Sequence record: MK250019.1
Reading direction: 5' to 3' (one strand)
DNA: 64,000 bases
Part shown: positions 1 through 64,000 of the stretch, one piece after another
Layout: each line of letters starts with the position of its first letter
How positions within the stretch are numbered: the first letter of the stretch is position 1
Translations under genes and position numbers: made by a program
Notes under the pieces: generated by a model
Told to the model about the DNA's origin: nothing
Database searches by the model: none
What the model saw: only the letters and a program-made list of their open reading frames with translations

Positions 1-944
1 TTTAATACATAAAAATCTCCTTCTGTATTATGGATTAACCTGTTAATCCCTTTTGATGTATAACCGGTAGATATAAGTAATGCTCTATCTACTAATGTAT
101 TATATTTGTTAAATGGTGTTCTTATTTTTAGATTTAAGACTGTATTGAAATTTGTATCTGATTTTTGTCCAAGTTTTTTAAAGGTACCATCTTTATTAAA
201 TTCACAATCAATTGCAATAGGTGCAGGCATAACATATGTTTTAAAATATTCAGCTTCACCTGTTTCTGAATTACAGAAATAAAAGAAAAATACAGTAGTA
301 ATATTTCGAAGACATGTTTGACATTTATTTTCTTTTATTTCCAACTATCGCATATCATTTAAAATCTAATCAATACCTTTCATTGCATTATTAACTTTAC
401 CCTTAAATGTATTATCATCAAAGAAACTACATAAAACTGATTTAACTTCTATATATGTTTCATCTCCATTTGGATATGTTAATTTAATATCTGGACATTC
501 ATTCCTACCATTTGGTTCATGTTCAATTTTATAACCGTCAGTTTCTGAAAATATTCTATGTACAATATATTCTGATGTATCATGACATAAAGTCATAAGC
601 ATTGAATCTTTATATAACAATTTATTTTCATATGACATAAACTATGTTAATGAACCATTAAATGTAATATTTTCAGTATCCTTATAGATTTCTGTAAAAT
701 TCGGTTCTGGTAATGAAAGTGTTAAATAATAATCATCCATATAAGTATAAATGGAATTATACAATTTATAGAACTATCGTTTATACTCATCATCAGTAGA
801 ATACTCTAACCACTATCGAATACTTTCTTCCAAATCATTTGCTACAAAAATACTATCATCTAATGATGATAGAAACTATCGTCTTTCCTATGGATTATTA
901 ATACATTTAAGAATACGCTACGGACTTTTTGATTTATTTAACAT
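1..944 (-). CDS. PD-(D/E)xK nuclease-like (restriction-endonuclease-like) protein, code 15, 3' end outside window
   Basis: ATG at 944 opens a frame with no TAA/TGA down to base 1 and 8 in-frame TAG; includes track ORF 366..638; motif 'CPDIKLTYPNGDETYIEVKS' fits PD-Xn-(D/E)xK. Confidence 0.6.
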
Positions 945-989
945 TTTTTATTTTAGATTTATTTTAATACATATTATAATGAAACTGTA

Positions 990-1349
990 TTAAAAAGTCT
1001 TTTTAAAATTAATCAAAGATTCAGTTATATTTATAATTGTATCTCCTTTATAAACTGTTTCATTGAAATGATATTCATCTATAAGTTTCCCTTGTTTTGT
1101 CCGTATATTTAATTTCACATTAAAATTTAAAACATCATTATCTTCATCAGACACAATTAAATATTCATCATCAAATTTCATAATTACATGATGTTCAGAA
1201 TGTTCGTCTCCTATTAATACATTTAAATTGGTTATACAATAATTTTTAATTTTATTCTTTACAATAACATTAAATCTTTTATCTGATAATTTTCGCTCAT
1301 TATTTTTATTACCATTAAAAATATTTCTTAATAACGTAATCAATTTCAT
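990..1349 (-). CDS. hypothetical protein (119 aa)
   Basis: ORF ends TAA; co-oriented with neighbours. Confidence 0.65.
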   Translation of the reverse strand: MKLITLLRNIFNGNKNNERKLSDKRFNVIVKNKIKNYCITNLNVLIGDEHSEHHVIMKFDDEYLIVSDEDNDVLNFNVKLNIRTKQGKLIDEYHFNETVYKGDTIINITESLINFKKTF

Positions 1350-1382
1350 TTATTCTTAACAATTTATTTTCACCTAAAAATA

Positions 1383-1420
1383 AAAAGGAATATACTATCA
1401 CAATATATTCCTTTTATTTT
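1383..1420. terminator. intrinsic terminator-like hairpin
   Basis: aaaaggaatata...tatattcctttt inverted repeat with A/T tails. Confidence 0.6.
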
Positions 1421-1434
1421 ATATATTTTGTCTT

Positions 1435-1986
1435 TTATTTATATTTAACCATATAATTAAATACCTGATCAAATGTTGATCCAATTGACCAGAAATTTTT
1501 TATATCTTTTATACTTTCATCTGCTACTATAACTGTTGTATCATAAAATTCATTATCATAAACTTCAGTTAACATTCTTAATTCATCACTTATTATACAA
1601 ATGGTATTTTCTGTTTGAAATTGTCTTGTTAACTTCAATTCTTTATCATCATTATATAAATTATATGGATATTCTTTATAAATATCGATAATAGGATTTA
1701 TAGCAATGAGATTTCCATCATAAAAAGATTGTAACCAGAAGTATGCTGCAGGTCCATCTGTTATAACACATGCATATTTGTCTATACATGCATATATAGT
1801 TTCAGAATCAATTTCCATCTGTATGTTTTCTGGCACATAATTATATTGTTTCTGTATATCATTAAATAGTTTAAAGACTATATCATAATTATCACCATAA
1901 CAAAATTTTATTTGTTCTATAAACATATTATAACGTTTATCAGTATTATAATCATGATCAAGAATAATTAAGATTTTTTGTTTCAT
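1435..1986 (-). CDS. hypothetical protein (183 aa)
   Basis: ORF ends TAA; no motif recognised. Confidence 0.7.
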   Translation of the reverse strand: MKQKILIILDHDYNTDKRYNMFIEQIKFCYGDNYDIVFKLFNDIQKQYNYVPENIQMEIDSETIYACIDKYACVITDGPAAYFWLQSFYDGNLIAINPIIDIYKEYPYNLYNDDKELKLTRQFQTENTICIISDELRMLTEVYDNEFYDTTVIVADESIKDIKNFWSIGSTFDQVFNYMVKYK

Positions 1987-2134
1987 AATTCAAAACATAT
2001 TTTAATTTTAACTATGTTTGACATCGTTTTTAAAAATAAACAATTAATATTTCATTTTTATCCTAATTATTACTAAAAATACATATATAATATTTATTTA
2101 ATAAACAATTGTAAACTTTACACTTATTAAAAAT

Positions 2135-2998
2135 ATGAAGATAATAGATTTTACGCAATATAAAAATGTTTATTTCTTTGGTGATCCACATGGAATAAAC
2201 ATAATTTATGATATATTACGTTCATATGTAAATGAAGATAATATATTAGATAATTCCGTTATATTCTCTTGTGGAGATAACGGTGTCGGTTTTTATGATA
2301 TTAAAACAGATTCTAATAAGTTGAAACTATGTAATGATATATGTGTCAAACATAATATTCAATTAATATTAATACGCGGTAATCATGATAATCCTGATTT
2401 ATATAAAGAATCATCACCTTTGAATAAAAGTAATATATCATTAGTTGATGATTTCACTGTAGTTAAAACAACAGATTATAATATCATATGTATAGGTGGT
2501 GCAATATCAATAGACAGAACAGATCGAGTTCTTAATAAAACATATTGGAAAAATGAAGGAACAAGAATATTAGATGATGAATTAAAAGAAGAAATTAAAT
2601 CATTAGATTTTAATATTGATATTGTTTGTTCACATAATTGTCCTACATATCAGAAACCAAGAGATGAATATCCATTAACATCTGATAATCCTTTGTTTAA
2701 TTGGTCCATATGGGACTCAAAACTTTTAGATGATAACTTTATAGACCGCAGTAATTTGGATGCGATACACAAAGAATTAAGTATGTCTAACAAGATTAAA
2801 TACTGGATCTATGGTCATTTTCATAATCATTATGATTCAATAGAGAATAATCCTAAATTTATTTGTCTTGACATGTATTATAAGAATATAAAAATACTAA
2901 AGAAAACTAATAACTCTTTAATATATAAAACAGGCCCTGATATTTTAGATATACATAATATCGATAAGTTTAATCAAATTAAAATAAAAGAAATTTAA
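2135..2998 (+). CDS. calcineurin-like metallophosphoesterase
   Basis: GDPHG, GDNG, RGNHD, SHNCP, YGHFH motifs. Confidence 0.9.
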   Translation: MKIIDFTQYKNVYFFGDPHGINIIYDILRSYVNEDNILDNSVIFSCGDNGVGFYDIKTDSNKLKLCNDICVKHNIQLILIRGNHDNPDLYKESSPLNKSNISLVDDFTVVKTTDYNIICIGGAISIDRTDRVLNKTYWKNEGTRILDDELKEEIKSLDFNIDIVCSHNCPTYQKPRDEYPLTSDNPLFNWSIWDSKLLDDNFIDRSNLDAIHKELSMSNKIKYWIYGHFHNHYDSIENNPKFICLDMYYKNIKILKKTNNSLIYKTGPDILDIHNIDKFNQIKIKEI

Positions 2999-3005
2999 TA
3001 TACAA

Positions 3006-3377
3006 ATGGTAACAATAAATATACAAATGGTAACAATATTTATAGGATTTATAGGATTTGTATTATGTCTTATACAATTAATCATATTTGATTGGTTCAC
3101 TAAAAAATTTACATATACAAATAAATGGTTTATATATAATAATTTAGAAAAAAGAGAAGATTCAAAGCCAATAAAAATAAAACGGTATTGGTATATCTTA
3201 TATTGTATATGTATGTTAATACCTATAGTTAATTTATTTTTATTCATAATCTGTTTCTTCATGTCATTCATGATGAGAATGGATTATAATTACTATTATA
3301 ATGGAAATAATATTACAGTATTAACATTAATAAAATTTAAAAATAAATTAAAATATTATTTAAATACCGAAGTATAA
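3006..3377 (+). CDS. hypothetical membrane protein
   Basis: two hydrophobic segments; TAA stop. Confidence 0.7.
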   Translation: MVTINIQMVTIFIGFIGFVLCLIQLIIFDWFTKKFTYTNKWFIYNNLEKREDSKPIKIKRYWYILYCICMLIPIVNLFLFIICFFMSFMMRMDYNYYYNGNNITVLTLIKFKNKLKYYLNTEV

Positions 3378-3380
3378 AAA

Positions 3381-3420
3381 TTAAGGTTCTAATCTTATTC
3401 ACAAAAGATTAGAACCTTAA
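3381..3420. terminator. bidirectional terminator hairpin between convergent genes
   Basis: ttaaggttctaatc...gattagaaccttaa perfect 14-bp stem. Confidence 0.8.
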
Positions 3421-3436
3421 TTTTATTTAGTTTTAA

Positions 3437-4255
3437 TTAAATAACACATTTTTCACCACAATATGGACAGAACTTAAATTTTGAATTAAGTTTTCTTCCA
3501 CAATTAGTACAATATATTTTATTCAAATCACTTGTCGTATATGGTTTCCTTGATTTAGGAAGAATCTTTATATATTCTGTTTTAAATGGATAATTTTCAA
3601 ATTCATTATTTACTGTTTCAAATTTCTGATTTGAATAACCACCATTTTCAATTCTACCTGTTTCAATAGTAGTATTATTAACATTAGTTTTATATAAAGC
3701 TTTATTATATGTATTTCCATCAATACTTGCACAACAACAGTTAGTAACATTATTTGTTAATAAAACATTATTATTAGTATCTGAACATGTAACTACAGTA
3801 TCATAACTTGGAACAGTATATGTATTTTGATTAGAAATTAATGGACTCTCTTTCCATAAAACATTTAATGTATTATAAATATTTGTTTTAATTCTTGATG
3901 ATACTCTTTCTTTATAAAACTTTACAGTAATATTACCATTATTTGCAATAGCATGTTTTACCTGCACATCATTATCATCTACTTCATAAGTAGAAAATTT
4001 AAATTTAACCTGATTATCCAAATAACGTTCTAACCATACTCTCTCACCTGGTTTCAAAACTAACATACCATCTATATCTTTACCATTAAATGTAAATGTA
4101 ACACCAATAGTAAACTGTTCAGAATTAAATAACTGAATTTCAAATTCATCATTATTGTCCATATAAACAACACGTGAATCTTCATTTGTAGAATACTCTT
4201 TCAAAAGAGATTTGTTAATAGCTAACTAAGCCATCTTCTTTTCATTAATAATCAT
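3437..4255 (-). CDS. C-terminal zinc-ribbon protein (272 aa, code 15)
   Basis: ATG at 4255 (MIINEKKMAQLAINKSLLKEY; TAG at codon 10) in frame with track ORF; C-terminal CTNCG..FCPYCG. Confidence 0.8.
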
Positions 4256-4645
4256 AAGTCATATATAATTTATTTTAAACTTATCTATTAAACTTTCAAT
4301 TCTATACAAAATTTCAAAAGTACTTGAATAATACTCAGTCTAATAGAAATATCATTATCTAATTTTAATTGTAATAGATATAAATTAAAAAATAATTTTT
4401 CAAATATAAATATCTATCTTTAACTTAATATACTATATTAATTATACTACAATATTTATAAAAAGTTTATATTTACTAATAAATTTTAAAAAATAATTTA
4501 ATGAATAAAAAATATTTACATTTCCGAAAGACTTACCTTACTAAATTCATTAAATTATTAAAAATTATAAATAAATTTTTTACATANNNNNNNNNNNNNN
4601 NNNNNNNNNNNNNNNNNNNNNNNNNNNNNNNNNNNNTGAGTTCTG

Positions 4646-4906
4646 AGAAAAAGTCTACATTTTTCTAAATATTTTTAAATTTCATTAAAAATAATTTATA
4701 ACTAATTAATATTCAATAAATTAAATAAATTAAATAAAATATTTTTCATATAAATTAATATAAAATAAAAATTCAGATCTAAATTATATAAATTTAAATC
4801 TGAATTAAAAATAAAATTTTTTCATATATTATATATAATATCTATCTCAANNNNNNNNNNNNNNNNNNNNNNNNNNNNGAGCTTTCTAGAAAAAGTCTAC
4901 ATTTTT
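4646..4906. repeat. 19-bp direct repeat agaaaaagtctacattttt (4646-4664, 4888-4906) in a ~730 bp non-coding, very AT-rich divergent region
   Basis: two identical copies, each just after an N gap; aaaaa/ttttt arms. Confidence 0.7.
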
Positions 4907-4994
4907 GAGAATTATTTTTTAACTATTTTTAATGATATTTTTTTAAACTTTACAAATAATATCTAATATAACTATAGAAAATTAATTTAATTTA

Positions 4995-5534
4995 ATGGAT
5001 ATGGATTTTAATACTAAAGTATAGTTTACGAGAACACGTAATGTAAAGATGCCTAATAGAGCAAATAAGCATGATGCAGGTACAGATTTTTTTGTGCCTT
5101 ATTATAATTAGGAGTTTCTTGTTGATTTGATTAAGAAGAATACAGGTAATAAGATTTTCTATAAGATTGAGAATGATGATTTGTTTATCACTATTCCGGC
5201 TGGTGAACAGGTAATGATTCCATCAGGAATCAAGGTATGGATTAATGATAAGAGAACATATCTTCAGGCAACTAATAAATCTGGTGTTGCTTCAAAGTAT
5301 CATCTTGATGTTATGGCAAATACTATTGATGCAGATTATCAGGGAGAAGTTCATATTAATCTTTGTAATAATGGTAATACAGACATTACCGTTCAGACCG
5401 GTCAGAAACTTGTACAGTTTATTCATCAGATTTATCTTGATACTGATTGGGTTGAAATGGATGAGAAAGAATATGATGAGATTGAAGCATCAGACAGAGG
5501 TGATGGAATGGCAGGTTCTACCGGAACATTCTAA
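4995..5534 (+). CDS. dut: trimeric dUTPase (179 aa, code 15)
   Basis: read-through of TAG at 5022 and 5109 restores motif 1 'RANKHDAGTDFFVP'; downstream NKSGV, IDADYQGE, RGDGMAGSTG motifs. Confidence 0.95.
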
Positions 5535-5557
5535 AAAAATAAAATATATTTAAGAAT

Positions 5558-6079
5558 ATGAATAAGCTACGTAATTTCGAGTTTGAATATAATGGAGAAA
5601 AATATTGGTATTCACGTTCTATAACAGTTGCAACTTGTATTTTCTGTAAGGATTCAGATGGAAATTGGTGTGCATTAATTAATAAAAGAGGTAAAGGTTG
5701 TCCGACTGCTGTTGGAAAGTGGAATGTGCCTGCAGGATATTTGGATCATGATGAAGATATATGTTCATGTGGTATGAGAGAAACATATGAAGAAACAGGT
5801 CTTATTATTCCAAGGGTATTAATGAATTTTTATGCAATTAATTCAATTCCAGATACAAAACGACAAAATGTAAATGTGATATATTATGTTGTTCTTCCTG
5901 GTGTTATTGATGATTATCAGTTAACAACTGAACATTCAGAACCAGATGAAGTAGATGATATAATGTTTATACCAATATCAATGATATTTACATCTGATAT
6001 ACAAATTGCATTTAATAATGATAACATTTTATTGGACGTGTATAATAAGATTATCATTAATCATAATAAAAGTAAGTAA
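5558..6079 (+). CDS. Nudix hydrolase
   Basis: Nudix box GYLDHDEDICSCGMRETYEETGL. Confidence 0.9.
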   Translation: MNKLRNFEFEYNGEKYWYSRSITVATCIFCKDSDGNWCALINKRGKGCPTAVGKWNVPAGYLDHDEDICSCGMRETYEETGLIIPRVLMNFYAINSIPDTKRQNVNVIYYVVLPGVIDDYQLTTEHSEPDEVDDIMFIPISMIFTSDIQIAFNNDNILLDVYNKIIINHNKSK

Positions 6080-6138
6080 TTTTTTATCCTTGAATTATTT
6101 TATAATAGTTCAAGGATTTTTTATTATAAATTATTTAA

Positions 6139-6148
6139 TGTATCTTTG
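6139..6148 (+). promoter_or_regulatory. Bacteroidota RpoD-type -7 element TGTATCTTTG (copies also at 8941, 9336, 28086, 38452)
   Basis: five identical intergenic 10-mers containing TAnnTTTG, each upstream of a gene start. Confidence 0.75.
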
Positions 6149-6154
6149 TAAAAG

Positions 6155-6183
6155 TAAACAAAATAGTTTTTTAACATTATAAT
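6155..6183 (+). promoter_or_regulatory. TAAAC(A/T)-N17-TATAAT promoter-like motif (also 21549, 30736, 35903, 40140, 44237; AAAACT variants at 24687, 50128)
   Basis: exact 17-nt spacer counted at all eight intergenic sites. Confidence 0.75.
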
Positions 6184-6211
6184 AGTTTATAATGAATATA
6201 AAATAATTATC

Positions 6212-6604
6212 ATGGGACTTAAATTTAAAAATCAAAATCCAATTTCTGATAATAATACATTAAAAGTGTATTTCTGTACACAGACTATAAGTGATGATCC
6301 AAATGATGCATGGTCAGATGATGATATTATTATTGTATATCATATTGCTGCAACAACGGTAGATGAAGCTGTTGATCTTTGGATTGAAAAATATTCTGAT
6401 ATTATATGGAAAGATAAAACAAGAGAAGATTTTACAAGAAAAGATTATTGGGAAGCATGGATAGATCATAATAGAGAAAAAACTTATAATGCATATTTAA
6501 ATAAAATTTCAAAATTAAAAAGGAAACTAAGTAAATCAATGATAGAAATTCCCGGTATTTTTCATATTGGTAAACCTTGTGTACTTTTAAAATCAAAATT
6601 ATGA
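6212..6604 (+). CDS. hypothetical protein
   Basis: 130 aa ORF, TGA stop overlapping next ATG. Confidence 0.7.
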   Translation: MGLKFKNQNPISDNNTLKVYFCTQTISDDPNDAWSDDDIIIVYHIAATTVDEAVDLWIEKYSDIIWKDKTREDFTRKDYWEAWIDHNREKTYNAYLNKISKLKRKLSKSMIEIPGIFHIGKPCVLLKSKL

Positions 6605-6996
6605 AACTAAAAATTAATATAGAAAAATATTCAAACTATTCATCAGATGCTGATAAGGACGTTAGCACGAAGGAAATTGAATTTGATGATAAAATGTTTG
6701 ATGAAATAACAAGACCTTTAAAAACAAAAAAGAAAGTTAAGAAATGTTTATGGTGTGCAACATTTGATGATAGACTTATTGTTAATTATAAAGGTAAACA
6801 TACATATACAAGTGAAAAGAAACTTTATAATGGTATTATAGCAAATTTTGAACAATTATTTAAACATTATAAGATAGATGATTATAAATATGAACCATTA
6901 ACTTATATTCAATATGATTTTAAAGAATTGTTAGATAGACTTTTGAAAGAAAACAGAATAAAGTTTCATAGTATTGTTTTAGAATCAATTGAATAA
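6601..6996 (+). CDS. hypothetical protein
   Basis: ATG at 6601 (ATGA overlap), TAA stop. Confidence 0.7.
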   Translation: MKLKINIEKYSNYSSDADKDVSTKEIEFDDKMFDEITRPLKTKKKVKKCLWCATFDDRLIVNYKGKHTYTSEKKLYNGIIANFEQLFKHYKIDDYKYEPLTYIQYDFKELLDRLLKENRIKFHSIVLESIE

Positions 6997-6999
6997 TAT

Positions 7000-7656
7000 A
7001 TGAAAAATATAGAAATTTATTTACCAGAATATATTAGACAACATTATATCTTATCATTTATGTATGGTTCATATGTTTATGGTACAAATACAGATAAATC
7101 AGATAAAGATATAATTGTTATCGTTGATGATAATATTGAATTAGAAAATTCTGTTAATGGAATTAAGGAAATTTTCGTAACTGATGGAATAACTGAATAT
7201 GATTTTCAGATTATCAATAACAATACATTCAAAAAGATGCTCTACGAACATCATATAATCGCTGTAGAAAGTTTATTTATGTCATCTGATATGTATTCAA
7301 GTATTGAACTTTTTAACTCGTTATACGCGAAATATTTTATTCTTGATAAATGGAAATTGCGTCAGGTTATTTCAAAAATAGTTGGAAATTCTTATGCGAA
7401 ATGTCATAAGAAGTTAACAGTAGAAAAAGATTATGATTTATATAGATCACAAAAATCATTATATCATTGTATACGATTATATATGTTTGGAATTCAAATA
7501 GGAAAAACAGGAAAGATATATGATTATAGTGAAGCAAATCATTATTTAAAAGAAATATTAGATAAAAAATATTCATGGGAACAATATAAAAAAGAATATA
7601 AACCATTACTTAATAAATTAAGAAGTGAAATGGTTTTATATTGTCCTAAACCATAA
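7000..7656 (+). CDS. Pol-beta-superfamily nucleotidyltransferase
   Basis: YGSYVYGTNTDKSDKD = hG[GS]x9-13DxD signature. Confidence 0.8.
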   Translation: MKNIEIYLPEYIRQHYILSFMYGSYVYGTNTDKSDKDIIVIVDDNIELENSVNGIKEIFVTDGITEYDFQIINNNTFKKMLYEHHIIAVESLFMSSDMYSSIELFNSLYAKYFILDKWKLRQVISKIVGNSYAKCHKKLTVEKDYDLYRSQKSLYHCIRLYMFGIQIGKTGKIYDYSEANHYLKEILDKKYSWEQYKKEYKPLLNKLRSEMVLYCPKP

Positions 7657-7803
7657 AAATAAAAAAATATTTGAAAAAAATCATTTAAAAACTAAACTTT
7701 TTAAATGATTTTCAATATTATATATGTTACTTGTGTGAATATCAAGTAATTAATTTTTAATTTTAATATTTTAGTTAATAACAAATTTTAAATTTTTTAA
7801 AGT

Positions 7804-8853
7804 ATGAAGAAGTTTATTTTTATGCTTATTGCAATGTTTACATTTGCAATTGGTTCAATTAACGCACAGACACAGAATGACTATGCAGGTTCTAGTAAGT
7901 TTACTGATAATGTTTCAGTAACACTTCAGGGTGGTGTTCTTACATCATTTGATAATTTTTATAGTGGTCATACTGCAATGGCACCTATTGTTTTGATTGG
8001 TGCAGATAAGTATGTAACCCCTTGGTTAGGATTTGGTGTAGAAGGTCGTACACTTATTGGTACAGGTCATGGTAGTTATAATACATATACTGCTTTTGAT
8101 TATGTTAATGTAAGTGGTCTTGCAAAGGTTAATCTTGCTAATGCATTTAAGTTTGATGGAACACGTAAGTTCTTCGAGCCTGTTGTTTATACAGGTCTTG
8201 GTTGGGGACATCAGACAGCAAGTTATGGAGATAATCACAATAACTGGATGACTTATCGTGCAGGTGCAGAGTTTAATTTTAATCTTGGTGAGGATCGTGC
8301 ATGGGGTATTGTTGTAAATCCATCAGTTGTTTGGAATGACATTGACAATGGTAAGCTTGTAAAGAAGAACGGTAGTTTTGAGATTACAGCAGGTGTTGTT
8401 TATCGTTTCAAGAATTCAAATGGAAAGCGTTCATTTGCTAAGGCACATCTTTATGATGCAGCAGAGGTTGCAGCTCTTAACAAGAAGATTAATGAGCTTG
8501 AATCACGTGAACCTGTTGTAATTGAGAAGATTGTAGAGAAGCCTGTTGCAACTAATACTGTTGCAGGTGTTGGTTCAAATGTATTTGTTGCTCCATTTAA
8601 GTTTAATAGTTCAGTACTTTCTGATAAGTGTAAGTCAGTACTTGATAATATTGCAGAGGGCACAACAGTTGTAATTGATGCATATGCATCTTCTGAGCCA
8701 AAGAGTTCTGCAAAGTATAATACAAAGCTTTCTGTAGAGCGTGCAAATGCAGTTAAGAAGTATCTTGAGTCACGTGGCGTTAAGGTAACAGATACCACAG
8801 GACATGGTATGGATGATGATTTTGGTCGTGTTGCTATTGTTACTGTAAAGTAA
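7804..8853 (+). CDS. OmpA-family outer-membrane protein with signal peptide (Bacteroidota Omp40/41-like architecture)
   Basis: N-terminal signal peptide, beta-barrel-like region ending 'AGVVYRF', linker, C-terminal OmpA-like domain 'YNTKLSVERANAVKKYL'. Confidence 0.85.
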   Translation: MKKFIFMLIAMFTFAIGSINAQTQNDYAGSSKFTDNVSVTLQGGVLTSFDNFYSGHTAMAPIVLIGADKYVTPWLGFGVEGRTLIGTGHGSYNTYTAFDYVNVSGLAKVNLANAFKFDGTRKFFEPVVYTGLGWGHQTASYGDNHNNWMTYRAGAEFNFNLGEDRAWGIVVNPSVVWNDIDNGKLVKKNGSFEITAGVVYRFKNSNGKRSFAKAHLYDAAEVAALNKKINELESREPVVIEKIVEKPVATNTVAGVGSNVFVAPFKFNSSVLSDKCKSVLDNIAEGTTVVIDAYASSEPKSSAKYNTKLSVERANAVKKYLESRGVKVTDTTGHGMDDDFGRVAIVTVK

Positions 8854-8986
8854 TAAAAGTAGTTTAAAGTTTAATAATAATTTAATTTTAGTGTGATTAG
8901 AATTTATTTCTAGTCACACTTTTTTATTTTATAATAATTGTGTATCTTTGTAATATAATATATTGTTTAAACATAAGTTATTTAAT

Positions 8987-9313
8987 ATGATAAAATTTAA
9001 AAATCAAACATCAAATAATACTATATCATCAGATGTAATTAAAGATTTAATAGATACATTACCAACTACAAAATCACCAATATTTAAAACGAAGAATTTT
9101 ACTATTCGTGATTTACGTATTGGAAGTATTATACGTATTCATTTATGTAATGATTCCCGTGGTGATAAAGGATATGTTACAACAGAAATTGTTGCATTAT
9201 TTAATTCAATGGGACAACATATATATAATTCTAATGCAGATTTTGCAATTGTATATGAAGGTATAGTATGGACTGCAAATTGTACACAAATAGATAAAAT
9301 AATTTCGTATTAA
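8987..9313 (+). CDS. hypothetical protein
   Basis: ORF downstream of TGTATCTTTG motif. Confidence 0.65.
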   Translation: MIKFKNQTSNNTISSDVIKDLIDTLPTTKSPIFKTKNFTIRDLRIGSIIRIHLCNDSRGDKGYVTTEIVALFNSMGQHIYNSNADFAIVYEGIVWTANCTQIDKIISY

Positions 9314-9374
9314 TTTTTTTATTCAAAAATAAATGTGTATCTTTGAGATGTAACAAATAAAACAATAGAAAATT

Positions 9375-9800
9375 ATGAATAAGATTTTTATAACATTGAT
9401 TTTTAGTTTTGTATGTATGTTTGCTAATGCAACATCACATAATAAATTACATATCGGATATGATAAAGATATGTGTAGCGATTATTATGTTCTTTCTATA
9501 AAGAAAGATACTGTATACGTTACATATTATGAATATGAACAAGGTACATTTGTATATTATGATGGTTTAAATGATTTTGCATCATCACGCCTTACACCAT
9601 TGATGAATAAATTGGTTAATATTCATACAAAAAAAGTTAATAAGATTAAAAATGAATATGAAAATCTTCTTATTGATATTAATGTAGTAAATCCTACATA
9701 TCATAAATGTAAAAACAATTATATTGCATTTTATGAAATGGGTATATTATATAATAAAATAGGAAATCTTATTGATAAAGTAAAAAAAATTACAAAATAA
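9375..9800 (+). CDS. hypothetical exported protein
   Basis: signal-peptide-like N-terminus ending ANA. Confidence 0.7.
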   Translation: MNKIFITLIFSFVCMFANATSHNKLHIGYDKDMCSDYYVLSIKKDTVYVTYYEYEQGTFVYYDGLNDFASSRLTPLMNKLVNIHTKKVNKIKNEYENLLIDINVVNPTYHKCKNNYIAFYEMGILYNKIGNLIDKVKKITK

Positions 9801-9808
9801 AAATAATT

Positions 9809-9982
9809 ATGGAAGTTAATATTACAGAAGAAAAGTTTAAAGCATATAGAGAATTACAAAATTCTGGAGAAATTAATATGCTTGATTATATTAATGGATG
9901 TAAACTTACTGGTCTTAGTAAAGAAGAGTATATTGATATTATCCATAATTATAATACATATAGAGAAAAATTTAATATTTAA
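9809..9982 (+). CDS. small hypothetical protein (57 aa; below track cutoff)
   Basis: MEVNITEEKFKAYRELQNSGEINMLDY...; ATG to TAA. Confidence 0.6.
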   Translation: MEVNITEEKFKAYRELQNSGEINMLDYINGCKLTGLSKEEYIDIIHNYNTYREKFNI

Positions 9983-10000
9983 TTATAAAAATTATATTTC

Positions 10001-10522
10001 ATGAGTAACGTATTTTATCCTACAAATCTTGGAGGTATGTCAATTAATTGGGTTGACTATCTTGGAAGTACGAAGAATTCTACAAATAAGAGTGAACTGC
10101 TTATTGACCATATTGCAACAATGAGTAATGAAAATAATGGTAAAGATGTTTATATGAATTTCTTTGAAGAGATTGATCGTATAGATGATGAGACTGCACA
10201 GAATCAATATAAGACATTTTTGCGAATTAATATTACAGAAGCTATTAAGCATGATCTTGAGTGGATGGAAATGAATAATAAAAGTATCAATGATCCGACG
10301 AATTCACATTATATTAATCTTGAGTCTTTGAGTATTACTGATATTGATGTTAATGATGATTTTAAGTTCATCCGAATTCATTATGATTTTTGTCAGAATC
10401 ATTTTGCATGTTCATGTAGCCGTCGTAGAATGGTAGGTGCTGTATATCGTTTGCATGCACTAACTTCTAATAAGAATGAATTGTTTGCATGTTCATGGGA
10501 TGGACCTATTGTTTTTTGGTAA
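10001..10522 (+). CDS. hypothetical protein
   Basis: 173 aa ORF. Confidence 0.7.
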   Translation: MSNVFYPTNLGGMSINWVDYLGSTKNSTNKSELLIDHIATMSNENNGKDVYMNFFEEIDRIDDETAQNQYKTFLRINITEAIKHDLEWMEMNNKSINDPTNSHYINLESLSITDIDVNDDFKFIRIHYDFCQNHFACSCSRRRMVGAVYRLHALTSNKNELFACSWDGPIVFW

Positions 10523-10542
10523 AATTAAATTTAAATAGATAT

Positions 10543-10752
10543 ATGATTAACATTAATGATTTAACAGATAACGAAAAATATATTTTTACACAAGGATATG
10601 AACAGGGACAAAAAGAAAGTCTTGAAAATTATGATAATATTGAAAAGATTATAGATGCATATCTTGTAGTAAAACATGAATGTCAAAATAAAGATTTCAT
10701 GGAAAGACATGACTTTATTTCACTTGTTATCGATAAGACAAAACAAATTTAA
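10543..10752 (+). CDS. hypothetical protein
   Basis: ATG at 10543, TAA stop. Confidence 0.55.
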   Translation: MININDLTDNEKYIFTQGYEQGQKESLENYDNIEKIIDAYLVVKHECQNKDFMERHDFISLVIDKTKQI

Positions 10753-10790
10753 GTTAATATAAATTATAGAATTAAAATAAAAGATATATT

Positions 10791-12056
10791 ATGCCTATTA
10801 TTGAGAAAACAAAGTATTCATATAATGATTTGACTATTGAGCCTGCGGTAATTAGTTCAATTAAGAGTAGAAAGGAATGTGATCCATATGAGCGTATGGA
10901 TGTAAATATGAGAGATTATCTTCCGTTGTTTACTGCACCAATGTCTACTATTGCAAATGAACATAATTTTAATATATGGAAGAAGAATAAGATTATGCCT
11001 ATGTTGCCACGAAATATTGGTGCTGATCCAAATGGAAGTATTGATAAACGAATTAGTTATATCAAAGATTTTCTTGATAATGGTGATTGGGTTGCATTGT
11101 CACTTAAGGAATTTGAATATGTTTTTGTAGAACATAAGATGATGAGTCCTGGACAACTCTTTCCTGGTTATAATCGAACATATAGAGTATGTGTAGATTT
11201 GGCTAATGGCCATATGGAATGTCTATATGATACAATTAATAAAGCAAAGGAAATTGCAAGAAATAACAATTATAAACTTATTGTAATGACAGGAAATATT
11301 GCAAATCCTGAAACATATAGATGGATTTGCAAACATGCTGAAGTTGATTATATTAGATTGTCTGTAGGAAGTGGATCAAATTGTATTACGGCTACGCAGA
11401 CCTCTGTTCATTATCCTATTGCATCATTAATTGATGAATGTAAGTATATAAAGAATGTATACGAAGGTAAATCTTATGCTAAATCAACACCTTATATTAT
11501 TGCTGATGGTGGTGTTAGAGGATATGCAGATGTTATTAAGGCTATTGCTCTTGGTGCAGATTATGTAATGATTGGTAGTTTGTTTACAGGATTACTTGAA
11601 TCTGCTGCACCTCTTGATATTGAGTGTTATAATTCACATTATAAGTATGGATATGCAGAAGGTATTATTAATGATGGTATTAATAATATTCTTAATCTTT
11701 GGGATGGTCTTGAAGATGAAGATGATAATGATACATTAGTACCAATTGATAATAAAGAATTGGAGCAGAAGAAGAAAGATTTCATTAAGGATATGAAAGA
11801 TATTGTAAAGGAATCTTATGGTATGTCTACAAAGAAGGCTCAGAAGTTGATTAATCCAAATGCAAAGTCAAAGACTTCTGAAGGATGTACGAAGTATATT
11901 CATGTAAAGGAAACTGTTAAGCAGTGGTCAGATAATATGATAGATTATTTCAGGTCAGCAATGAGTTATACAAATAAGAAATATATTAATGATTTCAGAG
12001 GAAAAGTAGATCTGATTATTAATAGTTCATCTGCAATTCTTGCAGTAAATAAGTAA
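10791..12056 (+). CDS. IMP dehydrogenase / GMP reductase family protein
   Basis: LPLFTAPM, catalytic loop SVGSGSNCIT, IADGG, ALGADYVMIG, SEG, RSAMSY. Confidence 0.9.
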   Translation: MPIIEKTKYSYNDLTIEPAVISSIKSRKECDPYERMDVNMRDYLPLFTAPMSTIANEHNFNIWKKNKIMPMLPRNIGADPNGSIDKRISYIKDFLDNGDWVALSLKEFEYVFVEHKMMSPGQLFPGYNRTYRVCVDLANGHMECLYDTINKAKEIARNNNYKLIVMTGNIANPETYRWICKHAEVDYIRLSVGSGSNCITATQTSVHYPIASLIDECKYIKNVYEGKSYAKSTPYIIADGGVRGYADVIKAIALGADYVMIGSLFTGLLESAAPLDIECYNSHYKYGYAEGIINDGINNILNLWDGLEDEDDNDTLVPIDNKELEQKKKDFIKDMKDIVKESYGMSTKKAQKLINPNAKSKTSEGCTKYIHVKETVKQWSDNMIDYFRSAMSYTNKKYINDFRGKVDLIINSSSAILAVNK

Positions 12057-12152
12057 ATAATTTTATTCATCATTTTAATATTAGGATGAAATACTTAATT
12101 ATGAGTATTTCATCCTTTTTTAATAAATATATAAAAAGAAAAATTACCTAAT

Positions 12153-14342
12153 ATGTCAAAAATAAAGAATTATCAAAAGTTAGATAAAAATTCTGTATTT
12201 AATAATTGTAGTTATGCATAGTCAGCAGGTGTTTATTATAATTAGGAAGGTTTTTCTAATGTAACAAATAAAATTTAGGATATGGGAACATATAATCCTG
12301 ATAAGTATATATTAGGAAATATAACTAAACCAAATAAGAAGACATTTGTTAATTATGATAAACATGAAATAATTAATAAAGGAAATAATACAAAAATTAA
12401 CATTAATAATATAAAGAATAATAAGGAAACATATGCGTATGTTTCTGGTATTATGGTTCCTACTATTGAAGCTGAAGTAAAACCTATTACAGAAATATTA
12501 AAAGAAACTGAAAATAATATTACAAATTCAAAAAATATAGTTATTAATAGTAAAGAATTTAAAGAATTACATAAAGAAGAAAAAGTTATTAATAATAAAG
12601 ACGTTAAACAAGTAAAATGTAAATCATCTGTAAATTTATTTTCTAAAGTATTTGAAAATAAACAATAGAATGATATTAATGATGATAATGTAATATATTT
12701 AAATGGTTGGGTATGGTTAAATAGATTTAATAAACCATATGCACATAATTTTGGTGATGATATAAATTTTTCATTTTTGACAGAAATAACAGGTAAGAAA
12801 CATAAGAAATATGATAATGAATTTGTAACAAATTATTTAATGATTGGAAGTATTTTTATTGATAAGTATATAAATGATTTTACAGAAGTATGGGGTAGTG
12901 GAATGTTAAGACATTAGGTATTATATAAAAAACCAAATAAAGTATATGCAGTTAGAGGTCCAAAAACACGAGAGATCTGTTTAGCATCAAATATAGATTG
13001 TCCGGAAATATATGGAGATCCTGCATTATTAATACCATATTACTATTATCCTTATGTAATGAAAAAATATAAATTAGGAATTATTCCACACCATTCTCAT
13101 ATTAATTCAGATATATTAAATAAATTTAAAGATAATGAAAATATTAAGATTATTAATTTTACAAAATATAATGATTGGAAAGATATAATTAAAGAAATTG
13201 TAGAATGTGAATTTATTATATCTGAAAGTTTACATGGTTTGATTATATCAGAAGCATTTAGAATTCCTAATATATGGATTTCATTAGGAAATAATATAGG
13301 ATAGAATTTGAAATATGAAGATTTCTTTTTATCTATTAATAAACCATTATATGATTCATATTTAGTAAATGAAGATACAACATATGAAGACTTATTAAAA
13401 TTAAAAGATAATTATAATTCAACATTTGAAATAGATTTACAAAAATTAGTTGATGCTTGCCCTATAAAATTAAAGAATTTAAATTTATATAATCAGATTA
13501 AACCATATACAGGAAAAGTATTATTATGCTGTATAGGAAAAATGGAAAATAATTATATACGAGAGTTTGTAGAATATTATAAAACAATAGGATTTGATAA
13601 TATATGTTTATATGATAATAATGATATAGATGGAGAACATTTTGAGGATGTAATAGGTGATTATATAGATTCAGGATTTGTAATATTAAAAAATTGGAGA
13701 GGAAAAGAATTAGCATAGATTCCATCATATACAGATTGTTATAATACATATAAAGATGAATATGATTGGATTGCATATTTTGATATAGATGAATTTTTAG
13801 ATTTAGCTTGTAATAATATAAAAGAATTCTTATCAGATGATATGTATAATGATAGAGGTATAAATTGTATAAGAGTTTGTTGGAAACAATTTACTGATTC
13901 TAATATTATTAAAACAAATGGAAATTATTCAATAACTAAATTTAATCAATATATACCATTAGATAAAGATAAATATTGTGCATAGACAAAAATTATAATT
14001 AAAACGTAGTTAGATAATATCATATTTGATTCACCACATGGTGTTATATATAATAAAGATTGTCATATTACATGTGCAAATACAAATGGTGATTTATGTA
14101 CAAATGATATAATTATAAATAATCCTACATGGGAAAATGCATGTTTAAATCATTATCGTTTTAGAACAATAGAGGAATATGTATTAAATAAAATGGTAAG
14201 ATTATGGCCAACAACATATATGAATGGCGGAAAAATGGGATTAAATTTAAATTTATTTTTCAGATATAATACATTTTCATAGGAAAAATTAGATTATGCA
14301 AATTATCTTTTAGATAAATATAATATAAGTAGAAATGAATAA
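12153..14342 (+). CDS. fused polysaccharide pyruvyltransferase (ExoV-like) and GT92/GT2-like glycosyltransferase (729 aa, code 15)
   Basis: single frame with 10 in-frame TAG and no TAA/TGA; NFGDD, GSI, VWGSG, AVRGPKT, GDPALL, LGIIPH, SESLHGLI; then FDNICLYDNN, WIAYFDIDEF, LNHYRFRTIEEY. Confidence 0.85.
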
Positions 14343-14445
14343 ATGAAAATAAAAGAGCAATTAAATATTTTTATATAGTGCAAAATTATATAGAATATTA
14401 ATTGCTCTTTTTTGATAAATATAAAAAATAACATGTTATATTTAA

Positions 14446-15411
14446 ATGAATAAAGATATACGTCCACCTCAGCATGTATTACATGTTTTCGATCCTAATA
14501 GAAAATGTAGACCACATGATGAAGTTGAGTTTATAGAAGGTCGTTATGTTGATATTGTAAATGCAAAGAATAAGGATCCACATACTTTGTATTTCGGTAA
14601 ATCAAAGAATTCTGAGCTCTTAACAGGTATTTTTTTAGGTGATCTTGAACTTACTTCAAAAGTAAAAGATGTATCTCTTGTTTCTGTTGATGGTGTTGTA
14701 ACATTATCTATTAAATATGTTAATTCTGCTGGTAAACTTGCAACTGTAAAAACAAATTTACCTTCATAGAAACTTGTTGAAGATATTAAAAAATTATTAG
14801 AATCTTTTGATACAAGTATTCTTAATAAAATTAACACATCATTCAGTGATGTATATGATAGATTAAATGTTATCGATTCATCAATAGTTGATATTAATAA
14901 TCATCTTACAGTTATAGATACTTCTGTAGGTGAATTAACAACAAGAGTAGATACATTAGATACATCATTATTAGGATTAATAGATGAACTTGATCATGGT
15001 AAGTATAATTATACAATACATGAAGATCCTGGAACATATGCAAACGGTTTCAAAAAAACATTTACTTTATTTAAAGGTGATGAAGAACAAAAAGATTCAT
15101 CTAAGATTGAAGTAACTGATATGGTGTTGAAATAGTTAAATTATGTTAAAGATAATAATGTAATTGAAGCAAAAGTTTGGCCAGAACCTATTAAGTCAAT
15201 CGATTTAATCGGTGATGTTCTTACATTAAAAGATGGTACAGTTATTAAAGATGTTATTTCATCTCTTGATAAAGATTTAATTAAAACTGTATCATTAGAC
15301 ATGAAAGGTTATGACGAACATATTAATGACTTCATGAATACTGATTCATCTATTAATGACAGATTAACTTTTGTAGAAAACCAATTGAAATGGGAAGAGT
15401 TAGATAAATAA
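14446..15411 (+). CDS. putative virion fibre/structural protein 1 (321 aa, code 15)
   Basis: 2 in-frame TAG; coiled-coil-like D[ST]S repeats; ends LKWEELDK. Confidence 0.7.
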
Positions 15412-15454
15412 AAAAGAGAAAATAAATAATAAAATTAAATCTATTAAATTTAAT

Positions 15455-17029
15455 ATGAATAAAAATATGGTTTATAGTGCTAATGAAGCAACTTCTTTAA
15501 CTGATAAAGTTGCAGATTTTACAAAGGGTAAAAACATTCACTTTGGTTCTGGTGCATTTGAAGAATAGAAAGTTGTTGCTATTGCAACAGCAGCTGAATC
15601 TGATGCAAAGGTTCGTTTCGTATATGATGCAATAGGTGATTCTGGTATGGTATTTGTTGGTAATCAACTTGCATCTTCTAAGATTCTTGACATTACAACA
15701 AATAAAGTAGCAAAGAAACATTTTGATCCTGAAACTGGTAATTATGTAGAATCAACTACAGAAAAAGTTGCAACTAAGGTAACAGTTACATGGTTTGGTT
15801 CTCAGGAAGATCCAAAAGATAATGTTGTAAAGACACAGACATGGACTACTGTATTTGATGTTATTGATACAGATACAGTAAAAGCAATGATTGATAAAGC
15901 TTCAGCAGATTTAAATAAATCAGTTGATGATTTAAAAACAAAGCATGAAGCAGACGTTTTACGTTTAGATACATCAGTTAACGGCATTGAGACACTTCTT
16001 AAGAGCGATGTAGTTTCAGCTGACACGGGTAGTGCACTTACAGTAACTCATACTGCTGCTGATGCAACAGGTTATAAGACTTATAAGGTTGCAGTTAACG
16101 TAGATGATGCAGAAGGTTCAACTATTAAGGTTGTAGATAATAAGATTAAGATTGCAAAGTATGCAATTAAGCAGGTTGCTGCGGATTCTATGGAAAAAGA
16201 TGCAGATACTAATGAAACAAAGTATGCATCTGAATATCAGTTAATGATGACTGATGCTGATGGTGTTACAAAGGCAGTTGGTGATAAGATTAACATTGCA
16301 AAAGACTTCTTAGTAACTAAGGCACATGTATGTACATTTAAGTATGTTGCTGAAAATGGCGCAGAAATTAAGTATGATGTACAACTTGAAGATCAATGGG
16401 GTAATTCTCCAGCAGTTAAATATGGAGATGAAGTAACATCAGAAAATCAGCTTCCATGGTCTAAGAATCAGGATGGTACATGGGAACAAGCACGTCTTGG
16501 TTTCGGTATTAAGTATGGTCATTCATATTTACACTTAGTTATCAATACTAAGCCAACTAATACAAAAGCTGCTAGACTTGATGATGTTTATCTTGATTTT
16601 ACAGAAATCTTTACAACATTCAAGGGTGATGATAAATTCATCAAGGTTGAGAATGGCGTTGTTTCTTTGGATATTGATGCTGTTTCATCTAAAGTTGATG
16701 AAAAACTTAAGGTTAATGATACATTCACAGAACTTAAGGCAAAAGATGAAGCAATTGAAGGTCGTCTTAATGGATTAGATACATCTGTAAGCAATATTGA
16801 GAAATCATATGTAACAGATGCATCTCTTGAAGCGCCAAAGGCAGATAATGCACAGTTCAATACTTTAAAGATTACAAATCATAAAGTTGTTGATGGTGTT
16901 GCAAAAGACACAGAGGTTACTGTAGATGTTGCAAATGAAAAATATTATGCAGGATTAAATACAGCATTAAATACACTTACAGAAAATGATAAACATCTTT
17001 CTGCACTTCTTACATGGGAAGAACTCTAA
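15455..17029 (+). CDS. putative virion fibre/structural protein 2 (524 aa, code 15)
   Basis: ATG 15455 in frame via one TAG; SSKILDITT motif; ends LTWEEL. Confidence 0.75.
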
Positions 17030-17131
17030 TTAATTTTTAATTAACTTTAATAATATAATGGGATAACTGATAATAATTCAATTATCCCATTTTTTAGATA
17101 AATAAAATAAAATATAAACTTTATTAATAAT

Positions 17132-19075
17132 ATGGCTATTACTATTAAAAAGTCAATGATTAATGGTGCTCCAGTTATTTTTGGCGCTCCTGCTGATGCA
17201 GATACTGCAAAAGGTGTAGAAGTAAAATTTGGTTATGGTACACTTGAGAATGTACTTGCAAAAGTTGGTACTGCAGATGACGGCGTAATCTATTTCGGTT
17301 ATGATGATGCTAAATCAACTGGTGCAATTGTTTCACGCGGTAAACTTGTTTCTTCAAAAATTCTTGATATTACAACAACTGCTGCTGTAACAGGAGAAGG
17401 TGGTAAAGTAACAAAAGAAGCATAGATTGTAATTTCTTATATTGATACTGATAAGTCTGTTAAAACATTAGAAATTCCTGTTTCTGCTGATGGTAAATTA
17501 AAAGATCTTGCTGATAAGATTGAAGCTCTTAAAACATTAGTAGGTACAAAGGCAGATACTAAAGATACTGATACAGTATTCGGTGCAATTGCAAAAGAAA
17601 CAGATCGTGCAACTACTAAAGAAACTGCAATTTCCGATCTTCTTGGAACAAAGGATGATGATAAAACAAAAGAAACTGCATTTGGTAAGATTGCTACTGA
17701 AGTAGCGCGTGCAACTGATGCAGAAACAGGATTATCAAATAGAATCAAAACACTTGAAGATAAAAAGTATACAACAGTTAATGCAAAAACAGATGGTCAT
17801 GTAAAAGTTGCTGTTTCTGATGATAATGTTGTAACTGTAACAGAAGATGATATTGCATCTGCTGCACTTCTTGGTACTGTTGATGATGTTGCTGGTACTG
17901 CAACTGCATTTGGAAAGATTGCTAATGAAACAACGCGTGCAACTGATGTTGAAGGTAAGTTAGATACTCGTGTAACTAATATTGAAACACTTATAGGTGA
18001 TGCAGAAAAGCCAGATGAAGATAAAGTAATCAATAAAGTAACTGAAGTAATTGATTGGTTCAAAGGCGTTTCTGAAACCGAAAAAGGTGCAACACTTATT
18101 TCTGATGTTGCTGCTAATAAAACAGCTATTGGTACAAAAACTGTAGAAAATACTAATAGCATTTATAAGAGAATTGAAGATCTTGAAGCAAAGAAACATA
18201 CAAAAAGTGATGTAACTGCTGATGCTGGTAAATGTGTATCAGGTATTCGTGTTGATGAAAATGGTGCATTAACAATTGATCAAGCTGAATTATCTGCTGG
18301 TAATATTAATGCTACTGCAATTGTAGCAGGTGATGATACTGTTGCAGTTGAAGGTGATAAGGTTGCTTCATAGATTGAAAGTTTAGCTAAGTCTATTAAG
18401 ACTGCTACAAAGTCTGCTGATGATGCAATTAAGGCACTTGATGTTACAGATACTGCAGTAGAAGGAAAATATGTTTCTGCTGTTTCTGAAGAAGATGGTA
18501 AGATTACAGTTACACGTGCAGATCTTCCTACACTTTCTGTTAAGACAGGTTCAGAACAATTTGCAGCTGTTAATAACCATGAAGTTGAAATCAAGACTAC
18601 CGCATTAAATACTGTTGGTCTTACAAAGACTGAAGCCGGTAAATGGCAAGCAGGTACTGCTGATGCAAAATCAACTGGTCTTGCAACTGCTGCAGATGTT
18701 GCCGCAGAAATCGTATCAGATGAAGAGGTTATTGCAACAGCTCTTAATGACCATGAAAATCGTTTAAAGACAGTAGAAGGTAAAGAAATTACTGTTTCTT
18801 CTGCTAAGTATGATGTTGCTATTTCTGTTGCAGAAGTAAAAGATAGCGATGTTGTTACTACAGCTGCAACTAATTTCAATGTTACTGGTGGTAAAATTAC
18901 ATTTACTATTCATAATGGTGATAAAGCTGTTGCAGAAACAATTACTGCATATACAGAAGATACTGTTAAATCTCTTGTTGAACTTTATGCAAAGGAAAAA
19001 GCTCGTGCTGAAGCTGCAGAAGCTGATCTTGATAAGAGATTAACTTGGGTTGAATTGAATAAGCAAGACAAATAA
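17132..19075 (+). CDS. putative tail-fibre-like protein 3 (647 aa, code 15)
   Basis: TAG at 17423 and 18371 read through; repeats FGxIAxExxRAT; SSKILDITT; ends LTWVELNKQDK. Confidence 0.75.
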
Positions 19076-19092
19076 TAATTTAACATAAATTT

Positions 19093-19132
19093 AAAATGAG
19101 ACTTAAAGTCAGACTTAAGTCTCATTTTTTTA
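19093..19132 (+). terminator. intrinsic terminator
   Basis: aaaatgagacttaa...ttaagtctcatttt stem followed by T-run. Confidence 0.75.
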
Positions 19133-19177
19133 TATAAACTCTAAACAAACAGTGTTTAATTTTAACATAAGAATATT

Positions 19178-19828
19178 ATGGATCAAATTACAAAAGAAAG
19201 AAATAAACAAGAGTTTATAGAGTTATTGAGAAGTACAAAAAGAGAAGGTATTGAAGATTTAATTAACTGGTTATCAGAGAAGTCTGATTTCTTTGAAGCT
19301 CCATCATCTACAATTTACCATTGTAATTATCCTGGAGGTCTCTGCCAACATTCACTTAACGTTTATTATGCAGCACGAGACTTCTATGAGACTTATAAGA
19401 AACTATCTCTGCCAGAGAAAAATGTAGAGTCCATCCCAATGGAATCTATTATCATAACTGCACTTCTTCATGATTTATGTAAAGCAAATAACTATAAGAT
19501 TGTTGAGAAGTTTAAGAAAGATGAATCAAACCAATGGTTCAAATACTATTCATATCAGATTGATGAAAAACTTCCACTCGGTCATGCTCCAAAATCTATT
19601 TTTATTGCACAAACATTTATCAGACTTTCAGGTGAAGAATTATGCGCGATTATGTGGCATATGGGAATGTCAGATATTGGTGCATGGATGAGTAATTACC
19701 AAAAACCTTCTATGCAAACATCATATACAAAAGTTCCACTTTCTGTATTAATTATGCAAGCAGACTTTTTCGCTTCATACTGTATGGAAAAAGAAGTAGA
19801 TCAAACTGTTGAATGCAGAATTGGTTAA
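19178..19828 (+). CDS. HD-domain phosphohydrolase
   Basis: FFEAPSSTIYH, GGLCQHSLNV, LLHDLCK, WHMG. Confidence 0.85.
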   Translation: MDQITKERNKQEFIELLRSTKREGIEDLINWLSEKSDFFEAPSSTIYHCNYPGGLCQHSLNVYYAARDFYETYKKLSLPEKNVESIPMESIIITALLHDLCKANNYKIVEKFKKDESNQWFKYYSYQIDEKLPLGHAPKSIFIAQTFIRLSGEELCAIMWHMGMSDIGAWMSNYQKPSMQTSYTKVPLSVLIMQADFFASYCMEKEVDQTVECRIG

Positions 19829-19857
19829 AAATAAAAGAGAGATTAAATTGTTGATAT

Positions 19858-21513
19858 TTAATCTCTCTTTTTATATATTAAATATGGTGAATAACATTTT
19901 AAATAATCTTCCCTAATATCATCTTTATTACAATTTAGAAATTCTTTTAACATACTTTTATTAAATCTAAATTCACTACGTTTATAATTATAATAATTTA
20001 ATGTAAATTTAATTTTATCTGATTCTAATTTAAAATTTAATGTTTCATATAATTTTATATTATCAGTTTCTAAATTACAATTAACAATAATAGAATTATA
20101 AGTATAATTACATTTAAAATAATTTAATAATAGTTTTTCACAACCTATCACATATAAATTATTTTTATAACAAATTCTATTTAATATATAATTATTATCT
20201 GATATATTACTAAATGTCATACAACATAATAATTCATTATTCTTAAATAATCCTAATTTTATATCAGACTCAATATAATTATCAATATGATAAGTATTTA
20301 TAAAATCTTTACATATATTTTTATCTAATTCTTTAATGATACAATTATCTGAAAATACTTTCTGCTCAAGATGACAACTTCTTAATATAATATTTTCTAT
20401 TTTATCTATATTATAATGAATATCATCTTCCCAAAATGTTAACATCTATATATCAGTTTTAGATACTAAATCATATTTTACTTTAAATCTATTCTTACCA
20501 TTAATTCCGCAATGCCAATAAATTCCATTACATTCTATTGCAACTTTATAATCAGGTAAATAAAAATCAAATTCACGCGGTGATATTATATATCTAACAT
20601 GTTGTTCAAACTTTATATTATGTCTCTCCAATAATAATCTTATTTTATATTCTATAGACGTCTCTAAATTTTTTTCTGGATTACATATAGGACACATAAC
20701 AATATCTTTCTACTATCTATTAAAAAATGTATAATTCTTTATTGAAAATGGATTATGTATTTTACATTGATTATAAATTATAAATTCATTTTTATTATCT
20801 GAATATTTAATTTCATAACCACGTTTTAACCATTTATTTTCTATTGTTTTATGTTTATTAACTAATTTCTATTTAACATTATTTTCATTCTTATTCGCAC
20901 ATTCATTAGAACAATAATGTCTAAACCCTTCACTGAATCTATAAAACTTAACATATTTTCCACATGTAGGGCATACAGGACTTTTATTAATATGATTCTT
21001 CATTCGATATAAAATCTCCTGTATAACTGATTTATTCCTCTATAAATCATCATACCTATTCATCATGTAATCATATATACCAAATTGCTTTAACTTTTTA
21101 TTTTTACAATATTCAGATATTAATCTGTCATCTTTAATCATTAAATTCAATACATATTCATCATCAATATTTTCTTTCTACTTTACATCAGTTAATTTAT
21201 GTATTTTATTCGGATCATTTAATGAACATTTATATGAACAATATTGATTATAACCATATAAAAATCCTCTGAATAATAAAGGAATCTCTTTACCACATGT
21301 TTTACAATATAAATGTAAATCATCTGGTAATTTATAATATATCCTATATATGATTTCCTGTATATTTTTTACAGATTTAAATCTATTCATTAAATAATCA
21401 TATAAACCATGATCTTTTAACCATGATTCTTTTATTCTACATGTATTTAATTGAATTTTATTGTGTCTAAATACTGTTAATTTATCTATTATAATCTGAT
21501 CTGTTACTTCCAT
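19858..21513 (-). CDS. free-standing zinc-finger plus PD-(D/E)xK (Vsr/DUF559-like, Hef-like) putative homing endonuclease (551 aa, code 15)
   Basis: three track ORFs joined through 6 TAG in one frame; two CxxC...YCSxxC repeats; EFDFYLPDYKVAIECNGIYWH nuclease motif. Confidence 0.75.
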
Positions 21514-21609
21514 ATTTTTTATATTAATAAATGTTAAAAATGTTTTAATAAACAAATAACATATTTTACTATATAATTTAAAATTTGAATTAGAATTTAA
21601 TTGAAAAAC

Positions 21610-22422
21610 ATGGAAGAAAAGAAATATAAATTTTGTCAGATAGATCCAAATAATTGCACTGTTGAAGAACTTGAAGAAGAAGTAGAAAGACTTAAAAACT
21701 TAGGTGATTTTTACGAGACTAAACAGTTGGCACTTAAGAAATTTATTAATAGTGTTTACGGAGCAACCGCGAGCAAGTATTTCATTGCACATAACACAGC
21801 TGTTGCGGAATCTATTACACTTCAGGGACAGGATTTGAATCATTATTCAGAGAATTCTGTTAATGCATATTTTAGTGGTATATTTCAGAATGATACTGAA
21901 TTGCATAAGAAATTGGGTATTGATTCGGAAAAAGCAAAAAAAGTAAGTATTGCCAAGGGTAAAACAACAGAAACAGGTACGTTAGATGGACCCGAGTTTT
22001 CATATCTTGACGGAAACCAATCATTAACCGTGGCTGGTGATACTGACTCAACTAGCTGGAAATCAAGCATTTACGTTGATTCGGTTAAACTAAAGGTTCA
22101 AGATGCATTTAATAAATTTAAATATGAAAATAATGATACTGTATTAAAATTAAATAATGGTCAAGAAATTGTTCCAGTTCATAATCATAATATTTTATCA
22201 TATGTTGATCATGATGCTGAAGCTACATATAGACCGATAAAATATATTATGCGTCATAAAGTATATAATAAATCAAGGTTCAGAATTAAATCTAAATCAG
22301 GTAAAGAATTAGAAGTTACTGGTGATCATAGTATGATGATAATTCGTAATAATGAACTAATTACTGTTAAAGCAAAAGATATTTTAAAAACCGATAAAAT
22401 TATTACAATCGCAGGAGATTAA
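21610..22422 (+). CDS. polB: family B DNA polymerase middle fragment (motif B to GDTD) fused to N-intein
   Basis: KQLALKKFINSVYG (motif B), ITLQGQ, AGDTD, then Ser-initiated intein block A and TGDH block B; TAA stop. Confidence 0.9.
   Translation: MEEKKYKFCQIDPNNCTVEELEEEVERLKNLGDFYETKQLALKKFINSVYGATASKYFIAHNTAVAESITLQGQDLNHYSENSVNAYFSGIFQNDTELHKKLGIDSEKAKKVSIAKGKTTETGTLDGPEFSYLDGNQSLTVAGDTDSTSWKSSIYVDSVKLKVQDAFNKFKYENNDTVLKLNNGQEIVPVHNHNILSYVDHDAEATYRPIKYIMRHKVYNKSRFRIKSKSGKELEVTGDHSMMIIRNNELITVKAKDILKTDKIITIAGD
22048..22419 (+). mobile_element. split intein N-half (124 aa)
   Basis: begins with S right after GDTD; HINT-like 'KELEVTGDHSMMIIRN'. Confidence 0.85.
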
Positions 22423-22443
22423 ATTAAATGACATAACAGAAAT

Positions 22444-22686
22444 ATGATACCATATCGATCTAAAATAACTATTATAAGAAACAGTAATTTTAAAAAGCAT
22501 AATACATTATTAAATACTTTTTTGAAATTGATAGGAAGTAATTATCGTGATTTATATTATGCATTAAATCATGATTTGAATTGTATTACAATGAATGACA
22601 GATCAGAGATAAATGATAATCAAATTATATATGCGAAATATTTAGGTATTGACATTATTGATGAATCACTTAAGAGAATTAGTTAA
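22444..22686 (+). CDS. 80-aa hypothetical gene between split-intein halves
   Basis: ATG to TAA; C-terminus AKYLGIDIIDE weakly BRCT-like. Confidence 0.55.
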   Translation: MIPYRSKITIIRNSNFKKHNTLLNTFLKLIGSNYRDLYYALNHDLNCITMNDRSEINDNQIIYAKYLGIDIIDESLKRIS

Positions 22687-22777
22687 ATAGTATTATCGTG
22701 AAAAGTATTTCAATGAAGAAAATAATAAACTAATATTACAATATATTATATAAAATATATAATTAACAAAAGAAAAG

Positions 22778-22909
22778 ATGAATTACGATATACAAATAGA
22801 AGATATTGATGTAATAGAGCAATTAGAAGATTTCAATGATGAGTATGTATATGATATTGAAGTAGATGATACTCATACATTCTTTGCAAATGATATTCTT
22901 GCTCACAAT
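22778..22909 (+). mobile_element. split intein C-half (44 aa)
   Basis: blocks F/G ending His-Asn, Ser at +1. Confidence 0.9.
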
Positions 22910-23752
22910 TCAATATACGTAGAGTTTGGAAGAATTTGCCAACAATTAGATATTCCAGAGTCTGAATGTGCACAGTTTGTTGTTAATCTTTGGAATTATG
23001 GTTGTGGACCATATATGCAACAGAAATATGAAGAGTATGCGAAGAAATATAATTGTGATGTAAATATTCAGAATTTGGAGTTGGAGAAAATTGCGGATAC
23101 AACAATTTTAACATCAAAGAAACATTATGCAATGGCAGAATGCTTTAAGGAACCTAATATTTTCTTGGAACCAATGGAGGAAGTTGTTTATAAAGGTTTG
23201 GAAATTGTTCAAGGATCTACACCGCCATTTGCACGTGAATGTCAGAAAGATTTTACACGTTATATGTTGCAGTGGTATCAGACACATAAAGAACGTCCAC
23301 CTTATGAAGAAATTATATCTCGTATTAAGGGTTATAAACAGCAATTTTTATTTAAAGATCCTGCCGATATTTCAAAGGGAAGCTCGATAGGAAATTATCA
23401 GAAATTTGTATTGGATGATAAGAATAAGTTAGTGTTTGGTGAACATTGTCCTATTCAGGTTAAAGCTTCAGGAATTGCTAATTTTATTTTAAATCAGCCA
23501 AAGAATAAGAAATATAAGGTTAAATATAATCCTATTAAAACAGCAGATAAAGTAAAGTGGTATTATGCAAAAGATAGAACATATGATTGTTTTGCATTTT
23601 TGCCAGGTGCTTATCCGATTGAGTATGCACCGGAGATTGATTATGATAAGCAGTTTGAGAAAATGATTCTTGAGCCTTGTAATCGTATTATTAAAATTAT
23701 CGGTTATACGACATTAACATCTAATTTATGTTATACTGCTGCACTTTGGTAA
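22778..23752 (+). CDS. polB: C-intein (44 aa) fused to family B DNA polymerase C-terminal fragment
   Basis: VYDIEVDDTHTFFANDILAHN then SIYV; downstream LELE, KKHYA, YKGLEIVQGSTP polB motifs. Confidence 0.9.
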   Translation: MNYDIQIEDIDVIEQLEDFNDEYVYDIEVDDTHTFFANDILAHNSIYVEFGRICQQLDIPESECAQFVVNLWNYGCGPYMQQKYEEYAKKYNCDVNIQNLELEKIADTTILTSKKHYAMAECFKEPNIFLEPMEEVVYKGLEIVQGSTPPFARECQKDFTRYMLQWYQTHKERPPYEEIISRIKGYKQQFLFKDPADISKGSSIGNYQKFVLDDKNKLVFGEHCPIQVKASGIANFILNQPKNKKYKVKYNPIKTADKVKWYYAKDRTYDCFAFLPGAYPIEYAPEIDYDKQFEKMILEPCNRIIKIIGYTTLTSNLCYTAALW

Positions 23753-23779
23753 TTTTTATAATTAAAATATTTTAATAAA

Positions 23780-24205
23780 ATGACGGAAAACGAAATAATA
23801 GATGCTATATCATTTATTAATGCACATAAAGATATAGTTGGATATAATATAGCAAGAAAAGCAACTGAGTTGATTTATAAATATGATGGTTATCCAGATT
23901 TGGATGATATTGAACATAAGAGATTATATGATTTTTATGAAAAACATAAAGAAGTATGTAAAGGTGGAGATTCATATAGATTAATTGAATTATATACATG
24001 TGGATTTACTAATACTTATGTATGTAATGTATGTAATGAATCATATGATTATACTAATTATGATAAAGAATGTTGGTCAGATGGAAAGGGAGAGAAATTA
24101 CCATTTTCGTTTATTGAAGTTGGTACAGGTATCGGACCATGTATAACTATAGTATGTACAGAAAATAATGATTCTAAAGATATTACAGATATTGATTCAT
24201 GGTAA
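23780..24205 (+). CDS. hypothetical protein
   Basis: 141 aa ORF with Cys pairs. Confidence 0.65.
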   Translation: MTENEIIDAISFINAHKDIVGYNIARKATELIYKYDGYPDLDDIEHKRLYDFYEKHKEVCKGGDSYRLIELYTCGFTNTYVCNVCNESYDYTNYDKECWSDGKGEKLPFSFIEVGTGIGPCITIVCTENNDSKDITDIDSW

Positions 24206-24235
24206 TAAAAAATAAATTATTTAATATAAAGATAT

Positions 24236-24496
24236 ATGAGATTAATTAAGATTGGTGCTGAATGGTGTGGTCCATGCGGTGTAATGGATAAGAGATTGGA
24301 AAATTTCAATGCATGCGACTACGTTAAATATGATGTTGATAATGAAGACGAGGAAACACTTGCAGTAATAGATAAGTATAATGTAAGAAATGTTCCGGTT
24401 ATTATTTTGGAAGGTGATAATGGTGATGAACTTAAGAAATGGGTTGGTCTTGTATCACTAAATGATATTAATGCGGAAGTTGAAAAAAATAAGTAA
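24236..24496 (+). CDS. thioredoxin
   Basis: WCGPC active site. Confidence 0.9.
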   Translation: MRLIKIGAEWCGPCGVMDKRLENFNACDYVKYDVDNEDEETLAVIDKYNVRNVPVIILEGDNGDELKKWVGLVSLNDINAEVEKNK

Positions 24497-24500
24497 TAAA

Positions 24501-24656
24501 ATGGGAGAAGAACTCACTAATGAAAATAGTGTTATATGTCAGTATTGTAATAAATCATATTTTTTTCTTTCTATGAAATGCCCATTTTGTGGGAAGTATA
24601 GAAATGATGGTTATTTAATATTTACTGTACCTATTAAAGATAATGAAGGATATTAA
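24501..24656 (+). CDS. small zinc-finger protein
   Basis: CQYC...CPFC. Confidence 0.5.
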   Translation: MGEELTNENSVICQYCNKSYFFLSMKCPFCGKYRNDGYLIFTVPIKDNEGY

Positions 24657-24748
24657 CACGCAGTTAATATCCTTTTCTTATTTAATAAAACTTTTAATTT
24701 ATTATCATGTATAATATGTGTAATAGAATTTTAATTAAACTTTAAATA

Positions 24749-26671
24749 ATGAATATCATAGACAATATTAATGAGAAAATAAATCCATGTGATGACTTTT
24801 ATAATTATGCTACAGGAAATTGGATAAAGAATAATCCACAACCTGATGAATATCCAACATGGAATGTATTTACAAAAATAGAAGAAGATAATATCGATAG
24901 GATTAGAGATATTATTACATCATCAAAAACTGATTCATCTGTAATTAATCACAAGATTAATGATTGTTATAATATTATTATGAATTATGATAAAAGAAAT
25001 AAAGATGGGAAGAAACCATTGATTTCTTATATCAATGAACATGTAAATAATCTTAAAACAAATATGGATGTAATTCTTGAATCTGCACGAAATAATATTG
25101 AAATGTTTTTTGATACATGGTTACAACCAGATAGTAAAGGATCAGGTAAATATGAAGTTGCTATATATCAGGATGGATTAGGTTTAGGAAATAAAGATTA
25201 CTATTTGAAAGATACTGAAGAAAATCAAAAATATATGAATGCATATTCACAATATATTATTGATTTATATGAATATCTGTATAATGATAATAATATTGCG
25301 TTAATGGAAAATAATAAGATATTATCAATAGAAAATTTATTGGCACCTGATTCATATTCAGTAGAAGAACTTCAAGATCCTATACTTAATTATAATAGAA
25401 TATCTGTTAATGAATTATCAGAAAAAACATGTTTTGATTGGCGATTATATTTAGATACATTAGGTTATACAGAAACAAATGAAGTTATTGTAAGTAATAT
25501 TGAATTTTTAAAGTGTGCATGTAAACTTCTCTTAACATTAGATACTTCTTATTTAAAGACTTTTTATGAATGGCAGGTAATTAATATTGCTGCAACAAAA
25601 CTTGATGATAAAATATATGACTTAGTGTTTAAGTATAGTCAGGTATTTACAGGTGCAAAAGTACAGTATCCGAAAGAAAAAAGAGCAATTAATAAGATTA
25701 ATAGTGTTTTTTTCGAAGTCATCGGACAAATTTATGTTAAAAAGTATTTTAATAAAGATTCAAAGAATGATGTTATTAATATTATTGAAAATTTAAAGTC
25801 ATCATTTGAAACTATTATAAATAGTCAAACATGGATGAGTAATGAAACAAAAGAAAAAGCATTAGATAAATTACATGCAATGAAACTTAAAATAGGGTAT
25901 CCAGATAAATTTGAAGATTTTTCTGATATTCCTATTGATATTAATTTAACATATTTTGAAAATTCATTAAATATTCAGGAATATTTTAGAAAGAAAAATA
26001 TGGAAAAACATTATAATAAGGAAATTGATTATAATGAATGGTATATGGATCCTCAGACTATTAATGCTTATTATGATTGTATTCAAAATGAGATTTGTTT
26101 TCCTGCTGGTATTCTTCAATATCCATTTTATGATCCTAATAGAGATCCTGAATATAATTATGGAGCAATAGGTACAATTATAGCACATGAAATGACACAT
26201 GCTTTTGATAATCATGGACGACATTATGATAAACATGGTATACTGAATGACTGGTGGACTGAAAGTGATTCTAATAAATTCAATGAATTAACAGATATAA
26301 CAAAAGAACGATTTAATAATCTTGAAGCTTTACCAGGATTAAAATGTGATGGTTCTTTAACTTTGGGTGAAAATATAGCAGATTATGGTGGATTGAAGAT
26401 TGCATATTATGCATGTAAAAATATTATGAAACATGGAATATGTACAACAAAAATTTGGGAACATAAATTCTTTTTAGCATATGCAAATAATTGGTCTGAA
26501 ATTACAACTGATGAAGCTATTAAGAATCTGGTCGCAAATAATGAACATACTATTAATCGATTACGTGTAAATGGAACATTACCTATGTTTACACCTTGGA
26601 TAGATTATTATAATGTAAAAAAGACAAATAAATTGTATTTGGATATAGACAAACGTGCAAAAATCTGGTAA
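24749..26671 (+). CDS. pepO: M13 family (PepO/neprilysin-like) zinc metalloendopeptidase
   Basis: PCDDFY, NAYY, HEMTH, GENIAD motifs. Confidence 0.95.
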   Translation: MNIIDNINEKINPCDDFYNYATGNWIKNNPQPDEYPTWNVFTKIEEDNIDRIRDIITSSKTDSSVINHKINDCYNIIMNYDKRNKDGKKPLISYINEHVNNLKTNMDVILESARNNIEMFFDTWLQPDSKGSGKYEVAIYQDGLGLGNKDYYLKDTEENQKYMNAYSQYIIDLYEYLYNDNNIALMENNKILSIENLLAPDSYSVEELQDPILNYNRISVNELSEKTCFDWRLYLDTLGYTETNEVIVSNIEFLKCACKLLLTLDTSYLKTFYEWQVINIAATKLDDKIYDLVFKYSQVFTGAKVQYPKEKRAINKINSVFFEVIGQIYVKKYFNKDSKNDVINIIENLKSSFETIINSQTWMSNETKEKALDKLHAMKLKIGYPDKFEDFSDIPIDINLTYFENSLNIQEYFRKKNMEKHYNKEIDYNEWYMDPQTINAYYDCIQNEICFPAGILQYPFYDPNRDPEYNYGAIGTIIAHEMTHAFDNHGRHYDKHGILNDWWTESDSNKFNELTDITKERFNNLEALPGLKCDGSLTLGENIADYGGLKIAYYACKNIMKHGICTTKIWEHKFFLAYANNWSEITTDEAIKNLVANNEHTINRLRVNGTLPMFTPWIDYYNVKKTNKLYLDIDKRAKIW

Positions 26672-26691
26672 ATAAAATAAAAACATATAAT

Positions 26692-26940
26692 ATGAGTACA
26701 ATTATTACTTCAACGTTATTGGTACTATTTGTGTTGTTGTTTATTATGCTTATTGTAATTTCCGGTCGTATGAGACGTGATTATGAAGATAAGTTACAGA
26801 TGGAGGAACAGCAAGGGAAAGAAGCATTTAGTGCTGATGTTATAAAGGAACAAGAGAACTCACATACAATTAATATTTCTTCAGAAGAATTATCTAATGA
26901 AGTAGAGGATGCGAGTATTGTAAATTTTAAGATTAAGTAA
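26692..26940 (+). CDS. hypothetical membrane-anchored protein
   Basis: N-terminal TM helix. Confidence 0.6.
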   Translation: MSTIITSTLLVLFVLLFIMLIVISGRMRRDYEDKLQMEEQQGKEAFSADVIKEQENSHTINISSEELSNEVEDASIVNFKIK

Positions 26941-26976
26941 AACGAGAATTATTAATAATAAAATAAGTTAGAAATT

Positions 26977-27438
26977 ATGATGGAATCTGTTATTGCAATC
27001 AGTGTAGGTTTCTTTATTATGATGTGTATTATTATAAAGTTTATAGTAATTAATAATATTCATGATATTCCTGATATTGTAGATAATACAGATGATGATA
27101 TTTAGAATACCTTGAAATAGGATGTTCAATATAAGAGTGTATAGGATGTTGATAGCATAGATGATATATCTATTAATAGTATTGATGTAAATATTGATAT
27201 TGATATTATTAACCATGATTTAACATTTAATAATAATGATGATGAGACATCTGATGATGATATACAATAGTTAATGCTTTTAATAGAACCTATAGAAGAT
27301 AATATTAAACAAGTTTCTGAGAATAATAGCAATATATTCTCAGAAACTTCTCGTATATTAAATTTTAGTGCAAAACATGAAAAAGAAATAGATTTATCTG
27401 GTACTACTTTAATTTCATTAAGATCTATTAAACAATAA
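26977..27438 (+). CDS. acidic membrane-anchored protein (153 aa, code 15; absent from track)
   Basis: ATG 26977 to TAA 27438 with 4 in-frame TAG; N-terminal TM, Asp-rich body. Confidence 0.6.
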
Positions 27439-27487
27439 TAGTAATTTTTTGTATAATATTTAAATGAAAATCTAATTGAAATTAAAT

Positions 27488-28036
27488 ATGAGTTATACTT
27501 ATAATGAAACACGTACAGATATGCCTGTATATGATGAAGGTACTCGTACGAGAGAAGATAAGGATATTATCTTTGTAACAACTTAGTCTGATACGGTAAA
27601 AACAGATATTGAAGAAGATGAACCTTGTGGTGATCCTGTAGATAAATCTTTTAATGTACCTATTAAAGAAAATAAGCTTTAGCCACTAAAACCTAATAAG
27701 ATTGTATTTAAGGAACAAGCTTAGATTTCTCACAAGAAAGAAGCAAATCCTATTTTTAATACAGATAATTTAAATGTGGTTGAACATCCAAATCATTATG
27801 GCGCAGGAAACGGAGGTTTGCAATGTATTGAAGCAATGCTTTAGACTTTCGGTAAAAATGCAACAATGGATTTTTGTAAATTGAATGCATTTAAATATAT
27901 TTGGAGATCTGATCATAAAGATAAGGAAGTTCAGGATATGGAGAAAGCAAAGAGATACCTTGAGTATTGGCATGTACTTGCAAAACTTAGTGGTAATTCA
28001 GATGATGGTTCATTCCATGCATATCTTAATAATTAA
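27488..28036 (+). CDS. DUF3310 (T7 gp1.7 nucleotide-kinase-like) domain protein (182 aa, code 15; absent from track)
   Basis: 4 in-frame TAG; VEHPNHY..CIEAM..FCKLNAFKYIWR..QDMEKAKRYL. Confidence 0.8.
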
Positions 28037-28144
28037 AATATTTTTTAAATTGTTAATACTTTATTTTTTTATTTAGGAAATATAGTGTATCTTTGTATTG
28101 TAAAAATAATGAATAAAGTATTAACAATTAAATATATAAAAATT

Positions 28145-28282
28145 ATGATAACATTTCTTTTAGGATTTTTCGGTATTATCTTGTTGTTTGCATTTGCATG
28201 TGCAGTAATTCCAGTACTATTTAGTATTATTGGTATGGTATTACAATTCATTTGGGCAATTTTGACAGGTGATATACGATAA
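28145..28282 (+). CDS. small hydrophobic protein
   Basis: 45 aa, downstream of TGTATCTTTG motif. Confidence 0.5.
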   Translation: MITFLLGFFGIILLFAFACAVIPVLFSIIGMVLQFIWAILTGDIR

Positions 28283-28381
28283 AAATAAAGTTTGTTTCAA
28301 ACTATAAATGAAACTGGCGGCCTGTTATATTTTTAAAAATATAACTTGTATAATTAATATAAAAATAAAAACATTTTAATT

Positions 28382-28654
28382 ATGCGTACATGGCTTGATA
28401 AAAAAACGAATCAATGGGTATCAGAAAGACCTGAAATTACATGGACAGGTTTAGTAGATATTAATACTGGTGAAAAAATATTCGAAGATGATACAATTTC
28501 TATTATAGATATTTGTACATATCCTATAAAAAACAGAGGACGTAAAATTATTATATTAAAACCTAATGATAAACATTTTAATATTTGGGCATGTCCTGAA
28601 TATTATCAAGATGAATGTAAACCAATATTAATTAAGAAAGGAGATACCAAATGA
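28382..28654 (+). CDS. hypothetical protein (YopX-like)
   Basis: TGLVDINTGEKIFEDD resembles the YopX motif. Confidence 0.5.
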   Translation: MRTWLDKKTNQWVSERPEITWTGLVDINTGEKIFEDDTISIIDICTYPIKNRGRKIIILKPNDKHFNIWACPEYYQDECKPILIKKGDTK

Positions 28655-29367
28655 CTGTAGAATATAATAAAGGTTCAGAATGGTTAAATACTATTTTTAA
28701 TAAGATTCCTTTTAGCAAAGACTTAGAGAAGTTATGGGATTCAGAAGAGTATTCAAAACATTATAAAACAGATCATGATACTATAGATATTTCTAAATAT
28801 GGTCCGTTTTTTGAGACTATTGAAGATGATATTTATAAGTTTTATGAACTTATGGAATATGGTTGTAATCATTTATGGATGTATTGGCCTTATAATAAAG
28901 AGATTGAAGATAACCTCATAAAGTTGGGTCTTATGTCTGGAAGAAATCGCAATAAACGTTGGTATAATGATCTTACAGAAATTAAGTATGAATATGATTA
29001 TGAGCCGGGATATATGGGAACTCTAATGAATACATTTGGTAATTATAATAAATGTTATTATGATGAAGATTCTATACGATTTTATCATTTTACATATAAT
29101 AGTAATTGTCAGTCATTTGGTGGTGTTGTTTTATTTGTAGATAGATTACATCATGATATTTATATATTTGGTATAGGTGAAGATGATGGTTGGATGTTTC
29201 CAGAAACTACATGGTACTATGATTATGAAAAATATGGTATAAACAAATACGAATTGTGGCAACTTTGTGCAATGGTAAATGATGTACATGTAGATAATTT
29301 TGATAACCAATTGATTATAGAAAAATTGTACAACGAGTATACAAAATATGAACACAAAAACATTTGA
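28651..29367 (+). CDS. hypothetical protein
   Basis: 238 aa ORF, ATGA coupling. Confidence 0.7.
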   Translation: MTVEYNKGSEWLNTIFNKIPFSKDLEKLWDSEEYSKHYKTDHDTIDISKYGPFFETIEDDIYKFYELMEYGCNHLWMYWPYNKEIEDNLIKLGLMSGRNRNKRWYNDLTEIKYEYDYEPGYMGTLMNTFGNYNKCYYDEDSIRFYHFTYNSNCQSFGGVVLFVDRLHHDIYIFGIGEDDGWMFPETTWYYDYEKYGINKYELWQLCAMVNDVHVDNFDNQLIIEKLYNEYTKYEHKNI

Positions 29368-29650
29368 TGAATGGTCAAAGTCGTTGGAAACAATGGACTT
29401 TGACCATTATTCTTTAGAAATGAAAAACACTATTTTAAAAGGTAATCTTCCGGATAATGAAAAGAAACTTTTTGAAATTTGTTTTGATTATGTATATAAA
29501 TTACATAAAGAAAATAAACCATTAGATGTAAAATTACTGCAAATTCATCTTGAACAAATTCATGATTTTGAAGAAGTAAAGATGCAGGATTTTATACGTA
29601 TAGTAATTTTATTAGGATATTGTGGTTTTAATATAACAATGTTGCATTAA
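29348..29650 (+). CDS. hypothetical protein
   Basis: 100 aa ORF. Confidence 0.6.
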   Translation: MNTKTFDEWSKSLETMDFDHYSLEMKNTILKGNLPDNEKKLFEICFDYVYKLHKENKPLDVKLLQIHLEQIHDFEEVKMQDFIRIVILLGYCGFNITMLH

Positions 29651-29710
29651 AATATAAACTTTATTGTAATTTTATAATAAAATATACATAATAAATTAAT
29701 TCAATTTTTA

Positions 29711-30733
29711 ATGGACGTTACTAAAATAAAAACATATTTAGCAAGTAATAAAGTTTGTTTTGTTACAAACTCATTAGCAATGCCGAGTACGTTATTAGTT
29801 TCATCTCTAAAAACATATATAGAATATATTCCTATATAGAATTTCTGGTTAATTCCTGGTATAAGAGATAATAAACCATTTTATGGAATAGATGCATTTC
29901 TTTTAATGTTGAATTATTTCTTATCAAATAAGAATTTTGATTATGTTATCTATATAGATGAAGATTGTTTTATAACTGATTTTTATTCATTAGTAAATGA
30001 ATTTATGAATTTTACAGAAAGTGGTTGTGTATTAGCAGGACCACAAGATGGTGGAGTTTTTTGTCATAGAAATCATAGTCGATTGATGATTAATACTTTC
30101 TTAAGTTTTTGGAATATAAAATTACTTAGAGATAAAAAAATAACATTTAATAATATTATTAATTATATTTCTAATGAATTTAAAAATAATTCCAATACTT
30201 TATATAAAGATTTTATACAGAAATTAATAATTAATAATGATAAATTATTATTTACGTATATGAATGAAAAATCAATGAATATGATAAACGATGTAAAAAC
30301 ATTTCGTGAAAGTAGAGTTGATTTACCAAATCATGAAACACCTTATTGTAAAATAGTAAGAGATGATCCTAACAACAAGATAGAGCCTCATCAAATTCCA
30401 TATAGTTGGGATGACGATGTTGCAGAAATTAATTTTGAACCTTATTATATAATTGAACAAGCATTAATAATATTATCTGATTCACCGATATATTATTTGT
30501 TTGGAACAGACTTATATGATTCAGATTATATAAAGAGAAATGTAACATTTGATACATCAGGATTAACATCTGCAATTTTTTCTTATAAACAAGATAATGA
30601 GTTTTATGATAGAAAATTGATTGCTGTTCATACATGGTTTAGCAGAGCATATACAAAATGGCCTCAAACAGAAGAACAGTTAAATCATACAAAACGAATT
30701 AATTCAATTATTAAGAATTTTTCTAGAATTTAA
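29711..30733 (+). CDS. putative GT-A fold glycosyltransferase (340 aa, code 15)
   Basis: ATG 29711 in frame via one TAG; FDYVIYIDEDCF DxD motif. Confidence 0.6.
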
Positions 30734-30800
30734 TATAAACTTTTTAATTAAATTCAACTATAATTAACATAATAAAAACATTTAATAAAGATTAATAATA

Positions 30801-31679
30801 ATGAATTTAGTTTTTAAAAATAAAGGTACTACTGCTGGATTTGCTGCATGGCTTTCTGCTTTTAAGGAAATTCAAAGTTCACTTCTTATTGAATGTGATT
30901 TGAAAGAGCAATGCTTTGTTTCGAAAGGATTTACTGCAGATCATACAGTTGTAAAGTATTCTAAGATTTCATTTGATAATGCAGGTTTGGAAATTCTCAA
31001 TATTAGAGATAATGATAATGTTGCATATTCAGTGGAAGAATGGAATGAAAAGTATAATGTACGTATTAAGATTGGTATCTTCATGATTCTACCTAAATTT
31101 ATTTCTGTAATTGATATTTTTAAAGATACAGATTTTAATTTTACTGTAGATTTTGATGTATATAAATCACATACTGGTGATGAATTTCATGCACAGGCAA
31201 TTAAGATTAAATCACGTACAAATAGTATGAAGGTAAAGGATTGTAATATCTCCGAGTTTGAACAGGTTTCAGATGATTTGTTCTTTACACGAATTAATGT
31301 GATTGATAAGCCGATGTCATTTGAGATTCCTATGAGTGTATTGAAGAATTTGACAAGTATTTCTGGTATTTTTGTAACAGATGCAAAGAAAGATATTATC
31401 AAATTTTATACAAAAATTGATGAAGGAACAAACAAATGGGGACTTTATGCGTATGATGATACAAATGAGTCTTATGATTATCTCTTAGGCTTTTTGACAA
31501 ATGGTGAAGGTGTAGAGAATAGTGTTCCTATTTATAGAAGTAATTTCTTTACAGCAATTAATTTAAAAGGTGGTGATGATAGTGTTATTATTACATTACC
31601 TGCAGATTCAAAACAGAAAGTACGTGTAGAATCAGTTGATGGTACTTCATATACAGTTTTATCAACTGTAACACAGTAA
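30801..31679 (+). CDS. conserved hypothetical protein, possibly DNA sliding clamp
   Basis: 292 aa, clamp-like size and alternating helix/strand pattern; function is inference only. Confidence 0.45.
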   Translation: MNLVFKNKGTTAGFAAWLSAFKEIQSSLLIECDLKEQCFVSKGFTADHTVVKYSKISFDNAGLEILNIRDNDNVAYSVEEWNEKYNVRIKIGIFMILPKFISVIDIFKDTDFNFTVDFDVYKSHTGDEFHAQAIKIKSRTNSMKVKDCNISEFEQVSDDLFFTRINVIDKPMSFEIPMSVLKNLTSISGIFVTDAKKDIIKFYTKIDEGTNKWGLYAYDDTNESYDYLLGFLTNGEGVENSVPIYRSNFFTAINLKGGDDSVIITLPADSKQKVRVESVDGTSYTVLSTVTQ

Positions 31680-31748
31680 TTAATAAATAATAATTTTAAT
31701 ATTTAATTTTATAAGTTTTTAAGTTTAATTTTTTAAAAATACTTTTTA

Positions 31749-32858
31749 ATGGCAAAATTTAATGAATTGACTCAGCGTTATGAGTGGGACGAACCTAAAG
31801 ATGGTTCATTTAATTGGACTCCATATGAAGATGGATGGAATGGTACTTCACTTAAGGTGAATAAGAATATTAAGACAAAGAATAATGAGAAGGTATTTAG
31901 TCATGAATCTTATGCACAGGAATTGTATGATGCATATGCAAATGTTCATGTAATTGGTAGTAAGGAACTTGTTAAGAATTCACTTGTTCATATTTCTGAT
32001 ATTGATACAATTGATGATGATACATTGATGCTTACTATTAATGGTGGTTCTAATAATGTAGTTGTTGACCTTAATAAGGAACATCAGTTCTTCAACCAGT
32101 TTAATGTTGGTGAAGATAAGACAATGGATAAGGAAATGTTTGTAGAAGCATTGAAGGATCCTAAGTTTAAGGAACAACTTCTTGGTATGGATTTGAATGC
32201 TAAGATTACAGAGGGTGATGTTGAGAAGGCATCTATCTGGAATGGTTATGTTGAAACACTTGAACGTGAGATGAAGGAGCAGATCACTAAGAAGTCTAAG
32301 GCATATTATGCGACAATTATGTCTACTAATAAGGGTGGATTTGTTGTTGATATTATGAATACCGTTAAGGCGTTTATGCCAGGTTCTATGGCTGCTGCAA
32401 ACCGTGTTACTGATTTTGAGAGTATGGTTGGTAAGAAGTTTGAGGTTATGATTGAATCATATGATCCTAATTATGGATTTGTAGTAAGTCGTAAGAAGTT
32501 CTTGAAGACAATGCTTCCTGTTAAGCTTCGTGAACTTGAGGATATGTTGGAAACCGATAAGGACCATGTATTTGAGGGTAAGGTAACAGGTACTACATCA
32601 TTTGGTGTATTCGTAGAGCTTGATGAATTTATTACAGGTATGTTGCATAAGACACTTGTAAAGGATGAGACACGTGAGGCTATGCGTAATAATGAGATTG
32701 TTGCTGGTTCAAATGTACAGGTATATGTACATAAGATTGAGAAGAATCGTGTAATTTTGTCAGATGTTCCATCTGATGAGCGTGATGCGGTTATTGCTCG
32801 CCGTGAGGCTGAAGAGGCAGCAGCAGATGCAGAAAAAGAAGAGAATAAAGTTAATTAA
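31749..32858 (+). CDS. ribosomal protein S1-like protein (two S1 domains)
   Basis: NKGGFVVDIMNTVKAFMPGS and GTTSFGVFVELDEFITGMLH S1 repeats. Confidence 0.85.
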   Translation: MAKFNELTQRYEWDEPKDGSFNWTPYEDGWNGTSLKVNKNIKTKNNEKVFSHESYAQELYDAYANVHVIGSKELVKNSLVHISDIDTIDDDTLMLTINGGSNNVVVDLNKEHQFFNQFNVGEDKTMDKEMFVEALKDPKFKEQLLGMDLNAKITEGDVEKASIWNGYVETLEREMKEQITKKSKAYYATIMSTNKGGFVVDIMNTVKAFMPGSMAAANRVTDFESMVGKKFEVMIESYDPNYGFVVSRKKFLKTMLPVKLRELEDMLETDKDHVFEGKVTGTTSFGVFVELDEFITGMLHKTLVKDETREAMRNNEIVAGSNVQVYVHKIEKNRVILSDVPSDERDAVIARREAEEAAADAEKEENKVN

Positions 32859-33154
32859 TGGAAAATAATAAACTTTTTGGAAACACTGCAGGTAATGTTA
32901 ATATGCCTGCAGTGAATCCTTTAGATTATCCATCTGAAGTATGTCCAAATTGTGGATGCGAAATATTCGTACCAGGTATTATATTTAAGAAAATTCCTGG
33001 TGTATTGATTGGACAAGGTTCAGATGATACACAAGTTCCTTTGAAGATTTTTTATTGTGCTAATTGTAGAGAATTAAGTCCGTATGATAAAAAAATTATT
33101 GAAAAAGGAAAGAAGAAAGTAGAAGAATCAAAAAAATCAAATTTAATTGTTTAA
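32858..33154 (+). CDS. small zinc-binding hypothetical protein
   Basis: CPNCG...CANC. Confidence 0.65.
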   Translation: MENNKLFGNTAGNVNMPAVNPLDYPSEVCPNCGCEIFVPGIIFKKIPGVLIGQGSDDTQVPLKIFYCANCRELSPYDKKIIEKGKKKVEESKKSNLIV

Positions 33155-33160
33155 ATTAAT

Positions 33161-33397
33161 ATGGAAGATATAAAGGTAATGCAACCATCTGATGGTAATA
33201 AGTTCTATATGTGTACCGTTGTAATCGATGCAGAAAATCCTGATAATGGAAAACCTAAGAAGCAAACAGAAGTTCATTTGATTGAAGGTCCAACAGTAGG
33301 TTTTGTTGAGAAAAAGGTAACAGAGCAAATGGCGGGAACTATGTTTTCATGGCATATAAAGAATATAAGTGAGTCAAAGATTCAATTTGTATATTAA
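33161..33397 (+). CDS. hypothetical protein (DUF4494-like)
   Basis: 78 aa; IKNISESKI ending. Confidence 0.55.
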   Translation: MEDIKVMQPSDGNKFYMCTVVIDAENPDNGKPKKQTEVHLIEGPTVGFVEKKVTEQMAGTMFSWHIKNISESKIQFVY

Positions 33398-33469
33398 TAT
33401 AAATTTTATTAACATAAGGATATTATCAAATTTAATTCTTTGATAATATCCTTTTTATTTTTATCTACT

Positions 33470-34282
33470 ATGAAATTTAAAAATTTAGAAGATAGGATGT
33501 TATACCTAAGAAGTTTAACAGACTATAAACTTATTCCAAATGATTATGTTTTAATTATGCTTGATGGCAGATCTTTTTCATCTACAATTAAACGGTATTT
33601 CAAAAAACCATTTGATGATACATTTATTAATATTATGAATGAAACTGCATTATATTTGTGTAATAATGTACAAGGTTGTAAATTTGCATATGTACAATCT
33701 GATGAAATTTCATTAATATTAACAGATTTTGAAACACCAGAAACAGACTCATTTTTTGGATATAGATTAGAAAAAATTTTATCATTATGTGCATCTATTG
33801 CAACATCTAAATTTAATCAATTAATGACAATTGAAGCGATTAATCGTTGTAATAAAGACACATATAATAAAGATGAAATTTTCAATTTAATTATGGATAT
33901 GAAATTGCATCAGTTTGATTGTAAAGCATGGAATGTTTCATCATATAATGATATATTTGCATGGCTACAATATCGTCAAAATGATTGTGAACGAAATAGT
34001 AAACAACAAACAGCAAGAGCATATCTATCTCATAAAGAATGTACAGGTAAACAAGCAGATGAACAAATTTCAGTACTAAAAGATAAGTATAATATTGATT
34101 GGAATGATTTTGATGATGGGGAAAAATATGGACGCTTCATTTATAAAGAGGAAGTTCATATGAAATCAGAGCAGTTTGGAGAGTTTATCAGAGATAAATT
34201 TGTAGTTCACAATGCATGGTTACTGCGTGATGAAAATGGTAAGAAAAACTTCGAAAAACTATCAAAAATTCCACAAAAATGA
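33470..34282 (+). CDS. thg1: tRNA(His) guanylyltransferase Thg1-like 3'-5' polymerase
   Basis: LDGRSFS, KPFD, YVQSDEISL, FDCK, RQNDCERNS. Confidence 0.9.
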   Translation: MKFKNLEDRMLYLRSLTDYKLIPNDYVLIMLDGRSFSSTIKRYFKKPFDDTFINIMNETALYLCNNVQGCKFAYVQSDEISLILTDFETPETDSFFGYRLEKILSLCASIATSKFNQLMTIEAINRCNKDTYNKDEIFNLIMDMKLHQFDCKAWNVSSYNDIFAWLQYRQNDCERNSKQQTARAYLSHKECTGKQADEQISVLKDKYNIDWNDFDDGEKYGRFIYKEEVHMKSEQFGEFIRDKFVVHNAWLLRDENGKKNFEKLSKIPQK

Positions 34283-34405
34283 TTTAAAAATTGAGAAATT
34301 TTTAACTTTTGATAAAAGATATATAAAATTTCTCAATTTTTTAATTGTTAATAAACTTTAATACTTTTATCTACTATAAATTAAAACAAATATAAGAATT
34401 CGTCT

Positions 34406-35902
34406 ATGAATAATACGTATCTTGAAAACGTTATATTCNNNNNNNNNNNNNNNNNNNNNNNNCTTGTTTAGTCATTTAAAGGAAGTTATTTTACTAATCC
34501 TTATTTAAAAACTTTATTTGATATTATTAAACCACATATATTGGAATATAGAGCTGAACCAACTGAACAGCAATCTATAGATTTAGTAAAACTTGCAAAT
34601 AAAGAAGATAAGGTAACAGAAGATCAAATACATGCTTTATGGCAAACAAGAGATATGGTTAGCCAATATACAGATGAATGGTTAAATCAGAATACATAGG
34701 CATTTGGTGAATGGCAAAACCTTATGAGTGGTCTTAGACGTGTTATTGAATATGTAAAAACTATTCAAGCTGATGTTACATTTGAAAATTGTGCAGAGAT
34801 TGTTCAGCATGCGAAATCAATGTTTCAATCAGATACTAATTTTACATTGAACAATTCAAAAGGACATGATTTCTTTGATCCTGTTAATCATAAGCAAACT
34901 GAACTTGAAACTAGAAAGACTGGTTATAATTTTGTTGATCAGTGTTTGAAAGGTGGTTGGGCGAATAAAACATTAAATGTATTTATGGGTTCACCAAAAG
35001 TAGGTAAGTCTATGTGGCTTTGTAATTTATGTGCTAATTCTGTAAGAAATGGAGAGAATTCTGCATATATTACATTGGAGATGGCGTATCAGCTTGTTGC
35101 ACAACGTATCGGTTCAAATCTTTTTAATATTCCTATCGAAGAATATGAAAAAAGTGCTGCAGATGCAAATTTTATGCAACAGAAGATGAAAGAATTTTAT
35201 ATGAATTCACTTATCACACCAGGTAAGTTTATCATAGAAGAATTCCCAACATCATCTGCAACTGTATATGATATAGAATCTTTCTTACTTAAATTAGAGG
35301 AAGAACTTTCTACTGAAGCAAAACCTTTTAAATTTAAGAACATTTTCATTGATTATGTTAATATCATGAAAGATGCGAAGAATCCTAATTCAGAAAGTAC
35401 ATATTTGAAAATTAAGTCTATTTGTGAAGATGTTCGTGCGATGGCACAAAGAAATAACTGGTGTGTTATTTCTTTAACTCAGACAAATAGAACTGCATAT
35501 GATTCAACTGATATTGGTATGAGTAATGTTTCTGAATCTGGTGGTTTGATTGCAACAGTTGATAGTTTATTCGGTATTATTCAATCTTCAATGATGCGTG
35601 TTGATAATACATATTATTTAAAAGCTGTTGCTATTCGAAATTCTGGACATATGGGAGATAAAAAGAAATTTGATTTTAATCCAACATATTTAAGAATTGA
35701 AGAAAATCTTGATGAAAATATTATTCCTGAAAATGTATCACTTGATGGTTTAGTAAAAGATAAACATAAGAATGATAATACAGGAAATAATAATTATCAG
35801 CAATATCCTACAAATGTTGGAGTTCGTCCAAATGTAATAGAATCACCTCAATTAGGATTAACAGAAACACAAATACAGGCACAAGATTTATTTAGCATGT
35901 AA
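34406..35902 (+). CDS. replicative helicase (T4 gp41/DnaB-like), code 15, spans a 24-N gap
   Basis: ATG 34406 in frame via 2 TAG; Walker A GSPKVGKS, ITLEM, IDYVNIM, TQTNR, SESGG. Confidence 0.9.
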
Positions 35903-35968
35903 TAAACATTTTTTAATTTTTATTATATAATTAATATACTAAAAATATCAAACATTATAAAAAGCAAT

Positions 35969-36460
35969 ATGGCAAGAATTAATACTACAAAGATGCTTAG
36001 TAATGATGGGTATTTTTCAAGTAATGACTATAATCCTGATCTTTCTAATCAAACAATGACTGTATCACCTCTTGTGGCAGATTAGTATGACTACGCTATG
36101 ACTGATGATATAGTCTTGTTACATGAAAGAAAAGATACAGAAGAAATATTATATAACATATGGATTAATTCACCATATGCTAAACAATATGAGGTAAATT
36201 CTTCTACTTTTGTCATACCAAAGATACCTAAAGAAGAAACAAGTAAAATCTTTTATTACATGAAAAATAAGCTTGCAGAAGTAAAAACGTTATCTGCATA
36301 TGAAATGGTAATCGCTATAAATGAATTCTTTAATTTTAATTATGATTATGTGGTAAAGAAAGTATTATCACCTAAACTTAAAGCAGAGATATTAGCAGAT
36401 TATTATAACAATGGAATGAAGGAACGAATGGATACTAATGCATCTGTGAAATTATTTTAA
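35969..36460 (+). CDS. hypothetical protein (163 aa, code 15)
   Basis: ATG 35969 in frame via one TAG; promoter motif at 35903. Confidence 0.7.
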
Positions 36461-36479
36461 TATATTATAGCACTATTAT

Positions 36480-36734
36480 ATGAATACAGAGTTATTAGAA
36501 AAACTTAATAAATTACATGAACAAATTCAAACGACAAAAGGCCAAATTGAATCATGTAAAACATTAAAGCATTATCGTAATATAAGATGGATTATGAGAG
36601 GATATGATCATGATTATATCAATATGGTATTAAGTGATGAAGAAATGCGATTAATGGAAGATTTTCTTGATAAATTGATATACAAGAAAGAAAAAGAATT
36701 AAATGTTCTTAAAGAACAATTTGCTAAATATTAA
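36480..36734 (+). CDS. hypothetical protein
   Basis: 84 aa ORF. Confidence 0.6.
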   Translation: MNTELLEKLNKLHEQIQTTKGQIESCKTLKHYRNIRWIMRGYDHDYINMVLSDEEMRLMEDFLDKLIYKKEKELNVLKEQFAKY

Positions 36735-36847
36735 TAATTTTTGTTTATTTTTTATAAAATAAACTGGTGAAAACGTGATATTAAAGTGGAGATTCGAACT
36801 AAGATGACATCAGAAAAATTAATAGTTTAATTTAACAGAAGTTTATT

Positions 36848-38386
36848 ATGAGATTTATTAAGTCAAAGGAAAGCGAATTACATCCTAATTATGTATCAAG
36901 AGTAATTCGCATTAAGGAAGAGGATTTTTCTCCACACCCTCATCCAGATGTAACAAAGTTAAAGTGTTGCAGAATTGGTGGAGATACTATATATAATGTT
37001 ATTGTAAGTATAGATTCAAAACCTGGAAAGTATGTATTTTTCCCTGCAAGTACAAAGATCAATCCTGAATTTTTACGATATGCTAACTTATATCGCGATC
37101 CTGAAATGAATAGTAATCCAAATAAGACAGGATTTTTTGAAGAGAATGGCAGGGTAAAGTCACTTAAATTAAAAGCATCCTATGAAAAAACAGATCCATT
37201 AACGGGAGTAAAGGAAAATATATTTTTACCTAATGGTGTTTCAGATGGATTCTTGATTGAATTACAAGTTGTTCTAAATTTTATATTAGATACGTTTAAT
37301 ATAGAAGTAAATGAAAATGATATACCTGATGATACATGGTTTGATACTATTGAACATGAAGGAAAGGTTTGCTGGTTATCTAAGAAGTTTATTCCTAAAG
37401 TATTTACTGCAAAGAATAAAACAGGTGGTGATCAATCAAGATATAAGAGACGTCAGAAGAAATTAAAGAGGTTTAATAGAGTTATACCTGAACAGTTTAG
37501 ATTTCATTATGATTCAACATTGGTAAAGAAGGTACCATTTGTTGTACAACCTACTGATTATATTCATATTTCGGGTAAAATGCATGGTTCAAGTTCGATT
37601 TTTTCTTATGTTTTATGTAAGAAAAAGTTAAATTGGAAGTAGAAAATTGCAAAGTATTTAACTGGTTATGAATTTAATAAGTATGATTATTTATATGCAT
37701 CTAGAACTGTTATTAAGAATCAATATATCATGAAAGAAGCAGGTAAAACCGGTAATGTTTATCATGTTGGTTTTTATGGATGTGATATATGGGGTGAAGC
37801 ATTTAAAATTGTTAAGCCGCATCTTATTAAGGGAATGTCTGTTTATGCAGAAATTGTAGGATATACATCAACTAATAAGTATATACAAAAAGATTATGAC
37901 TATGGATGTGTTCCATTGAAGGATGGTGAAGATTATACATATGGAAAGCATTTTAAGATTTATGTATATCGTGTAACATTAACAAATGTTGATGGTGAAG
38001 TACATGAATTTTCACCAAGGGAAGTTCAAATATGGTGTAAGAATAATGATCTTATTGCAGTTCCTGAATATTATTATGGTAAAGCAAAAGATTTGTATCC
38101 AGATCTTGATATAACAAATCATTGGCATGAAAATTTCTGGAATCGTATGGCATCTGATAAAAATTTCTATATGGAAATGGATTCACCTGATTGTATAAAT
38201 AAGGTTCCACATGAAGGTGTTGTTATTAAGATAGATGATATGATTCCACGAGCATTCAAACTTAAGTGTTACCGCTTTTGCAATAAGGAAGAGAAAGAGT
38301 TAGATGCTGGTATAACAAATATTGAAGATGCACAATCTGAAAATATTGATAATGATGATTCAAATAGTTATATTGATGAACAATAA
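36848..38386 (+). CDS. ATP-dependent RNA ligase (Rnl2/DRB0094-like) with N-terminal extra domain (512 aa, code 15)
   Basis: motif I GKMHGS before the TAG at 37640; YAEIVG, EGVVIK, FKLK after it in the same frame. Confidence 0.85.
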
Positions 38387-38494
38387 TTAATAAATGATGA
38401 TATTATATTAGAAAAATATGGTATCATCATTTTTTTGTTTTAAAAAATATGTGTATCTTTGTAATGTAATAATTCAATTATAAAAATAAGAAAT

Positions 38495-38755
38495 ATGAAT
38501 ACAACATTAATAGAAATGATTAAAAACGAATATAAGAATCGTTTTAATAAAGAATTGACAGATAATGATACATTAAATACATTAGCTGCAGAAGCATCAT
38601 ATATTCAGCAGGAAACATCTGATCTTATTGTTGATAAGGATGAGTTCACAAAGTTTTCTGTAATGTATGCATTTGATCGTGTATTTAATACAAATACGTG
38701 TATGGATTTTCTTCCATTTGATAATACTATTCTTGATGATGAACTTCCTTTTTAA
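38495..38755 (+). CDS. hypothetical protein
   Basis: 86 aa; after TGTATCTTTG motif. Confidence 0.65.
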   Translation: MNTTLIEMIKNEYKNRFNKELTDNDTLNTLAAEASYIQQETSDLIVDKDEFTKFSVMYAFDRVFNTNTCMDFLPFDNTILDDELPF

Positions 38756-38783
38756 TTGATTGTTTAATAATTAATATATAAAA

Positions 38784-39086
38784 ATGAGTAATATTAAATT
38801 TTTTCCTATGGACCATCCAGATTTTTGGAGTCGTCCACAATATTTGAAGACTGGTTATACATTTCGTAATGGTGGTGGTGAAGGTGATATTGTATTTACA
38901 TTATTGGAAGATTTCGATGAAGAGAAATGTAATGATATAAAAGTATTGTGCCATAATATTCGTACTGGGTTTACACATACAGAAACATGGGATGATACAC
39001 AGTATTTAGAAGCATCATTTCGTAATGGTGAATATTTTCATTATAATAAAAAGTGCGATTGGTTAACAGAATATTATAAAAATTAA
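38784..39086 (+). CDS. hypothetical protein
   Basis: 100 aa ORF. Confidence 0.65.
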   Translation: MSNIKFFPMDHPDFWSRPQYLKTGYTFRNGGGEGDIVFTLLEDFDEEKCNDIKVLCHNIRTGFTHTETWDDTQYLEASFRNGEYFHYNKKCDWLTEYYKN

Positions 39087-39093
39087 AAATAGA

Positions 39094-40137
39094 ATGGAAA
39101 CAATTATAATTTATATGCTGATAGCTATTATTATATCAGCTATTTGTTCTTTGTGTGAAGCTTGTTTGTCTTCAACACCAATGTCGTTTGTATCAACACT
39201 TAAGGGGAAATCAGGCGCTGATATTTTGCGAAATTTTAAAGAGAATATGGATAAACCTTTATCTGCTATTCTTATTATTAATACAATCGCAAATACAGTA
39301 GGTGCATCTATTGTTGGTTCTGCTGCTGCTTCTTATGCTGTTGAGCAAGGTATAGATGGTGCAACATTTATTGGTATTATATCTGCAATATTTACTGTTC
39401 TAATTCTTATGTTTGCAGAAATATTACCAAAAACTATTGGAGCAAATTATTGGAAATCTCTTACATTGTATGTAACTCGTGTAATTAATGTAATGATTTA
39501 TATTACATATCCATTAGTAAAATGCTTGAATTTTATTACACGTCTTATGAGTAATGAAAATGCTGTTTCAATTTCACGAGAAGAAATTATAGCGATGACT
39601 GATGAAGGCGCAAAAGAAGGTGTTATTGATAAGAAGGAAAATATGATTATTCAACGTATATTGAAACTTAATCAATATAAAGCAGAAGATATTATGACAC
39701 CTGCAAGTGTTGTATATTCAGTTGCAGATTATGCAAATCTTTCTAAGAATAGTAGTTTGTATGAGAGTCTTACTGATGGTAGTACATTTTCTCGTATTCC
39801 TGTAATGAATAAAAACAATTATTGTGTTGGGTATATTCTTAAAGATGAGTTGGATTTGAATGATACAGATAATGTAAAGATTTCTAATATTACACATTCA
39901 ATTCATAATTATATTGATTCTACAGATGTCGCAGATATATTTAATGATATGGTAAAAAATCATGAACATATTTCTGCAATTACAGATGAGTATGGAACAT
40001 TTAGAGGTATTGTAACATTAGAAGATGTTATTGAAACAATTTTGAATATTGAAATTGTTGATGAAACAGATGATGTTCAGGATATGCAGGAATATGCAAA
40101 GGAGCAGTATCATGAAGTAATGAAGGATAACATTTAA
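39094..40137 (+). CDS. CNNM/HlyC-CorC family membrane protein (DUF21 plus CBS pair)
   Basis: SLCEACL, ILIINTIAN, FAEILPKTIG, IMTP, FSRIPV, DEYG..GIVTLEDVIE. Confidence 0.92.
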   Translation: METIIIYMLIAIIISAICSLCEACLSSTPMSFVSTLKGKSGADILRNFKENMDKPLSAILIINTIANTVGASIVGSAAASYAVEQGIDGATFIGIISAIFTVLILMFAEILPKTIGANYWKSLTLYVTRVINVMIYITYPLVKCLNFITRLMSNENAVSISREEIIAMTDEGAKEGVIDKKENMIIQRILKLNQYKAEDIMTPASVVYSVADYANLSKNSSLYESLTDGSTFSRIPVMNKNNYCVGYILKDELDLNDTDNVKISNITHSIHNYIDSTDVADIFNDMVKNHEHISAITDEYGTFRGIVTLEDVIETILNIEIVDETDDVQDMQEYAKEQYHEVMKDNI

Positions 40138-40186
40138 TATAAACAAATAGTTACCTAATGAATATAATATAAAAATAATTTTATAT

Positions 40187-40987
40187 ATGAGTAATATTTT
40201 AATTATTCCCGATATACACGGACGTACATTTTGGAAAGAATGTATTAAGTGTTGTGAATATGATGAAATTATATTCTTAGGTGACTATTTGGATCCATAT
40301 AGTTTTGAAGGAATATCAAAGCAAGAAGCATTAGATAATTTTAAGGAGATTTTAAAGTTTAAATCTGATAATTATGATAAGGTAACTTTATTATTAGGTA
40401 ATCATGATATGGAATATATTTCATATAATTTACCACGGGATCGTTATGATAGTAAAAACGGAAAAGAAATAAGACAATTATTTTTAGATAATATTGATAT
40501 GTTTAAGCTTGTAACATATCGTTATATTAAGAATAAATTTATATCATTTAGTCATTCAGTAATTGGTCAATGTTGGATTAATGATATTAAAAATATAGAT
40601 AATAAGATTAATAGTATGAATATTATTGATTTTATTACATACCTTAATGATTTAGTTAAATCTGGTGATGAAAGAAAAATGGGAAATATTTTGAATCATA
40701 TAGGATATTCAAGAGGTGGATATGATCCATATGGTTCTGTTATCTGGGCAGATGAATCAGAAGCAGTGGAATTTTGTTGGGAAGATAAAGAAAAAGTTAA
40801 TAAACCAAAAGAAATTGATTATCAAATATTTGGGCATTCACAACAATATAAATTACCGATTATAACTAAGTATTATGCATGTTTAGATTGTAGAGTAGGT
40901 TTTTTACTTAATTCTGATGGTATAATTAAAAATATAACAAATGCAGAAGAAGAAATTAATGTTTCATTTAATTTAATTGGTAATTAA
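40187..40987 (+). CDS. calcineurin-like metallophosphoesterase
   Basis: PDIHG, GDYLD, GNHD, FGHS. Confidence 0.9.
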   Translation: MSNILIIPDIHGRTFWKECIKCCEYDEIIFLGDYLDPYSFEGISKQEALDNFKEILKFKSDNYDKVTLLLGNHDMEYISYNLPRDRYDSKNGKEIRQLFLDNIDMFKLVTYRYIKNKFISFSHSVIGQCWINDIKNIDNKINSMNIIDFITYLNDLVKSGDERKMGNILNHIGYSRGGYDPYGSVIWADESEAVEFCWEDKEKVNKPKEIDYQIFGHSQQYKLPIITKYYACLDCRVGFLLNSDGIIKNITNAEEEINVSFNLIGN

Positions 40988-40989
40988 TA

Positions 40990-41439
40990 ATGATTGATTA
41001 TAGTGTTAATTATAGACGATATTGGTGGCATAAACGTTATGCAATTGTTTTTGTTACTAAATTAAGCACTATTACTTGTACAGGTACTAAATATACCGAA
41101 GATTATGAAGAAGGTTTTCAAACTAATAGTGTTGATGTATATAAAGAATATTTAAAAACGTTATTAGATAAAAATATAAAATGTTGTGTTATTGATAGAA
41201 AATACAAAAAACTTATATTTAATAATATTAATAATGAATCAGATAATTATAATACATATTCTGATTATTGTATATTGGAAAAATATATTGGTGATAATAA
41301 AACAATTATAGATTTTATGAAGTTTAATTATAGTACTAATATATATTCAACATTATTAAGTAGAAATAAAAATGATATGTATTTTCAAGCTAACATAAAA
41401 TATAAGGAATACTTAAATAAAGTATGGAATAAACATTAA
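40990..41439 (+). CDS. hypothetical protein
   Basis: 149 aa ORF. Confidence 0.6.
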   Translation: MIDYSVNYRRYWWHKRYAIVFVTKLSTITCTGTKYTEDYEEGFQTNSVDVYKEYLKTLLDKNIKCCVIDRKYKKLIFNNINNESDNYNTYSDYCILEKYIGDNKTIIDFMKFNYSTNIYSTLLSRNKNDMYFQANIKYKEYLNKVWNKH

Positions 41440-41527
41440 AAATATACAAAAATACATATTTATTTAAACTTTTTATTGTTTTAATAATATATGAATATAT
41501 AACATATTAATTTTAAAGATATTATAA

Positions 41528-42649
41528 ATGGAAAATTCAAATGTAGCAATGTTTAATGATAAGGGTCAGGTAGAAACCCTTACTCAAAGTCAGTATAACT
41601 ATGATCAGCGAATTGCTGTTATGTCTGCTGATGAGAAAGCAAAGTATTTACAGAAGACGGAGAAGCTGGACCGTCATGATATGACTACAGTAACTTCATA
41701 TGGTAAAGAATTGAGTTCTGTTATTTCCCGGAATGGCGATAATCTTCTTAATTCTGTTCGTGGAGATAATTCGTCTGTGGTTGTACAGCTTACAAATGAA
41801 CTTCTTAGTCAGCTTAATCTTATTGATATTGATGAGATTAATACTAATACTCGATGGAAGAAATTCTGGAGAAACTTCCCTATTATTGGGAAGATGATGA
41901 CTTCTGTTGAGTCTATTATGACTAAGTATGATACTATTAAAGATAGTGTTACAAAGATTGGTGAAAAGATTGATACTGCACGTACAGTTGCATTACGTGA
42001 TAATTCAACACTTAATCAGATTTTTGACGCTAACGTTTCATATATTGAGCAAATTCGTGAACTTATTCTTGCTGCAAAGATTCGTGAACAGTCAGTTAAG
42101 GATGAACTTGAAAACATGAAGGCTCATGCTAATGATTATGAGATGTATGAGATTAATGATACCCAAAATTTCGTTAATCAAATTCAGAAGAAGATTGTTG
42201 ATATGGAAACAACTGAATATGTTTTGACACAGAACCTTCTTCAGATCCGTGCAACACAGCAGAATAATGTTGCAATCGCAGATAAGTCTGATAATATTGT
42301 AAATAATGTTTTGCCATTGTGGAAGAATCAGATTTCTATCAGTATTATTATGAATAATCAGAAGAATTCTATTGAGGCACAGCAAAAGATTACTGATACA
42401 ACTAATAAGATTTTGCGTGAGAATGCAAAGGCACTTCATATGAATTCTGTTAATGTTGCTAAGGCAAGTGAAGAGTCTGTTATTAAGCTTGATACACTTA
42501 AGGACACTACACAGGAACTTATTCAGACAATTCAGGAAGTTAAGAATATTCATGATCGTGGAGCAGAAGAGCGTAAGGAATATGAATCTCATTTGCGTGA
42601 GTTTGCACGTCAACTTGAAATTTCATTAACAGATAACGATAATAAGTAA
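41528..42649 (+). CDS. telA: toxic anion resistance protein (TelA/KlaA family)
   Basis: helical 373 aa with YGK, IRATQQNN, LPLWKNQI, NAKALHMNS patterns. Confidence 0.85.
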   Translation: MENSNVAMFNDKGQVETLTQSQYNYDQRIAVMSADEKAKYLQKTEKLDRHDMTTVTSYGKELSSVISRNGDNLLNSVRGDNSSVVVQLTNELLSQLNLIDIDEINTNTRWKKFWRNFPIIGKMMTSVESIMTKYDTIKDSVTKIGEKIDTARTVALRDNSTLNQIFDANVSYIEQIRELILAAKIREQSVKDELENMKAHANDYEMYEINDTQNFVNQIQKKIVDMETTEYVLTQNLLQIRATQQNNVAIADKSDNIVNNVLPLWKNQISISIIMNNQKNSIEAQQKITDTTNKILRENAKALHMNSVNVAKASEESVIKLDTLKDTTQELIQTIQEVKNIHDRGAEERKEYESHLREFARQLEISLTDNDNK

Positions 42650-42654
42650 ATAGT

Positions 42655-43059
42655 ATGGGATGGTTTTTAATGGAAGCAGAACCAAAGAAAACAGAACTTA
42701 CTACAAATAAGGAACAAGAGCAAGAAGCATATATTGAGCCTTCTGTTGAAGTAACAAAACAGGATGCAAAAAATAATGCTAAAGCTCTTGTAAAAAAGAA
42801 GTTTGTTGTTGGTAAGAAATATATGCTTAGACAGAAATCTGTTTGTGGTTCTAGAGAGATTATAAAGAAATATGTATGTAAGAAATTTATTTATACAGTA
42901 AAAGATGAACTTCTTAATATACTTATTCTTAAGCAGGTAGAAGGTCCAAAAGGAACAATTTTTACATTAAACCGTAATGATTGTAAGCGTTATCATATTA
43001 AATATGAACCAGGCCTTCAAGTATTTTCTATGGAATTTAATTGGATTCCATGTAAGTAA
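42655..43059 (+). CDS. hypothetical protein
   Basis: 134 aa ORF. Confidence 0.7.
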   Translation: MGWFLMEAEPKKTELTTNKEQEQEAYIEPSVEVTKQDAKNNAKALVKKKFVVGKKYMLRQKSVCGSREIIKKYVCKKFIYTVKDELLNILILKQVEGPKGTIFTLNRNDCKRYHIKYEPGLQVFSMEFNWIPCK

Positions 43060-43163
43060 AAAAATAAATTGAAATAATATAGACTTTATTTAAATTATAG
43101 AGTAATATATTAGTAATATATTTACAATTAAGTTAATCAAATAACAAATAAAGAAAATAATTT

Positions 43164-43604
43164 ATGTCAAAAAATAAATTTATTAAGCTTCATTCAAAAG
43201 AAGATAATAGTGTTATTATTGCAAGAATTTCAAAGATTAGTCTTGTAACTACAGATAATGATTATTCTGGTAAAATGACAACTGTATATTTTGATGATGA
43301 AAATATTGATTCAATTACAGTTAATGAAACACCAGAGAAGATTTATCAAAATATTGTAGAGTTGGATAATACAGATTTTTTGAAACTTCATTCAAGTAAT
43401 GATAATGCAGTTATGATTGTAAACACAGAGATTATTTCTGTTATTTCACAATCAGAAGAGGATGGAAAGAATGTAACTACAATGTATTTCAATAATGAAT
43501 CTATTGAATCAGCTTCATTTAATGAATCTCCTGAACGTATTTATAAGATGATGGAGATTACTAATAATGATGTGGTTACATCAGATAATAATGAAACTAA
43601 GTAA
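43164..43604 (+). CDS. protein of two tandem ~65-aa repeats (FlbD-like)
   Basis: FIKLHSKEDN..TTVYFDDENIDSITVNETPEKIY versus FLKLHSSNDN..TTMYFNNESIESASFNESPERIY. Confidence 0.7.
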   Translation: MSKNKFIKLHSKEDNSVIIARISKISLVTTDNDYSGKMTTVYFDDENIDSITVNETPEKIYQNIVELDNTDFLKLHSSNDNAVMIVNTEIISVISQSEEDGKNVTTMYFNNESIESASFNESPERIYKMMEITNNDVVTSDNNETK

Positions 43605-44188
43605 TTATAGTTAAAGATATACGTTTATAAAAAATAGTAGTATAACTGAATCTATAGGCTAAACCAATATGTTTTTATAAACATTCCCTTTATTAGATAA
43701 GTAGCAAATATATTAATAATGAGAATATAGCTATGAATGTATATATGTTTACAATTATAAATAGAATAATTTAGATATAATATAGTAAAAATTATAAATA
43801 AAGTAACATATATATTTCTAATAATTTTTATGAATCTAATAAAAACATGAATTAGATACTATTTATTAGTTACTTCAGTTTATTATGAAGGTATTATTGA
43901 AACTTTAATTTAATAGTACGATGATATTATACCCTCGAAAGTTAATTTGAAGATTGTGAAATAATATATTGGAATTGAAAATGATAAGAATATTATTTAT
44001 AAAGAATATTACATTGTAATATTTAATATCGATATTATAATTTGAAAATGATACGAAAATATATTATGGATCAGTTGGATGATTAATGAGTACAGAATGT
44101 CCCTGTATTGTGGGAGGTTATTTTAAAGTGGAGATTTTATTGGAATTTTAAATTTTGAATAATTATTAAAAACATACTATTAATTTTT

Positions 44189-44224
44189 AAAGGATATAAC
44201 CCTAAAGGTTATATCCTTTTTTAT
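44189..44224 (+). terminator. intrinsic terminator-like hairpin
   Basis: aggatataacc...ggttatatcct plus T-run. Confidence 0.7.
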
Positions 44225-44293
44225 TTAAAAATAAGTTAAACAATTAACATATATTTGAGTATAATAATTAAACAAAAATTGATTTTTTTAAAT

Positions 44294-46333
44294 ATGCAAA
44301 AAGGTAATATTGGAGTTACTAGTTAGGATATTTTTCCATTAATCAAGAAATTTATGTATAATGATCAGGATATTTTTATCCGTGAGATCGTAAGTAATGC
44401 AGTTGACGCATCAGAGAAGTTAATTAAAGTTATTAGTGCAAATGAGTATACAGCAAATCCAGATGATTTAAAAGTTACAGTTACTATTAATCATGAAGAT
44501 AATACTATTACTGTTTCTGATATGGGTATTGGTATGACTGCTGATGAAATAGAAAAGTACATTAATCAGATTGCATTTTCAGGAGCAAATGACTTCTTAG
44601 AGAAATATAAGGATACACAGATTATTGGTCATTTTGGACTTGGATTTTATTCAAGCTTTATGGTAAGTTCAAAAGTTGAAATTGTATCAAAGTCATATAA
44701 AGAGAATTCAAAAGCATGTAGATGGACATGTGAAGGAACTACAGAGTTTACACTTAAGGATGATGATAAAGAATCTGTAGGTACCGATGTAATTATGCAT
44801 ATTTCTGATGAATATAAGGAGTATGTAAATGAAAGTAAACTTATGGAACTTTTAAAGAAGTACGCAGAATATTTACCTATTCAAATTTATCTTAAAGATG
44901 TTCCTGCACCAACTACTGATTCATCTACCGGTGAAGTTACATATCCAGAATCACATGAAACAAAAATTACACGAGATGAACCATTGTGGTTAAAATCTGC
45001 ATCAGAACTTAAAGATGAAGATTATATTAAGTTCTATAAGGAAACATTCCCTAATAGACCTGAACCACTTTTCTGGATTCATATTAATATTGATACACCG
45101 TTTACATTTAAGGGAATTCTTTATTTCCCTGCATTTGATCAGAAACATCCTATTTTTGAGCGTAAGCATCTTAATTTGTATTGTAATCGTGTATTTGTGA
45201 CAGATGATGTAGATGGAGTATTACCAGATTATTTGAGTCTTCTTCATGGTGTAATTGACTCTCCTGATATTCCATTGAATGTTTCTCGTTCAGTTCTTCA
45301 AAATGATGCTAATGTTAAGAAGATTAGTTCACATATTACAAATAAGGTTATGAGTTCACTTCGTACACTTATGAAGAAAGATAGAGAAACATATGAGAAA
45401 AAGTGGGAAACAATTAAAACCTTCATTAATCTAGGCGTTGTAACAGAACCTAATATTTTTGATAAAGCAAAGGATATTATTCTTCTTGTTGATACTGATA
45501 ATAAGATGTATACTTTTGATGAATATTATGATAAAGTATCAGAAACACAGAAAGATAAAGATGGTAAAATTGTATATTTGTATACATATGATACTGCTAC
45601 ACAATATACTTATATCGATGCTTTAAAGAAATACGGTTATAATATTCTGCTGTTTAATAGTCAATATGGAGCATTTGAAGTACATACATTTGAAATGAAA
45701 TTACAAGAAAAGAATGTAACATTTAAACGTATTGATGCAGATGTACCAGAAAACCTTATTAAGAAAGAAGAAGATACAACAAAGAAAGAAAAACCTGTAT
45801 CTGAGAATATCAAGAGTATGTTGGTATCTATGTTTGATTGTATTGAGCTAAATCTTCCTAAAATTACACATCAGTATATTGTTCAGCAAGATGGTAAAGA
45901 TGCACTGCCTATTACTATTGTTGCAGATGAGTTCTTCCGTCGTATGAAGGAAATGTCAATGCTTAATAATGCTGGTATGTATTTGGAAAATAATGCATCT
46001 ATTAAGATTATTATTAATGCAGATTCTAAAGTTGTAAAGAAGATTATTAAGATTGCAGAAAAAGAAATTGGTCAGCAAATTAATGATATTAATGAAAAAG
46101 TTAAAGATATTAATACAAGATTGGAAGCTGCTGATACAGATGATGCAAAGAATTCTATTAAAAAAGAACTTGATAACATTATTGCAGAGAAAAAGGAAAT
46201 TATTAATAAACATGCACATGCAGATAGTCATATTCATGAATTAATTGATATTGGTTTGTTACAGTATGGTTTATTATCAGGTGAAGATTTGGCAGCATTT
46301 GTTAAGAGATCTATAAAGATGATTGAAAAGTAA
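44294..46333 (+). CDS. htpG: Hsp90 chaperone HtpG (679 aa, code 15)
   Basis: MQKGNIGVTS-TAG-DIFPLIKKF matches the Bacteroidota HtpG N-terminus; REIVSNAVDA, DMGIGM, IGHFGLGFYS, LNVSR. Confidence 0.95.
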
Positions 46334-46458
46334 TTCAATATATAAAAGAGAGTATGTTTTGTAAATAACTACTCTCTTTTTACTTTTTACAAAAGTAGAC
46401 AAATAATAAATATTAATATATAAGAAATATATTAACAAATTAAAATTAAATTAACAAA

Positions 46459-46719
46459 ATGTATCGGTATCATAATCCCTTAAAGAATTTTAATCCATTT
46501 GTGATAACAAGTGTATTTGTATTATTTTTAATTGTAATGTTTACATTTGCAATTCCTACATTGATAAATGCGGCATCTACAATGATGAATTTTATTGCCA
46601 TTATTTTTATTTTATTTACAATTTATATATGTATTATTGTAATGAGATATTATAATGATTATTATATACGACATTATCAGAAATACAAGGAAGAAAGAGA
46701 AAAGAAAATTAAAGATTAA
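46459..46719 (+). CDS. two-TM membrane protein
   Basis: two hydrophobic helices. Confidence 0.65.
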   Translation: MYRYHNPLKNFNPFVITSVFVLFLIVMFTFAIPTLINAASTMMNFIAIIFILFTIYICIIVMRYYNDYYIRHYQKYKEEREKKIKD

Positions 46720-46744
46720 TTTATCATTTTAATTATTAAATTAT

Positions 46745-47539
46745 ATGAAGAAAATCGTATTGAATTTGATTGTCATACTAATGACATGTATGAGTTTTGT
46801 ATCTTGTGCTTATGAGAGAGTTGATGCAGGATGTGAAGGTATTTATGTAAATCTTTATGGTGACGATAAAGGTGTAGGTGAAGTTAGTCTATGTACAGGA
46901 GCTGTATGGTATTGTCCATTGACTCATGATGTATTTGAATATCCTACATATATTCAGACTGTAGATTATCCATCATTTGAAGTTAATAGTAAAGACGGTA
47001 CAAAATTTACTGTTGATCCTGCAGTTCTCGTAAAAATAGAAGATGGTAAATCACCACTTATTTTTAAAAAGTATAGAAAGCAGCTTGATGAAATTGTAAA
47101 GAATACTTTATATGTTTATATCAGAGATGCAGCACGTATTGAATTTAATAAGTATACAGCAGACCAGATTGTATCAAATCGTGAAGCAGTAGATAAATCA
47201 TTTGAGGAACGTGTAAGAAAAGGATTTGCAAGTGAACATTTTATTCTTCAGCAATTAACGCCAGGTATTGGTTATCCTAAATCATATGAAGAAGCTATTA
47301 ATGCTAAGAATAAAGCAATTCAAGATGAAATGCGTGTCAGCAATGAGATTCGTGTAGCTGAGGCAGAAGCAAAGAAAAAACTTGTTCTTGCAGAAGCAGA
47401 AGCGAAGGCAAACAAATTGAAAGAACAATCACTTACACCATTGCTTATTCAGAAAATGGCAATTGAAAAGTGGTCAGGAAATTTGCCAGATACATATGTA
47501 GGTAGTCATGGTATTCCTAATTTGATTTTAGGAAAGTAA
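46745..47539 (+). CDS. SPFH/band-7 (prohibitin-like) protein, probable lipoprotein
   Basis: signal with FVSC; RVDAGCEGI; AEAEAKK..AEAEAKAN coiled coil; IEKWSG. Confidence 0.9.
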   Translation: MKKIVLNLIVILMTCMSFVSCAYERVDAGCEGIYVNLYGDDKGVGEVSLCTGAVWYCPLTHDVFEYPTYIQTVDYPSFEVNSKDGTKFTVDPAVLVKIEDGKSPLIFKKYRKQLDEIVKNTLYVYIRDAARIEFNKYTADQIVSNREAVDKSFEERVRKGFASEHFILQQLTPGIGYPKSYEEAINAKNKAIQDEMRVSNEIRVAEAEAKKKLVLAEAEAKANKLKEQSLTPLLIQKMAIEKWSGNLPDTYVGSHGIPNLILGK

Positions 47540-47663
47540 TTTTTATATTTTAATCTCTAATAATTTTCATAATTATTAGAGATTTTTTATTTTTATAAAG
47601 TAAACAAAAAGTTGTTTATCTAATAATATATATAGATTAAATAACTTTTAAATATAATTAATT

Positions 47664-47858
47664 ATGGATTTTACAATTAAAGGAAATAATAATGAAGTAT
47701 CAGTTTCTAAGGATACTATTAAGAAGTTGATAGAGCTTTTACAGCATGTAGATTGTACATGTGTATGGTCAGAACATGATAATCAATATATTAAGGTTAA
47801 TGATATTCCTAATAATATTGTTGATGAACTTATTGTAAAATTGAAATTATCAAAATAA
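47664..47858 (+). CDS. hypothetical protein
   Basis: 64 aa ORF. Confidence 0.5.
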   Translation: MDFTIKGNNNEVSVSKDTIKKLIELLQHVDCTCVWSEHDNQYIKVNDIPNNIVDELIVKLKLSK

Positions 47859-48307
47859 TGGAAGATAATAAAGATATTGAAATTGTTGAACAACCAGTAA
47901 AGAAGAAGAGAGGACGACCACGTAAAGTACATCCTTATGAAGAATTCCAACCATATATTAAAGAAACATTTGCTAATTATCTTAATGATAATTATGATAT
48001 GATATATTTGTTTATGAATGCAAATAAACGAATTGATAAAAGATTTTGGAATGCTATATATGAACATGTAAGAACATTGAATAATAAATTATATGAAGAA
48101 TATTCTTGTGGTTTTAAATTTAATGAATATACATATAGACCAGATGTACAATGGAGAGGTATTGATGAAGTTCGTGAAACTCAACGAAAAAATGCAGTAA
48201 AGCATTTTTATGAAAACGAAAATTTAGATCCTATATATAAAGCATATATGATATTTACTCATATGAAACTTTATATTAGTGAATCTAGTAAAGAAATGAA
48301 AGTATGA
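47858..48307 (+). CDS. hypothetical protein with AT-hook-like KKRGRPRK
   Basis: 149 aa; GRP motif. Confidence 0.6.
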   Translation: MEDNKDIEIVEQPVKKKRGRPRKVHPYEEFQPYIKETFANYLNDNYDMIYLFMNANKRIDKRFWNAIYEHVRTLNNKLYEEYSCGFKFNEYTYRPDVQWRGIDEVRETQRKNAVKHFYENENLDPIYKAYMIFTHMKLYISESSKEMKV

Positions 48308-49107
48308 AAATCATATCAAAATATAAGGATTTCTATGACTCATATGGATTTATTCTTGGTAAACCAGATGAGAGTATAACTTATGTCCGTACAACAGAAG
48401 TTATAGATGATGATAATAAGCAATATAAGTCAATCATCAAGAAAATTTATGATTATGGACATTTGTATTTTCATGTTTATGGATTTAAAGAAGATTATGT
48501 TGCATGGGTAGAAAGTGTTGTATGTGGTATATATCCTTATATATACGTATGTCCTTTTTATGTGATTATGCAACAATTAAATAAAGGTAGAACATTTATA
48601 CCTATTGATTTAAAACCTATACCAATATCAGAAGAATTTGTACATGATAAAAGTAAAAGAGAACATATTTATAATAAGGTACAAACAAAATTTGATGAGT
48701 ATTGCGATAAAAATAATATAAAAGGAAAATTACATATACAAAAAATTAGAGAAACCAATTATTCATGGTCTAATGCAAAATTTAAATTTGAAACGCAAAG
48801 TTGGAAGATAGAGGAACTGGATATATTCAGAGAATTAAATGTACCAACTTTTATGTATGTATGTAAAAATGATGATATTGCAAGATATGTTAAAGATTAT
48901 GGATTAACACTTAATCCTATATTTGTTAAGCAAAATTTTGATGTATTAGGTGCTAATAGAACCAGAATAATTAATGAACAGAATGTTTATATAGATATAG
49001 AAAATTTTTTGTGGGAAATGAAAAAGGAACCTGAATCAATTCCTGATAATAAAACAAAAATTATAAATGCAGGGTTTGATTTGAAAACATCATTTAGAAA
49101 TATGTAA
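48304..49107 (+). CDS. hypothetical protein
   Basis: 267 aa; ATGA coupling. Confidence 0.7.
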   Translation: MKIISKYKDFYDSYGFILGKPDESITYVRTTEVIDDDNKQYKSIIKKIYDYGHLYFHVYGFKEDYVAWVESVVCGIYPYIYVCPFYVIMQQLNKGRTFIPIDLKPIPISEEFVHDKSKREHIYNKVQTKFDEYCDKNNIKGKLHIQKIRETNYSWSNAKFKFETQSWKIEELDIFRELNVPTFMYVCKNDDIARYVKDYGLTLNPIFVKQNFDVLGANRTRIINEQNVYIDIENFLWEMKKEPESIPDNKTKIINAGFDLKTSFRNM

Positions 49108-49116
49108 TATTTTATT

Positions 49117-49374
49117 ATGAGAATAGTAACAGTTAAAAATGATAAAGGTATATACATACCACCATTTATGTCTGACTTTACAAAAGAAGATTCAGACCTT
49201 ATTGGTAAATTATGGGATATATCAACTAAACATGGATACATAGCAGATTCACTAGGTGGTACACAATGTTTAGCATTAATGTATGATGAACTTCCATGTT
49301 ATTTTAAAATTTTATTTAAAAATGTAGAAAGAACTGAAGTATCATATGAAGATTATAAACGAGGTTTTTGGTAA
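49117..49374 (+). CDS. hypothetical protein
   Basis: 85 aa ORF. Confidence 0.6.
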   Translation: MRIVTVKNDKGIYIPPFMSDFTKEDSDLIGKLWDISTKHGYIADSLGGTQCLALMYDELPCYFKILFKNVERTEVSYEDYKRGFW

Positions 49375-49381
49375 TTAATAT

Positions 49382-50098
49382 ATGAAGCAAGAAAGAAAAA
49401 CAGTAGTAGCAGGTCCACATATATTAAAGTTTAATATATCAGATATTAATAGAATATTTTTTACAAGTGATATACATGCAAATCATGCGAATATTATAAA
49501 ATACTGTAATAGACCATTTACAGATGTTAATGAGATGAATCATGTTTTATTTAAGAATTTAAATGATTCATTATCAAGTATAGATAATGCTATACTTATA
49601 AATTGTGGTGATTTTATCTTTAGTAATGTAAGTACATATGATGAAATGGTTAATAACATTAAAGCTGAAAAAGTTTATAATATAATTGGTAATCATGATG
49701 TAAAAAACGTGTTACAGAGAAGAAATATAGTACCTTATAATGAAGAAAGTAAAGTATATTGGAGTACAGAACTTATTGTACAAATATATGATGATTATAA
49801 AGATAAAATACTTCTGCAATTTACAGTATCACATTATCCACATTGTGATGGACAATTCTTAGGTAAATTTAATATTCATGGTCATTTACATACACCAAAA
49901 AATATAGAAGATTATACAGGTACAGATGCGAATATTGCTAAAAAGTTAAAAGAAAAAGCAATGACATATGATGTTGGTGTAGATGGAAATGATTATAAAC
50001 CAGTAAAGTTAACTGATATATTAACAGGAAATTTAATTCAATATCAACTTAGAGATATTGATTTTAATTATTGGAAAAATAAAATTAAAAATATTTAA
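49382..50098 (+). CDS. calcineurin-like phosphoesterase
   Basis: FTSDIHANH, GDF, GNHD, SHYP, IHGHLH, DVGVDG. Confidence 0.9.
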   Translation: MKQERKTVVAGPHILKFNISDINRIFFTSDIHANHANIIKYCNRPFTDVNEMNHVLFKNLNDSLSSIDNAILINCGDFIFSNVSTYDEMVNNIKAEKVYNIIGNHDVKNVLQRRNIVPYNEESKVYWSTELIVQIYDDYKDKILLQFTVSHYPHCDGQFLGKFNIHGHLHTPKNIEDYTGTDANIAKKLKEKAMTYDVGVDGNDYKPVKLTDILTGNLIQYQLRDIDFNYWKNKIKNI

Positions 50099-50234
50099 AA
50101 TATTTAAGTGCTAATAAAGTTTATTGCAAAACTTTATTATCATTTTTTTGTATAATAATTAATTAATATTTTGATATTTCATAGTATCAAAGAATAAATA
50201 AAATACCTAAAATAAAATAGAAAGAAAATTAAAT

Positions 50235-53200
50235 ATGAAGGTAACAAAACGTGATGGTAGTTTTGAGAATTATAGTGTTTAGACAGTTAAACGTGCAGTT
50301 AGAGAAGCGTTTAAGTCAACAAAGACTAAATACTCAAAAGACACAATTTCGAATATTGTAAGTTCTATTACGCCATATGATGGCATTCCTGTAGAAGAAA
50401 TACAGGATCAGATAGAAACAAGTTTGTATTCTCATGATCAGCCTAAAGTTGCAAAAGAATTTATTCTTTATCGCAATAAGAAGAAGGAAATCAGAGAATG
50501 GGTTGCTAATAAAGAAGCATTTATTGAAAGATATAAAAATGCATCAAATACTGCAAATAGTACAATTGATGATAATTCTAACGTATCATCTAAGAACATC
50601 GGTGTATTAAATGCAGAAATTCATAAAGGTGATAATATTCTTGTAAGTAGAGGAATGATTACAAGAAAATTAAAAGATTTATTCCCTGATTTTAAAGCAA
50701 AACAATATCAAAAAGATTTAAAAAATCATATTATCTATAAGAATGATGAATCAAGTTTTGCTGGTGCTATAAGTCCTTATTGTGTTAGTGTATCTATGTA
50801 TCCATTTCTTAATCATGGATTGGAAAAGATTGGAGGATTGTCATGTCATCCACAAAATCTTGATTCCTATTGTGGTATGTATGTAAATCTTGTATTTGCA
50901 GTTGCAGCACAATTTGCAGGAGCAGTAGCAACATCAGAATTCTTGGTATATTTTGATTATTTTGCACGAAAGGAATTTGGAGATGATTACTATTTGCATA
51001 GTAAAGAATTCTATAAGATTGGTCCAAAATATCGTAAGTTACTTAATGAATCTAATTACTGGTGTAAAGATGTAGATACACTTAGAAAACATGATTTTGG
51101 TACAGATGAATTAAATAAATTGAGAGATGAACTTGTTTATAATTCGGAACGACCATTATCTGATGAAGAACTTAAAGAATATGAAACAGAACTTTCTAAA
51201 TATGATGTAGAAGGTTCAATAAAAGATTTTACAAATCCTATTAAGATTGGTGATGGTACAAGAACTATTGGTTCATGTATACAACAATTCTTCCAACAAG
51301 TAGTGTGAATTGAACGCACCCCTAATCGGTGACGATTAGGTAAACTCCATGTGAATTGCAGGGACTCTAAAATAATGAAGAAAATAATTTAATATTTTGA
51401 TTAAAAATATATACAACTTATTATAAATATTAAAATAATAGTATATATTACATGAAAATTACAGATAATAATATAGATGAAATAAAACATATGTATATTG
51501 ATGAACATCGTTCATATCAAGAAATTGCTGATTATTATAATGCAACAATATCATAGGTTAAAAATTTTTTATAGTCTAGATAGATAAAACGAAGATTTGC
51601 GCAAAGTAAATTAAATCAAGAATAGTTTGATAAAATTAAAGATTTATATTTAGGTGATAAAAAATATCCTGTATCTAAAATTTCAAAAATGTTAAATATA
51701 AAAGAATCAATAATAAGAAATTATATATTTGATAATAAATTAACAAGAAAAGAAACAGGAGATGAACGACGTTTAACAATACCATATGAAACACTATATG
51801 ATTTATATATAATTAAAAAGTTAGATAAAAATGAAATTTAGGAAAAATTAAATATATGTCGACAAACTTTAAATAAAAATTTAAAATTTTATAAATTAAC
51901 CAATAAGTATTCAAATTATACAGATAATGATATTTGTAAAATGTATAAAGATGAATATAAAAGTTTATCAGATATAAATAATATTACAAATTTTCCTAAA
52001 TCACGAATAAGATAGATTTTAATAAAAAATAATATATAGTTACGAGATTATCGTTTAAGTTAGATGACAAAAAGTAAAGCATATTTTGAGTATGATATGA
52101 GTTTATTAAATAAGCAATCTTTATTAAAGCGTAATTGCTATAGTTATTTTAAATCTCATATATCAACACAAATAAAGAAAGAACGAAATATGTGTGAATG
52201 TTGCGGTTCAACAGAAAATTTACATTGTCATCATATTAAACCATATTCATTAATTGTTAATGAGATTATAAAAGAAAATAAAAATTTATCTGATACTGAA
52301 TTATATAATGTAATTACTCATGATTCTAGATTTTTAGATACAAATAATATTAAAGTTGTATGTGAAAAATGTCATTATACGATATTTCATTCATACCTTC
52401 ATTATCAAGGGAATCGTGCAGCCAAGCCTAATAATTAGGAAGGTTCAACGACTATCGAAAACATAGAATAAACAAATAAGAGTTTATTTGAAGAAGTGAG
52501 TAGAGTACATAACAAGTGTTATGGAAGTGCATGGCAACTTAATCTAATCAATTAAGTTGGAGAAATAGTCTAAACGAATTTTTAATTCCCTCTATTACTG
52601 AAATGTAATAGTTGTCTATAGAAATATAGAGCAGTTATAAACTGAATATAAATTAACGATTTATATTTAATATATTTGATTCAATTAACCAACCCGCAGC
52701 AAGTCGTGGTCTGCAATCTGCATTTGTAAATTTCTCTTATTTTGATAAGCCTTTCTTTGAAGGTATGTTTGGGGAATTTGTATTTCCAGATGAAGAAGGT
52801 ACAAGACCTTGTTGGGAAAGTGTTTCATGGTTGCAGAAAGATTTTATGATTTGGTTTAATAAAGAGCGCCTTCGTACTATAATCACTTTCCCTGTTGAAA
52901 GTTTTGCATTGGTATATAAGGATGGAAAGTTTGTAGATGAAGATTCTGCAGATTTTGTTGCAGAAGAATATTCTCGTGGTCATTCATTCTTTACTTATAT
53001 GTCAGATACTGTTGATTCATTATCAAGCTGCTGTTTCGATGGTGATACACCATTTATGTTTGTAGAACCTCTTAATATGGAAGAGCATGGTGGTAATAAT
53101 GCATATATGGTTTCAACTATTAAAGATGCATATGAAAAATATAAAGATGATATAATTAATGTATATCATATGAATTTTAATGGTACTACAGGTAAATGTA

Positions 53201-55791
53201 CAGGTGAATGGGTAAATGCAAAATTTGTAAAAGCACAAGCTATTCAGGAAGTACGAATTTATTTTAAACCAGATGATTTCAATCCAGATGAGTCAAGGAA
53301 TGTAATGAGAGTTACGCCGGATCATATATTCCCTGTTATTGATGATAATGGATTTATTACAGATAAAAATGCATATTTATTACAGACTGGAGATCAACTT
53401 ATTTTTGAATATGCACAATATATGGGATTATTTAGAGATGAATTTCCTGATAGAGATCAAGATTTAGTAAAACGTGCTATTTCAAAAGTTGAAATTGTAA
53501 ATCTTGATGAACCAAAGGATTATTATTGTGTAGAGTTATGTGATAAAAATATTGAACCATACTTTTTGTTACCTAATGGAAATATTACACATAACTGTCG
53601 CCTTAAGAATAAGATTCAAACAAAGGAATTTAATTTTACAAATGGTAACTTAGGGATCAACTTGGGTCCTTTATGTGCTTAATTGCTAATCAAGCAATGT
53701 ATTAATATAGCGATATTAATGCATCGGTGAAGCCTAAACATAAGTTGTGAAACTATATGCATGGTAATACCGAACCAAGTTAATAAATATGTTATAATTT
53801 TACATTTATAATATATGAATAATAAAATATTTACAATTTACAAAATATCATTTCCAAATGGAAAAGTATATATTGGTTAGACATATCATTATCATTAGAG
53901 AATTAAAGAACATTTAAATGAAATGAAACATAGTGATTATAAATTATATAGAGCTATGAGGAAATATAATATAAATGAAAATAATTTTTCTATAGTAGAA
54001 GAAAATATTTTAACATAGAACGATGCAGATAATAAAGAAATATATTATATCAATTTATATGATAGTTATAATAATGGATATAATTCTACATTAGGTGGAC
54101 ATGCTGCAACAATAACAAAAATAGGAGAAGAACATCCTAAAGCTATATTAAATGATAATGAATTATTAGAATTAAGAAAAATTAGATATTCTATGAAATA
54201 TACATTTGGAGAAGTATATGATATGTATAAAAATAAAATGTCAAAAAGTGGTTTTTCAAAATATTGGCATTATTATACAAGACCTGAAATCGGAGAAGAA
54301 TATAATACTGATGAAGTAAATAAATTTTATAAATCTGATAGGAGAACAAGAAGAGGTATATTACATGCAAATTCAAGAAATTTATCAGATGAAGAAGTTT
54401 TAAATATAAGAATACGATATTTTGTAAATGGTGAAAAAGAAGATGATATTTTTAAAAAATATAAACACTTATATTCAAAGAGTGGTTTTAATAAAATATT
54501 ATTTGGATAGTCATATATGCATGTAAAAATGCCTATTAAAACAGATAAGTGTAAATAGAAATTACCATAGTTATCAAAAGAAGAAGTAATTTCATTAAGA
54601 GAACAATATAATAATGGTAAGTCTATTAATGAATTAAAAGTTGGAAAATATGAAAAATATTCAATGAATAATTTTAGAAATATGTTAATAGGTAGAACAT
54701 ATAAAAATTATTAATGTGTGTGGAGGTCATCCCCTAAGTGATGAGCAGGAGGAGTAGGGCTACTATTGATACGTAGCAGTATTTTAGGAAACGAAGTACT
54801 TTAAATGCCGAAATAGTGCAATGTTTATTAACATAATAAACATAAGATATGACCCGGACCATATAGAAATATATGGAGAAAACGTCAAACAGGTTCAAAA
54901 TCTGTAATAACATTAAATCTTAGTCGTATAACACAAGATTGGTTTAATAGTGTTAAGAAAACAGGTGTAACAAAAGAAAATGTAGAAGAACATTATGATG
55001 AATTGTGTCATTATTTTGGTGATATTCTTGATAGAGTATACAAATATCATACTGCATATAATGAACTTCTATGGGATATGTATGATGCTGGTTTGCTTCC
55101 GGTATATAAAGCTGGATTTATTAGTTTGAATAAGCAATATTTAACAATTGGATTAAATGGTCTTAATCAAATGGCAGAATTTTTAGGAATTACATGCAAT
55201 ATAAATCCTCATTATGAAAAATTATGTCAAACAATATTTGGATATATTAAGCAGAAGAATCAAGAAGCTGCAGGTATGTTTAACGGACATAAGCTCACGT
55301 TTAATACCGAGTGCGTACCAGCGGAAAGTCTTGCAATAAAAAATTATAATTGGGATAAAGAAGATGGATATTGGGTAAGTGATGATACAAATCTTTATGC
55401 ATCTTATATTTTTAAACCAAATGACAAGAGCTTATCAATTTTCGATAAAATTACATTACATGGTCGTGATTATATCGGAGATTTCTTAGATGGTGGTTCT
55501 GCGGCTCATCTTAATTTATCAGAGCATTTATCTAAGAAACAAATAAAACATATCATGCAATTTGCAGCACAGGTAGGATGTCAGTATTGGACATTTAATG
55601 TACCTAACTGCAAGTGTGAAGATTGTGGTTACATATCTAAAACACCATTTGATAAGTGTCCAAAATGTGGATCAGTTCATATAAGTTTATATGACCGTAT
55701 CATTGGATATTTAACTAAAATTTCGAACTGGTCAGATGGACGTCAACAAGAACAAAAGACACGTGTTTATCTACATAGTGAAAATATTTAA
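50235..55791 (+). CDS. nrdD: anaerobic (class III) ribonucleoside-triphosphate reductase; exons 50235-51306, 52679-53657, 54885-55791; intein 53032-53595; code 15
   Basis: ATP cone MKVTKRDG (TAG at codon 16); spliced exons total 2958 nt in frame (985 aa precursor, 797 aa after intein removal); joins read QQVVYSINQPAA, LSSCCRL, NLGIQTGS; C-terminal CEDC/CPKC and RIIGYL. Confidence 0.93.
51307..52678 (+). mobile_element. group I intron 1 in nrdD (1372 nt)
   Basis: 5' exon ends U, intron ends G; P1 GUGU|G pairs with CGCAC with U.G at the splice site; AAUCGUGCAGCCAAG element; P7 GACUAU (52450) with AUAGUC (52565). Confidence 0.9.
51452..52471 (+). CDS. intron-encoded HNH homing endonuclease with N-terminal helix-turn-helix-like repeats (339 aa, code 15)
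   Basis: 9 in-frame TAG; CECCGSTENLHCHHIKP...NIKVVCEKCH. Confidence 0.85.
53032..53595 (+). mobile_element. cis mini-intein (188 aa) in NrdD between the two Cys of SSCC
   Basis: starts CFDGDT, VTPDH block B, ends ITHN, +1 Cys; removal restores LSSCCRL. Confidence 0.92.
53658..54884 (+). mobile_element. group I intron 2 in nrdD (1227 nt)
   Basis: exon AGGGAU pairs with GUCCUU with U.G at the splice site; terminal G at 54884; P7 GGUCAU (54725) with AUGACC (54849); join gives GGG AT|T CAA (G-I-Q). Confidence 0.88.
53815..54714 (+). CDS. intron-encoded GIY-YIG homing endonuclease (299 aa, code 15)
   Basis: TIYKISFPNGKVYIG-TAG-T, R..EH, E..YI..YDS.NNGYNST.GG; 5 in-frame TAG. Confidence 0.9.
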
Positions 55792-55815
55792 GTTTTTATA
55801 ACCTATTTTATTTTT

Positions 55816-55858
55816 AATAAGTTATAACATATACTTTATGTTATAACTTATTTTTATT
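55816..55858 (+). terminator. intrinsic terminator after nrdD
   Basis: aataagttataacata...tatgttataacttatt plus T-run. Confidence 0.75.
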
Positions 55859-55922
55859 TAATAGTATTAAAGGTTTATCCTATTATTCAATTAGATAAAT
55901 ATTATAAATGAAAATATAATAT

Positions 55923-56984
55923 ATGAATTATAATAAAATTTATAATAATATTATTAATAATGCAAAAAATCGAAATAATATAAACAATCAATACTTTGAA
56001 ATACATCATATTATCCCTAAATGTATAGGAGGAACTGATGATGATAAAAATTTAGTAAAACTTACATTACGTGAACATTTTATATGTCATGAATTATTAG
56101 TTAAAATATATCCAGATATACAATCATTAAAATGCGCATTATGGATTATTTGTATTACGACATTAGAAGCAAAAAAAGAATATATAACAAATAATATAAA
56201 ATATAAAAATAATAAATTACCTATTAATCATAGAGTACAACATTTTTTAAATGATTTTGAAAAACATATTAATATATCTTCAAGAGATTATGAATATTGT
56301 AGAACATTATATTATATAGCAACAAAAGGGAAAAAACGAACTGTTGAGCAATGTAAAAAAATTTCAGATGCGACAAAGCATGCTATGAAAGATCCATCTA
56401 GAGTACAATTAAGAAGAAAAGGTGTATTGGGTAGTAAATTTTATTATGATTTAATAACAAATAAATCTTATAAATGGTTTCCGGGAGATCCAGATATTGA
56501 TTTAAATAAGTATGCGTGGGGTAGAGGAAAGAAAATGAGTTTAAAATCAAAAACATTAATGTCTGAAAATTTATCAAAATATAAAAAAGTATATTATTAT
56601 AATGATAATTTAAAATCATCTACATGCTTTTGTAAAGATTAGATAAAAATATTACCTGATAGTTGGCATTTAGGAAGAAAATTCGGCGGATATAATAAAA
56701 TGAAAATATTTATTATACCATTATTAAGAAATGTACATTTTAAATTAGTATGTAATTAGCATTTTATTGATAATATATTTTATCATATTAATTTATTAAA
56801 CAAATAGGAAATAAGTATAGGTATATTAACGATTAATGAAAAAATATTAAGTGACTTAATACAAAAAAATATTGATATTAATGATGAAAAATATATTACA
56901 ATAATATATAACAATATATTAAATAATATAAACCAAATTAAAACTATTAATAATAGCGTTTATTTAAATAGTGAAAATATTTAA
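55923..56984 (+). CDS. free-standing HNH homing endonuclease (353 aa, code 15)
   Basis: NYNKIY..FEIHHIIPKCIGGTDDDKNLVKLTLREHF; 3 in-frame TAG; ends VYLNSENI. Confidence 0.85.
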
Positions 56985-57015
56985 GTTTTTATAACCTATT
57001 TTATTTTTAAATTTT

Positions 57016-57050
57016 AATGATTCCAGTATACTACTACTGGAATCATTTTT
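57016..57050 (+). terminator. intrinsic terminator after HNH cassette
   Basis: aatgattccagta...tactggaatcatt plus T-run. Confidence 0.8.
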
Positions 57051-57136
57051 TATTGATTTTTTCTAATAAAAATAGATGTTTTAATCAACTTTTTATATGT
57101 TTTTCTATATAATTTTTAAGAAAAAGATTAAATAGT

Positions 57137-57844
57137 ATGAATTTATTTGATAACGAATTTGATGATATAATTGATTCAGAAACTACATCTTCATCTGTTT
57201 CTACAGAGATGAGAGTTAATGAATTTAAAAAATGGAAGCAAGAAGTATTAAGTTTAAAAAAGAGAAAAGATGATATATATAACCGTAGAAATATAGTTCA
57301 TAATATAGATGATATAATATTAGAAGGAAATTCAGTTACTTTAATTTTTGATTCTAATGTTGAGAAAAATGTTATATTATGCCCTATTAATTATATTATA
57401 TCATGCCCTCTACCGATCAATAATATTAATATAGAAAATAATACAGAAAATGATATACGATTAATTTTATATTCACCAAGAAAATATAATGATTCAAAAT
57501 TAGAAGAAGATATTGTGAATAAAGATGATTTAGAAATGTTATCTCTTATTAACTTTAATAATATGAATATAACAGATATATTATTTAGAGGTACATTTTC
57601 TACATTTGATGATTATCATAAGTATCTAGATATTGTAAAGAACAAATTTAATTATGCTACAATATGGATGAATTACGAAACACGTATAGAACATCCTGAT
57701 ACTACTATAAAACCATTAAAAAGAAATAACTGCCATATATCAGCATTATTGAGATATGATGAATTAATAGATACTATTATTTACAATGATACTGTTAATA
57801 TATCATATTGTAATTTTATTAATAGTGGAATATTGCAAAATTAA
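57137..57844 (+). CDS. hypothetical protein
   Basis: 235 aa ORF. Confidence 0.65.
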   Translation: MNLFDNEFDDIIDSETTSSSVSTEMRVNEFKKWKQEVLSLKKRKDDIYNRRNIVHNIDDIILEGNSVTLIFDSNVEKNVILCPINYIISCPLPINNINIENNTENDIRLILYSPRKYNDSKLEEDIVNKDDLEMLSLINFNNMNITDILFRGTFSTFDDYHKYLDIVKNKFNYATIWMNYETRIEHPDTTIKPLKRNNCHISALLRYDELIDTIIYNDTVNISYCNFINSGILQN

Positions 57845-57854
57845 CTAGTTAAAA

Positions 57855-58031
57855 ATGGAAAATAAGAGAAATAAGTTATTTTACGTTATTATTATTGTAC
57901 TTATAGGTGCTTGCATATATTTTGCAAGTGAAAAAACATATTATGAAATGAAGGTACATCAATTGCAAGAAACAGTAGATAGGCAAGCTGGTGCAATAGA
58001 AAGTTTAGAAAGACAAAAGATTAATTATTAA
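57855..58031 (+). CDS. small TM plus coiled-coil protein (58 aa)
   Basis: ATG to TAA, N-terminal hydrophobic helix. Confidence 0.5.
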   Translation: MENKRNKLFYVIIIVLIGACIYFASEKTYYEMKVHQLQETVDRQAGAIESLERQKINY

Positions 58032-58036
58032 AATAT

Positions 58037-59002
58037 ATGGATGACAAATATTTAATTATATATCATAAAGAAGATAATGATGGCTTATTTTCAATGGCTA
58101 TCATTTATAATTATTTAACAGAAGAGAAACATATAAACAGAAATATGATTTCATTATTTGGTGCAGATTATAATATGATGGAGAATATAAATATTCATAC
58201 AGATATTATAGATCAATATGATTATGTATATATTACTGATATTTCATTTGATACTGCAGAAACAATGAGAGAACTTAAGAAAACATATAGCAATAAGCTT
58301 ACATGGTTTGATCATCATGCACCTATGATTAATAAATCAGAAGAGTTACATTTTGATGATATTCCTGGTACAAGAACAACAAAACATTCAGCATTGTATA
58401 ATGCATTTACATATCTATATAATTTTGTTGGTCGAATTCCTGATTTATTTAAGGTATTATCTGCGTGGGATAGTTGGAGTTATGAAGCAGAAAATATTAA
58501 TTTTGATTTTTGTAGATATGTAAATATTGGTGTAAATAACAAATATGATTTAAATATTGAAAAAATTATTAATTATGTATATGATATTATATATACATAT
58601 GAGCCTATTGAATTAACAGCTCAAATTAATGAACTTAAGGATTTAGGTAAACTTGAATGTAATATTATAGATAGAAATAATAAGAATCTTATTAAAACAT
58701 ATGGTGATTTTACATGGACAGTTGGACCTGATAATAGAAGTGCATGTGCATTGTTTATTCAGAAACCTACAAATTCACAAATATTTTCTTCATGTAAAGA
58801 GAGAGTTCAAAATGGTATTGTATTTAAGCGTCTAACTGATGGTATGTGGGCAATATCATTATATAATCCTATTGATACGCATGAATTTCATTGTGGTAAA
58901 TTTTTACAGGAATATTATCATGGTGGTGGACATGAAGGTGCTGCAGGCGCACAAATAGCAGAAGATGAATTTATTAAAATATTAAAAGCTAAACATATTT
59001 AA
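58037..59002 (+). CDS. DHH/DHHA1 phosphoesterase (NrnB/oligoribonuclease-like)
   Basis: YHKEDNDG, TDISF, WFDHH, GGGHEGAAG. Confidence 0.9.
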   Translation: MDDKYLIIYHKEDNDGLFSMAIIYNYLTEEKHINRNMISLFGADYNMMENINIHTDIIDQYDYVYITDISFDTAETMRELKKTYSNKLTWFDHHAPMINKSEELHFDDIPGTRTTKHSALYNAFTYLYNFVGRIPDLFKVLSAWDSWSYEAENINFDFCRYVNIGVNNKYDLNIEKIINYVYDIIYTYEPIELTAQINELKDLGKLECNIIDRNNKNLIKTYGDFTWTVGPDNRSACALFIQKPTNSQIFSSCKERVQNGIVFKRLTDGMWAISLYNPIDTHEFHCGKFLQEYYHGGGHEGAAGAQIAEDEFIKILKAKHI

Positions 59003-59005
59003 ATT

Positions 59006-59047
59006 AAATAGGAGAATAGTTTTTCGTATACTATTCTCCTATTTTTT
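59006..59047. terminator. bidirectional terminator between convergent blocks
   Basis: aaataggagaatagt...actattctcctattt stem. Confidence 0.8.
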
Positions 59048-62000
59048 ATTTGTCATTATTACTATTTGTATCTAATGTATTTTCATCTATATCATTATTA
59101 TTCGAAAATTCTACTTGCTAATTTGTATTTTTAGTCATGTAATTTGTAAATGTTATTAATGTGCCTGGTATTCTATCTGAACCTAATATCGCTTTTACAG
59201 ATTCCCAGAATTCTCTTTGTTTTATTGTATCTGTTCCTATATGATAATGTTTTGTTGTTGCACCTGTATCATCTCGTGCCTATTCTATATAAGCAGATAC
59301 ACCATAATCATAGAATAATTTTAATATAGTAGGACTTTTCATTATAATATTTGTCATAAGTTCAGTAAAATCCATACCGTTATTAATAATATCTATAGCT
59401 TCGCCATATAAATGTCGTGAATTATTCTTTTTAAAATACATTACTTCACCAATAGCATTCATACATTTATAATAATCATATTTTTTTATAAATGCATTAC
59501 CATCAACTTTATTACCATATTCATCTACTGCCCATCTTCTTCCAGATACTAATTTACATTTATTATCAGATTCAGATAAAATAGTTTTATAAATATCCTT
59601 CATAAAAGATTTTAAACCAGTTAATGGTATAGTAGAACCAGCTACATAATCAGATTTCTTTACATATTGATCTATCATATCCATATTAAAATTAACTGCC
59701 TCTACTGTTTCTTTTCCGTGTGCATTATATATAGTACCGGCTTCTTCTTGTTCTTGCTATTGTTCATCAGTTGTAGAACTTATATTCTATTTTCTCTATG
59801 CAGTCACGACTGCATCTTCAGATGTTGGTGCACCTTTAATATGTTCTGCTCCATATCGTTTTAATGCATCATAATATGCCATTCTAGCAAGTTTACCATT
59901 TCCAATATCTACTAATACAATAGTATTTGCTGTTTTTTTATCTATTGTTTTACCTGATTTATCTTTAATTTTAGATGGTACTGGCCATTCTCTTCTAACT
60001 AATTTAACATTTGTTCTCCAATTTGTACCCTAACCCTAATCATTATCAGTATCGAATACCCATTCAATACCATCTATAATATACCAACCAGATTCTGCTT
60101 CATACATGCATTCTTCTATTTTTGTACGTGCTTGACCAGTTCTAATAGCTTGTTCTGCTCTATTTAAATCCATTAAAACAATAGGCATTTTTTCACCACG
60201 AACAATACTTAAGTTTGCACCATTTAATTCAACAAGTAAATACTGTTTTTGTAACTATAATAAATTTCTCATATTATGTTCATATGCAACTTCATAAAAT
60301 CTATGAGTATTTCCAGATGACATCATATTATTTCCGGTTCCTTCAAGATTTGCTGCATCTCCATCAGATTGTTGATTTGTAATTTTCTCTGGTTCATTTT
60401 TATTTGATGATTGAGTTTCTGAAGTAGCCATTGCAGAATCACCACTTGCATATGTCATATTTCTTCCAGGTCCTAATAATACGAAGAAATCATTATCTGC
60501 TCGTGTTGGATCAAATTTTGTTCTATTTAAACATAATGAAAATTCAACACTATAATTAGGATTATTTGGATCTATTAAACCTGTGTTAACTGATGAATAT
60601 TGCATTTTACAATTTAATCCCACAAAATCCTATATTTCCTATGCATTATTAAGTAATCTCCAATTATTAACATGATATACTGTTGCTGCTTCATTATCAT
60701 CTGTAATATTAGTAAATATCTTTGTCTATATATGCGGTTTTACTTTCTATTCTTCATCTGTTTTAGTTGCTGCTTTACCATCAATAGCTCTATTATTAAT
60801 AAATGTATTTGTCCAGAATGTCATATCTATTGATTCATCATAACCACTTTCACCTAATAATCTATTAATATTCATGAAAGATAATCCATATCTCGGATCT
60901 ATCCATGATTCAAAAAATGAATTAGAATCTTTCCATGCATGTGTTGTCAAATCATGTAAAAACATTTCTGGTGATTTACAATTACACCAAACCATTACAT
61001 CGTTTGTATCATCTGGATCACAAAAGAAGAAACTTAATCTTAAACGTTTTGCAAGATCCATCATAGCATCTCGTGATGAACCATTAAAATTATATCTAGA
61101 TTCTTCATTTCTTAAATCTGGTACATATAATTCTCCGGTTATAATCTATGTCTAATATTTCTGATATTGCGTCTAATCCATCTAATCAGAAACAACATTT
61201 GTAATTCTGAAATCACATCTCATAGACTTAATCATTGCATGTCCACTCTGAAAAAATACACTGCATCTATCACCTTGCTTTACAAAATCCTTTTTTAATA
61301 AACCAGGGTCTGATGTAGTTACTATAAGTCTCATCGTAGGTAAAACACCTGTTAATGGCATTTGATAAATTTCATACTCATTATAATTCTTATAATAACC
61401 GGTTTCCATAGAAAAATGCTATATTTCTGTAGATTCAAAATAATGATCATTTATACGAATTATAGGATATACGGCACCTTTATTATACCATTGATTCTCT
61501 TTAATATTAGGACTTGTTACATCCGGTACTGAAATACCAATTACATTGGGATCATCAATATTAGCACCTAATGGTAATGAACTACGAGGATTATCTTTAT
61601 CTTTATTTCCCATTGAATCCTCAAATATACCTTTATTTGAAGAATCTTTAGAACCTTTACCATTGCCATCAGAATCATTTGCGTTATCTCCAGTATGTGA
61701 TGTATTCTTATTTGTTCCTGAAGAATCATTCTCTGACTCATCATTTGTATTAGAATTATCATCATTACTTCCATCAGAATTAGATGTATCTTTATTAGAT
61801 GTATCAACCATATCTAATATTTTATCTTCATCTGATTTTGAATAACAAACACCACCATATTTTCCTGAACCATAATCAATAGTATAATTAAAAAAATCTT
61901 TCTTTATTATCTAATTTGTTGTTACATCTTTATATACTTTTGTTTCTGTATATAATTTTGCATTCTTACCTTTAAATATGATATTATAAGTATTATTTAT

Positions 62001-62087
62001 TGTGTCAGTATAATAATAATGTGTTATAGTTTTATCTGATGATACTTCTCCTTTTTTTAAATATTTAATACCATTTATCGTTAACAT
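59046..62087 (-). CDS. baseplate-hub-like protein with C-terminal peptidase M15-like domain (1013 aa, code 15)
   Basis: five track ORFs share one frame with 18 TAG and no TAA/TGA; 'SGWYIIDG...VKLVRREWPVP' hub-type ending; SRHLYGEAIDI...HYHIG zinc motif. Confidence 0.7.
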
Positions 62088-62089
62088 AA

Positions 62090-63148
62090 TTATTTAGATT
62101 TCTTTGTATTTTTATTTGTATTAGATTTATCTGTACTATTAGTTTTCTTATCTGATTTACCGGTAGATGTATCTTTTTTACCAATGGATGTATCTGCAGT
62201 TTTTTTTGCTACGTCCTCTTTAGTAATACCTTGATTTGCATATTCTATAGCTGGATCATTTGAATTATATGGTATTTTTAATTCATCTAACACAATACAA
62301 GAATCATTTGTAGAATATATACGTGTATGACTACTTGCAAATTGATCTTTTGATGTAAACATTGTTTGTTTAGATGTTGCTGATGCAGTTTGAAATGCAT
62401 TATCTTTTGAATTTTCAAATATATTACCACCTTGACCGGTAAATGTTTGATATTCATCATGTACAGGATATGCATTAGAATTTCCCATACCTGCACCACC
62501 AGTATCACCAAAACCACCACCGTCTAAACCACCGCCAGAAACTTCAGTACCTAATCCTGATAAATCAGCTAAGTTTACAGAACCCATTTTACTTAATACT
62601 GCATTTGCCCATGATGTTCTGCATGTTAGTGCACCAATATATCCATCTTTAAATGTACGTCTGCTACCATCTGCCATATATGATGTTTTACACCATGTAT
62701 ATGATTTCATAGATTGCTATGAACGTAATCTTGTTCCTTTACCTGCAGAACCATTTTCATAACCGCGTAGCACAATATCAGTTGATTGTCCAACTGATGT
62801 AGTTTTTCTTAACAAATTAATAAATGATTCAGAGCATCCTTTTGTTACAATAGCTATTTGCTAATCTAATGACCAATTTTCTATAGGTCTAGAATTATTG
62901 AATTGTCTCTATATTTGACGTTTCCATGCATTAGACCATTGTGCAAGTCCGGCACCATATCCGGAACCATTTGCAGATGAACCTTTAAATCTTCCAGATT
63001 TTTCAGCAGCGTTATATGCTCCAGGATCACAACCAGATTCTTCCATAAAACATCCTGCAAATCCAGCAGCCTAGAAATCTTTAAGATGCCATGTATCCAT
63101 TATTTTCTTTGTTATATAAACACCATTTAATAATTTTTTACCTGCCAT
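62090..63148 (-). CDS. phage tail lysozyme-domain protein (352 aa, code 15)
   Basis: 4 TAG; FQAAGFAGCFMEESG...GAGLAQW...LRGYE pattern of tail lysozymes. Confidence 0.8.
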
Positions 63149-63154
63149 AAATCA

Positions 63155-64000
63155 TTAACCATTAGTTTTAACTGAACTATTTACTATATTTAATGTTGTC
63201 GTATTTGATGAAACACTAGAATCCCAAGGATTTATTGGAATTGATAATTCGTCTAATACGATAGAAGAATCATTTGTTGAATATATACGAGTTGTTTTTA
63301 AATTCATTACTGAAGAATCATTCATCTATTTATATGCTGTAGAATCTGTATATGTTAATCTTAATTTATTTTCACCAACTATTTCAAATACAGATTTTGA
63401 ACCATTACCTGATGCAATAGTTTCATATTCATCATGTACAGGATATGTATTTGAAGTATAATTAAATTGTGAACCTGCACGACCATTAAATGTACCACCA
63501 ATACCATATCCTGTATTCATTTGTTGTTGCATTGTATTTCCATTAACAGAAGAAAAATCTAATGGTGTATCAATGCTTACACCAGAATTTCGCCATATAA
63601 TAGAATATCCTGGTTTAATTGATGTATAACATGGCATACCTGCTCGTTTTTTTCCATTTGGACCTGGTCGTCCATCATGTATATTTCCCCATGCGTATGA
63701 CATAAAAGAAGATCCGTTTTTTCCATAAAATACTTCAACATGACCATTTCTTGCAATTATATCGAATGGCTATAATAGTGTAAATCCTGAAAATCGTAAT
63801 GGAGAGAAACCTGCTTTTTTAAGATACCTTGCAGTTGTACTTGTAGTAGATGCAAATTCATGTGAAGATACAAGATAAGATTTTGGAAACGCACCAAATA
63901 ACTATAAACATGCTGATGTAAAGCCTGAACAATCATCTCCTACACTATTACCTAATAAAGGACATGAATACATACGTCTTGATCCTGTTGCATGTCCAGA
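63155..64000 (-). CDS. NlpC/P60-like cysteine peptidoglycan hydrolase, 5' end outside window, code 15
   Basis: GDDCSGF catalytic Cys and LQPFDIIARNGHVEVF His motif in one frame with 3 TAG; TAA at 63155. Confidence 0.8.

What the first reader, a model, noticed from the sequence alone, without database searches (positions are those of the whole stretch)
1..64000. Stop codon TAG is reassigned to glutamine throughout (code 15 phage)
Seen: every gene end I checked is TAA or TGA. In-frame TAGs fall inside conserved proteins, and read-through restores motifs: dUTPase motif 1, the HtpG N-terminus, the NrdD ATP cone, RNA ligase motifs I versus III-V, and a 1013-aa frame with 18 TAG but no TAA/TGA. TAG sits where Gln is expected (GIY-YIG 'YIGQT', tail lysozyme 'QAAG'). 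Established: TAG-to-Gln recoding is known in Lak megaphages of Prevotella and some crAss-like phages. Consequence: about 20 genes here are fragmented or missing in standard annotation.
Basis: partly seen in the sequence, partly recalled or inferred. Interest (0 to 1): 0.72.

Follow-up and report, generated by a model that had tools for sequence, protein, structure and literature searches.

The report
Lak megaphage reads TAG as glutamine

Summary
The window is 100% identical to Prevotella phage Lak-A2 (MK250019.1, bases 323866-387865). Devoto et al. 2019 described TAG-to-Gln recoding, a CUA suppressor tRNA and a phage RF2 in this very genome.

- **Coding density:** reading TAG as sense raises ORF coverage from 77% to 89% in the window, and from 66% to 90% genome-wide. 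The control TGA=W gives 79% and 68%.
- **TAG use:** 22 of 73 window genes carry 90 in-frame TAGs, up to 18 in one 1013-aa frame. All 73 genes end in TAA (67) or TGA (6).
- **Which amino acid:** in codon alignments with Lak-B1 (about 80% identical), TAG pairs with TAG 453 times and with Gln codons, mostly CAA, 497 times out of 1382 other pairs. That is 36%, against a 2.2% background. Gln beats every other amino acid by about 1500 log-likelihood units.
- **Machinery:** outside the window the genome encodes a Gln-like tRNA-CUA and an RF2, but no RF1 and no GlnRS.
- **Correction:** "throughout" overstates TAG use, since 51 of 73 genes contain no TAG.
- **N runs:** they have exactly the length of the letters they replace in the record and do not affect the conclusion.
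- **Side leads:** nrdD is interrupted by endonuclease-bearing inserts, and TAGs cluster near the 5' end of sparsely recoded genes.

The parts
3..944 (-). ORF running off the window's left end, 314 aa read, 8 in-frame TAG; function unknown
3437..4255 (-). 272-aa ORF with 1 TAG at codon 10. The start is ambiguous, because the table-11 ORF starts at 4204, after the TAG.
4587..4878 (.). Two N runs (4587-4636, 4851-4878) in an ORF-free AT-rich spacer (4256-4994). Each is followed by GAAAAAGTCTACATTTTT.
4995..5534 (+). dUTPase, TAG at codons 10 and 39; motif I lies upstream of the table-11 start
12153..14342 (+). 729-aa protein of unknown function, 10 TAG; 5 are TAG and 1 is CAA in Lak-B1
14446..15411 (+). 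321-aa protein with weak tail-protein similarity, 2 TAG (Lak-B1: TAG, CAG)
15455..17029 (+). 524-aa protein, 1 TAG at codon 38; identity to Lak-B1 is 0.65 both before and after the TAG
17132..19075 (+). 647-aa protein, 2 TAG (Lak-B1: GCA, CAG)
19858..21555 (-). 565-aa homing endonuclease, 6 TAG. A database fragment of a Lak relative ends exactly at TAG 370, and that column is Q in 74 of 141 distant homologues and in 3 of 8 cultured standard-code phages.
26977..27438 (+). 153-aa ORF, 4 TAG, function unknown
27476..28036 (+). 186-aa nucleotide kinase, 4 TAG
29711..30733 (+). 340-aa ORF, 1 TAG at codon 43
34406..35902 (+). DnaB-like helicase, TAG at codons 22 and 98; holds N run 34439-34462 (8 codons), so its start is not certain
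35969..36460 (+). 163-aa ORF, 1 TAG at codon 39; no family match
36848..38386 (+). RNA ligase; the TAG at codon 265 splits it into two table-11 ORFs
44294..46333 (+). HtpG chaperone, TAG at codon 11, conserved as TAG in Lak-B1
50235..51308 (+). nrdD first coding piece with the ATP cone, TAG at codon 16 (TAG in Lak-B1); the NrdD match ends at 51020
51452..52471 (+). HNH homing endonuclease inside the first nrdD insert, 9 TAG
53815..54714 (+). GIY-YIG homing endonuclease inside the second nrdD insert, 6 TAG
55923..56984 (+). homing endonuclease downstream of nrdD, 3 TAG
59046..62087 (-). 1013-aa protein of unknown function, 18 TAG and no TAA/TGA. In Lak-B1 the same sites are 9 TAG, 6 CAA, 1 CAG, 1 AAT and 1 AGA.
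62090..63148 (-). 352-aa protein with similarity to a tail tape-measure family (the N-terminal lysozyme-like motif is judged by eye only), 4 TAG (Lak-B1: CAG, TAG, TAG, TAG)
63155..63973 (-). 272-aa ORF, 3 TAG (Lak-B1: TAG, TAG, CAA)

Best explanation
The window is part of Prevotella megaphage Lak-A2, which translates UAG as glutamine (NCBI code 15).

Shown here:
- In-frame TAGs sit inside conserved coding sequence.
- They evolve like Gln codons.
- No gene ends in TAG.
- The same genome, outside the window, encodes one robust tRNA with anticodon CUA. Its acceptor stem (U1-A72, G2-C71, G3-C70) and D arm resemble the phage's own tRNA-Gln(CUG).
- The genome also encodes a TAG-free RF2 gene (GGQ present; SPY where, from my own knowledge, the canonical RF2 motif is SPF). 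It has no RF1 and no GlnRS.

Inferred:
- The host glutaminyl-tRNA synthetase charges the suppressor tRNA.
- Phage RF2 keeps termination at UAA and UGA efficient while the suppressor outcompetes host RF1 at UAG.
- Two thirds of the genes are TAG-free and readable in the host's standard code. TAG-bearing genes (large presumably structural proteins, homing endonucleases, and some enzymes with one early TAG) can be completed only once the suppressor is present. This would make the code change a timing switch, as Borges et al. proposed.
For: - Identity: 100% to MK250019.1.
- ORF coverage: 77% rises to 89% in the window and 66.4% to 90.1% genome-wide, against 68.4% for TGA=W.
- In-frame TAG: 90 in 22 of 73 genes, and all stops are TAA or TGA.
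- A2 versus B1 codon alignments: 453 TAG-TAG pairs, and 497 of 1382 TAG-sense pairs are Gln (CAA more often than CAG). Log-likelihood is Q -3385, K -4881, null -4335.
- 61% of A2 TAGs are TAG or Gln in B1, against 61% self-conservation of canonical Gln.
- Protein identity to B1 is as high before the first TAG and after the last TAG as in the rest of each gene.
- Canonical Gln codons are depleted in TAG-bearing genes (1.98 against 2.58 per 100 codons), and TAG makes up the deficit.
- tRNA-CUA scores 60.5 bits against Rfam.
- RF2 scores 406 bits, above its cut-off; RF1 is below its cut-off; GlnRS is absent.
- Literature for this genome: PMC6784885. Timing model: bioRxiv 10.1101/2021.08.26.457843.
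Against: - No peptide evidence exists for Lak phages. The metaproteomic proof of code 15 concerns crAss-like phages only.
- Charging of the tRNA-CUA with Gln was not tested.
- Cross-family column tests are only moderately informative. Most TAG columns are variable, and part of the protein databases is itself translated with TAG=Q, which makes those tests partly circular.
- The temporal switch is an inference from which genes carry TAG. No time-resolved data exist for an uncultured phage.
- The genome also has a tRNA with anticodon UUA whose role is unknown.
Confidence: 0.95

Rival explanations
1. TAG is still a stop codon, and the interrupted frames are pseudogenes, sequencing or assembly errors, or split genes.
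For: Under table 11 the window still gives 77% coverage, and many genes are intact.
Against: - 453 TAG positions are conserved as TAG in Lak-B1, and the flanks stay in frame and conserved on both sides.
- A 1013-codon frame with 18 TAG and no TAA/TGA cannot arise by chance in 26% GC DNA.
- Domains and motifs are restored only by read-through.
- No gene shows the short random tail expected after a real TAG stop.
Confidence: 0.01
2. TAG is a sense codon for a residue other than glutamine (for example Lys, Glu, Tyr, Trp or pyrrolysine).
For: ARAGORN labels the CUA tRNAs 'Pyl' by convention. K and E are the next most frequent partners of TAG.
Against: - Gln is favoured by about 1500 log-likelihood units.
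- The K/E/N/S partner profile equals that of canonical Gln.
- CAA, which is two mutations away from TAG, is the commonest partner.
- The tRNA-CUA shares its acceptor stem and D arm with the phage tRNA-Gln(CUG).
Confidence: 0.02
3. Code 15 is constitutive and has no regulatory role. The patchy use of TAG only reflects gene age, origin or drift, not a timing switch.
For: - TAG occurs in replication and nucleotide-metabolism genes as well as in presumably structural ones.
- There are no expression-timing data.
- Devoto et al. found transcripts of TAG and non-TAG regions in all samples.
Against: - TAG use is strongly clustered: 51 TAG-free genes against 28.9+-2.8 expected.
- RF2 is TAG-free.
- In sparsely recoded genes TAG is concentrated in the first 30 codons, 51 against 24.4+-3.4 expected. 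Drift does not predict this.
Confidence: 0.25

Closest known systems
Lak megaphages of Prevotella, genetic code 15 (Devoto et al. 2019, PMC6784885)
   Same: It is the same genome: Lak-A2, MK250019.1, 100% identity. The paper reports coding density below 70% under code 11, TAG read as Gln, patchy TAG use that is high in structural regions, a CTA-anticodon tRNA, and RF2 in all genomes. All of these were reproduced here.
   Different: Nothing essential differs. Added here are a codon-level Lak-A2/Lak-B1 substitution test for Gln, a 3'-end test against TAG termination, and the gene-by-gene list for this window.
Stop-codon recoding as a regulator of late and lytic genes (Borges et al., bioRxiv 10.1101/2021.08.26.457843; Nat Microbiol 2022)
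   Same: - Code-change machinery is written in standard code (shown here for RF2, which is TAG-free).
- Presumably structural genes are recoded.
- A recoded intron-borne homing endonuclease sits in an otherwise standard-code gene. Here these are the HNH and GIY-YIG genes inside nrdD.
   Different: That work does not mention a 5'-proximal concentration of TAG in sparsely recoded genes (a text search found nothing).
crAss-like phages with code 15, validated by metaproteomics (Peters et al. 2022, PMC9523058)
   Same: [quoted passage not shown]
   Different: It is an unrelated lineage with a genome about three to four times smaller. Peptide proof exists there but not for Lak.

Membership tests
Lak megaphage (Prevotella phage Lak-A2) | Nucleotide identity to the published Lak genomes | tested here: met
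   100% identity to MK250019.1 at four anchors with one shared offset; 98-99.6% to Lak-A1 and Lak-C1; 75-80% to Lak-B1 to B9
Genetic code 15 (TAG = Gln) | In-frame TAG inside conserved protein-coding genes, with ORFs restored by read-through | tested here: met
   90 TAG in 22 genes; coverage rises from 77% to 89% in the window and from 66% to 90% genome-wide; domain models span the TAGs
Genetic code 15 (TAG = Gln) | TAG positions correspond to glutamine in relatives | tested here: met
   497 of 1382 sense partners are Gln, against a 2.2% background. Gln wins by about 1500 log-likelihood units. Cross-family columns are supportive but weaker.
Genetic code 15 (TAG = Gln) | TAG is not used as a terminator | tested here: met
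   Stops are TAA 67 and TGA 6 in the window, and 512 and 62 genome-wide. There is no excess of TAG near 3' ends.
Genetic code 15 (TAG = Gln) | A suppressor tRNA with anticodon CUA | tested here: met
   Lak-A2 144866-144938(-), Rfam 60.5 bits, Gln-like acceptor stem and D arm. It lies outside the window, which has no tRNA.
Genetic code 15 (TAG = Gln) | Release-factor set that spares UAG (RF2 present, RF1 absent in the phage) | tested here: met
   prfB model 406 bits (cut-off 370). The prfA model hits the same locus below its cut-off. The ORF is TAG-free with GGQ and SPY.
Genetic code 15 (TAG = Gln) | Peptides with Gln at TAG positions | not testable with these tools
   No proteomic data are at hand, and the published proof concerns crAss-like phages only.
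Genetic code 15 (TAG = Gln) | The suppressor tRNA is charged with glutamine | not testable with these tools
   No phage GlnRS was found. Charging by the host enzyme is inferred.

The most novel reading that the evidence does not exclude
In Lak genes that carry only one or two TAGs, the TAG is preferentially placed within the first 30 or so codons. Window examples are HtpG at codon 11, NrdD at 16, dUTPase at 10 and 39, and the DnaB-like helicase at 22. This suggests a cheap translational gate: otherwise standard-code genes yield only a very short peptide until the suppressor tRNA accumulates.

Genome-wide, 51 such TAGs lie in the first 30 codons, against 24.4+-3.4 expected. The share of Gln sites written as TAG falls from 0.56 (codons 1-10) to 0.06 (beyond codon 120). 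Heavily recoded genes show no gradient.

The main caveat is start-codon miscalling. A simulation, once scaled, allows about 18 artefacts. Codon log-odds and the excess of third-position substitutions against Lak-B1 instead suggest that only about 15-20% of these 5' stretches are non-coding.
Probability: 0.35. Interest if true: 0.5.

Novelty: already known. Interest (0 to 1): 0.15.

Why it matters
For annotation, reading this region with table 11 breaks or truncates 22 of 73 genes, including HtpG, NrdD, dUTPase, an RNA ligase, a DnaB-like helicase and the large presumably structural proteins. Code 15 must therefore be used. Biologically it is a textbook case of a virus that rewrites the meaning of a stop codon inside a standard-code host. 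That case has been published for this exact genome since 2019, so its value here is as a positive control for the scan. The two side leads are the parts that might add something new: the 5'-proximal TAG 'gates', and an nrdD invaded by two TAG-rich homing-endonuclease inserts plus a possible mini-intein.

Tried and rejected
- A whole genome for the window is not held. I reached the Lak-A2 record through a locus handle instead.
- PDB sequence searches found nothing for ORF 35969-36460 or for the RNA ligase.
- HtpG alignments to PDB chains start just after the TAG, so they say nothing about that column.
- The GIY-YIG column test first looked strong, with Q in 49 of 96 distant homologues at 'YIGxT'. 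The protein collection turned out to hold proteins translated with TAG=Q. In 13 homologues named by JGI or NCBI the column is mostly F. I kept only the CAA codon found in a 54%-identical relative.
- A second ARAGORN tRNA-CUA call (145771-145845) has no Rfam support at E<=1 and is not counted.
- Rfam finds no group I intron in or around nrdD. An apparent TAA 'inside' the second nrdD piece lies at the edge of the match and is not a read-through.
- The putative mini-intein has no PDB or NCBIfam match.
- The window piece between N runs 1 and 2 found no megablast match, probably because of the low-complexity filter.
- The theta-ribozyme paper does not mention Lak.
- Locus L001 spans two of the masked sites. 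I used it only as a handle, and I did not read or use its letters at those sites. The Lak-B1 stretches syntenic to the masked sites were not fetched.
Full report
**What the window is.** A 1.9-kb probe from the window is 100% identical to Prevotella phage Lak-A2, MK250019.1, a 541,299-bp circular genome assembled from a metagenome of human faeces. Further probes at window 3000, 12153 and 59046 match the same record with the same offset of 323865. The window is therefore Lak-A2 323866-387865. GC content is 26.5%. Lak-A1 and Lak-C1 are 96-99.6% identical, and the baboon Lak-B phages are 75-80% identical.

**Assembly gaps.** The offset is the same on both sides, so the N runs replace exactly as many letters as the record holds and no frame shifts across them. 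For runs 1 and 2 this is shown only for their combined length, because the 214-base piece between them found no match. Runs 1 and 2 lie in a 740-bp AT-rich spacer without ORFs. Run 3 is 24 N (8 codons) near the start of the DnaB-like ORF 34406-35902. Only that gene's start and its first TAG are touched. I did not read the masked letters in any record. Genome-wide scripts used the window's own letters with N, and the Lak-B1 stretches syntenic to the masked sites were not fetched.

- Coverage by non-overlapping ORFs of at least 60 aa rises from 77% (table 11) to 89% with TAG as sense. The control TGA=W gives 79%.
- For the whole genome the figures are 66.4%, 90.1% and 68.4%. This reproduces the "<70%" reported in the paper.
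- Under TAG=Q the window has 73 genes, ending in TAA (67) or TGA (6). 22 of them hold 90 in-frame TAGs.
- The 1013-aa frame with 18 TAG and no TAA/TGA exists as described.
- A terminator role for TAG would leave short random tails after the last TAG. There is no such excess: genome-wide, 18 genes have their last TAG in the final 10 codons, against 24.5+-3.6 expected.

- dUTPase 4995-5534: motif I lies between the two TAGs and upstream of the table-11 start.
- HtpG: the family model aligns from its first position only with read-through of codon 11.
- NrdD ATP cone: TAG at codon 16.
- RNA ligase: the TAG at codon 265 separates 'GKMHG' from the downstream motifs. The motif names come from my own knowledge of the Rnl2 family; the PHROG profile spans the TAG.
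- 'QAAG': Lak-B1 has CAG at that site.
- 'YIGQT': a relative has CAA at that site.

**Which amino acid?** The strongest test is codon-level comparison with Lak-B1, which does not depend on anyone's translation.
- In the window, 25 TAGs are TAG in B1. Of 66 TAG-versus-sense pairs, 28 are Gln, mostly CAA, which is two mutations away from TAG.
- Genome-wide there are 453 TAG-TAG pairs and 1382 TAG-sense pairs. Of the latter, 497 (36%) are Gln, against a 2.2% background.
- The log-likelihood is -3385 for Gln, -4881 for the next best (Lys) and -4335 for background composition.
- The non-Gln partners of TAG (K, E, N, S, T, D) match those of canonical Gln.
- 61% of A2 TAGs are TAG or Gln in B1, the same as the 61% self-conservation of Gln.
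- Protein identity to B1 is as high before the first TAG and after the last TAG as elsewhere in each gene.
- TAG-bearing genes are depleted in CAA+CAG (1.98 against 2.58 per 100 codons), and TAG fills the gap.

**Cross-family tests** are supportive but weaker.
- In the 565-aa homing endonuclease, the column of TAG 370 is Q in 74 of 141 distant homologues. It is Q in 3 of 8 cultured standard-code phages, with R, K, H or T in the others.
- A database fragment of a Lak relative ends exactly at that TAG, which shows the fragmentation in existing annotation.
- The GIY-YIG test was partly circular, because the protein collection holds entries translated with TAG=Q.

**Machinery.**
- The window has no tRNA.
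- Elsewhere Lak-A2 has 33 Rfam tRNA matches.
- One is a robust tRNA with anticodon CUA at 144866-144938(-), scoring 60.5 bits. Its acceptor stem and D arm resemble the phage tRNA-Gln(CUG).
- A second CUA call has no Rfam support.
- There is also a tRNA with anticodon UUA.
- One release-factor gene is present. It passes the RF2 cut-off (406 bits) and fails the RF1 cut-off. It has no TAG and no frameshift, and it carries GGQ and SPY.
- Lak-B1 has an RF2 as well.
- No GlnRS was found, so charging by the host enzyme is inferred.

**Known or new?** Known. Devoto et al. 2019 describe, for Lak-A1 and Lak-A2, the low coding density under code 11, TAG read as Gln, the patchy use of TAG with high use in structural regions, the CTA-anticodon tRNA and RF2. 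Borges et al. give the early-standard, late-recoded timing model. They also note a recoded intron endonuclease inside an early gene. Peptide proof exists only for crAss-like phages.

TAG is not used throughout. 51 of 73 genes have none, against 28.9+-2.8 expected if TAG were spread evenly over Gln sites. Genome-wide, 353 of 574 genes are TAG-free.

**Side lead 1: nrdD.** The NrdD family model maps to three pieces: window 50499-51020, 52654-53034 and 54886-55770.
- The first insert carries an HNH endonuclease gene with 9 TAG.
- The second carries a GIY-YIG gene with 6 TAG.
- The nrdD pieces themselves hold a single TAG.
- The second piece also contains a 189-aa stretch (53032-53598) that begins 'CFDGDT', has 'TPDH', and ends 'THN' followed by 'CRL'. 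This looks like a mini-intein by motif only, judged from my own knowledge of intein blocks.
- No Rfam, PDB or NCBIfam match supports intron or intein status.

**Side lead 2: 5' bias of TAG.** Genome-wide, 86 genes carry only 1-2 TAGs (111 in all).
- 51 of those TAGs lie in the first 30 codons, against 24.4+-3.4 expected when TAGs are dealt among each gene's own Gln-type sites.
- The TAG share of Gln sites falls from 0.56 (codons 1-10) to 0.06 (beyond codon 120).
- Genes with three or more TAGs show no gradient.
- Miscalled starts are the obvious artefact. A noncoding-sequence simulation predicts about 22 such cases, or about 18 by my own scaling to the 52 TAGs seen upstream of called starts.
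- Two independent checks suggest only about 15-20% of these 5' stretches are non-coding. Codon log-odds are 0.083, against 0.183 for real 5' ends and -0.340 for intergenic pseudo-starts. The excess of third-position substitutions against B1 is 1.83, against 1.95 for gene interiors and 1.34 for pre-start stretches.
- 19 of the 34 aligned 5' TAGs are TAG in B1.
- I regard the bias as probably real but unproven. Its reading as a low-cost translational gate is a hypothesis.

Noticed in passing
window 50235-55791: nrdD (anaerobic ribonucleotide reductase) is in three coding pieces: 50499-51020, 52654-53034 and 54886-55770. The inserts between them carry an HNH homing endonuclease (51452-52471, 9 TAG) and a GIY-YIG homing endonuclease (53815-54714, 6 TAG). 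The nrdD pieces hold only one TAG. Rfam finds no group I intron. More distant Lak-like contigs also have a GIY-YIG gene between ATP-cone and NrdD fragments (L036-L038).
   Followed up: partly
window 53032-53598: A 189-aa in-frame stretch in the second nrdD piece. It starts 'CFDGDT', contains 'TPDH', and ends 'THN' before 'CRLKNK', splitting a 'SSC|CRL' site. It looks like a mini-intein by motif. It is TAG-free and conserved in Lak-B1, but has no PDB or NCBIfam sequence match.
   Followed up: partly
Lak-A2 genome-wide; in the window HtpG (44294-46333), nrdD (50235-), dUTPase (4995-5534) and the DnaB-like gene (34406-35902): In genes with only 1-2 TAGs, the TAG is concentrated in the first 30 codons (51 observed, 24.4+-3.4 expected). 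Heavily recoded genes show no such gradient. Start-calling artefacts explain part of it, but probably not all.
   Followed up: partly
window 4647-4664 and 4889-4906: Two exact copies of GAAAAAGTCTACATTTTT, each just downstream of an N run, in a 740-bp ORF-free AT-rich spacer. 0.03 copies are expected by chance. It may be a repeated intergenic element; Devoto et al. mention large, highly expressed intergenic regions.
   Followed up: no
Lak-A2 211337-211409(-), locus L016:1500-1572: A tRNA with anticodon UUA (57.7 bits against Rfam), which would read UAA, is encoded even though TAA ends 89% of the genes. Its role is unknown. The paper mentions 'multiple types of suppressor tRNAs'.
   Followed up: no
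Lak-A2 287218-288354, locus L032:1474-2610: The phage RF2 has 'SPY' where, from my own knowledge, RF2 normally has the stop-codon-recognition tripeptide 'SPF'. The gene has no programmed frameshift and no TAG.
   Followed up: no
window 31749-32858, 24749-26671, 10791-12056: TAG-free genes for a ribosomal-protein-S1-like protein (S1 domains), a PepO-like M13 endopeptidase (640 aa) and a GMP-reductase/IMPDH-like enzyme. These are unusual cargo for a phage.
   Followed up: no
window 51452-52471 versus L034:11685-12648: At the same place in nrdD, Lak-B1 carries an HNH endonuclease only 31% identical to the Lak-A2 one, while the flanking nrdD pieces are 81-94% identical. The endonuclease appears to have been replaced.
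   Followed up: no

What the first reader, a model, noticed from the sequence alone, without database searches (positions are those of the whole stretch)
4995..50282. Single TAG codons close to the start of otherwise TAG-free metabolic genes (possible translational gates)
Seen: HtpG (679 aa) has its only TAG at codon 11, NrdD exons only at codon 16, the zinc-ribbon gene at codon 10, and dUTPase at codons 10 and 39. The helicase has two TAGs in its N-terminal part and the 35969 gene one at codon 39. Inference: N-terminal placement would abort translation cheaply until suppressor tRNA is available or RF1 is inactivated, coupling dNTP supply, replication and chaperone output to the code switch.
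Basis: inference. Interest (0 to 1): 0.65.

Follow-up and report, generated by a model that had tools for sequence, protein, structure and literature searches.

The report
Early amber codons in Lak megaphage
In this giant gut phage, which reads the stop codon TAG as glutamine, many important genes keep TAG out of their whole length except for one copy within about the first 20 codons. The pattern is real, genome-wide and apparently undescribed; it ties their translation to the phage's code switch, but whether it was selected as a "gate" is not proven.

Summary
The window is Prevotella phage Lak-A2 (541 kb; TAG read as Gln, two tRNA-CUA genes, its own RF2).

- **More than chance.** Of 47 single-TAG genes, 20 have the TAG within codons 2-20 (4-5 expected; 0 of 3000 permutations). 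With starts confirmed in Lak-B1 the count is 13 of 27 (2.4 expected).
- **Not a pipeline artefact.** A standard-code relative run through the same pipeline gives 0 N-terminal TAGs.
- **Specific to TAG.** TAG is 8-fold enriched at gene starts; no other codon exceeds 2.7-fold.
- **Specific to the 5' end.** The last 10 codons hold 0 TAGs among 57 Gln-type codons.
- **Conservation.** About half of the sites are conserved in Lak-B1. HtpG and NrdD of more distant Lak-like phages carry TAG at the same or other N-terminal Gln sites.
- **Gene class.** It includes the major capsid protein and DNA polymerase B, not only metabolic genes. It never has the host-type early promoter motif and often has the late-type one.
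- **Against a selected gate.** The N-terminal TAG share never exceeds that of TAG-rich genes, so position-dependent cost explains the skew. A selected gate stays possible.

The parts
3437..4255 (-). Zn-ribbon gene (272 aa). Its single TAG is codon 10, at 4226-4228.
   Evidence: In Lak-B1 the aligned codon is AAG, and B1 has a TAG 12 codons further on.
4995..5534 (+). dUTPase (179 aa). TAG at codons 10 (5022-5024) and 39 (5109-5111), on either side of the AGTD motif.
   Evidence: Pfam PF00692, E 7e-16. Both TAGs are conserved in Lak-B1.
15455..17029 (+). Gene of unknown function (524 aa). Its single TAG is codon 38 (15566-15568).
   Evidence: Lak-B1 has GAC there and a TAG at codon 18 instead.
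29711..30733 (+). Gene of unknown function (340 aa). Its single TAG is codon 43 (29837-29839).
   Evidence: Lak-B1 has a Gln (CAA or CAG) there and a TAG at codon 13.
34463..35902 (+). DnaB-like helicase, the part to the right of the N gap. TAGs at 34469-34471 and 34697-34699. The start and the codon numbers are uncertain because of the gap 34439-34462.
   Evidence: PF03796 DnaB_C, E 1e-18. This is the only open frame right of the gap. The first TAG is conserved in Lak-B1. The second is Val in B1, which has a TAG 6 codons later.
35969..36460 (+). Gene of unknown function (163 aa). Its single TAG is codon 39 (36083-36085).
   Evidence: The TAG is conserved in Lak-B1, which has a further TAG at codon 7.
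44294..46333 (+). HtpG/Hsp90 chaperone (679 aa). Its single TAG is codon 11 (44324-44326), in the conserved N-terminal segment.
   Evidence: Pfam HSP90, E 3e-44. The N-terminus aligns from residue 1 with Bacteroidaceae HtpG. TAG codon 11 is kept in Lak-B1 and in 3 of 8 more distant lineages. Two other lineages carry their only TAG at codon 25 or 40.
50235..51308 (+). First piece of the anaerobic ribonucleotide reductase NrdD (ATP-cone plus the start of NRDD). Its single TAG is codon 16 (50280-50282).
   Evidence: PF03477 over residues 1-85 and PF13597. TAG codon 16 is kept in Lak-B1 and in two distant lineages. Two others have CAA/CAG at codon 16 and TAG at codon 31.
55003..55791 (+). C-terminal NrdD piece, TAG-free.
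   Evidence: PF13597, profile positions 305-560, E 1e-43. No TAG.
51452..56984 (+). TAG-rich homing-endonuclease genes between the NrdD pieces: HNH 51452-52471 (9 TAGs), GIY-YIG 53815-54714 (6) and HNH 55923-56984 (3). Each has ATAAATAT about 30 nt upstream (51423, 53783, 55895). They contrast with the TAG-poor host gene.

Best explanation
Shown: Lak-A2 reads TAG as a sense codon (Gln). It has two tRNA-CUA genes and its own RF2, and it infects a host that reads TAG as stop.

Shown: genes fall into three groups.
- About 100 genes lie in units behind a host-type promoter motif (TATCTTTG, which fits the Bacteroidetes -7 element TAnnTTTG). Practically all are TAG-free.
- TAG-rich genes mostly sit behind an ATAAATA(T) motif about 30 nt upstream of the start.
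- An intermediate group has a TAG-free body and one (rarely two) TAG within roughly the first 20, at most 40, codons. It holds HtpG, NrdD, dUTPase, the helicase, DNA polymerase B, nucleases and the major capsid protein.

Inferred: TAG is a costly codon, because it is decoded by a suppressor tRNA in competition with RF1 and is therefore slow or leaky. The cost grows with the distance already translated.
- In genes under strong selection for efficient translation, TAG has been purged everywhere except at the very 5' end.
- There, a ribosome that waits or terminates has invested almost nothing and still sits within one or two footprints of the start site, so little is wasted and no queue forms.

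Consequence: output of these proteins scales with TAG-decoding capacity. They are in effect throttled by the code switch. The skew itself needs only position-dependent purifying selection, not selection for a gate.
For: - Identity and machinery.
- 5' skew: 20 of 47 single-TAG genes have the TAG within 20 codons, against 4-5 expected; 13 of 27 against 2.35 with validated starts.
- Profile in genes of at least 250 codons with no TAG after codon 150. TAG share of Gln-type codons is 0.26 (codons 2-10), 0.18 (11-20), 0.07 (21-40) and 0.02-0.04 (61-150). Lak-B1 is similar.
- Specificity: TAG is 8.4-fold (A2) and 7.9-fold (B1) enriched at starts, against at most 2.7-fold for any other codon.
- The segments are coding. 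26 of 33 start ATGs align with an ATG in Lak-B1, and substitutions at codon positions 1/2/3 are 77/48/130. The ATP-cone and HtpG N-terminal homology span the TAG.
- Pipeline control on a standard-code relative: 0 N-terminal artefacts.
- The cost rises along the gene. The share falls from 5' to 3' in all classes, and in TAG-rich genes the logit slope is -0.17 per ln(position) in both genomes. The last 10 codons hold 0 of 57 (A2) and 1 of 53 (B1), against 14 of 57 and 12 of 53 in codons 2-11.
- No excess over neutrality. The N-terminal share is at or below the 0.45 of TAG-rich genes. For HtpG across 10 lineages it is 10 TAG against 13 CAA/CAG in codons up to 41, and 6 against 140 later. Counts per gene look Poisson.
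- Promoter classes.
Against: - The cost model is inferred. Nothing here measures TAG decoding speed, RF1 competition or expression level.
- A TAG at codon 10 lowers yield as much as one at codon 600, so the model needs waste or queueing, not yield, to be the selected cost.
- About half of the N-terminal TAGs are kept at the same site across roughly 27% protein divergence (17 of 33). Every one of the 6 NrdD lineages and 7 of the 10 HtpG lineages examined has at least one N-terminal TAG. Both also fit a selected gate.
- The step in the profile is not sharp or reproducible: the best break falls after codon 11 in A2 and after codon 22 in B1. The one-footprint argument is therefore weak.
- Lak-A2 and Lak-B1 are related, so their statistics are not independent.
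Confidence: 0.55

Rival explanations
1. Selected translational gate. One early TAG is kept by selection so that the protein is not made until the suppressor tRNA is abundant or RF1 is disabled. The 5' position is chosen because aborting there is cheapest.
For: - 17 of 33 N-terminal TAGs are conserved in Lak-B1.
- Where the site is lost, another N-terminal TAG is often present. Examples are codon 32 against 30 in the amidase, a swap between adjacent codons, the helicase, and the genes at 15455 and 29711.
- HtpG carries a lone TAG at codon 11, 25 or 40 in different lineages, and all 6 NrdD lineages have one at codon 16 or 31.
- No C-terminal TAGs are seen, although a protein missing only its last few residues would be expected to remain functional.
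- These genes share the late-type promoter motif and never carry the early one.
- The capsid protein, with its single TAG at codon 11, would be held back until the switch.
Against: - The TAG share at N-terminal Gln sites never exceeds that of TAG-rich genes.
- Counts per gene look Poisson, and most TAG-poor late-class genes have none.
- 3 of 10 HtpG lineages lack any TAG.
- The strict relocation test is weak: 1-3 cases, p 0.15 to 0.003 depending on the cut-offs.
- There is no special sequence context around these TAGs.
- The gate would duplicate the transcriptional timing implied by the promoter motifs.
Confidence: 0.3
2. Harmless-truncation tolerance. TAG is tolerated wherever premature termination gives a harmless product, because very short peptides cannot poison assemblies or waste much synthesis.
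For: The enrichment is confined to about the first 20-40 codons, and many of the genes encode multimeric or assembling proteins such as the capsid protein, HtpG, NrdD, dUTPase and DnaB.
Against: The model predicts equal tolerance in the last few codons, where the truncated protein would be nearly complete. Observed there: 0 of 57 and 1 of 53 TAG, against 14 of 57 and 12 of 53 at the start (p 5e-5 and 0.002). TAG is even depleted in the last 5 codons of TAG-rich genes.
Confidence: 0.07
3. Generic N-terminal codon bias: rare or AT-rich codons, or a 'ramp', at gene starts, with TAG behaving as just another rare codon.
For: Rare GC-rich codons are about 2-fold enriched in the first 20 codons. The length scale of 10-20 codons matches known N-terminal codon bias (my own knowledge: Tuller 2010, Goodman 2013).
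Against: - TAG is 8-fold enriched against at most 2.7-fold for any other codon.
- TAG has the same GC content as CAA.
- The effect is absent from early-promoter genes and from the standard-code relative.
Confidence: 0.05
4. Artefact: the true starts lie downstream, and the TAGs are upstream stops or 5'-UTR sequence swallowed by reading TAG as sense.
For: - A rough calculation suggested that about 8% of genes could be extended through a UTR TAG (my estimate before testing).
- Several genes have an in-frame ATG soon after the TAG, for example HtpG M21, and gene callers sometimes pick it.
Against: - The negative control gives 0 such cases in 450 genes.
- 26 of 33 start ATGs are conserved, with a coding-type substitution pattern.
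- Many genes have no alternative start for 30-120 codons.
- Domain homology spans the TAG in NrdD, HtpG, dUTPase and the Mre11-like gene.
Confidence: 0.03

Closest known systems
Stop-codon recoding as a post-transcriptional timer in gut phages (Borges et al., preprint 10.1101/2021.08.26.457843; Devoto et al. 2019, PMC6784885)
   Same: The same phage clade and code (TAG read as Gln), suppressor tRNA-CUA, phage RF2, TAG-free regions against TAG-rich structural regions, and the idea that in-frame stops delay translation until the code switch.
   Different: Those papers score genes as recoded or not. A text search of the Borges preprint for position-related terms found none, and term searches of the two Lak papers showed no passage on where in a gene the TAGs lie. 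Three things appear undescribed: the class with a single TAG in the first ~20 codons, the 5'-to-3' decline in all classes, and the lack of C-terminal TAGs. [quoted passage not shown]
prfB (RF2) autoregulation through an in-frame UGA at codon 26 (established knowledge)
   Same: A stop codon placed early in the reading frame makes output depend on the cell's termination capacity.
   Different: prfB needs a programmed +1 frameshift with a Shine-Dalgarno-like stimulator. Here the codon is read by a tRNA, no frameshift is needed, and dozens of unrelated genes are involved. The phage's own prfB is one open frame with no internal stop.
N-terminal codon bias or translational 'ramp' of slow and rare codons (my own knowledge: Tuller 2010; Goodman 2013)
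   Same: Slow or rare codons are tolerated or favoured in about the first 10-20 codons. A pause there limits initiation instead of causing queues.
   Different: The magnitude and specificity differ (8-fold for TAG alone). The effect depends on promoter and temporal class, and the codon is a reassigned stop.
Engineered amber-gated expression: a suppressor tRNA plus a gene carrying early amber codons, for example the supD / T7 RNA polymerase AND gate (recalled from memory, not checked here)
   Same: The logic is the same: protein is made only when the suppressor tRNA is present, and the amber codons are placed near the 5' end.
   Different: That system is synthetic. Here the arrangement is natural, and it is unproven that the position is selected for gating.

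Membership tests
Code-15 (TAG read as Gln) recoded phage, Lak clade | Near-identity to a described Lak genome | tested here: met
   100% identity to MK250019.1 (Lak-A2) over 14 kb.
Code-15 (TAG read as Gln) recoded phage, Lak clade | Reading TAG as sense restores long open frames | tested here: met
   Long-ORF total is 283 kb with the standard code and 456 kb with TAG as sense. Compare.
Code-15 (TAG read as Gln) recoded phage, Lak clade | Suppressor tRNA with anticodon CUA, and RF2 | tested here: met
   Two tRNA-CUA genes. prfB model TIGR00020 scores 406 bits, above its cut-off of 370.
Code-15 (TAG read as Gln) recoded phage, Lak clade | TAG aligns with Gln codons in orthologues | tested here: met
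   In TAG-rich genes, 396 TAG codons stay TAG in Lak-B1, 213 become CAA or CAG, and 346 become all other residues together. At HtpG sites 11, 25 and 41, TAG alternates with CAA/CAG across lineages.
Recoding as a timer of late genes (Borges model) | Early genes compatible with the standard code; late structural genes recoded | tested here: met
   93 of 97 genes in units with the host-type promoter motif are TAG-free. 104 of 213 genes in the ATAAATA class have 3 or more TAGs.
Recoding as a timer of late genes (Borges model) | Translation of recoded genes is actually delayed until the switch | not testable with these tools
   This needs time-resolved proteomics or ribosome profiling. Contigs from RNA libraries show only that the sequence is present.
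prfB-type autoregulatory early stop | Programmed +1 frameshift at the early stop | tested here: not met
   The frame continues straight through TAG, with conserved protein sequence on both sides.
Generic N-terminal rare-codon ramp | All rare codons similarly enriched at gene starts | tested here: not met
   TAG is enriched 8.4-fold and 7.9-fold; the next codons reach at most 2.7-fold.
HtpG/Hsp90, dUTPase, NrdD and DnaB families (identity of the focal genes) | Pfam domain match above the curated cut-off | tested here: met
   PF00183 at 152 bits, PF00692 at 58.6 bits, PF13597 and PF03477, and PF03796 at 68 bits.
Group I intron-split nrdD | A recognisable intron RNA between the pieces | tested here: inconclusive
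   No Rfam match at E up to 0.01 in 49000-59500. Homing-endonuclease genes lie between the pieces. The pieces were searched one by one and never joined.

The most novel reading that the evidence does not exclude
Early amber codons are an evolved sensor. A ribosome waiting at TAG within about one footprint of the start codon blocks further initiation. Each such gene would then be throttled directly by the balance between suppressor tRNA and RF1, without ribosome collisions or wasted synthesis. The same rule would shape recoded phages in general: an unrelated TAG-recoded phage, phAss-1, shows a hint, with 4 of 15 TAGs within 11 codons against 1.1 expected, starts unvalidated.
Probability: 0.25. 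Interest if true: 0.8.

Novelty: new variant of a known kind. Interest (0 to 1): 0.62.

Why it matters
Stop-codon recoding in gut phages is thought to time late gene expression, but so far only at the level of which genes contain recoded codons.

A strong, reproducible positional rule says something about what a reassigned stop codon costs during an infection. The rule has three parts: one TAG in the first ~20 codons of otherwise TAG-free genes, a 5'-to-3' decline everywhere, and none at the 3' end.

- It gives a concrete, testable design principle for natural and engineered amber-dependent expression.
- It matters for annotation. Standard-code gene callers cut off the true N-termini of key proteins, and in the public protein collection several HtpG entries start at Met21.
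- Together with the two promoter-like motifs, it offers a sequence-only way to sort the roughly 500 genes of an uncultured megaphage into temporal classes.

Tried and rejected
- **Start-miscall artefact.** My rough estimate was that about 8% of genes could be extended through a UTR TAG. Rejected by the standard-code control (0 of 450 genes) and by the Lak-B1 alignments.
- **Special context around N-terminal TAGs.** None found; the +4 base frequencies match those in TAG-rich genes.
- **Relocation test in strictly TAG-free-body orthologue pairs.** Only 1-3 cases, with p between 0.15 and 0.003 depending on cut-offs. Too weak to carry a claim.
- **Extra conservation of TAG.** Retention of 17 of 33 is about that of an average codon in the same segments, so there is no clear excess.
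- **Sharp step at one ribosome footprint.** The best break falls after codon 11 in A2 but after codon 22 in B1. Not robust.
- **More distant relatives.** IMG/VR scans gave only A- and B-like contigs, and the phage collection had no divergent Lak HtpG. Divergent lineages came from the protein word search plus contig look-ups instead.
- **Other genomes.** LR756500.1 turned out to use the standard code and was used as the control. PV725988, a TGA-recoded phage, is not in the collection.
- **Introns.** Rfam found no intron RNA between the NrdD pieces. A distant NrdD query mapped only the first and last pieces. The pieces were searched one by one by reference and never joined.
- **RNA libraries.** Only contigs are held, so they show no transcript starts and do not show that the region is transcribed. 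They show that the HtpG region lies in contigs 95-99% alike from animal-gut runs.
- **Not used.** Structure prediction, complex prediction and the large representative search were not needed.

Full report
**What the window is.** The 64-kb window is 100% identical to Prevotella phage Lak-A2 (MK250019.1, 541,299 bp); window base 1 is record base 323,866.
- I fetched the rest of that record outside the window and kept the window's own N runs.
- Lak phages are described as reading TAG as Gln (code 15), with a tRNA-CUA and their own RF2 (PMC6784885 and PMC8346664).
- I confirmed two tRNA-CUA genes, a tRNA-UUA and a tmRNA. There is also a TAG-free prfB, matching TIGR00020 at 406 bits.
- Reading TAG as sense raises the total of long open frames from 283 kb to 456 kb.

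**The observation in the window.** With TAG read as sense:

| Gene | Coordinates | TAG codon(s) | Window position of TAG |
|---|---|---|---|
| HtpG (679 aa) | 44294-46333 (+) | 11 only | 44324-44326 |
| dUTPase | 4995-5534 (+) | 10, 39 | 5022-5024, 5109-5111 |
| Zn-ribbon gene | 3437-4255 (-) | 10 | 4226-4228 |
| NrdD first piece | 50235-51308 (+) | 16 only | 50280-50282 |
| Unknown gene | 35969-36460 (+) | 39 | 36083-36085 |
| Unknown gene | 15455-17029 (+) | 38 | 15566-15568 |
| Unknown gene | 29711-30733 (+) | 43 | 29837-29839 |

- The Zn-ribbon gene lies outside the stated range.
- The NrdD TAG lies inside the ATP-cone match 1-85.
- The C-terminal NrdD piece 55003-55791 is TAG-free.
- I could not place the middle of NrdD, and Rfam finds no intron RNA. 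The pieces were searched one at a time by reference and were never joined.

**The gap.** The helicase gene crosses the N run 34439-34462.
- I did not look at the homologous letters anywhere. The matching stretches of Lak-B1, and those matching the two other N runs at 4587-4636 and 4851-4878, were left out when that genome was fetched.
- To the right of the gap only one frame is open. It carries TAG at 34469-34471 and 34697-34699 and runs into a DnaB_C domain.
- Whether ATG 34406 is in the same frame, and hence the codon numbers, cannot be known.

**Are these TAGs really inside coding sequence?** Yes.
- HtpG aligns from its first residue with Bacteroidaceae HtpG. The TAG falls in the conserved N-terminal segment, where relatives have Gln, Lys, Thr or Glu.
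- Lak-B1 was fetched. It gave 430 reciprocal-best pairs with a median 73% protein identity.
- Of the 33 TAG-poor Lak-A2 genes with an N-terminal TAG that have a Lak-B1 orthologue, 26 have their start ATG aligned to an ATG in Lak-B1.
- Between start and TAG, substitutions at codon positions 1/2/3 number 77/48/130, a coding pattern.
- Many of these genes have no other in-frame start for 30-120 codons.
- As a control, I ran the same TAG-as-sense gene caller on LR756500.1. This is a 462-kb phage with 24% GC that uses the standard code, and its capsid protein is 38% identical. It yields 23 apparent in-frame TAGs: 20 in the last 40 codons (true stops read through) and none in the first 40.

**Genome-wide statistics.** My caller finds 493 genes in Lak-A2, of which 299 have no TAG.
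- Single-TAG genes (47): 20 TAGs lie in the first 20 codons, against 4.1-4.7 expected; none of 3000 permutations among Gln-type codons reaches that.
- Genes with 1-2 TAGs: 28 of 81 against 6.5-9.3 expected.
- Genes with 6 or more TAGs: 38 against 31-33 expected, not significant.
- Validated starts only: 13 of 27 against 2.35 expected.
- Classified independently of the tested region (genes of at least 250 codons with no TAG after codon 150), the TAG share of Gln-type codons is 0.26, 0.18, 0.07, 0.07, 0.09, 0.02, 0.04 and 0.03. The bins are codons 2-10, 11-20, 21-30, 31-40, 41-60, 61-80, 81-100 and 101-150. Lak-B1 behaves alike.
- TAG is the most start-enriched codon by far, 8.4-fold in A2 and 7.9-fold in B1; the next codons reach at most 2.7-fold.

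**Relatives.**
- In Lak-B1 the first N-terminal TAG is kept in 17 of 33 genes, becomes CAA in 3, and otherwise becomes mostly Glu or Lys codons.
- Among the focal genes, the TAGs of HtpG, NrdD, dUTPase (both), gene 35969 and the first helicase TAG are kept. Those of the Zn-ribbon gene, 15455, 29711 and the second helicase TAG are replaced, while another TAG sits nearby.
- Ten Lak-like HtpG lineages (55-100% identical; DNA) carry these TAG sets: [11], [11], [11], [25], [40], [11,41,336,607], [11,25,41,92,469,592,606],.
- Summed over those lineages, codons up to 41 hold 10 TAG against 13 CAA/CAG. The remaining ~640 codons hold 6 against 140 (odds ratio 18, p 1.4e-6; the lineages are related, but three different sites are involved).
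- Six NrdD lineages all have an early TAG: codon 16 in four, and codon 31 in the two that have CAA/CAG at codon 16. Some also have later TAGs.

**Which genes.** The class is not specifically metabolic. Pfam places the following in it:
- DNA polymerase B (TAG at codon 7)
- an Mre11/SbcD-like phosphoesterase (codon 9)
- a 5'-3' exonuclease (codon 28)
- an Amidase_3 (codon 32)
- a PD-(D/E)XK nuclease (codon 14)
- a gp25-like baseplate protein
- three DUF7487 proteins
- the gp23-like major capsid protein (661 aa; single TAG at codon 11, conserved in Lak-B1)

**Promoter-like motifs.**
- TATCTTTG has the extended consensus TGTATCTTTGTA. It fits the Bacteroidetes -7 element TAnnTTTG (my own knowledge). 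It precedes 39 of 192 TAG-free genes, 0 of 31 N-terminal-TAG genes and 0 of 89 TAG-rich genes, with the same pattern in Lak-B1.
- ATAAATA, 28-55 nt upstream of the start, precedes 8% of TAG-free genes, 39% of N-terminal-TAG genes and 62% of TAG-rich genes (Fisher tests).
- Propagated along co-directional units, 93 of 97 'early' genes are TAG-free.
- The tRNA-CUA genes lie in an ATAAATA-type region.
- TAG use in any form is therefore confined to the non-early class.

**Gate or cost?** Evidence that fits a cost that rises with distance from the start:
- The share declines from 5' to 3' in every class. In TAG-rich genes the logit slope is -0.17 per ln(position) in both genomes.
- The N-terminal share never exceeds the roughly 0.45 of TAG-rich genes.
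- N-terminal TAGs per gene follow a Poisson-like distribution: 252, 26 and 3 genes with 0, 1 and 2.
- Three of the ten HtpG lineages have no TAG.

Evidence against simple 'harmless truncation':
- The last 10 codons hold 0 of 57 (A2) and 1 of 53 (B1) TAG, against 14 of 57 and 12 of 53 in codons 2-11.

The best reading is therefore a codon whose cost grows with the length already translated, through waste or ribosome queues behind a slow, RF1-contested codon. At the very start that cost is negligible.
- A ribosome held within about 10-12 codons of the start would also occlude the initiation site. This is an inference from ribosome footprint size.
- The profile breaks after codon 11 in A2 but after codon 22 in B1, so support for that detail is weak.
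- Whatever its origin, an early TAG makes the protein's output depend on suppression.

**Outside Lak.** phAss-1 (OQ749652) is an unrelated TAG-recoded phage with 44% GC. It has 4 of 15 TAGs of its TAG-poor genes within the first 11 codons, against 1.1 expected (p 0.012). Its starts are unvalidated and the numbers are small.

**Literature.**
- The Borges preprint scores recoding per gene. Its text holds none of the position terms I searched for ('N-termin', 'early in', 'near the start', 'position of', 'truncat'). It says only that Lak replication genes are mostly in alternative code.
- In the two Lak papers, term searches on the genetic code, in-frame TAG, suppressor tRNA and release factor showed no passage about TAG position within genes.
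- Two full-text searches found no paper that reports such a bias.
- This covers only the held library.

**RNA libraries.** Contigs from four animal-gut metatranscriptomic libraries, 95-99% alike, lie across the HtpG region. In two of them a contig includes the start of the gene. No difference at the TAG is listed, but 54 differences were not shown. Contigs cannot show transcript ends or prove transcription.

**Limits.**
- The gene calls are my own simple model.
- Lak-A2 and Lak-B1 are not independent samples.
- The temporal classes rest on motifs alone.
- No expression or translation data exist for this phage.

Noticed in passing
window 6141, 8943, 9338, 27568, 28088, 38454, 60717 (+) and 36226 (-); 80 sites genome-wide: A conserved motif TGTATCTTTGTA, with a T-rich stretch about 25 nt upstream, lies a median 48 nt before start codons. 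It occurs only in front of TAG-free genes and fits the Bacteroidetes -7 promoter element TAnnTTTG. It is probably the phage's host-RNA-polymerase (early) promoter.
   Followed up: partly
window 12123, 14415, 51423, 53783, 55895 (+); 262 sites genome-wide: The motif ATAAATAT lies about 30 nt upstream of the start codons of TAG-rich genes. Its relaxed form ATAAATA precedes 62-65% of TAG-rich genes. It resembles a T4-type late promoter (TATAAATA) and is a candidate late promoter.
   Followed up: partly
window 51452-52471, 53815-54714, 55923-56984: Homing-endonuclease genes (HNH, GIY-YIG, HNH) sit between the NrdD pieces and are TAG-rich (9, 6 and 3 TAGs), while the host gene is TAG-poor. No Rfam intron family matches the region.
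   Followed up: partly
Lak-A2 record 144866-145845 (L003:44866-45845): The two suppressor tRNA-CUA genes flank a GIY-YIG 'group I intron endonuclease' gene that itself holds 10 TAG codons. Rfam's tRNA model reaches its threshold for only one of the two tRNAs.
   Followed up: partly
Lak-A2 record 211337-211409: A tRNA with anticodon UUA, which would read TAA, although TAA is the main stop codon (443 of 493 genes). The Lak literature notes it as unexplained.
   Followed up: no
window 4587-4878 (the two N runs) against Lak-B1: Synteny with Lak-B1 breaks here. Window 2135-4577 maps to B1 333-336 kb on the + strand, and window 4890-6597 maps to B1 219-221 kb on the - strand. The N runs therefore sit at a rearrangement boundary. 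The letters themselves were not looked up.
   Followed up: no
genome-wide, the last 5 codons of genes: Even in TAG-rich genes, TAG is under-used in the last 5 codons before the real stop (4 of 22 and 6 of 22, against about 0.43 mid-gene).
   Followed up: no
LR756500.1 (L042-L065), tRNA at 110652-110720: This 462-kb standard-code relative (capsid protein 38% identical) carries a tRNA-CUA but no RF gene and almost no in-frame TAG. It may represent a stage before recoding.
   Followed up: no
Lak-A2 record 122977-124524: The DNA polymerase B frame ends after the exonuclease domain and the first third of the polymerase domain (515 aa). The gene appears split, like nrdD.
   Followed up: no
window 15455-17029 and 17132-19075: Two adjacent large genes of unknown function look like paralogues; they share an N-terminal segment containing SSKILDITT. 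They have no Pfam match and are GC-richer than their surroundings (0.33 against about 0.25).
   Followed up: no
window 24749-26671, 39094-40137, 41528-42649, 46745-47539: TAG-free genes for an M13 peptidase, a CNNM/CBS transporter-like protein, TelA and an SPFH/Band 7 protein. These are unusual cargo for a phage.
   Followed up: no

What the first reader, a model, noticed from the sequence alone, without database searches (positions are those of the whole stretch)
6139..55901. Three promoter-like motif classes that track with TAG density: a readable early/middle/late programme
Seen: Class 1 is TGTATCTTTG x5 (6139, 8941, 9336, 28086, 38452), containing the Bacteroidota RpoD -7 consensus TAnnTTTG; the genes directly following have no in-frame TAG. 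Class 2 is TAAAC(A/T)-N17-TATAAT with exactly 17-nt spacing x6 (6155, 21549, 30736, 35903, 40140, 44237) plus AAAACT variants (24687, 50128) and near-matches before dut and the helicase; it precedes replication, metabolism and chaperone genes with 0-2 TAG. Class 3 is (G/A/T)ATAAATA about 20-50 nt upstream of TAG-bearing late-type genes and homing endonucleases (12123, 14414, 15403, 17097, 51422, 53783, 55894), resembling the T4 late promoter TATAAATA. Established: Bacteroidota RpoD uses TTTG/TAnnTTTG rather than sigma70-type boxes. Inference: class 2 needs a phage sigma factor or activator. Class 3 is the weakest call given the AT richness.
Basis: partly seen in the sequence, partly recalled or inferred. 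Interest (0 to 1): 0.8.

Follow-up and report, generated by a model that had tools for sequence, protein, structure and literature searches.

The report
Three promoter classes in Lak megaphage
The 540-kb gut phage Lak-A2 carries three real, conserved promoter types (host-type early, phage-sigma middle, T4-like late). They track how often genes use the recoded TAG codon, so its transcription programme and its genetic-code switch appear to be wired together.

Summary
The window is Prevotella phage Lak-A2 (MK250019.1, 100% identity). All three motif classes are real.

- **Class 1 (TGTATCTTTG):** 5 in the window against 0.24 expected, 54 genome-wide. It sits in a 41-nt consensus that holds the Bacteroidota sigma-A box TAnnTTTG. 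95% of first genes are TAG-free.
- **Class 2 (TAAACW-N17-TATAAT):** 9 in the window against 0.48 expected. It is strictly spacing-specific: 49 sense sites at N17 against 1-15 at other spacings. It precedes DNA ligase, topoisomerase, polymerase, helicase and HtpG.
- **Class 3 (ATAAATA):** As a bare word it is depleted, but 113 copies start 22-42 nt before a start codon. It has no -35 element. It precedes tail sheath, terminase and homing endonucleases, and 64% of first genes carry two or more TAG.

TAG per 1000 codons rises 1.7, 3.4, 11.4 across classes 1 to 3 (Kruskal-Wallis p = 3e-13). Motif cores are 106/108 identical in Lak-B1, against 79% for other intergenic DNA.

The genome encodes a TAG-free ECF-like sigma behind a class 1 promoter, an RpoD-like sigma, and a gp55-like late sigma. 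The gp55-like gene has three TAG codons at the same positions in both clades. The suppressor tRNAs lie behind a class 2-like promoter.

No transcript start data could be obtained. The programme resembles T4's. The coupling to the code switch is the new part.

The parts
6116..6156 (+). Class 1 promoter (core TGTATCTTTG at 6139-6148). It follows the terminator hairpin at 6086-6117. Predicted start near 6153. It stands in tandem with the class 2 site at 6155 before the gene at 6212-6604 (130 aa, no TAG).
8918..8958 (+). Class 1 promoter (core 8941-8950) directly after the terminator hairpin at 8890-8920. Downstream gene 8987-9313, no TAG.
9313..9353 (+). Class 1 promoter (core 9336-9345). Downstream gene 9375-9800, no TAG, no family match.
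28063..28103 (+). Class 1 promoter (core 28086-28095), conserved in Lak-B1. It precedes a small hydrophobic ORF (28109 or 28145 to 28282, no TAG).
38429..38469 (+). Class 1 promoter (core 38452-38461). Lak-B1 shares 99 of the 100 nt around it. Downstream gene 38495-38755, no TAG.
6155..6183 (+). Class 2 promoter, exact TAAACA-N17-TATAAT, 28 nt before the ATG at 6212.
21549..21577 (+). Class 2 promoter, exact, before a DNA polymerase fragment (21601/21610-22422, no TAG).
22726..22754 (+). Class 2 promoter, one mismatch (TATAAA), before a second DNA polymerase piece (22778-23752, no TAG).
24687..24715 (+). Class 2 variant AAAACT-N17-TATAAT before a PepO-like M13 peptidase (24749-26671, no TAG).
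27429..27457 (+). In Lak-B1 compensating indels keep the 17-nt spacer.
29655..29683 (+). Class 2 promoter, one mismatch (TAAAAT), before 29711-30733 (1 TAG).
30736..30764 (+). Class 2 promoter, exact, before 30801-31679 (no TAG). An exact copy is present in Lak-B1.
34352..34380 (+). Class 2 promoter, one mismatch (TATAAA), 25 nt before the DnaB-like helicase ORF 34406-35902. That ORF holds the assembly gap 34439-34462.
35903..35931 (+). Class 2 promoter, exact, before 35969-36460. Both hexamers are conserved in Lak-B1 while the flanks carry indels.
40140..40168 (+). Class 2 promoter, exact, before 40187-40987 (no TAG). Lak-B1 has CAAACA at the -35 hexamer.
44237..44265 (+). Class 2 promoter, exact, after a terminator hairpin and before the HtpG (Hsp90) chaperone gene (44294/44354-46333).
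50128..50156 (+). Class 2 variant AAAACT-N17-TATAAT, 78 nt before NrdD exon 1 (50235-51308). A class 3 word at 50193 lies between them.
57085..57113 (+). Class 2 promoter, one mismatch (TCAACT), before 57137-57844 (no TAG).
12122..12135 (+). Class 3 (late-type) promoter AATAAATA plus downstream AA, directly after the terminator hairpin 12083-12116 and 30 nt before 12153-14342 (729 aa, 10 TAG).
14414..14427 (+). Class 3 promoter GATAAATA after a hairpin and T-run, 31 nt before 14446-15411 (2 TAG). ATAAATA is kept in Lak-B1.
15421..15434 (+). Class 3 promoter AATAAATA at the canonical distance (33 nt) before 15455-17029.
17097..17110 (+). Class 3 promoter GATAAATA after the hairpin 17057-17091, 34 nt before 17132-19075 (2 TAG).
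51422..51435 (+). Class 3 promoter TATAAATA, 29 nt before an HNH homing endonuclease (51452-52471, 9 TAG) that lies between NrdD exons 1 and 2.
53782..53795 (+). Class 3 promoter AATAAATA, 32 nt before a GIY-YIG homing endonuclease (53815-54714, 6 TAG) that lies between NrdD exons 2 and 3.
55894..55907 (+). Class 3 promoter GATAAATA, 28 nt before a third homing endonuclease (55923-56984, 3 TAG).

Best explanation
The three motifs are three promoter classes. Together they form a sigma-factor cascade on the host RNA polymerase, and that cascade is coupled to the phage's TAG-to-glutamine code switch.

**Class 1, early.** The 41-nt consensus is ATTTTTTTATTTnAAAaaaaATrTGTATCTTTGTAnTGTnA. It is read by the Prevotella housekeeping sigma-A. 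It holds the Bacteroidota -7 box TAnnTTTG, a T-run where the -33 element would lie, and a purine at the predicted start, 14 nt after the motif's first base. Its genes can be translated by the standard code. They include an ECF-like sigma and probably RF2.

**Class 2, middle.** The consensus is tA(A/G)AC(T/A)-N17-TATAAT. It is read by a phage sigma, most likely the TAG-free ECF-like one. That gene has its own class 2-like promoter. Class 2 turns on replication and nucleotide genes and the operon that holds the suppressor tRNA(CUA).

**Class 3, late.** The consensus is (A/T/G)ATAAATA-N4-AA with no -35 element. It is read with the gp55-like late sigma. That mRNA has three TAG codons, so it can be translated only once TAG is suppressed. 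Class 3 drives TAG-rich structural, packaging and homing-endonuclease genes.

**What is shown.** The motifs, their strand, position and spacing specificity, their conservation, the TAG gradient, the gene functions, the sigma genes and their TAG content.

**What is inferred.** That the motifs are promoters, which sigma reads which class, and the order in time.
For: Identity of the window:
- Lak-A2, 100% identity.

Class 1:
- 5 against 0.24 expected in the window.
- 54 genome-wide, 46 of them intergenic, and 45 of those within 150 nt upstream of a same-strand gene.
- 41-nt consensus with a purine at +14 in 51 of 54 copies.
- TAnnTTTG occupies -12 to -5 in Bacteroidota sigma-A promoters (PMC9723704).

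Class 2:
- 9 against 0.48 expected in the window.
- With up to one mismatch, 49 sense sites at N17 against 1-15 at N13-N22.
- The C of AAAC is invariant in 46 of 46 sites.

Class 3:
- 113 sites at 22-42 nt before start codons, extra conserved AA at +11/+12, no information upstream.

TAG gradient:
-.

Gene functions:
- Tail sheath, terminase and homing endonucleases behind class 3.
- Ligase, topoisomerase II, DHFR-TS, DNA polymerase, exonuclease, SbcD, DnaB and HtpG behind class 2.
- Small unknowns, CCA-adding enzyme and NMN adenylyltransferase behind class 1.

Conservation in Lak-B1:
- Motif cores 106/108 identical against 79% for other intergenic DNA, with the spacer length kept through compensating indels.

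Sigma genes:
- ECF-like (best match SigW), TAG-free, second gene behind the class 1 promoter at genome position 221258. It has TAGACA-N17-TATAAA 14 nt before its ATG in both Lak-A2 and Lak-B1.
- gp55-like: phrog_234 at E = 9e-11, BLASTP against T4 gp55 at E = 3e-7, TAG at residues 20, 33 and 46 in both clades.
- No bacterial-type beta-prime gene.

Code-switch genes:
- Suppressor tRNAs lie behind a class 2-like promoter that is conserved in Lak-B1.
- RF2 is TAG-free and lies downstream of class 1 promoters.
Against: - No transcript 5' ends. Only assembled contigs from metatranscriptome libraries were available, and they cannot show starts, strand or timing.
- The class 2 -10 box TATAAT is not the CGT-type -10 usual for ECF sigmas. 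The RpoD-like sigma fits the -35/N17/-10 geometry better.
- The RpoD-like sigma sits behind a class 3-type motif and has no assigned role.
- The T4 late co-factors gp33 and gp45 were not found with the PHROG profiles.
- 26% of class 2 first genes have two or more TAG, and 24% of class 3 first genes have none, so the classes are not clean.
- 173 of 358 upstream regions have no call.
- Gene starts are my own simple calls.
Confidence: 0.7

Rival explanations
1. Same three promoter classes, but class 2 is read by the RpoD-like phage sigma (338 aa, regions 2-4 present) and not by the ECF-like one. The RpoD-like protein is made late. It might be carried over or packaged, or it might act on a late subset of class 2 promoters.
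For: - A -35 hexamer, a 17-nt spacer and TATAAT are the classical geometry of group 1-3 sigmas. The Lak protein matches RpoD_Cterm over 237 of 238 positions.
- The ECF -10 is usually CGT-like (PMC9723704).
- About a quarter of class 2 first genes are TAG-rich.
Against: - The RpoD-like gene has a GATAAATA (class 3) motif upstream in both Lak-A2 and Lak-B1, and 4 TAG in A2. It would therefore appear after the replication genes it is supposed to switch on.
- The suppressor tRNA operon itself is behind a class 2-like promoter, which makes a circular dependence in A2.
- The ECF-like gene, not the RpoD-like one, carries a conserved class 2-like promoter of its own.
- AAC in the -35 element is the ECF hallmark (my own knowledge of ECF sigma promoters).
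Confidence: 0.2
2. Class 3 (ATAAATA at a fixed 22-42 nt from the start codon) is not a promoter. It is a signal in the mRNA leader: a processing site or a translation signal suited to Bacteroidota, which lack Shine-Dalgarno sequences.
For: The distance to the ATG is very narrow (90 of 136 copies at 25-40 nt), as expected for an element tied to the start codon. No start sites are known.
Against: - It is strand-specific and often lies directly after intrinsic terminators, where no upstream transcript would reach it.
- It matches 7 of 8 letters of the T4 late promoter, lacks a -35 element, and has conserved A's 5-6 nt downstream, as a start would.
- The genome encodes a gp55 homologue.
- It marks one functional gene class, not all genes.
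Confidence: 0.07
3. Class 1 is primarily a repeated cassette, a terminator-promoter module spread by recombination like the PeSL cassettes of T4-type phages. Its 41-nt conservation would then reflect recent copying and not selection for polymerase binding.
For: - 54 copies share far more sequence than a sigma needs, including parts of the leader.
- 18 of 54 have a hairpin that ends exactly at the T-run, against 0.6% in controls.
Against: - The two views do not exclude each other.
- The invariant core is the host -7 box. 45 of 46 intergenic copies point at a gene 18-97 nt away.
- Orthologous copies are kept in Lak-B1 at the same genes.
Confidence: 0.1
4. The motifs are chance matches in AT-rich intergenic DNA.
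For: The genome is 26% G+C. The bare word DATAAATA is not enriched (48 against 94.6 expected). A generic sigma-70 scan is not enriched either (103 against 116).
Against: - Shuffle tests for classes 1 and 2.
- Spacing specificity.
- Sense and antisense counts and positional peaks.
- Conservation in Lak-B1.
- Link to TAG use at p = 3e-13.
Confidence: 0.01

Closest known systems
Bacteriophage T4 temporal transcription (sigma-70 early promoters; MotA/AsiA middle promoters; gp55/gp33/gp45 late promoters TATAAATA)
   Same: - Three promoter classes for early, middle and late genes on the host polymerase.
- A late promoter that is only a -10-like ATAAATA word without a -35 element.
- A gp55 homologue.
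- Late promoters in front of intron or free-standing homing endonucleases, and structural genes behind the late class.
- Early promoters fused to stem-loops.
   Different: - The early class has the Bacteroidota -7 box, not the sigma-70 boxes.
- The middle class looks like a -35/-10 promoter for a phage sigma. It does not look like sigma appropriation by MotA/AsiA.
- gp33 and gp45 were not detected.
- The first letter of the late box is mostly A, not T.
- The classes follow use of a recoded stop codon, which T4 does not have.
Bacteroidota sigma-A promoter (TTTG at -33, TAnnTTTG at -7)
   Same: Class 1 holds TATCTTTG in all 54 copies, a T-run 19 nt upstream, and a purine where the start is expected (PMC9723704).
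   Different: It is far more conserved (41 nt) than host promoters. The -33 position is TTTT and not TTTG in most copies.
Phage sigma cascades (Bacillus phage SPO1 gp28, then gp33/gp34) and self-activating ECF sigma regulons
   Same: - Phage-encoded sigma factors replace the host sigma in steps.
- The ECF-like gene has its own cognate-looking promoter.
- The -35 element contains AAC, as in SigW-type promoters.
   Different: - The -10 box is TATAAT, not CGT-like.
- The ECF-like protein has an N-terminal extension of about 110 aa.
- No anti-sigma was sought.
Stop-codon recoding as a regulator of late or lytic genes in Lak and crAss-like phages (Devoto et al., 10.1101/356790; Borges et al., 10.1101/2021.08.26.457843)
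   Same: - TAG-free regions against TAG-rich structural regions.
- Suppressor tRNA and RF2 encoded by the phage.
   Different: Those papers contain no mention of promoters. The link of TAG use to promoter class, the TAG codons inside the late sigma, and the promoter class of the suppressor tRNA operon are added here.
Group 2.2 jumbo phages of Iyer et al. 2021 (PMC7824862)
   Same: Lak-B8 was placed in a group without its own RNA polymerase but with minimal (gp55-type) and RpoD-like sigma factors. That agrees.
   Different: That work lists proteins only. The passages matching my search terms (Lak, gp55, sigma factor, Prevotella) give no Lak promoter motifs or link to TAG; I did not search that paper for 'promoter'.

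Membership tests
Bacteroidota sigma-A promoter | TAnnTTTG box at -12 to -5 | tested here: met
   TATCTTTG is invariant in 54 of 54 copies. Its position relative to the start cannot be measured, but a purine lies 5 nt after the G in 51 of 54.
Bacteroidota sigma-A promoter | TTTG element about 19-21 nt upstream (-33) | tested here: inconclusive
   A conserved T-run lies at the right distance (positions -21 to -18 are T in 50-53 of 54 copies). A G at its end is not the rule.
Bacteroidota sigma-A promoter | Transcription start mapped downstream; use by the host holoenzyme | not testable with these tools
   Only RNA contigs were available.
T4-type late promoter and gp55 system | TATAAATA at -10 with no -35 element | tested here: met
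   ATAAATA is fixed in 111 aligned sites by construction. The preceding base is A 73, T 22, G 15, C 1. There is no information from -40 to -2. AA is conserved at +11/+12.
T4-type late promoter and gp55 system | gp55 homologue encoded | tested here: met
   phrog_234 at E = 9e-11 and 1.4e-9. BLASTP against T4 gp55 gives E = 3e-7 and 29% identity over 107 aa. Also present in Lak-B1.
T4-type late promoter and gp55 system | gp33 co-activator and gp45 sliding clamp | tested here: not met
   No match to phrog_254 or phrog_223 at E <= 0.1 in Lak-A2. Both are small, fast-evolving proteins and the tool warns that a blank does not show absence. Iyer et al. report gp33 orthologues for the group as a whole.
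T4-type late promoter and gp55 system | Drives virion and packaging genes | tested here: met
   Tail sheath and terminase large subunit (18 TAG) are first genes behind class 3. Homing endonucleases too.
Sigma-70-family two-box promoter | Two hexamers at a fixed spacing | tested here: met
   49 sense sites at N17 against 1-15 at N13-N22. The spacing is kept in Lak-B1 through compensating indels.
ECF sigma regulon | AAC in the -35 element | tested here: met
   The A(A/G)AC core has its C in 46 of 46 sites.
ECF sigma regulon | CGT-type -10 element | tested here: not met
   The -10 box is TATAAT.
ECF sigma regulon | Sigma gene preceded by its own promoter | tested here: met
   TAGACA-N17-TATAAA lies 14 nt before the ATG of the ECF-like gene in Lak-A2. 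The same arrangement is in Lak-B1.
ECF sigma regulon | Cognate anti-sigma factor | not tested
   Not sought.

The most novel reading that the evidence does not exclude
The code switch is a checkpoint inside the transcription cascade. The suppressor tRNA(CUA) genes are transcribed from a middle (class 2-type) promoter. The gp55-like late sigma carries three TAG codons at conserved positions (residues 20, 33 and 46 in Lak-A2 and Lak-B1). Late promoters can therefore fire only after TAG is being read as glutamine. In this reading, stop-codon recoding gates late transcription through the sigma factor itself, and not only the translation of late proteins.
Probability: 0.4. Interest if true: 0.8.

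Novelty: new variant of a known kind. Interest (0 to 1): 0.62.

Why it matters
Lak megaphages are uncultivated, widespread in human and animal guts, and use a recoded stop codon. How they time gene expression is unknown, and the three Lak and recoding papers I searched for the word (10.1101/356790, PMC8346664, 10.1101/2021.08.26.457843) do not mention promoters.

A readable promoter code gives a temporal class to roughly 450 of the about 610 genes I called in a 541-kb genome, most of them of unknown function. It predicts exact transcript starts that metatranscriptomes can test.

It also ties the standing hypothesis that recoding delays late proteins to named parts: an early TAG-free sigma, a middle-class suppressor tRNA operon, and a TAG-bearing late sigma.

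It supplies candidate strong Prevotella promoters and orthogonal sigma-promoter pairs for genetic tools in Bacteroidota.

Tried and rejected
- **RNA evidence.** Four metatranscriptome runs from animal gut or wastewater hold Lak-like sequence, but only as assembled contigs. Contig ends and depths cannot show starts, strand or level, so nothing was concluded.
- **Rfam.** At gathering thresholds it found nothing in the window, including the inserts in nrdD, and nothing in the Lak-B1 tRNA locus.
- **Generic sigma-70 consensus scan.** No enrichment (103 against 116 expected). Only the specific TAAACW-N17-TATAAT form is enriched.
- **Shuffle test of the bare class 3 word.** It shows depletion, not enrichment. 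I replaced it with positional and strand tests.
- **Scan of IMG/VR for a 15-nt class 1 word.** It gave at least 120 contigs, mostly single hits at about the number I estimated by hand for chance matches, plus a few very large Lak-like contigs. It was not informative beyond the Lak family.
- **gp33 and gp45 profiles.** No match, which is inconclusive.
- **Bacterial beta-prime profile.** No match. This argues against a bacterial-type phage polymerase but cannot exclude a very divergent one.
- **Whole genome through G000.** Not held. I rebuilt the genome from the GenBank record around the window, keeping the window's own N runs.
- **Terminator association of class 3.** It is only modest under a strict perfect-stem rule (24% against 11%).

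Full report
**What the window is.** A 6-kb piece matches Prevotella phage Lak-A2 (MK250019.1, 541,299 bp, human faeces, Bangladesh) at 100% identity. Window position 1 is record position 323,866. G+C is 26.5% and there are three N runs. With TAG read as glutamine the short ORFs join into long genes, as published for Lak phages (10.1101/356790). No assembly was held for the window. I fetched the record on both sides of the window and joined it to the window, keeping the window's N runs. The window part of the record was never fetched, and the masked letters were never looked up. I called 611 genes with TAG=Q by a simple greedy longest-ORF rule. 378 of them have no TAG and 96 have five or more.

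**The assembly gap.** The gap at 34439-34462 lies in codons 12-19 of a DnaB-like helicase ORF (34406-35902; phrog_19, E = 3e-56 for the part after the gap). The left flank is open from the ATG at 34406. To the right only one frame is open, and it is the same frame if the gap is really 24 nt. Continuity is plausible but not shown. No motif lies in or next to the gap.

**Class 1.**
- TGTATCTTTG is at the five stated places, all on the + strand: 5 found against 0.24 expected.
- Genome-wide there are 54 exact copies. 46 are intergenic, and 45 of those lie within 150 nt upstream of a gene on the same strand.
- The copies share a 41-nt consensus, ATTTTTTTATTTnAAAaaaaATrTGTATCTTTGTAnTGTnA.
- The invariant TATCTTTG is the Bacteroidota sigma-A box TAnnTTTG, which occupies -12 to -5 (PMC9723704).
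- That places the start at motif position +14, where 51 of 54 copies have a purine. A T-run lies 19 nt upstream of the box, where the -33 element would be.
- In 18 of 54 copies a hairpin of up to 12 bp ends exactly at this T-run, against 0.6% in shuffled controls. A third of the sites are therefore terminator-promoter cassettes, as at window 6086-6148 and 8890-8950.
- First genes are short and mostly without family matches. The larger ones include a CCA-adding enzyme, NMN adenylyltransferase and FolD.

**Class 2.**
- TAAACW-N17-TATAAT occurs 9 times in the window against 0.48 expected. These are the six listed sites plus 27429, 4441-4469 on the minus strand, and 60528 inside an antisense coding region.
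- In 358 upstream regions, with up to one mismatch, there are 49 sense sites at N17 against 1-15 at any spacing from N13 to N22. Antisense has 20 sites at N17, as expected from divergent regions.
- The refined consensus is tA(A/G)AC(T/A)tt-N-TATAA(T/a), with the C invariant.
- A generic TTGACA/TATAAT scan is not enriched, so this is a specific signal.
- First genes are NAD-dependent DNA ligase, topoisomerase II, DHFR-thymidylate synthase, DNA polymerase pieces, an exonuclease, SbcD, the DnaB-like helicase, a nucleotide kinase, a PepO-like peptidase and HtpG.

**Class 3.**
- The bare word DATAAATA is depleted in the window (48 against 94.6 expected).
- In upstream regions, however, ATAAATA is found 136 times in sense and 52 times in antisense. 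90 of the sense copies start 25-40 nt before the ATG.
- It is the most position-enriched 7-mer there (93 inside that window, 43 elsewhere, 10.8-fold).
- 113 sites lie at 22-42 nt. Aligned, they show (A/T/G)ATAAATA(T/A), then AA at +11/+12, and no information at all upstream. This is the architecture of the T4 late promoter: a -10 word, a start 5-6 nt further on, and no -35 element.
- First genes include the tail sheath and the terminase large subunit with 18 TAG. In the window they include four large TAG-bearing proteins with no family match and three homing endonucleases.

**Link to TAG.**

| Class | First genes (n) | TAG-free | Two or more TAG | TAG per 1000 codons, by transcription unit (genes) |
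|---|---|---|---|---|
| 1 | 42 | 95% | 0% | 1.70 (136) |
| 2 | 43 | 58% | 26% | 3.37 (129) |
| 3 | 96 | 24% | 64% | 11.38 (192) |

First-gene figures are: Kruskal-Wallis p = 2.8e-13, and all pairwise p < 1e-4. Transcription-unit figures come from assigning every gene to the nearest upstream promoter on its strand.

**Conservation.**
- A 43-kb syntenic locus of Lak-B1 (baboon, about 77-85% nucleotide identity) has the same motifs.
- In aligned columns the motif cores are 106/108 identical: class 1 20/20, class 2 -10 box 30/30, class 2 -35 box 28/30, class 3 28/28.
- Other intergenic DNA is 79% identical, and so is the class 2 spacer.
- At 27429 two compensating indels keep the spacer at 17 nt.
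- Columns 34300-34600 were left out of the count and were not printed.

**The factors.**
- Lak-A2 has no bacterial-type beta-prime gene but has three sigma-family genes.
- (a) An ECF-like sigma of 316 aa, best match SigW, with no TAG. It is the second gene behind the class 1 promoter at genome position 221258. It has TAGACA-N17-TATAAA 14 nt before its own ATG, in both Lak-A2 and Lak-B1.
- (b) An RpoD/RpoS-like sigma of 338 aa. It has GATAAATA upstream in both clades, four TAG in A2 and none in B1.
- (c) A gp55-like protein of 128 aa: phrog_234 at E = 9e-11, BLASTP against T4 gp55 at E = 3e-7. It has TAG at residues 20, 33 and 46 in both Lak-A2 and Lak-B1.
- The two suppressor tRNA(CUA) genes lie downstream of a TAG-free gene that is preceded by TAGACA-N17-TATAAT. 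That promoter is conserved in Lak-B1.
- RF2 is TAG-free and lies downstream of class 1 promoters.
- gp33 and gp45 profiles found nothing.

**Model.** Host sigma-A reads class 1. Its products include the ECF-like sigma. That sigma most likely reads class 2 and amplifies itself. Class 2 turns on replication and the suppressor tRNA. Once TAG is read, the gp55-like sigma can be made, and class 3 turns on the TAG-rich late genes. The motif facts, the TAG gradient, the functions and the sigma genes are shown. The sigma-to-class assignments and the order in time are inferred. The weak point is class 2: its TATAAT -10 box fits an RpoD-like sigma better than an ECF sigma, yet the RpoD-like gene looks late.

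**Prior knowledge.**
- TAG-free regions against TAG-rich structural regions, the suppressor tRNA and RF2 are published (10.1101/356790; 10.1101/2021.08.26.457843).
- The sigma complement of the group is published (PMC7824862).
- Neither the two papers just cited nor PMC8346664 contains the word promoter. My library searches found no description of Lak promoters.
- The finding is therefore a T4-like programme in a new lineage, with a host-specific early class and a new coupling to the code switch.

**RNA.** Metatranscriptome libraries from animal gut and wastewater contain Lak-like sequence, but only as contigs. That proves neither transcription nor starts.

Noticed in passing
window 50235-56984: The anaerobic ribonucleotide reductase gene nrdD is in three pieces (50235-51308, 52765-53682, 55003-55791). 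They match successive parts of one profile. Two inserts separate them, each carrying a TAG-rich homing endonuclease (HNH 51452-52471; GIY-YIG 53815-54714). A third endonuclease lies at 55923-56984. The layout looks like the T4 introns, but Rfam gave no group I intron match at gathering score.
   Followed up: partly
window 19858-23752 and Lak-A2 record 122977-124524: The family B DNA polymerase is in separate ORFs. Window 21601-22422 and 22778-23752 match the C-terminal half of the profile. A distant gene (record 122977-124524) matches the N-terminal part. A large HNH/homing endonuclease (19858-21555, minus strand, 6 TAG) lies next to the window pieces.
   Followed up: partly
Lak-A2 record 211337-211409 (minus strand), outside the window: ARAGORN calls a tRNA with anticodon TTA, which would read the TAA stop codon, in addition to the two tRNA(CTA). 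TAA is the main stop codon of this phage (544 of 611 genes).
   Followed up: no
Lak-A2 record 144866-146352; Lak-B1 locus L024 2215-2540: The two suppressor tRNA(CTA) genes flank a GIY-YIG-like ORF with 10 TAG. In Lak-B1 the tRNA at the matching place seems to be interrupted after the anticodon region by about 270 nt. ARAGORN does not call it and Rfam has no match.
   Followed up: partly
whole window: The word DATAAATA is half as frequent as in shuffles (48 against 94.6). The embedded TAA stop accounts for part of this. Selection against stray late promoters inside genes is another possible cause.
   Followed up: no
Lak-A2 record 153997-154070 (minus strand); Lak-B1 locus L019: The gp55-like gene is preceded in both clades by a conserved hairpin and T-run that ends about 10 nt before its ATG. 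In Lak-B1 the loop holds TATAAATA, 34 nt before the ATG. This may be an attenuator or a second layer of control on the late sigma.
   Followed up: no
window 6139, 8941; record 7217, 131283, 285676, 288410, 394239 and others: Several class 1 copies also share their whole leader down to the start codon (GTATTGTTAATGAAATAATAAACA...). A third are fused to an upstream terminator hairpin. This suggests cassettes spread by recombination, like the PeSL elements of T4-type phages.
   Followed up: partly
window 60528-60556 (+): An exact class 2 match lies antisense inside a 1013-aa gene with 18 TAG (59046-62087, minus strand). It is either a chance match or an antisense promoter.
   Followed up: no
window 36848-38386: An RNA ligase-like ORF is made of two standard-code ORFs joined by a single in-frame TAG at 37640-37642. 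It could be one gene read through only after the code switch, or two genes with TAG as a stop early in infection.
   Followed up: no

What the first reader, a model, noticed from the sequence alone, without database searches (positions are those of the whole stretch)
12153..14342. Hidden 729-aa pyruvyltransferase-glycosyltransferase fusion next to fibre genes
Seen: invisible as a unit in code 11 (10 TAG). It has an N-terminal ~170-aa low-complexity region, an ExoV-like polysaccharide pyruvyltransferase and a GT92/GT2-like domain, and lies immediately upstream of three fibre-like genes with the late-type motif. A second GT-like gene lies at 29711. Inference: a late-expressed enzyme that builds a pyruvylated glycan on virion proteins or alters host surface glycans. 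I do not know of a described equivalent fusion in phages.
Basis: partly seen in the sequence, partly recalled or inferred. Interest (0 to 1): 0.68.

Follow-up and report, generated by a model that had tools for sequence, protein, structure and literature searches.

The report
Lak megaphage modular glycan-decorating enzyme gene
This is a real, conserved gene of the Prevotella megaphage Lak-A2 that joins a sugar-adding domain to a pyruvate-adding domain behind a phage-specific front module; the two-domain protein was already published, but related phages swap its enzyme part for sugar-phosphate transferases, which was not found in the papers read.

Summary
The window is Prevotella phage Lak-A2 (100% identity). 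Lak phages are published users of code 15, TAG=Gln.

**What holds.** The ORF 12153-14342 is real: 729 aa, 10 in-frame TAG, ending in TAA. It is intact in Lak-A1, C1, B2 and B8 at about 70% aa identity between the A and B lineages. It carries PS_pyruv_trans and a GT92-like GT-A domain, both above Pfam cut-offs. The best fold match is the GT92 galactan synthase GalS1.

**What is already known.** Crisci et al. 2021 list this two-domain protein as a Lak core family.

**What appears to be new.**
- Residues 1-125 are not filler. They form a Lak-only module under purifying selection, dN/dS 0.17.
- In otherwise syntenic Lak genomes the catalytic part is replaced by Stealth sugar-phosphate transferase domains. 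The left breakpoint is always at codon ~172.
- Other huge phages carry the same two domains in reverse order.

**Expression context.** The gene is its own transcription unit. It opens a four-gene island that uses TAG and carries an ATAAATA motif.

**Open or unsupported.** The target, phage particle proteins or host envelope glycan, is unresolved. The "fibre" neighbours are unverified, and the second GT at 29711 is unsupported.

The parts
12083..12122 (+). Intrinsic-terminator-like hairpin plus T-run that closes the upstream IMPDH/GMP-reductase-like gene
   Evidence: 15-bp stem found by the terminator scan. RNA fold -19.2 kcal/mol, z -6.2, matched by 0 of 200 shuffles.
12123..12129 (+). ATAAATA late-promoter-like motif, 30 nt before the start codon
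   Evidence: The same motif lies at -28 to -34 before seven genes of the window, and all seven contain TAG codons. Only 16 of the other 63 genes do (Fisher p 2e-4). That it is a late promoter is inferred by analogy with the T4 late promoter TATAAATA (own knowledge).
12153..14342 (+). Whole coding sequence: 729 aa plus TAA, with 10 TAG read as Gln
   Evidence: Intact single ORF in Lak-A1, C1, B2 and B8. GC 0.213; 10 of its 17 Gln codons are TAG.
12153..12527 (+). N module, aa 1-125: Lak-specific conserved region of unknown fold
   Evidence: dN/dS 0.17 for A2 against B8 and B2. Found only in Lak-type proteins, both in the word search (17 clusters) and in the exhaustive HMMER search of 1.84 billion representatives (9 hits). 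AlphaFold pLDDT is below 50. One copy per Lak genome.
12528..12683 (+). Variable Lys/Asn-rich linker, aa 126-177. The recurrent left recombination breakpoint lies at 12669.
   Evidence: dN/dS 0.56-0.70; 37-46% identity between lineages. DNA similarity to the Stealth-bearing Lak loci L012, L107 and L007 ends at 12669 in all three.
12684..13487 (+). Polysaccharide pyruvyltransferase domain, aa 178-445
   Evidence: PF04230 at 54.2 bits against a cut-off of 25.3. pLDDT above 90. GT-B-like fold matches at Z about 11. Motifs conserved in 24 diverged relatives: NxGD 199-202 (N199 and G201 in at least 90%), R268 in VRGPxTR, D289 in GDP, and S359-L-H361-G.
13488..14339 (+). GT92-like GT-A glycosyltransferase domain, aa 446-729. 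It has a hypervariable stretch at aa 591-660.
   Evidence: PF01697 at 53.7 bits against a cut-off of 23. Best fold match is the GalS1 GT92 galactan synthase: Foldseek E 3e-7; Z 15.7 and 14.2 against 12.8 or less for other GT-A enzymes. The profile aligns to the GalS1 DxD region. D544, D546 and H667 are invariant. aa 591-660 is 43-57% identical between lineages.
12670..14407 (+). Exchangeable catalytic cassette, replaced by Stealth domains in other Lak genomes
   Evidence: Locus L012 is 97% identical up to 12669, shows no similarity over 12670-14407, and is 90% identical from 14408. In L107 the right breakpoint is 14279, leaving a 64-nt remnant of the GT92 gene end. In L007 only 12670-13479, the pyruvyltransferase part, is replaced.
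14351..14413 (+). Terminator-like hairpin plus T-run after the gene
   Evidence: RNA fold -22.6 kcal/mol, z -5.9, matched by 0 of 200 shuffles.
14415..14421 (+). ATAAATA motif of the next gene, at -31
14446..19075 (+). Three downstream genes (321, 524 and 647 aa) that share the ATAAATA motif and use TAG. With the fusion they form a four-gene island between TAG-free genes.
   Evidence: TAG counts are 2, 1 and 2; the flanking genes at 10791 and 19178 have none. The synteny is kept in all Lak loci, including the distant L111. The 524- and 647-aa proteins are paralogous over their first ~160 aa (30% identity, E 7e-7). No family hit passes threshold. A structural role is not shown.

Best explanation
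The gene encodes a late-expressed, soluble, bifunctional glycan-decorating enzyme made of three parts.

1. The GT92-like GT-A domain (DxD plus His metal site) transfers one hexose from a host-made nucleotide sugar to an acceptor. Galactose is likely by analogy with GT92 enzymes.
2. The fused pyruvyltransferase domain then uses phosphoenolpyruvate to put a pyruvate ketal on that sugar. The product is an anionic cap.
3. The Lak-specific N module (aa 1-125) does no chemistry. It holds the catalytic cassette on a partner that stays constant in Lak biology. The most likely partners are the products of the three co-regulated late genes next door, or another particle component. On that reading the decoration ends up on phage particle proteins.

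The catalytic cassette is exchangeable. Other Lak genomes carry one or two Stealth (hexose-1-phosphate transferase) domains behind the same N module, which would install a different anionic sugar group.

Shown: the gene, its domains, the catalytic motifs, conservation, cassette exchange, and the transcription-unit layout.
Inferred: the sugar identity, the order of the two reactions, late timing, the role of the N module, and above all the target.

The confidence given (0.4) is for the whole statement including the particle target. For the chemistry alone it is about 0.8.
For: Enzymology:
- Both Pfam domains score above their cut-offs.
- The GT domain is closest in fold to the GalS1 GT92 enzyme, and its DxD/His residues are invariant.
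- The pyruvyltransferase motifs are conserved over 24 diverged relatives.

Functional coupling of the two domains: they are fused in both orders in many independent huge phages.

One-step decoration rather than a pathway: Lak-A1 and B8 have no GT2, GT1/GT4, Stealth or NAD-epimerase family hits, and only one GT92 domain.

N module as a phage-bound tether:
- dN/dS 0.17, lower than for the enzyme domains.
- Restricted to Lak.
- It stays with the phage backbone while the cassette behind it is swapped at codon ~172. This holds even in a lineage where the module is only 39% identical.

Late timing and link to the neighbours:
- The gene has its own terminator-promoter unit.
- The ATAAATA motif is shared with the next three genes and tied to TAG use.
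- TAG marks late structural and lysis modules that are scattered over Lak genomes.
- Core-gene status in at least 49 of 51 Lak genomes fits a role in the particle better than a sporadic host-conversion gene.

Precedents: glycosylated mycobacteriophage capsid and tail tube (cited), and the 4,6-pyruvylated GlcNAc polysaccharide on Mimivirus fibrils.

Presence in RNA libraries: contigs from three metatranscriptomic studies cover most of the gene, and a fourth touches only a short part. This shows presence only.
Against: - No direct evidence identifies the acceptor.
- The neighbours are not shown to be virion proteins. There is no family hit above threshold, no PDB relative, and the AlphaFold model of the 524-aa protein is unusable (pLDDT 44.7).
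- The cellular relatives of both domains sit in envelope-polysaccharide loci of Bacteroidales: ABC transporter, GT2 and TagF-like genes. Their native acceptors are therefore lipid-linked or polymeric glycans, not proteins.
- GT92 enzymes are known to extend glycans, not to start protein glycosylation (own knowledge), and the phage encodes no other detected GT to make a primer.
- The hypervariable stretch aa 591-660 and the lineage mosaicism would also fit adaptation to variable host glycans.
- The N module is predicted disordered. Its tether role is pure inference.
- The position equivalent to Pvg1 Arg337 appears to be Ser359. This is judged by motif position only, not by an alignment.
Confidence: 0.4

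Rival explanations
1. Host-envelope remodelling. The enzyme has the same chemistry but works at the inner face of the host membrane on Prevotella capsule, O-antigen or teichoic-acid-like intermediates. It adds a pyruvylated side sugar, or a sugar-phosphate in the Stealth variants. This changes the cell surface and either blocks superinfecting phages or stops progeny from sticking to infected cells and debris.
For: - The closest cellular relatives of both domains are stand-alone genes in Bacteroidales surface-polysaccharide loci, at 45% identity or less.
- Crisci et al. note that the best similarity is to Prevotella.
- Jumbo phages are proposed to modify capsule or LPS against rival phages.
- Cassette polymorphism, mosaicism and the hypervariable putative acceptor region fit an arms race over variable host glycans.
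- Other phages carry the domain pair inside small glycan gene clusters: ATP-grasp TupA, DUF1919 and an extra GT2 domain.
Against: - The late-type promoter motif and heavy TAG use are a poor fit for superinfection exclusion, which should start early.
- A core gene kept at over 90% identity in more than 1200 sequences from many animals is odd for an enzyme that must match highly variable host glycans.
- The Lak-only N module travels with the phage backbone, not with the cassette.
- There is no membrane segment, flippase or Gtr-type partner in the gene or beside it.
Confidence: 0.3
2. Packaged and injected effector. The N module is a capsid-targeting or propeptide-like signal. The enzyme is made late, loaded into the head or tail, and delivered with the DNA. 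It then edits host glycans at the very start of the next infection, in the way T4 Alt is delivered.
For: - It reconciles late expression with a host-directed activity.
- The front module is constant, disordered and phage-specific, and the payload is exchangeable.
- A conserved P-T/I-I-E stretch near aa 103-106 loosely resembles head-protease cleavage motifs of T4 and phiKZ-type phages (own knowledge).
Against: The case is entirely circumstantial. There are no proteomic data, the motif match is loose, and no similarity to any known targeting sequence was found.
Confidence: 0.1
3. DNA hypermodification. The glycosyltransferase decorates modified bases of phage DNA, and the pyruvyl group is added on top.
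For: - Neighbouring genes concern nucleotides and replication: IMPDH/GMP-reductase-like, HD phosphohydrolase and PolB.
- Viral GTs that put diverse glycans on DNA are known (cited).
Against: - The only thymidylate-synthase-family gene found in Lak-A1 and B8 matches the family profile strongly (E 4e-87) and gives no sign of a hydroxymethylase.
- Late-type regulation and TAG load do not fit an enzyme needed during replication.
- The relatives of both domains are polysaccharide enzymes.
- No pyruvylated DNA is known (own knowledge).
Confidence: 0.03
4. Decaying or functionless passenger: a recently captured bacterial gene with no role.
For: It has low GC (0.213) and high TAG use, like the homing-endonuclease genes of the window.
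Against: - It is intact in all lineages with dN/dS 0.17-0.38 in the N module and both enzyme domains.
- The catalytic motifs are invariant.
- It is a core gene.
Confidence: 0.02

Closest known systems
Lak-core 'pyruvyltransferase-like protein [K13665]' of Crisci et al. 2021 (iScience, PMC8346664)
   Same: This is the same gene family. [quoted passage not shown]
   Different: In the main text, the paper mentions the protein only in that passage and gives no function. It contains no mention of Stealth or glycosyl. Its supplementary files held as text have no hit for pyruvyl, K13665 or Stealth. The N module, the cassette variants and the reversed-order relatives shown here were therefore not found there.
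Bacterial polysaccharide pyruvyltransferases (PF04230: ExoV, GumL, WcaK, CsaB, WcfO types) and yeast Pvg1
   Same: The Pfam family match is above its cut-off. The NxGD, Arg and Ser-Leu-His-Gly motifs are conserved. The fold is GT-B-like. PEP-binding Arg and His residues are described for Pvg1.
   Different: - The domain is fused to a GT92-like domain and a phage-specific N module.
- Identity to Bacteroidaceae homologues is 45% or less, and those are stand-alone or sit in other fusions.
- The residue before Leu-His is Ser, not the Arg reported for Pvg1.
- No sequence-level hit to any solved structure was found.
GT92 glycosyltransferases (plant galactan synthase GalS1, PDB 8d3t/8d3z)
   Same: GalS1 is the best fold match (Z 15.7 and 14.2; Foldseek E 3e-7). 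The DxD region aligns at sequence level. The Pfam match is above its cut-off.
   Different: Identity is only 13-15%. The enzyme is prokaryotic-viral, soluble, and has no stem or membrane anchor. Donor and acceptor are unknown.
Virus-made particle glycans: Mimivirus fibril polysaccharide with 4,6-pyruvylated GlcNAc; glycosylated mycobacteriophage capsid and tail tube
   Same: In both, virus-encoded enzymes of bacterial type decorate particle proteins, and the Mimivirus glycan carries a pyruvate ketal.
   Different: Those viruses encode whole pathways or several GTs, and the products have been measured. Lak has one GT domain and one pyruvyltransferase domain, and no product is known.
Phage serotype-conversion and jumbo-phage capsule/LPS-modification genes
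   Same: These are phage-borne glycan-modifying enzymes related to host surface-polysaccharide genes, and they are polymorphic between related phages.
   Different: Known systems are typically temperate-phage, membrane-bound (Gtr, Oac) or multi-gene clusters, and sporadic. This one is a single soluble core gene with late-type regulation.
Modular phage tail fibres and tailspikes (constant N-terminal anchor, exchangeable C-terminal receptor-binding or depolymerase domain)
   Same: The evolutionary pattern is the same: a conserved front module stays with the phage backbone, and the distal functional domains are exchanged by recombination at a fixed junction.
   Different: The exchanged domains here are biosynthetic transferases that need cytoplasmic donors, not binding or degrading domains. 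Attachment of the protein to the particle is not shown.

Membership tests
Polysaccharide pyruvyltransferase (Pfam PF04230) | Match to the family profile above the curated cut-off | tested here: met
   54.2 bits against a cut-off of 25.3, E 2.6e-14. The best stretch is aa 246-378 on profile positions 99-278 of 280. Homologues carry the same precomputed domain.
Polysaccharide pyruvyltransferase (Pfam PF04230) | Two-lobed Rossmann-like (GT-B-like) fold, as in Pvg1 and CsaB | tested here: inconclusive
   The domain is modelled at pLDDT above 90. It aligns to GT-B-type UDP-GlcNAc 2-epimerase (Z 11.2, aa 175-439) and to 6x1l (Z 10.9). No solved pyruvyltransferase appeared in the lists, and the domain was not folded and searched on its own.
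Polysaccharide pyruvyltransferase (Pfam PF04230) | Conserved PEP-pocket residues (Arg, Asp and Leu-His, as described for Pvg1: R217, D240, R337-L338-H339) | tested here: inconclusive
   R268, D289, S359 and H361 are invariant in 24 diverged relatives, and L360 is nearly so. Their correspondence to the Pvg1 residues is judged by motif and spacing only. The Arg337 position would be Ser.
Polysaccharide pyruvyltransferase (Pfam PF04230) | PEP-dependent transfer of pyruvate to a sugar | not testable with these tools
   This needs an enzyme assay.
Glycosyltransferase family 92 (Pfam PF01697 / CAZy GT92) | Match to the family profile above the curated cut-off | tested here: met
   53.7 bits against a cut-off of 23, E 3e-14, aa 459-619. 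PF13704 also matches at 41.3 bits against 27.5.
Glycosyltransferase family 92 (Pfam PF01697 / CAZy GT92) | GT-A fold closest to a solved GT92 enzyme | tested here: met
   GalS1 (8d3t/8d3z) ranks first in Foldseek at E 3e-7. It also ranks first in VIA-align at Z 15.7 and 14.2, with 207-210 residues aligned, against 12.8 or less for other GT-A enzymes.
Glycosyltransferase family 92 (Pfam PF01697 / CAZy GT92) | DxD motif and distal His for the metal-nucleotide sugar | tested here: met
   D544-I-D546 aligns with the GalS1 D-V-D region. D544, D546 and H667 are invariant in 24 sequences.
Glycosyltransferase family 92 (Pfam PF01697 / CAZy GT92) | Beta-1,4-galactosyl transfer to a glycan acceptor | not testable with these tools
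   Donor and acceptor cannot be read from the sequence.
Code-15 (TAG=Gln) late gene module of Lak phages | In-frame TAG at positions where relatives have Gln, in a genome with published recoding | tested here: met
   literature.
Phage tail fibre proteins (claimed for the three downstream genes) | Significant match to a fibre or tail family, or a fibre fold | tested here: not met
   - Only weak hits were found: two PHROG tail families at E 0.004-0.008 for the 321-aa protein, and Baculo_PEP_C below its cut-off.
- The 524-aa protein has 601 relatives; none of the 120 listed carries a Pfam domain or a name.
- There are no PDB relatives.
- The model has pLDDT 44.7, with long helices and beta stretches, so it cannot be searched.
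Glycosyltransferase (claimed for the gene at 29711) | Any family or profile match | tested here: not met
   No Pfam or PHROG hit at E of 0.1 / 0.01 or better. No match to profiles of the fusion or to any fetched protein.
Serotype-converting Gtr/Oac-type phage systems | Membrane-embedded transferase with flippase partners | tested here: not met
   The gene and its neighbours show no Gtr, flippase or other membrane-protein family hit. No GT2 family gene was found in Lak-A1 or B8.

The most novel reading that the evidence does not exclude
Lak megaphages carry a plug-in glycan-editing system. A phage-specific N-terminal docking or packaging module holds an exchangeable enzyme cassette on the phage particle or on its fibrous late proteins. 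The cassette is either GT92 plus pyruvyltransferase, or one or two Stealth sugar-phosphate transferases. Different Lak strains would then display, or deliver, different anionic sugar groups. This would be the first pyruvylated or phosphoglycosylated bacteriophage particle, and a biosynthetic counterpart of tail-fibre domain swapping.
Probability: 0.3. Interest if true: 0.75.

Novelty: new variant of a known kind. Interest (0 to 1): 0.45.

Why it matters
Lak phages are the largest gut phages known. They are uncultured, and almost none of their Lak-specific core genes has a proposed role.

This gene is one of the three annotated Lak-specific core families. Because its parts are recognisable enzymes, its product is directly testable by assay and by mass spectrometry.

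The cassette exchange behind a constant module marks the locus as a site of ongoing selection at the phage-host or phage-animal interface. If the target is the particle, Lak would extend virus-made pyruvylated glycans from giant eukaryotic viruses to bacteriophages. If the target is the Prevotella envelope, a lytic megaphage would be rewriting the surface of a dominant gut bacterium.

Either result bears on phage host range, on competition between phages and on immune recognition in the gut.

Tried and rejected
- **Frameshift or assembly artefact:** rejected. The ORF is intact in five Lak genomes and in many assemblies.
- **PHROGs and NCBIfam:** no PHROG family and no NCBIfam family above its cut-off for the fusion.
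- **Sequence search of PDB** with the pyruvyltransferase domain, alone and as a profile: nothing real.
- **Fusion in bacteria:**
  - Not found in 20 genome loci with GT92-like genes within 6 kb.
  - Five of those genomes, searched whole, matched only the GT92 half.
  - Not found in the flanks of the ten best of 23 pyruvyltransferase matches among 401 Bacteroidaceae genomes.
  - This means "not found in those searched", not "absent".
- **Gene neighbours of the fusion in other phages** (L005, L009, L011): they share no genes with the window, and their PHROG hits are families of unknown function.
- **Structure of the 524-aa neighbour:** too poor to search.
- **Protein atlas:** They were not sent to any other outside tool afterwards.
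- **Complex prediction:** not used. Its stated input rule is code-11 proteins, and the pair of interest (N module with the 321-aa neighbour) exists here only as code-15 translations.
- **Foldseek against viral models:** not available when asked.
- **Composite pattern of T-run plus ATAAATA:** not enriched over shuffles on its own (5 matches against 3.2 expected). Only its fixed distance to start codons and its link with TAG use are significant.
- **Sigma-70-like sites:** not enriched.
- **RNA-library contigs:** they show presence only, not transcription, level or ends.
- **Supplements of Crisci et al.:** no further annotation.
Full report
**Identity of the window and the code**

The stretch 10791-19075 is 100% identical to Prevotella phage Lak-A2 (MK250019.1, 541 kb). 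It is 98-99% identical to Lak-A1 and Lak-C1, and about 76% to Lak-B1 to B9. No whole genome is held for the window.

Lak phages are published users of code 15 (TAG=Gln), with a tRNA-CTA and RF2. They use TAG mainly in regions that encode structural proteins. Borges et al. describe several alternatively coded late modules scattered over Lak genomes.

The window shows the recoding itself.
- Counting TAG as sense raises coverage by ORFs of at least 150 codons from 0.62 to 0.83.
- In the target gene, TAG aligns with CAA/CAG Gln in five columns of the Lak orthologue alignment.
- Codon 522 falls on a Gln that is invariant in 24 diverged homologues, including standard-code ones.

**The observation**

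The ORF runs from 12153 to 14342: 729 codons plus TAA, with ten in-frame stops, all TAG. An in-frame TAA shortly upstream fixes the first ATG as the earliest possible start.

A single ORF of 728-735 aa with 10-15 TAG sits at the same place in Lak-A1, C1, B2 and B8, at about 70% aa identity between the A and B lineages. The 90%-identity cluster of its closest listed relative has 1226 members. A frameshift or assembly artefact is therefore excluded.

**Domains**

Pfam gives PS_pyruv_trans (54.2 bits, cut-off 25.3), Glyco_transf_92 (53.7, cut-off 23) and Glyco_tranf_2_4 (41.3, cut-off 27.5). PHROGs gives nothing, and NCBIfam gives nothing above its cut-offs.

An AlphaFold model built on 34 homologues behaves differently in three regions:
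- aa 178-445: pLDDT above 90.
- aa 455-729: mostly 60-95.
- aa 1-177: below 50.

For the GT domain, the best solved-structure match is the GT92 galactan synthase GalS1. Foldseek gives E 3e-7. VIA-align gives Z 15.7 and 14.2, against 12.8 or less for other GT-A enzymes. The family profile aligns to the GalS1 D-x-D region. D544, D546 and H667 are invariant across 24 diverged sequences.

The pyruvyltransferase domain aligns with GT-B-type folds at Z about 11. It keeps NxGD (199-202), R268 in VRGPxTR, D289 in GDP, and S359-L-H361-G in 24 relatives, some of which their sources name pyruvyltransferase. A review lists R217, D240, R337, L338 and H339 as the PEP pocket of yeast Pvg1. The Lak residues match that pattern in order and spacing, except that the Arg337 position would be Ser. 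No solved pyruvyltransferase could be aligned by sequence, so this correspondence is only indicative.

**The N-terminal region is a module, not filler**

Residues 1-125 are Asn/Lys/Ile-rich. They are nevertheless well conserved between the A and B lineages, with dN/dS 0.17. That is lower than for the pyruvyltransferase domain (0.20-0.32) and the GT domain (0.31-0.38). Residues 126-177 are a relaxed linker, dN/dS 0.56-0.70.

The module occurs once per Lak genome. A word search restricted to it found 17 protein clusters, all Lak-type. An exhaustive HMMER search of 1.84 billion representatives found nine proteins. All are Lak-type proteins or fragments of them, and the most distant is 39% identical. 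The operators' condition for that costly search applied, because the claim rests on absence of relatives.

**Cassette exchange**

This is the main result beyond the literature read. Three alternative architectures sit behind the same N module:

| Architecture | Example | Size | Notes |
|---|---|---|---|
| Stealth | P0079 | 640-641 aa | cluster of 76 members; one member lies on a 538-kb Lak contig |
| Double Stealth | P0080 / P0264 | 929 / 908 aa | P0264 comes from a distant lineage |
| Stealth plus GT92 | P0037 | 939 aa | in a Lak-B-like backbone |

All of them lie in the same slot: IMPDH-like gene upstream, and the 321-aa gene followed by genes of about 520 and 600-650 aa downstream.

At DNA level the breakpoints are these:
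- L012 and L107 are 97% identical to the window up to 12669 (codon ~172).
- L012 resumes at 14408, in the intergenic hairpin.
- L107 resumes at 14279, so it keeps a 64-nt remnant of the GT92 gene end.
- L007 resumes at 13480, the start of the GT92 domain, so only the pyruvyltransferase part is replaced.

The Stealth cassettes of L107 (A-type backbone) and L007 (B-type backbone) are 90% identical, although their backbones are about 75% identical. This indicates recent lateral movement of the cassette.

Among variants that carry pyruvyltransferase and GT92, identity to Lak-A2 jumps between segments:
- P0007: 97% in the N module, but 76-87% and 43-84% in the enzyme domains.
- P0008: 63-74% in the N module, but 93% in aa 241-445.
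- aa 591-660 of the GT domain is hypervariable, 43-57% between lineages.

Stealth proteins are hexose-1-phosphate transferases. Both cassette types would therefore install an anionic sugar group. That common theme is my inference.

**Distribution outside Lak**

- Proteins of about 600-680 aa with the same domain order but a different short N-terminus are 55-66% identical to the fusion. The one locus fetched for this class, L011, is TAG-recoded.
- About 30 clusters carry the two domains in the reverse order, GT92 then pyruvyltransferase, at 41-55% identity per domain. Some have an added GT2 or Stealth domain. They lie on contigs of up to 393 kb, several of which have phage gene content or are IMG/VR viral contigs.
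- GT92-like genes alone, often in tandem, occur on 50 IMG/VR contigs.
- In Bacteroidales genomes the two domains were found only apart.
  - The GT92-like genes are stand-alone at 44% identity or less. One example is the three tandem copies in Xylanibacter ruminicola D31d. They sit in an ABC-transporter polysaccharide locus with GT2, TagF-like and cytidylyltransferase genes.
  - The pyruvyltransferase domain was found in 23 of 401 Bacteroidaceae genomes at 45% identity or less, stand-alone or in other fusions. The one such gene whose flanks were scanned (L099) lies between GT2 genes.
  - This is "not found in those searched", not proof of absence.

**Regulation and neighbourhood**

The gene is bracketed by strong hairpin plus T-run terminators, with z -6.2 and -5.9. 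An ATAAATA motif lies 30 nt before its ATG.

The same motif at -28 to -34 precedes seven genes of the window:
- the fusion;
- the next three genes;
- three homing-endonuclease genes near nrdD.

All seven contain TAG, whereas only 16 of the other 63 genes do (Fisher p 2e-4).

The fusion has GC 0.213, and 10 of its 17 Gln codons are TAG. With the genes at 14446, 15455 and 17132 it forms a four-gene TAG-using island. That island lies between TAG-free genes for an IMPDH/GMP-reductase-like enzyme and an HD phosphohydrolase.

Late expression is an inference. It rests on the likeness of the motif to the T4 late promoter (own knowledge) and on the published link between TAG use and late genes.

Contigs from three metatranscriptomic studies cover most of the gene, and a fourth touches only a short part. 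Such contigs show presence only.

**The "fibre" neighbours**

- The 524- and 647-aa proteins are paralogous over their first ~160 residues.
- All three end in a Leu-(Thr/Lys)-Trp-(Glu/Val)-Glu-Leu motif and have coiled-coil-like stretches.
- They have higher GC than the fusion.
- No family hit passes a threshold.
- The 601 relatives of the 524-aa protein found include none, among the 120 listed, with a Pfam domain or a name.
- There is no PDB relative.
- The model is unusable.

A fibrous structural role is plausible but unverified.

The gene at 29711 has no detectable relation to any glycosyltransferase.

Lak-A1 and B8 show no GT2, GT1/GT4, Stealth or NAD-epimerase family genes, and only one GT92 domain. 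The phage cannot build a glycan on its own. It can only add a decorated sugar to something that already exists.

**Mechanism**

I am fairly confident, at about 0.8, of the chemistry: a metal-dependent GT-A domain adds a hexose and the fused pyruvyltransferase caps it with a pyruvate ketal from PEP. The recurrent fusion of the two domains in both orders supports their coupling.

The target is open.

I rank decoration of phage particle proteins first, at about 0.4. The arguments are these:
- late-type regulation;
- co-location and co-regulation with three conserved late genes;
- core-gene status;
- an N module that follows the phage backbone.

Precedents are glycosylated mycobacteriophage particles and the pyruvylated Mimivirus fibril polysaccharide.

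Remodelling of the host envelope is close behind, at about 0.3. It is supported by the polysaccharide-locus context of the cellular relatives, by the arms-race look of the locus, and by the jumbo-phage capsule-modification idea.

A late-made, packaged and injected effector (about 0.1) would reconcile the two. DNA glycosylation and a functionless passenger are unlikely.

**Novelty**

The two-domain protein is published as a Lak-core family, so the headline finding is not new. In the papers I could read, I did not find the following: the selected Lak-only N module, the exchange of the catalytic cassette for Stealth domains at a fixed junction, the lateral movement of that cassette between lineages, and the reversed-order fusions in other huge phages.

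I therefore rate it a new variant of a known kind, namely virus-borne glycan-modifying enzymes, with moderate interest.

**Limits**

- The runs of N in the window, first at about 4587 and last at about 34462, lie outside the region and were left untouched.

Noticed in passing
window 19858-22422; compare locus L107 13481-13923: A 565-aa HNH homing-endonuclease gene lies on the minus strand, with 6 TAG and GC 0.194. It sits between the HD phosphohydrolase gene and a family-B DNA polymerase fragment that carries an intein. The endonuclease gene is missing at this place in the 538-kb Lak genome behind L107, so it is a presence/absence polymorphism.
   Followed up: partly
window 50235-56984: The anaerobic ribonucleotide reductase (NrdD) region is interrupted. 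An ATP-cone/NrdD fragment (50235) is followed by HNH, GIY-YIG and HNH endonuclease genes (51452, 53815, 55923) and an intein-containing ORF (52765). The three endonuclease genes are TAG-rich, have GC of about 0.20, and carry the ATAAATA motif at -28 to -32.
   Followed up: partly
window, seven sites 28-34 nt before the ATGs at 12153, 14446, 15455, 17132, 51452, 53815 and 55923: The ATAAATA motif at a fixed distance from start codons is tied to genes that use TAG (Fisher p 2e-4). It is a candidate Lak late promoter element resembling the T4 late promoter.
   Followed up: partly
window 59046-63973, minus strand: This TAG-rich module has 18, 4 and 3 TAG codons in its three genes. It contains a 1013-aa protein without family hits, a protein with a phage tail lysozyme domain (PF18013), and a 272-aa protein. 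It is probably a structural or tail module.
   Followed up: partly
window 7804-8853: A 349-aa protein with a C-terminal OmpA-family (peptidoglycan-binding) domain has unusually high GC (0.369) for this genome. It is conserved at the same place in other Lak loci.
   Followed up: no
window 10791-12056: An IMPDH/GMP-reductase-like dehydrogenase (phrog_9582, 1e-49; 0 TAG) lies directly upstream of the fusion in every Lak locus seen. This includes the distant L111, where the called gene is shorter (280 aa).
   Followed up: partly
locus L107 7886-7996: After the Stealth gene, a 36-aa ORF overlaps a 64-nt remnant of the 3' end of the GT92 gene. This suggests that the Stealth-only form arose by replacement or deletion within an older gene that had a GT92 domain.
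   Followed up: partly
window 26977-28036: Two small genes with 4 TAG each sit in an otherwise TAG-poor stretch. One of them carries DUF3310.
   Followed up: no
locus L011 9871-13925: In another TAG-recoded phage, the pyruvyltransferase-GT92 gene is followed by a separate 303-aa Stealth gene and two LRR_5 (BspA-like) repeat proteins.
   Followed up: no
window, first at about 4587 and last at about 34462: The window holds 102 N in all (assembly gaps or masked stretches). They are outside the finding and were left as they are.
   Followed up: no
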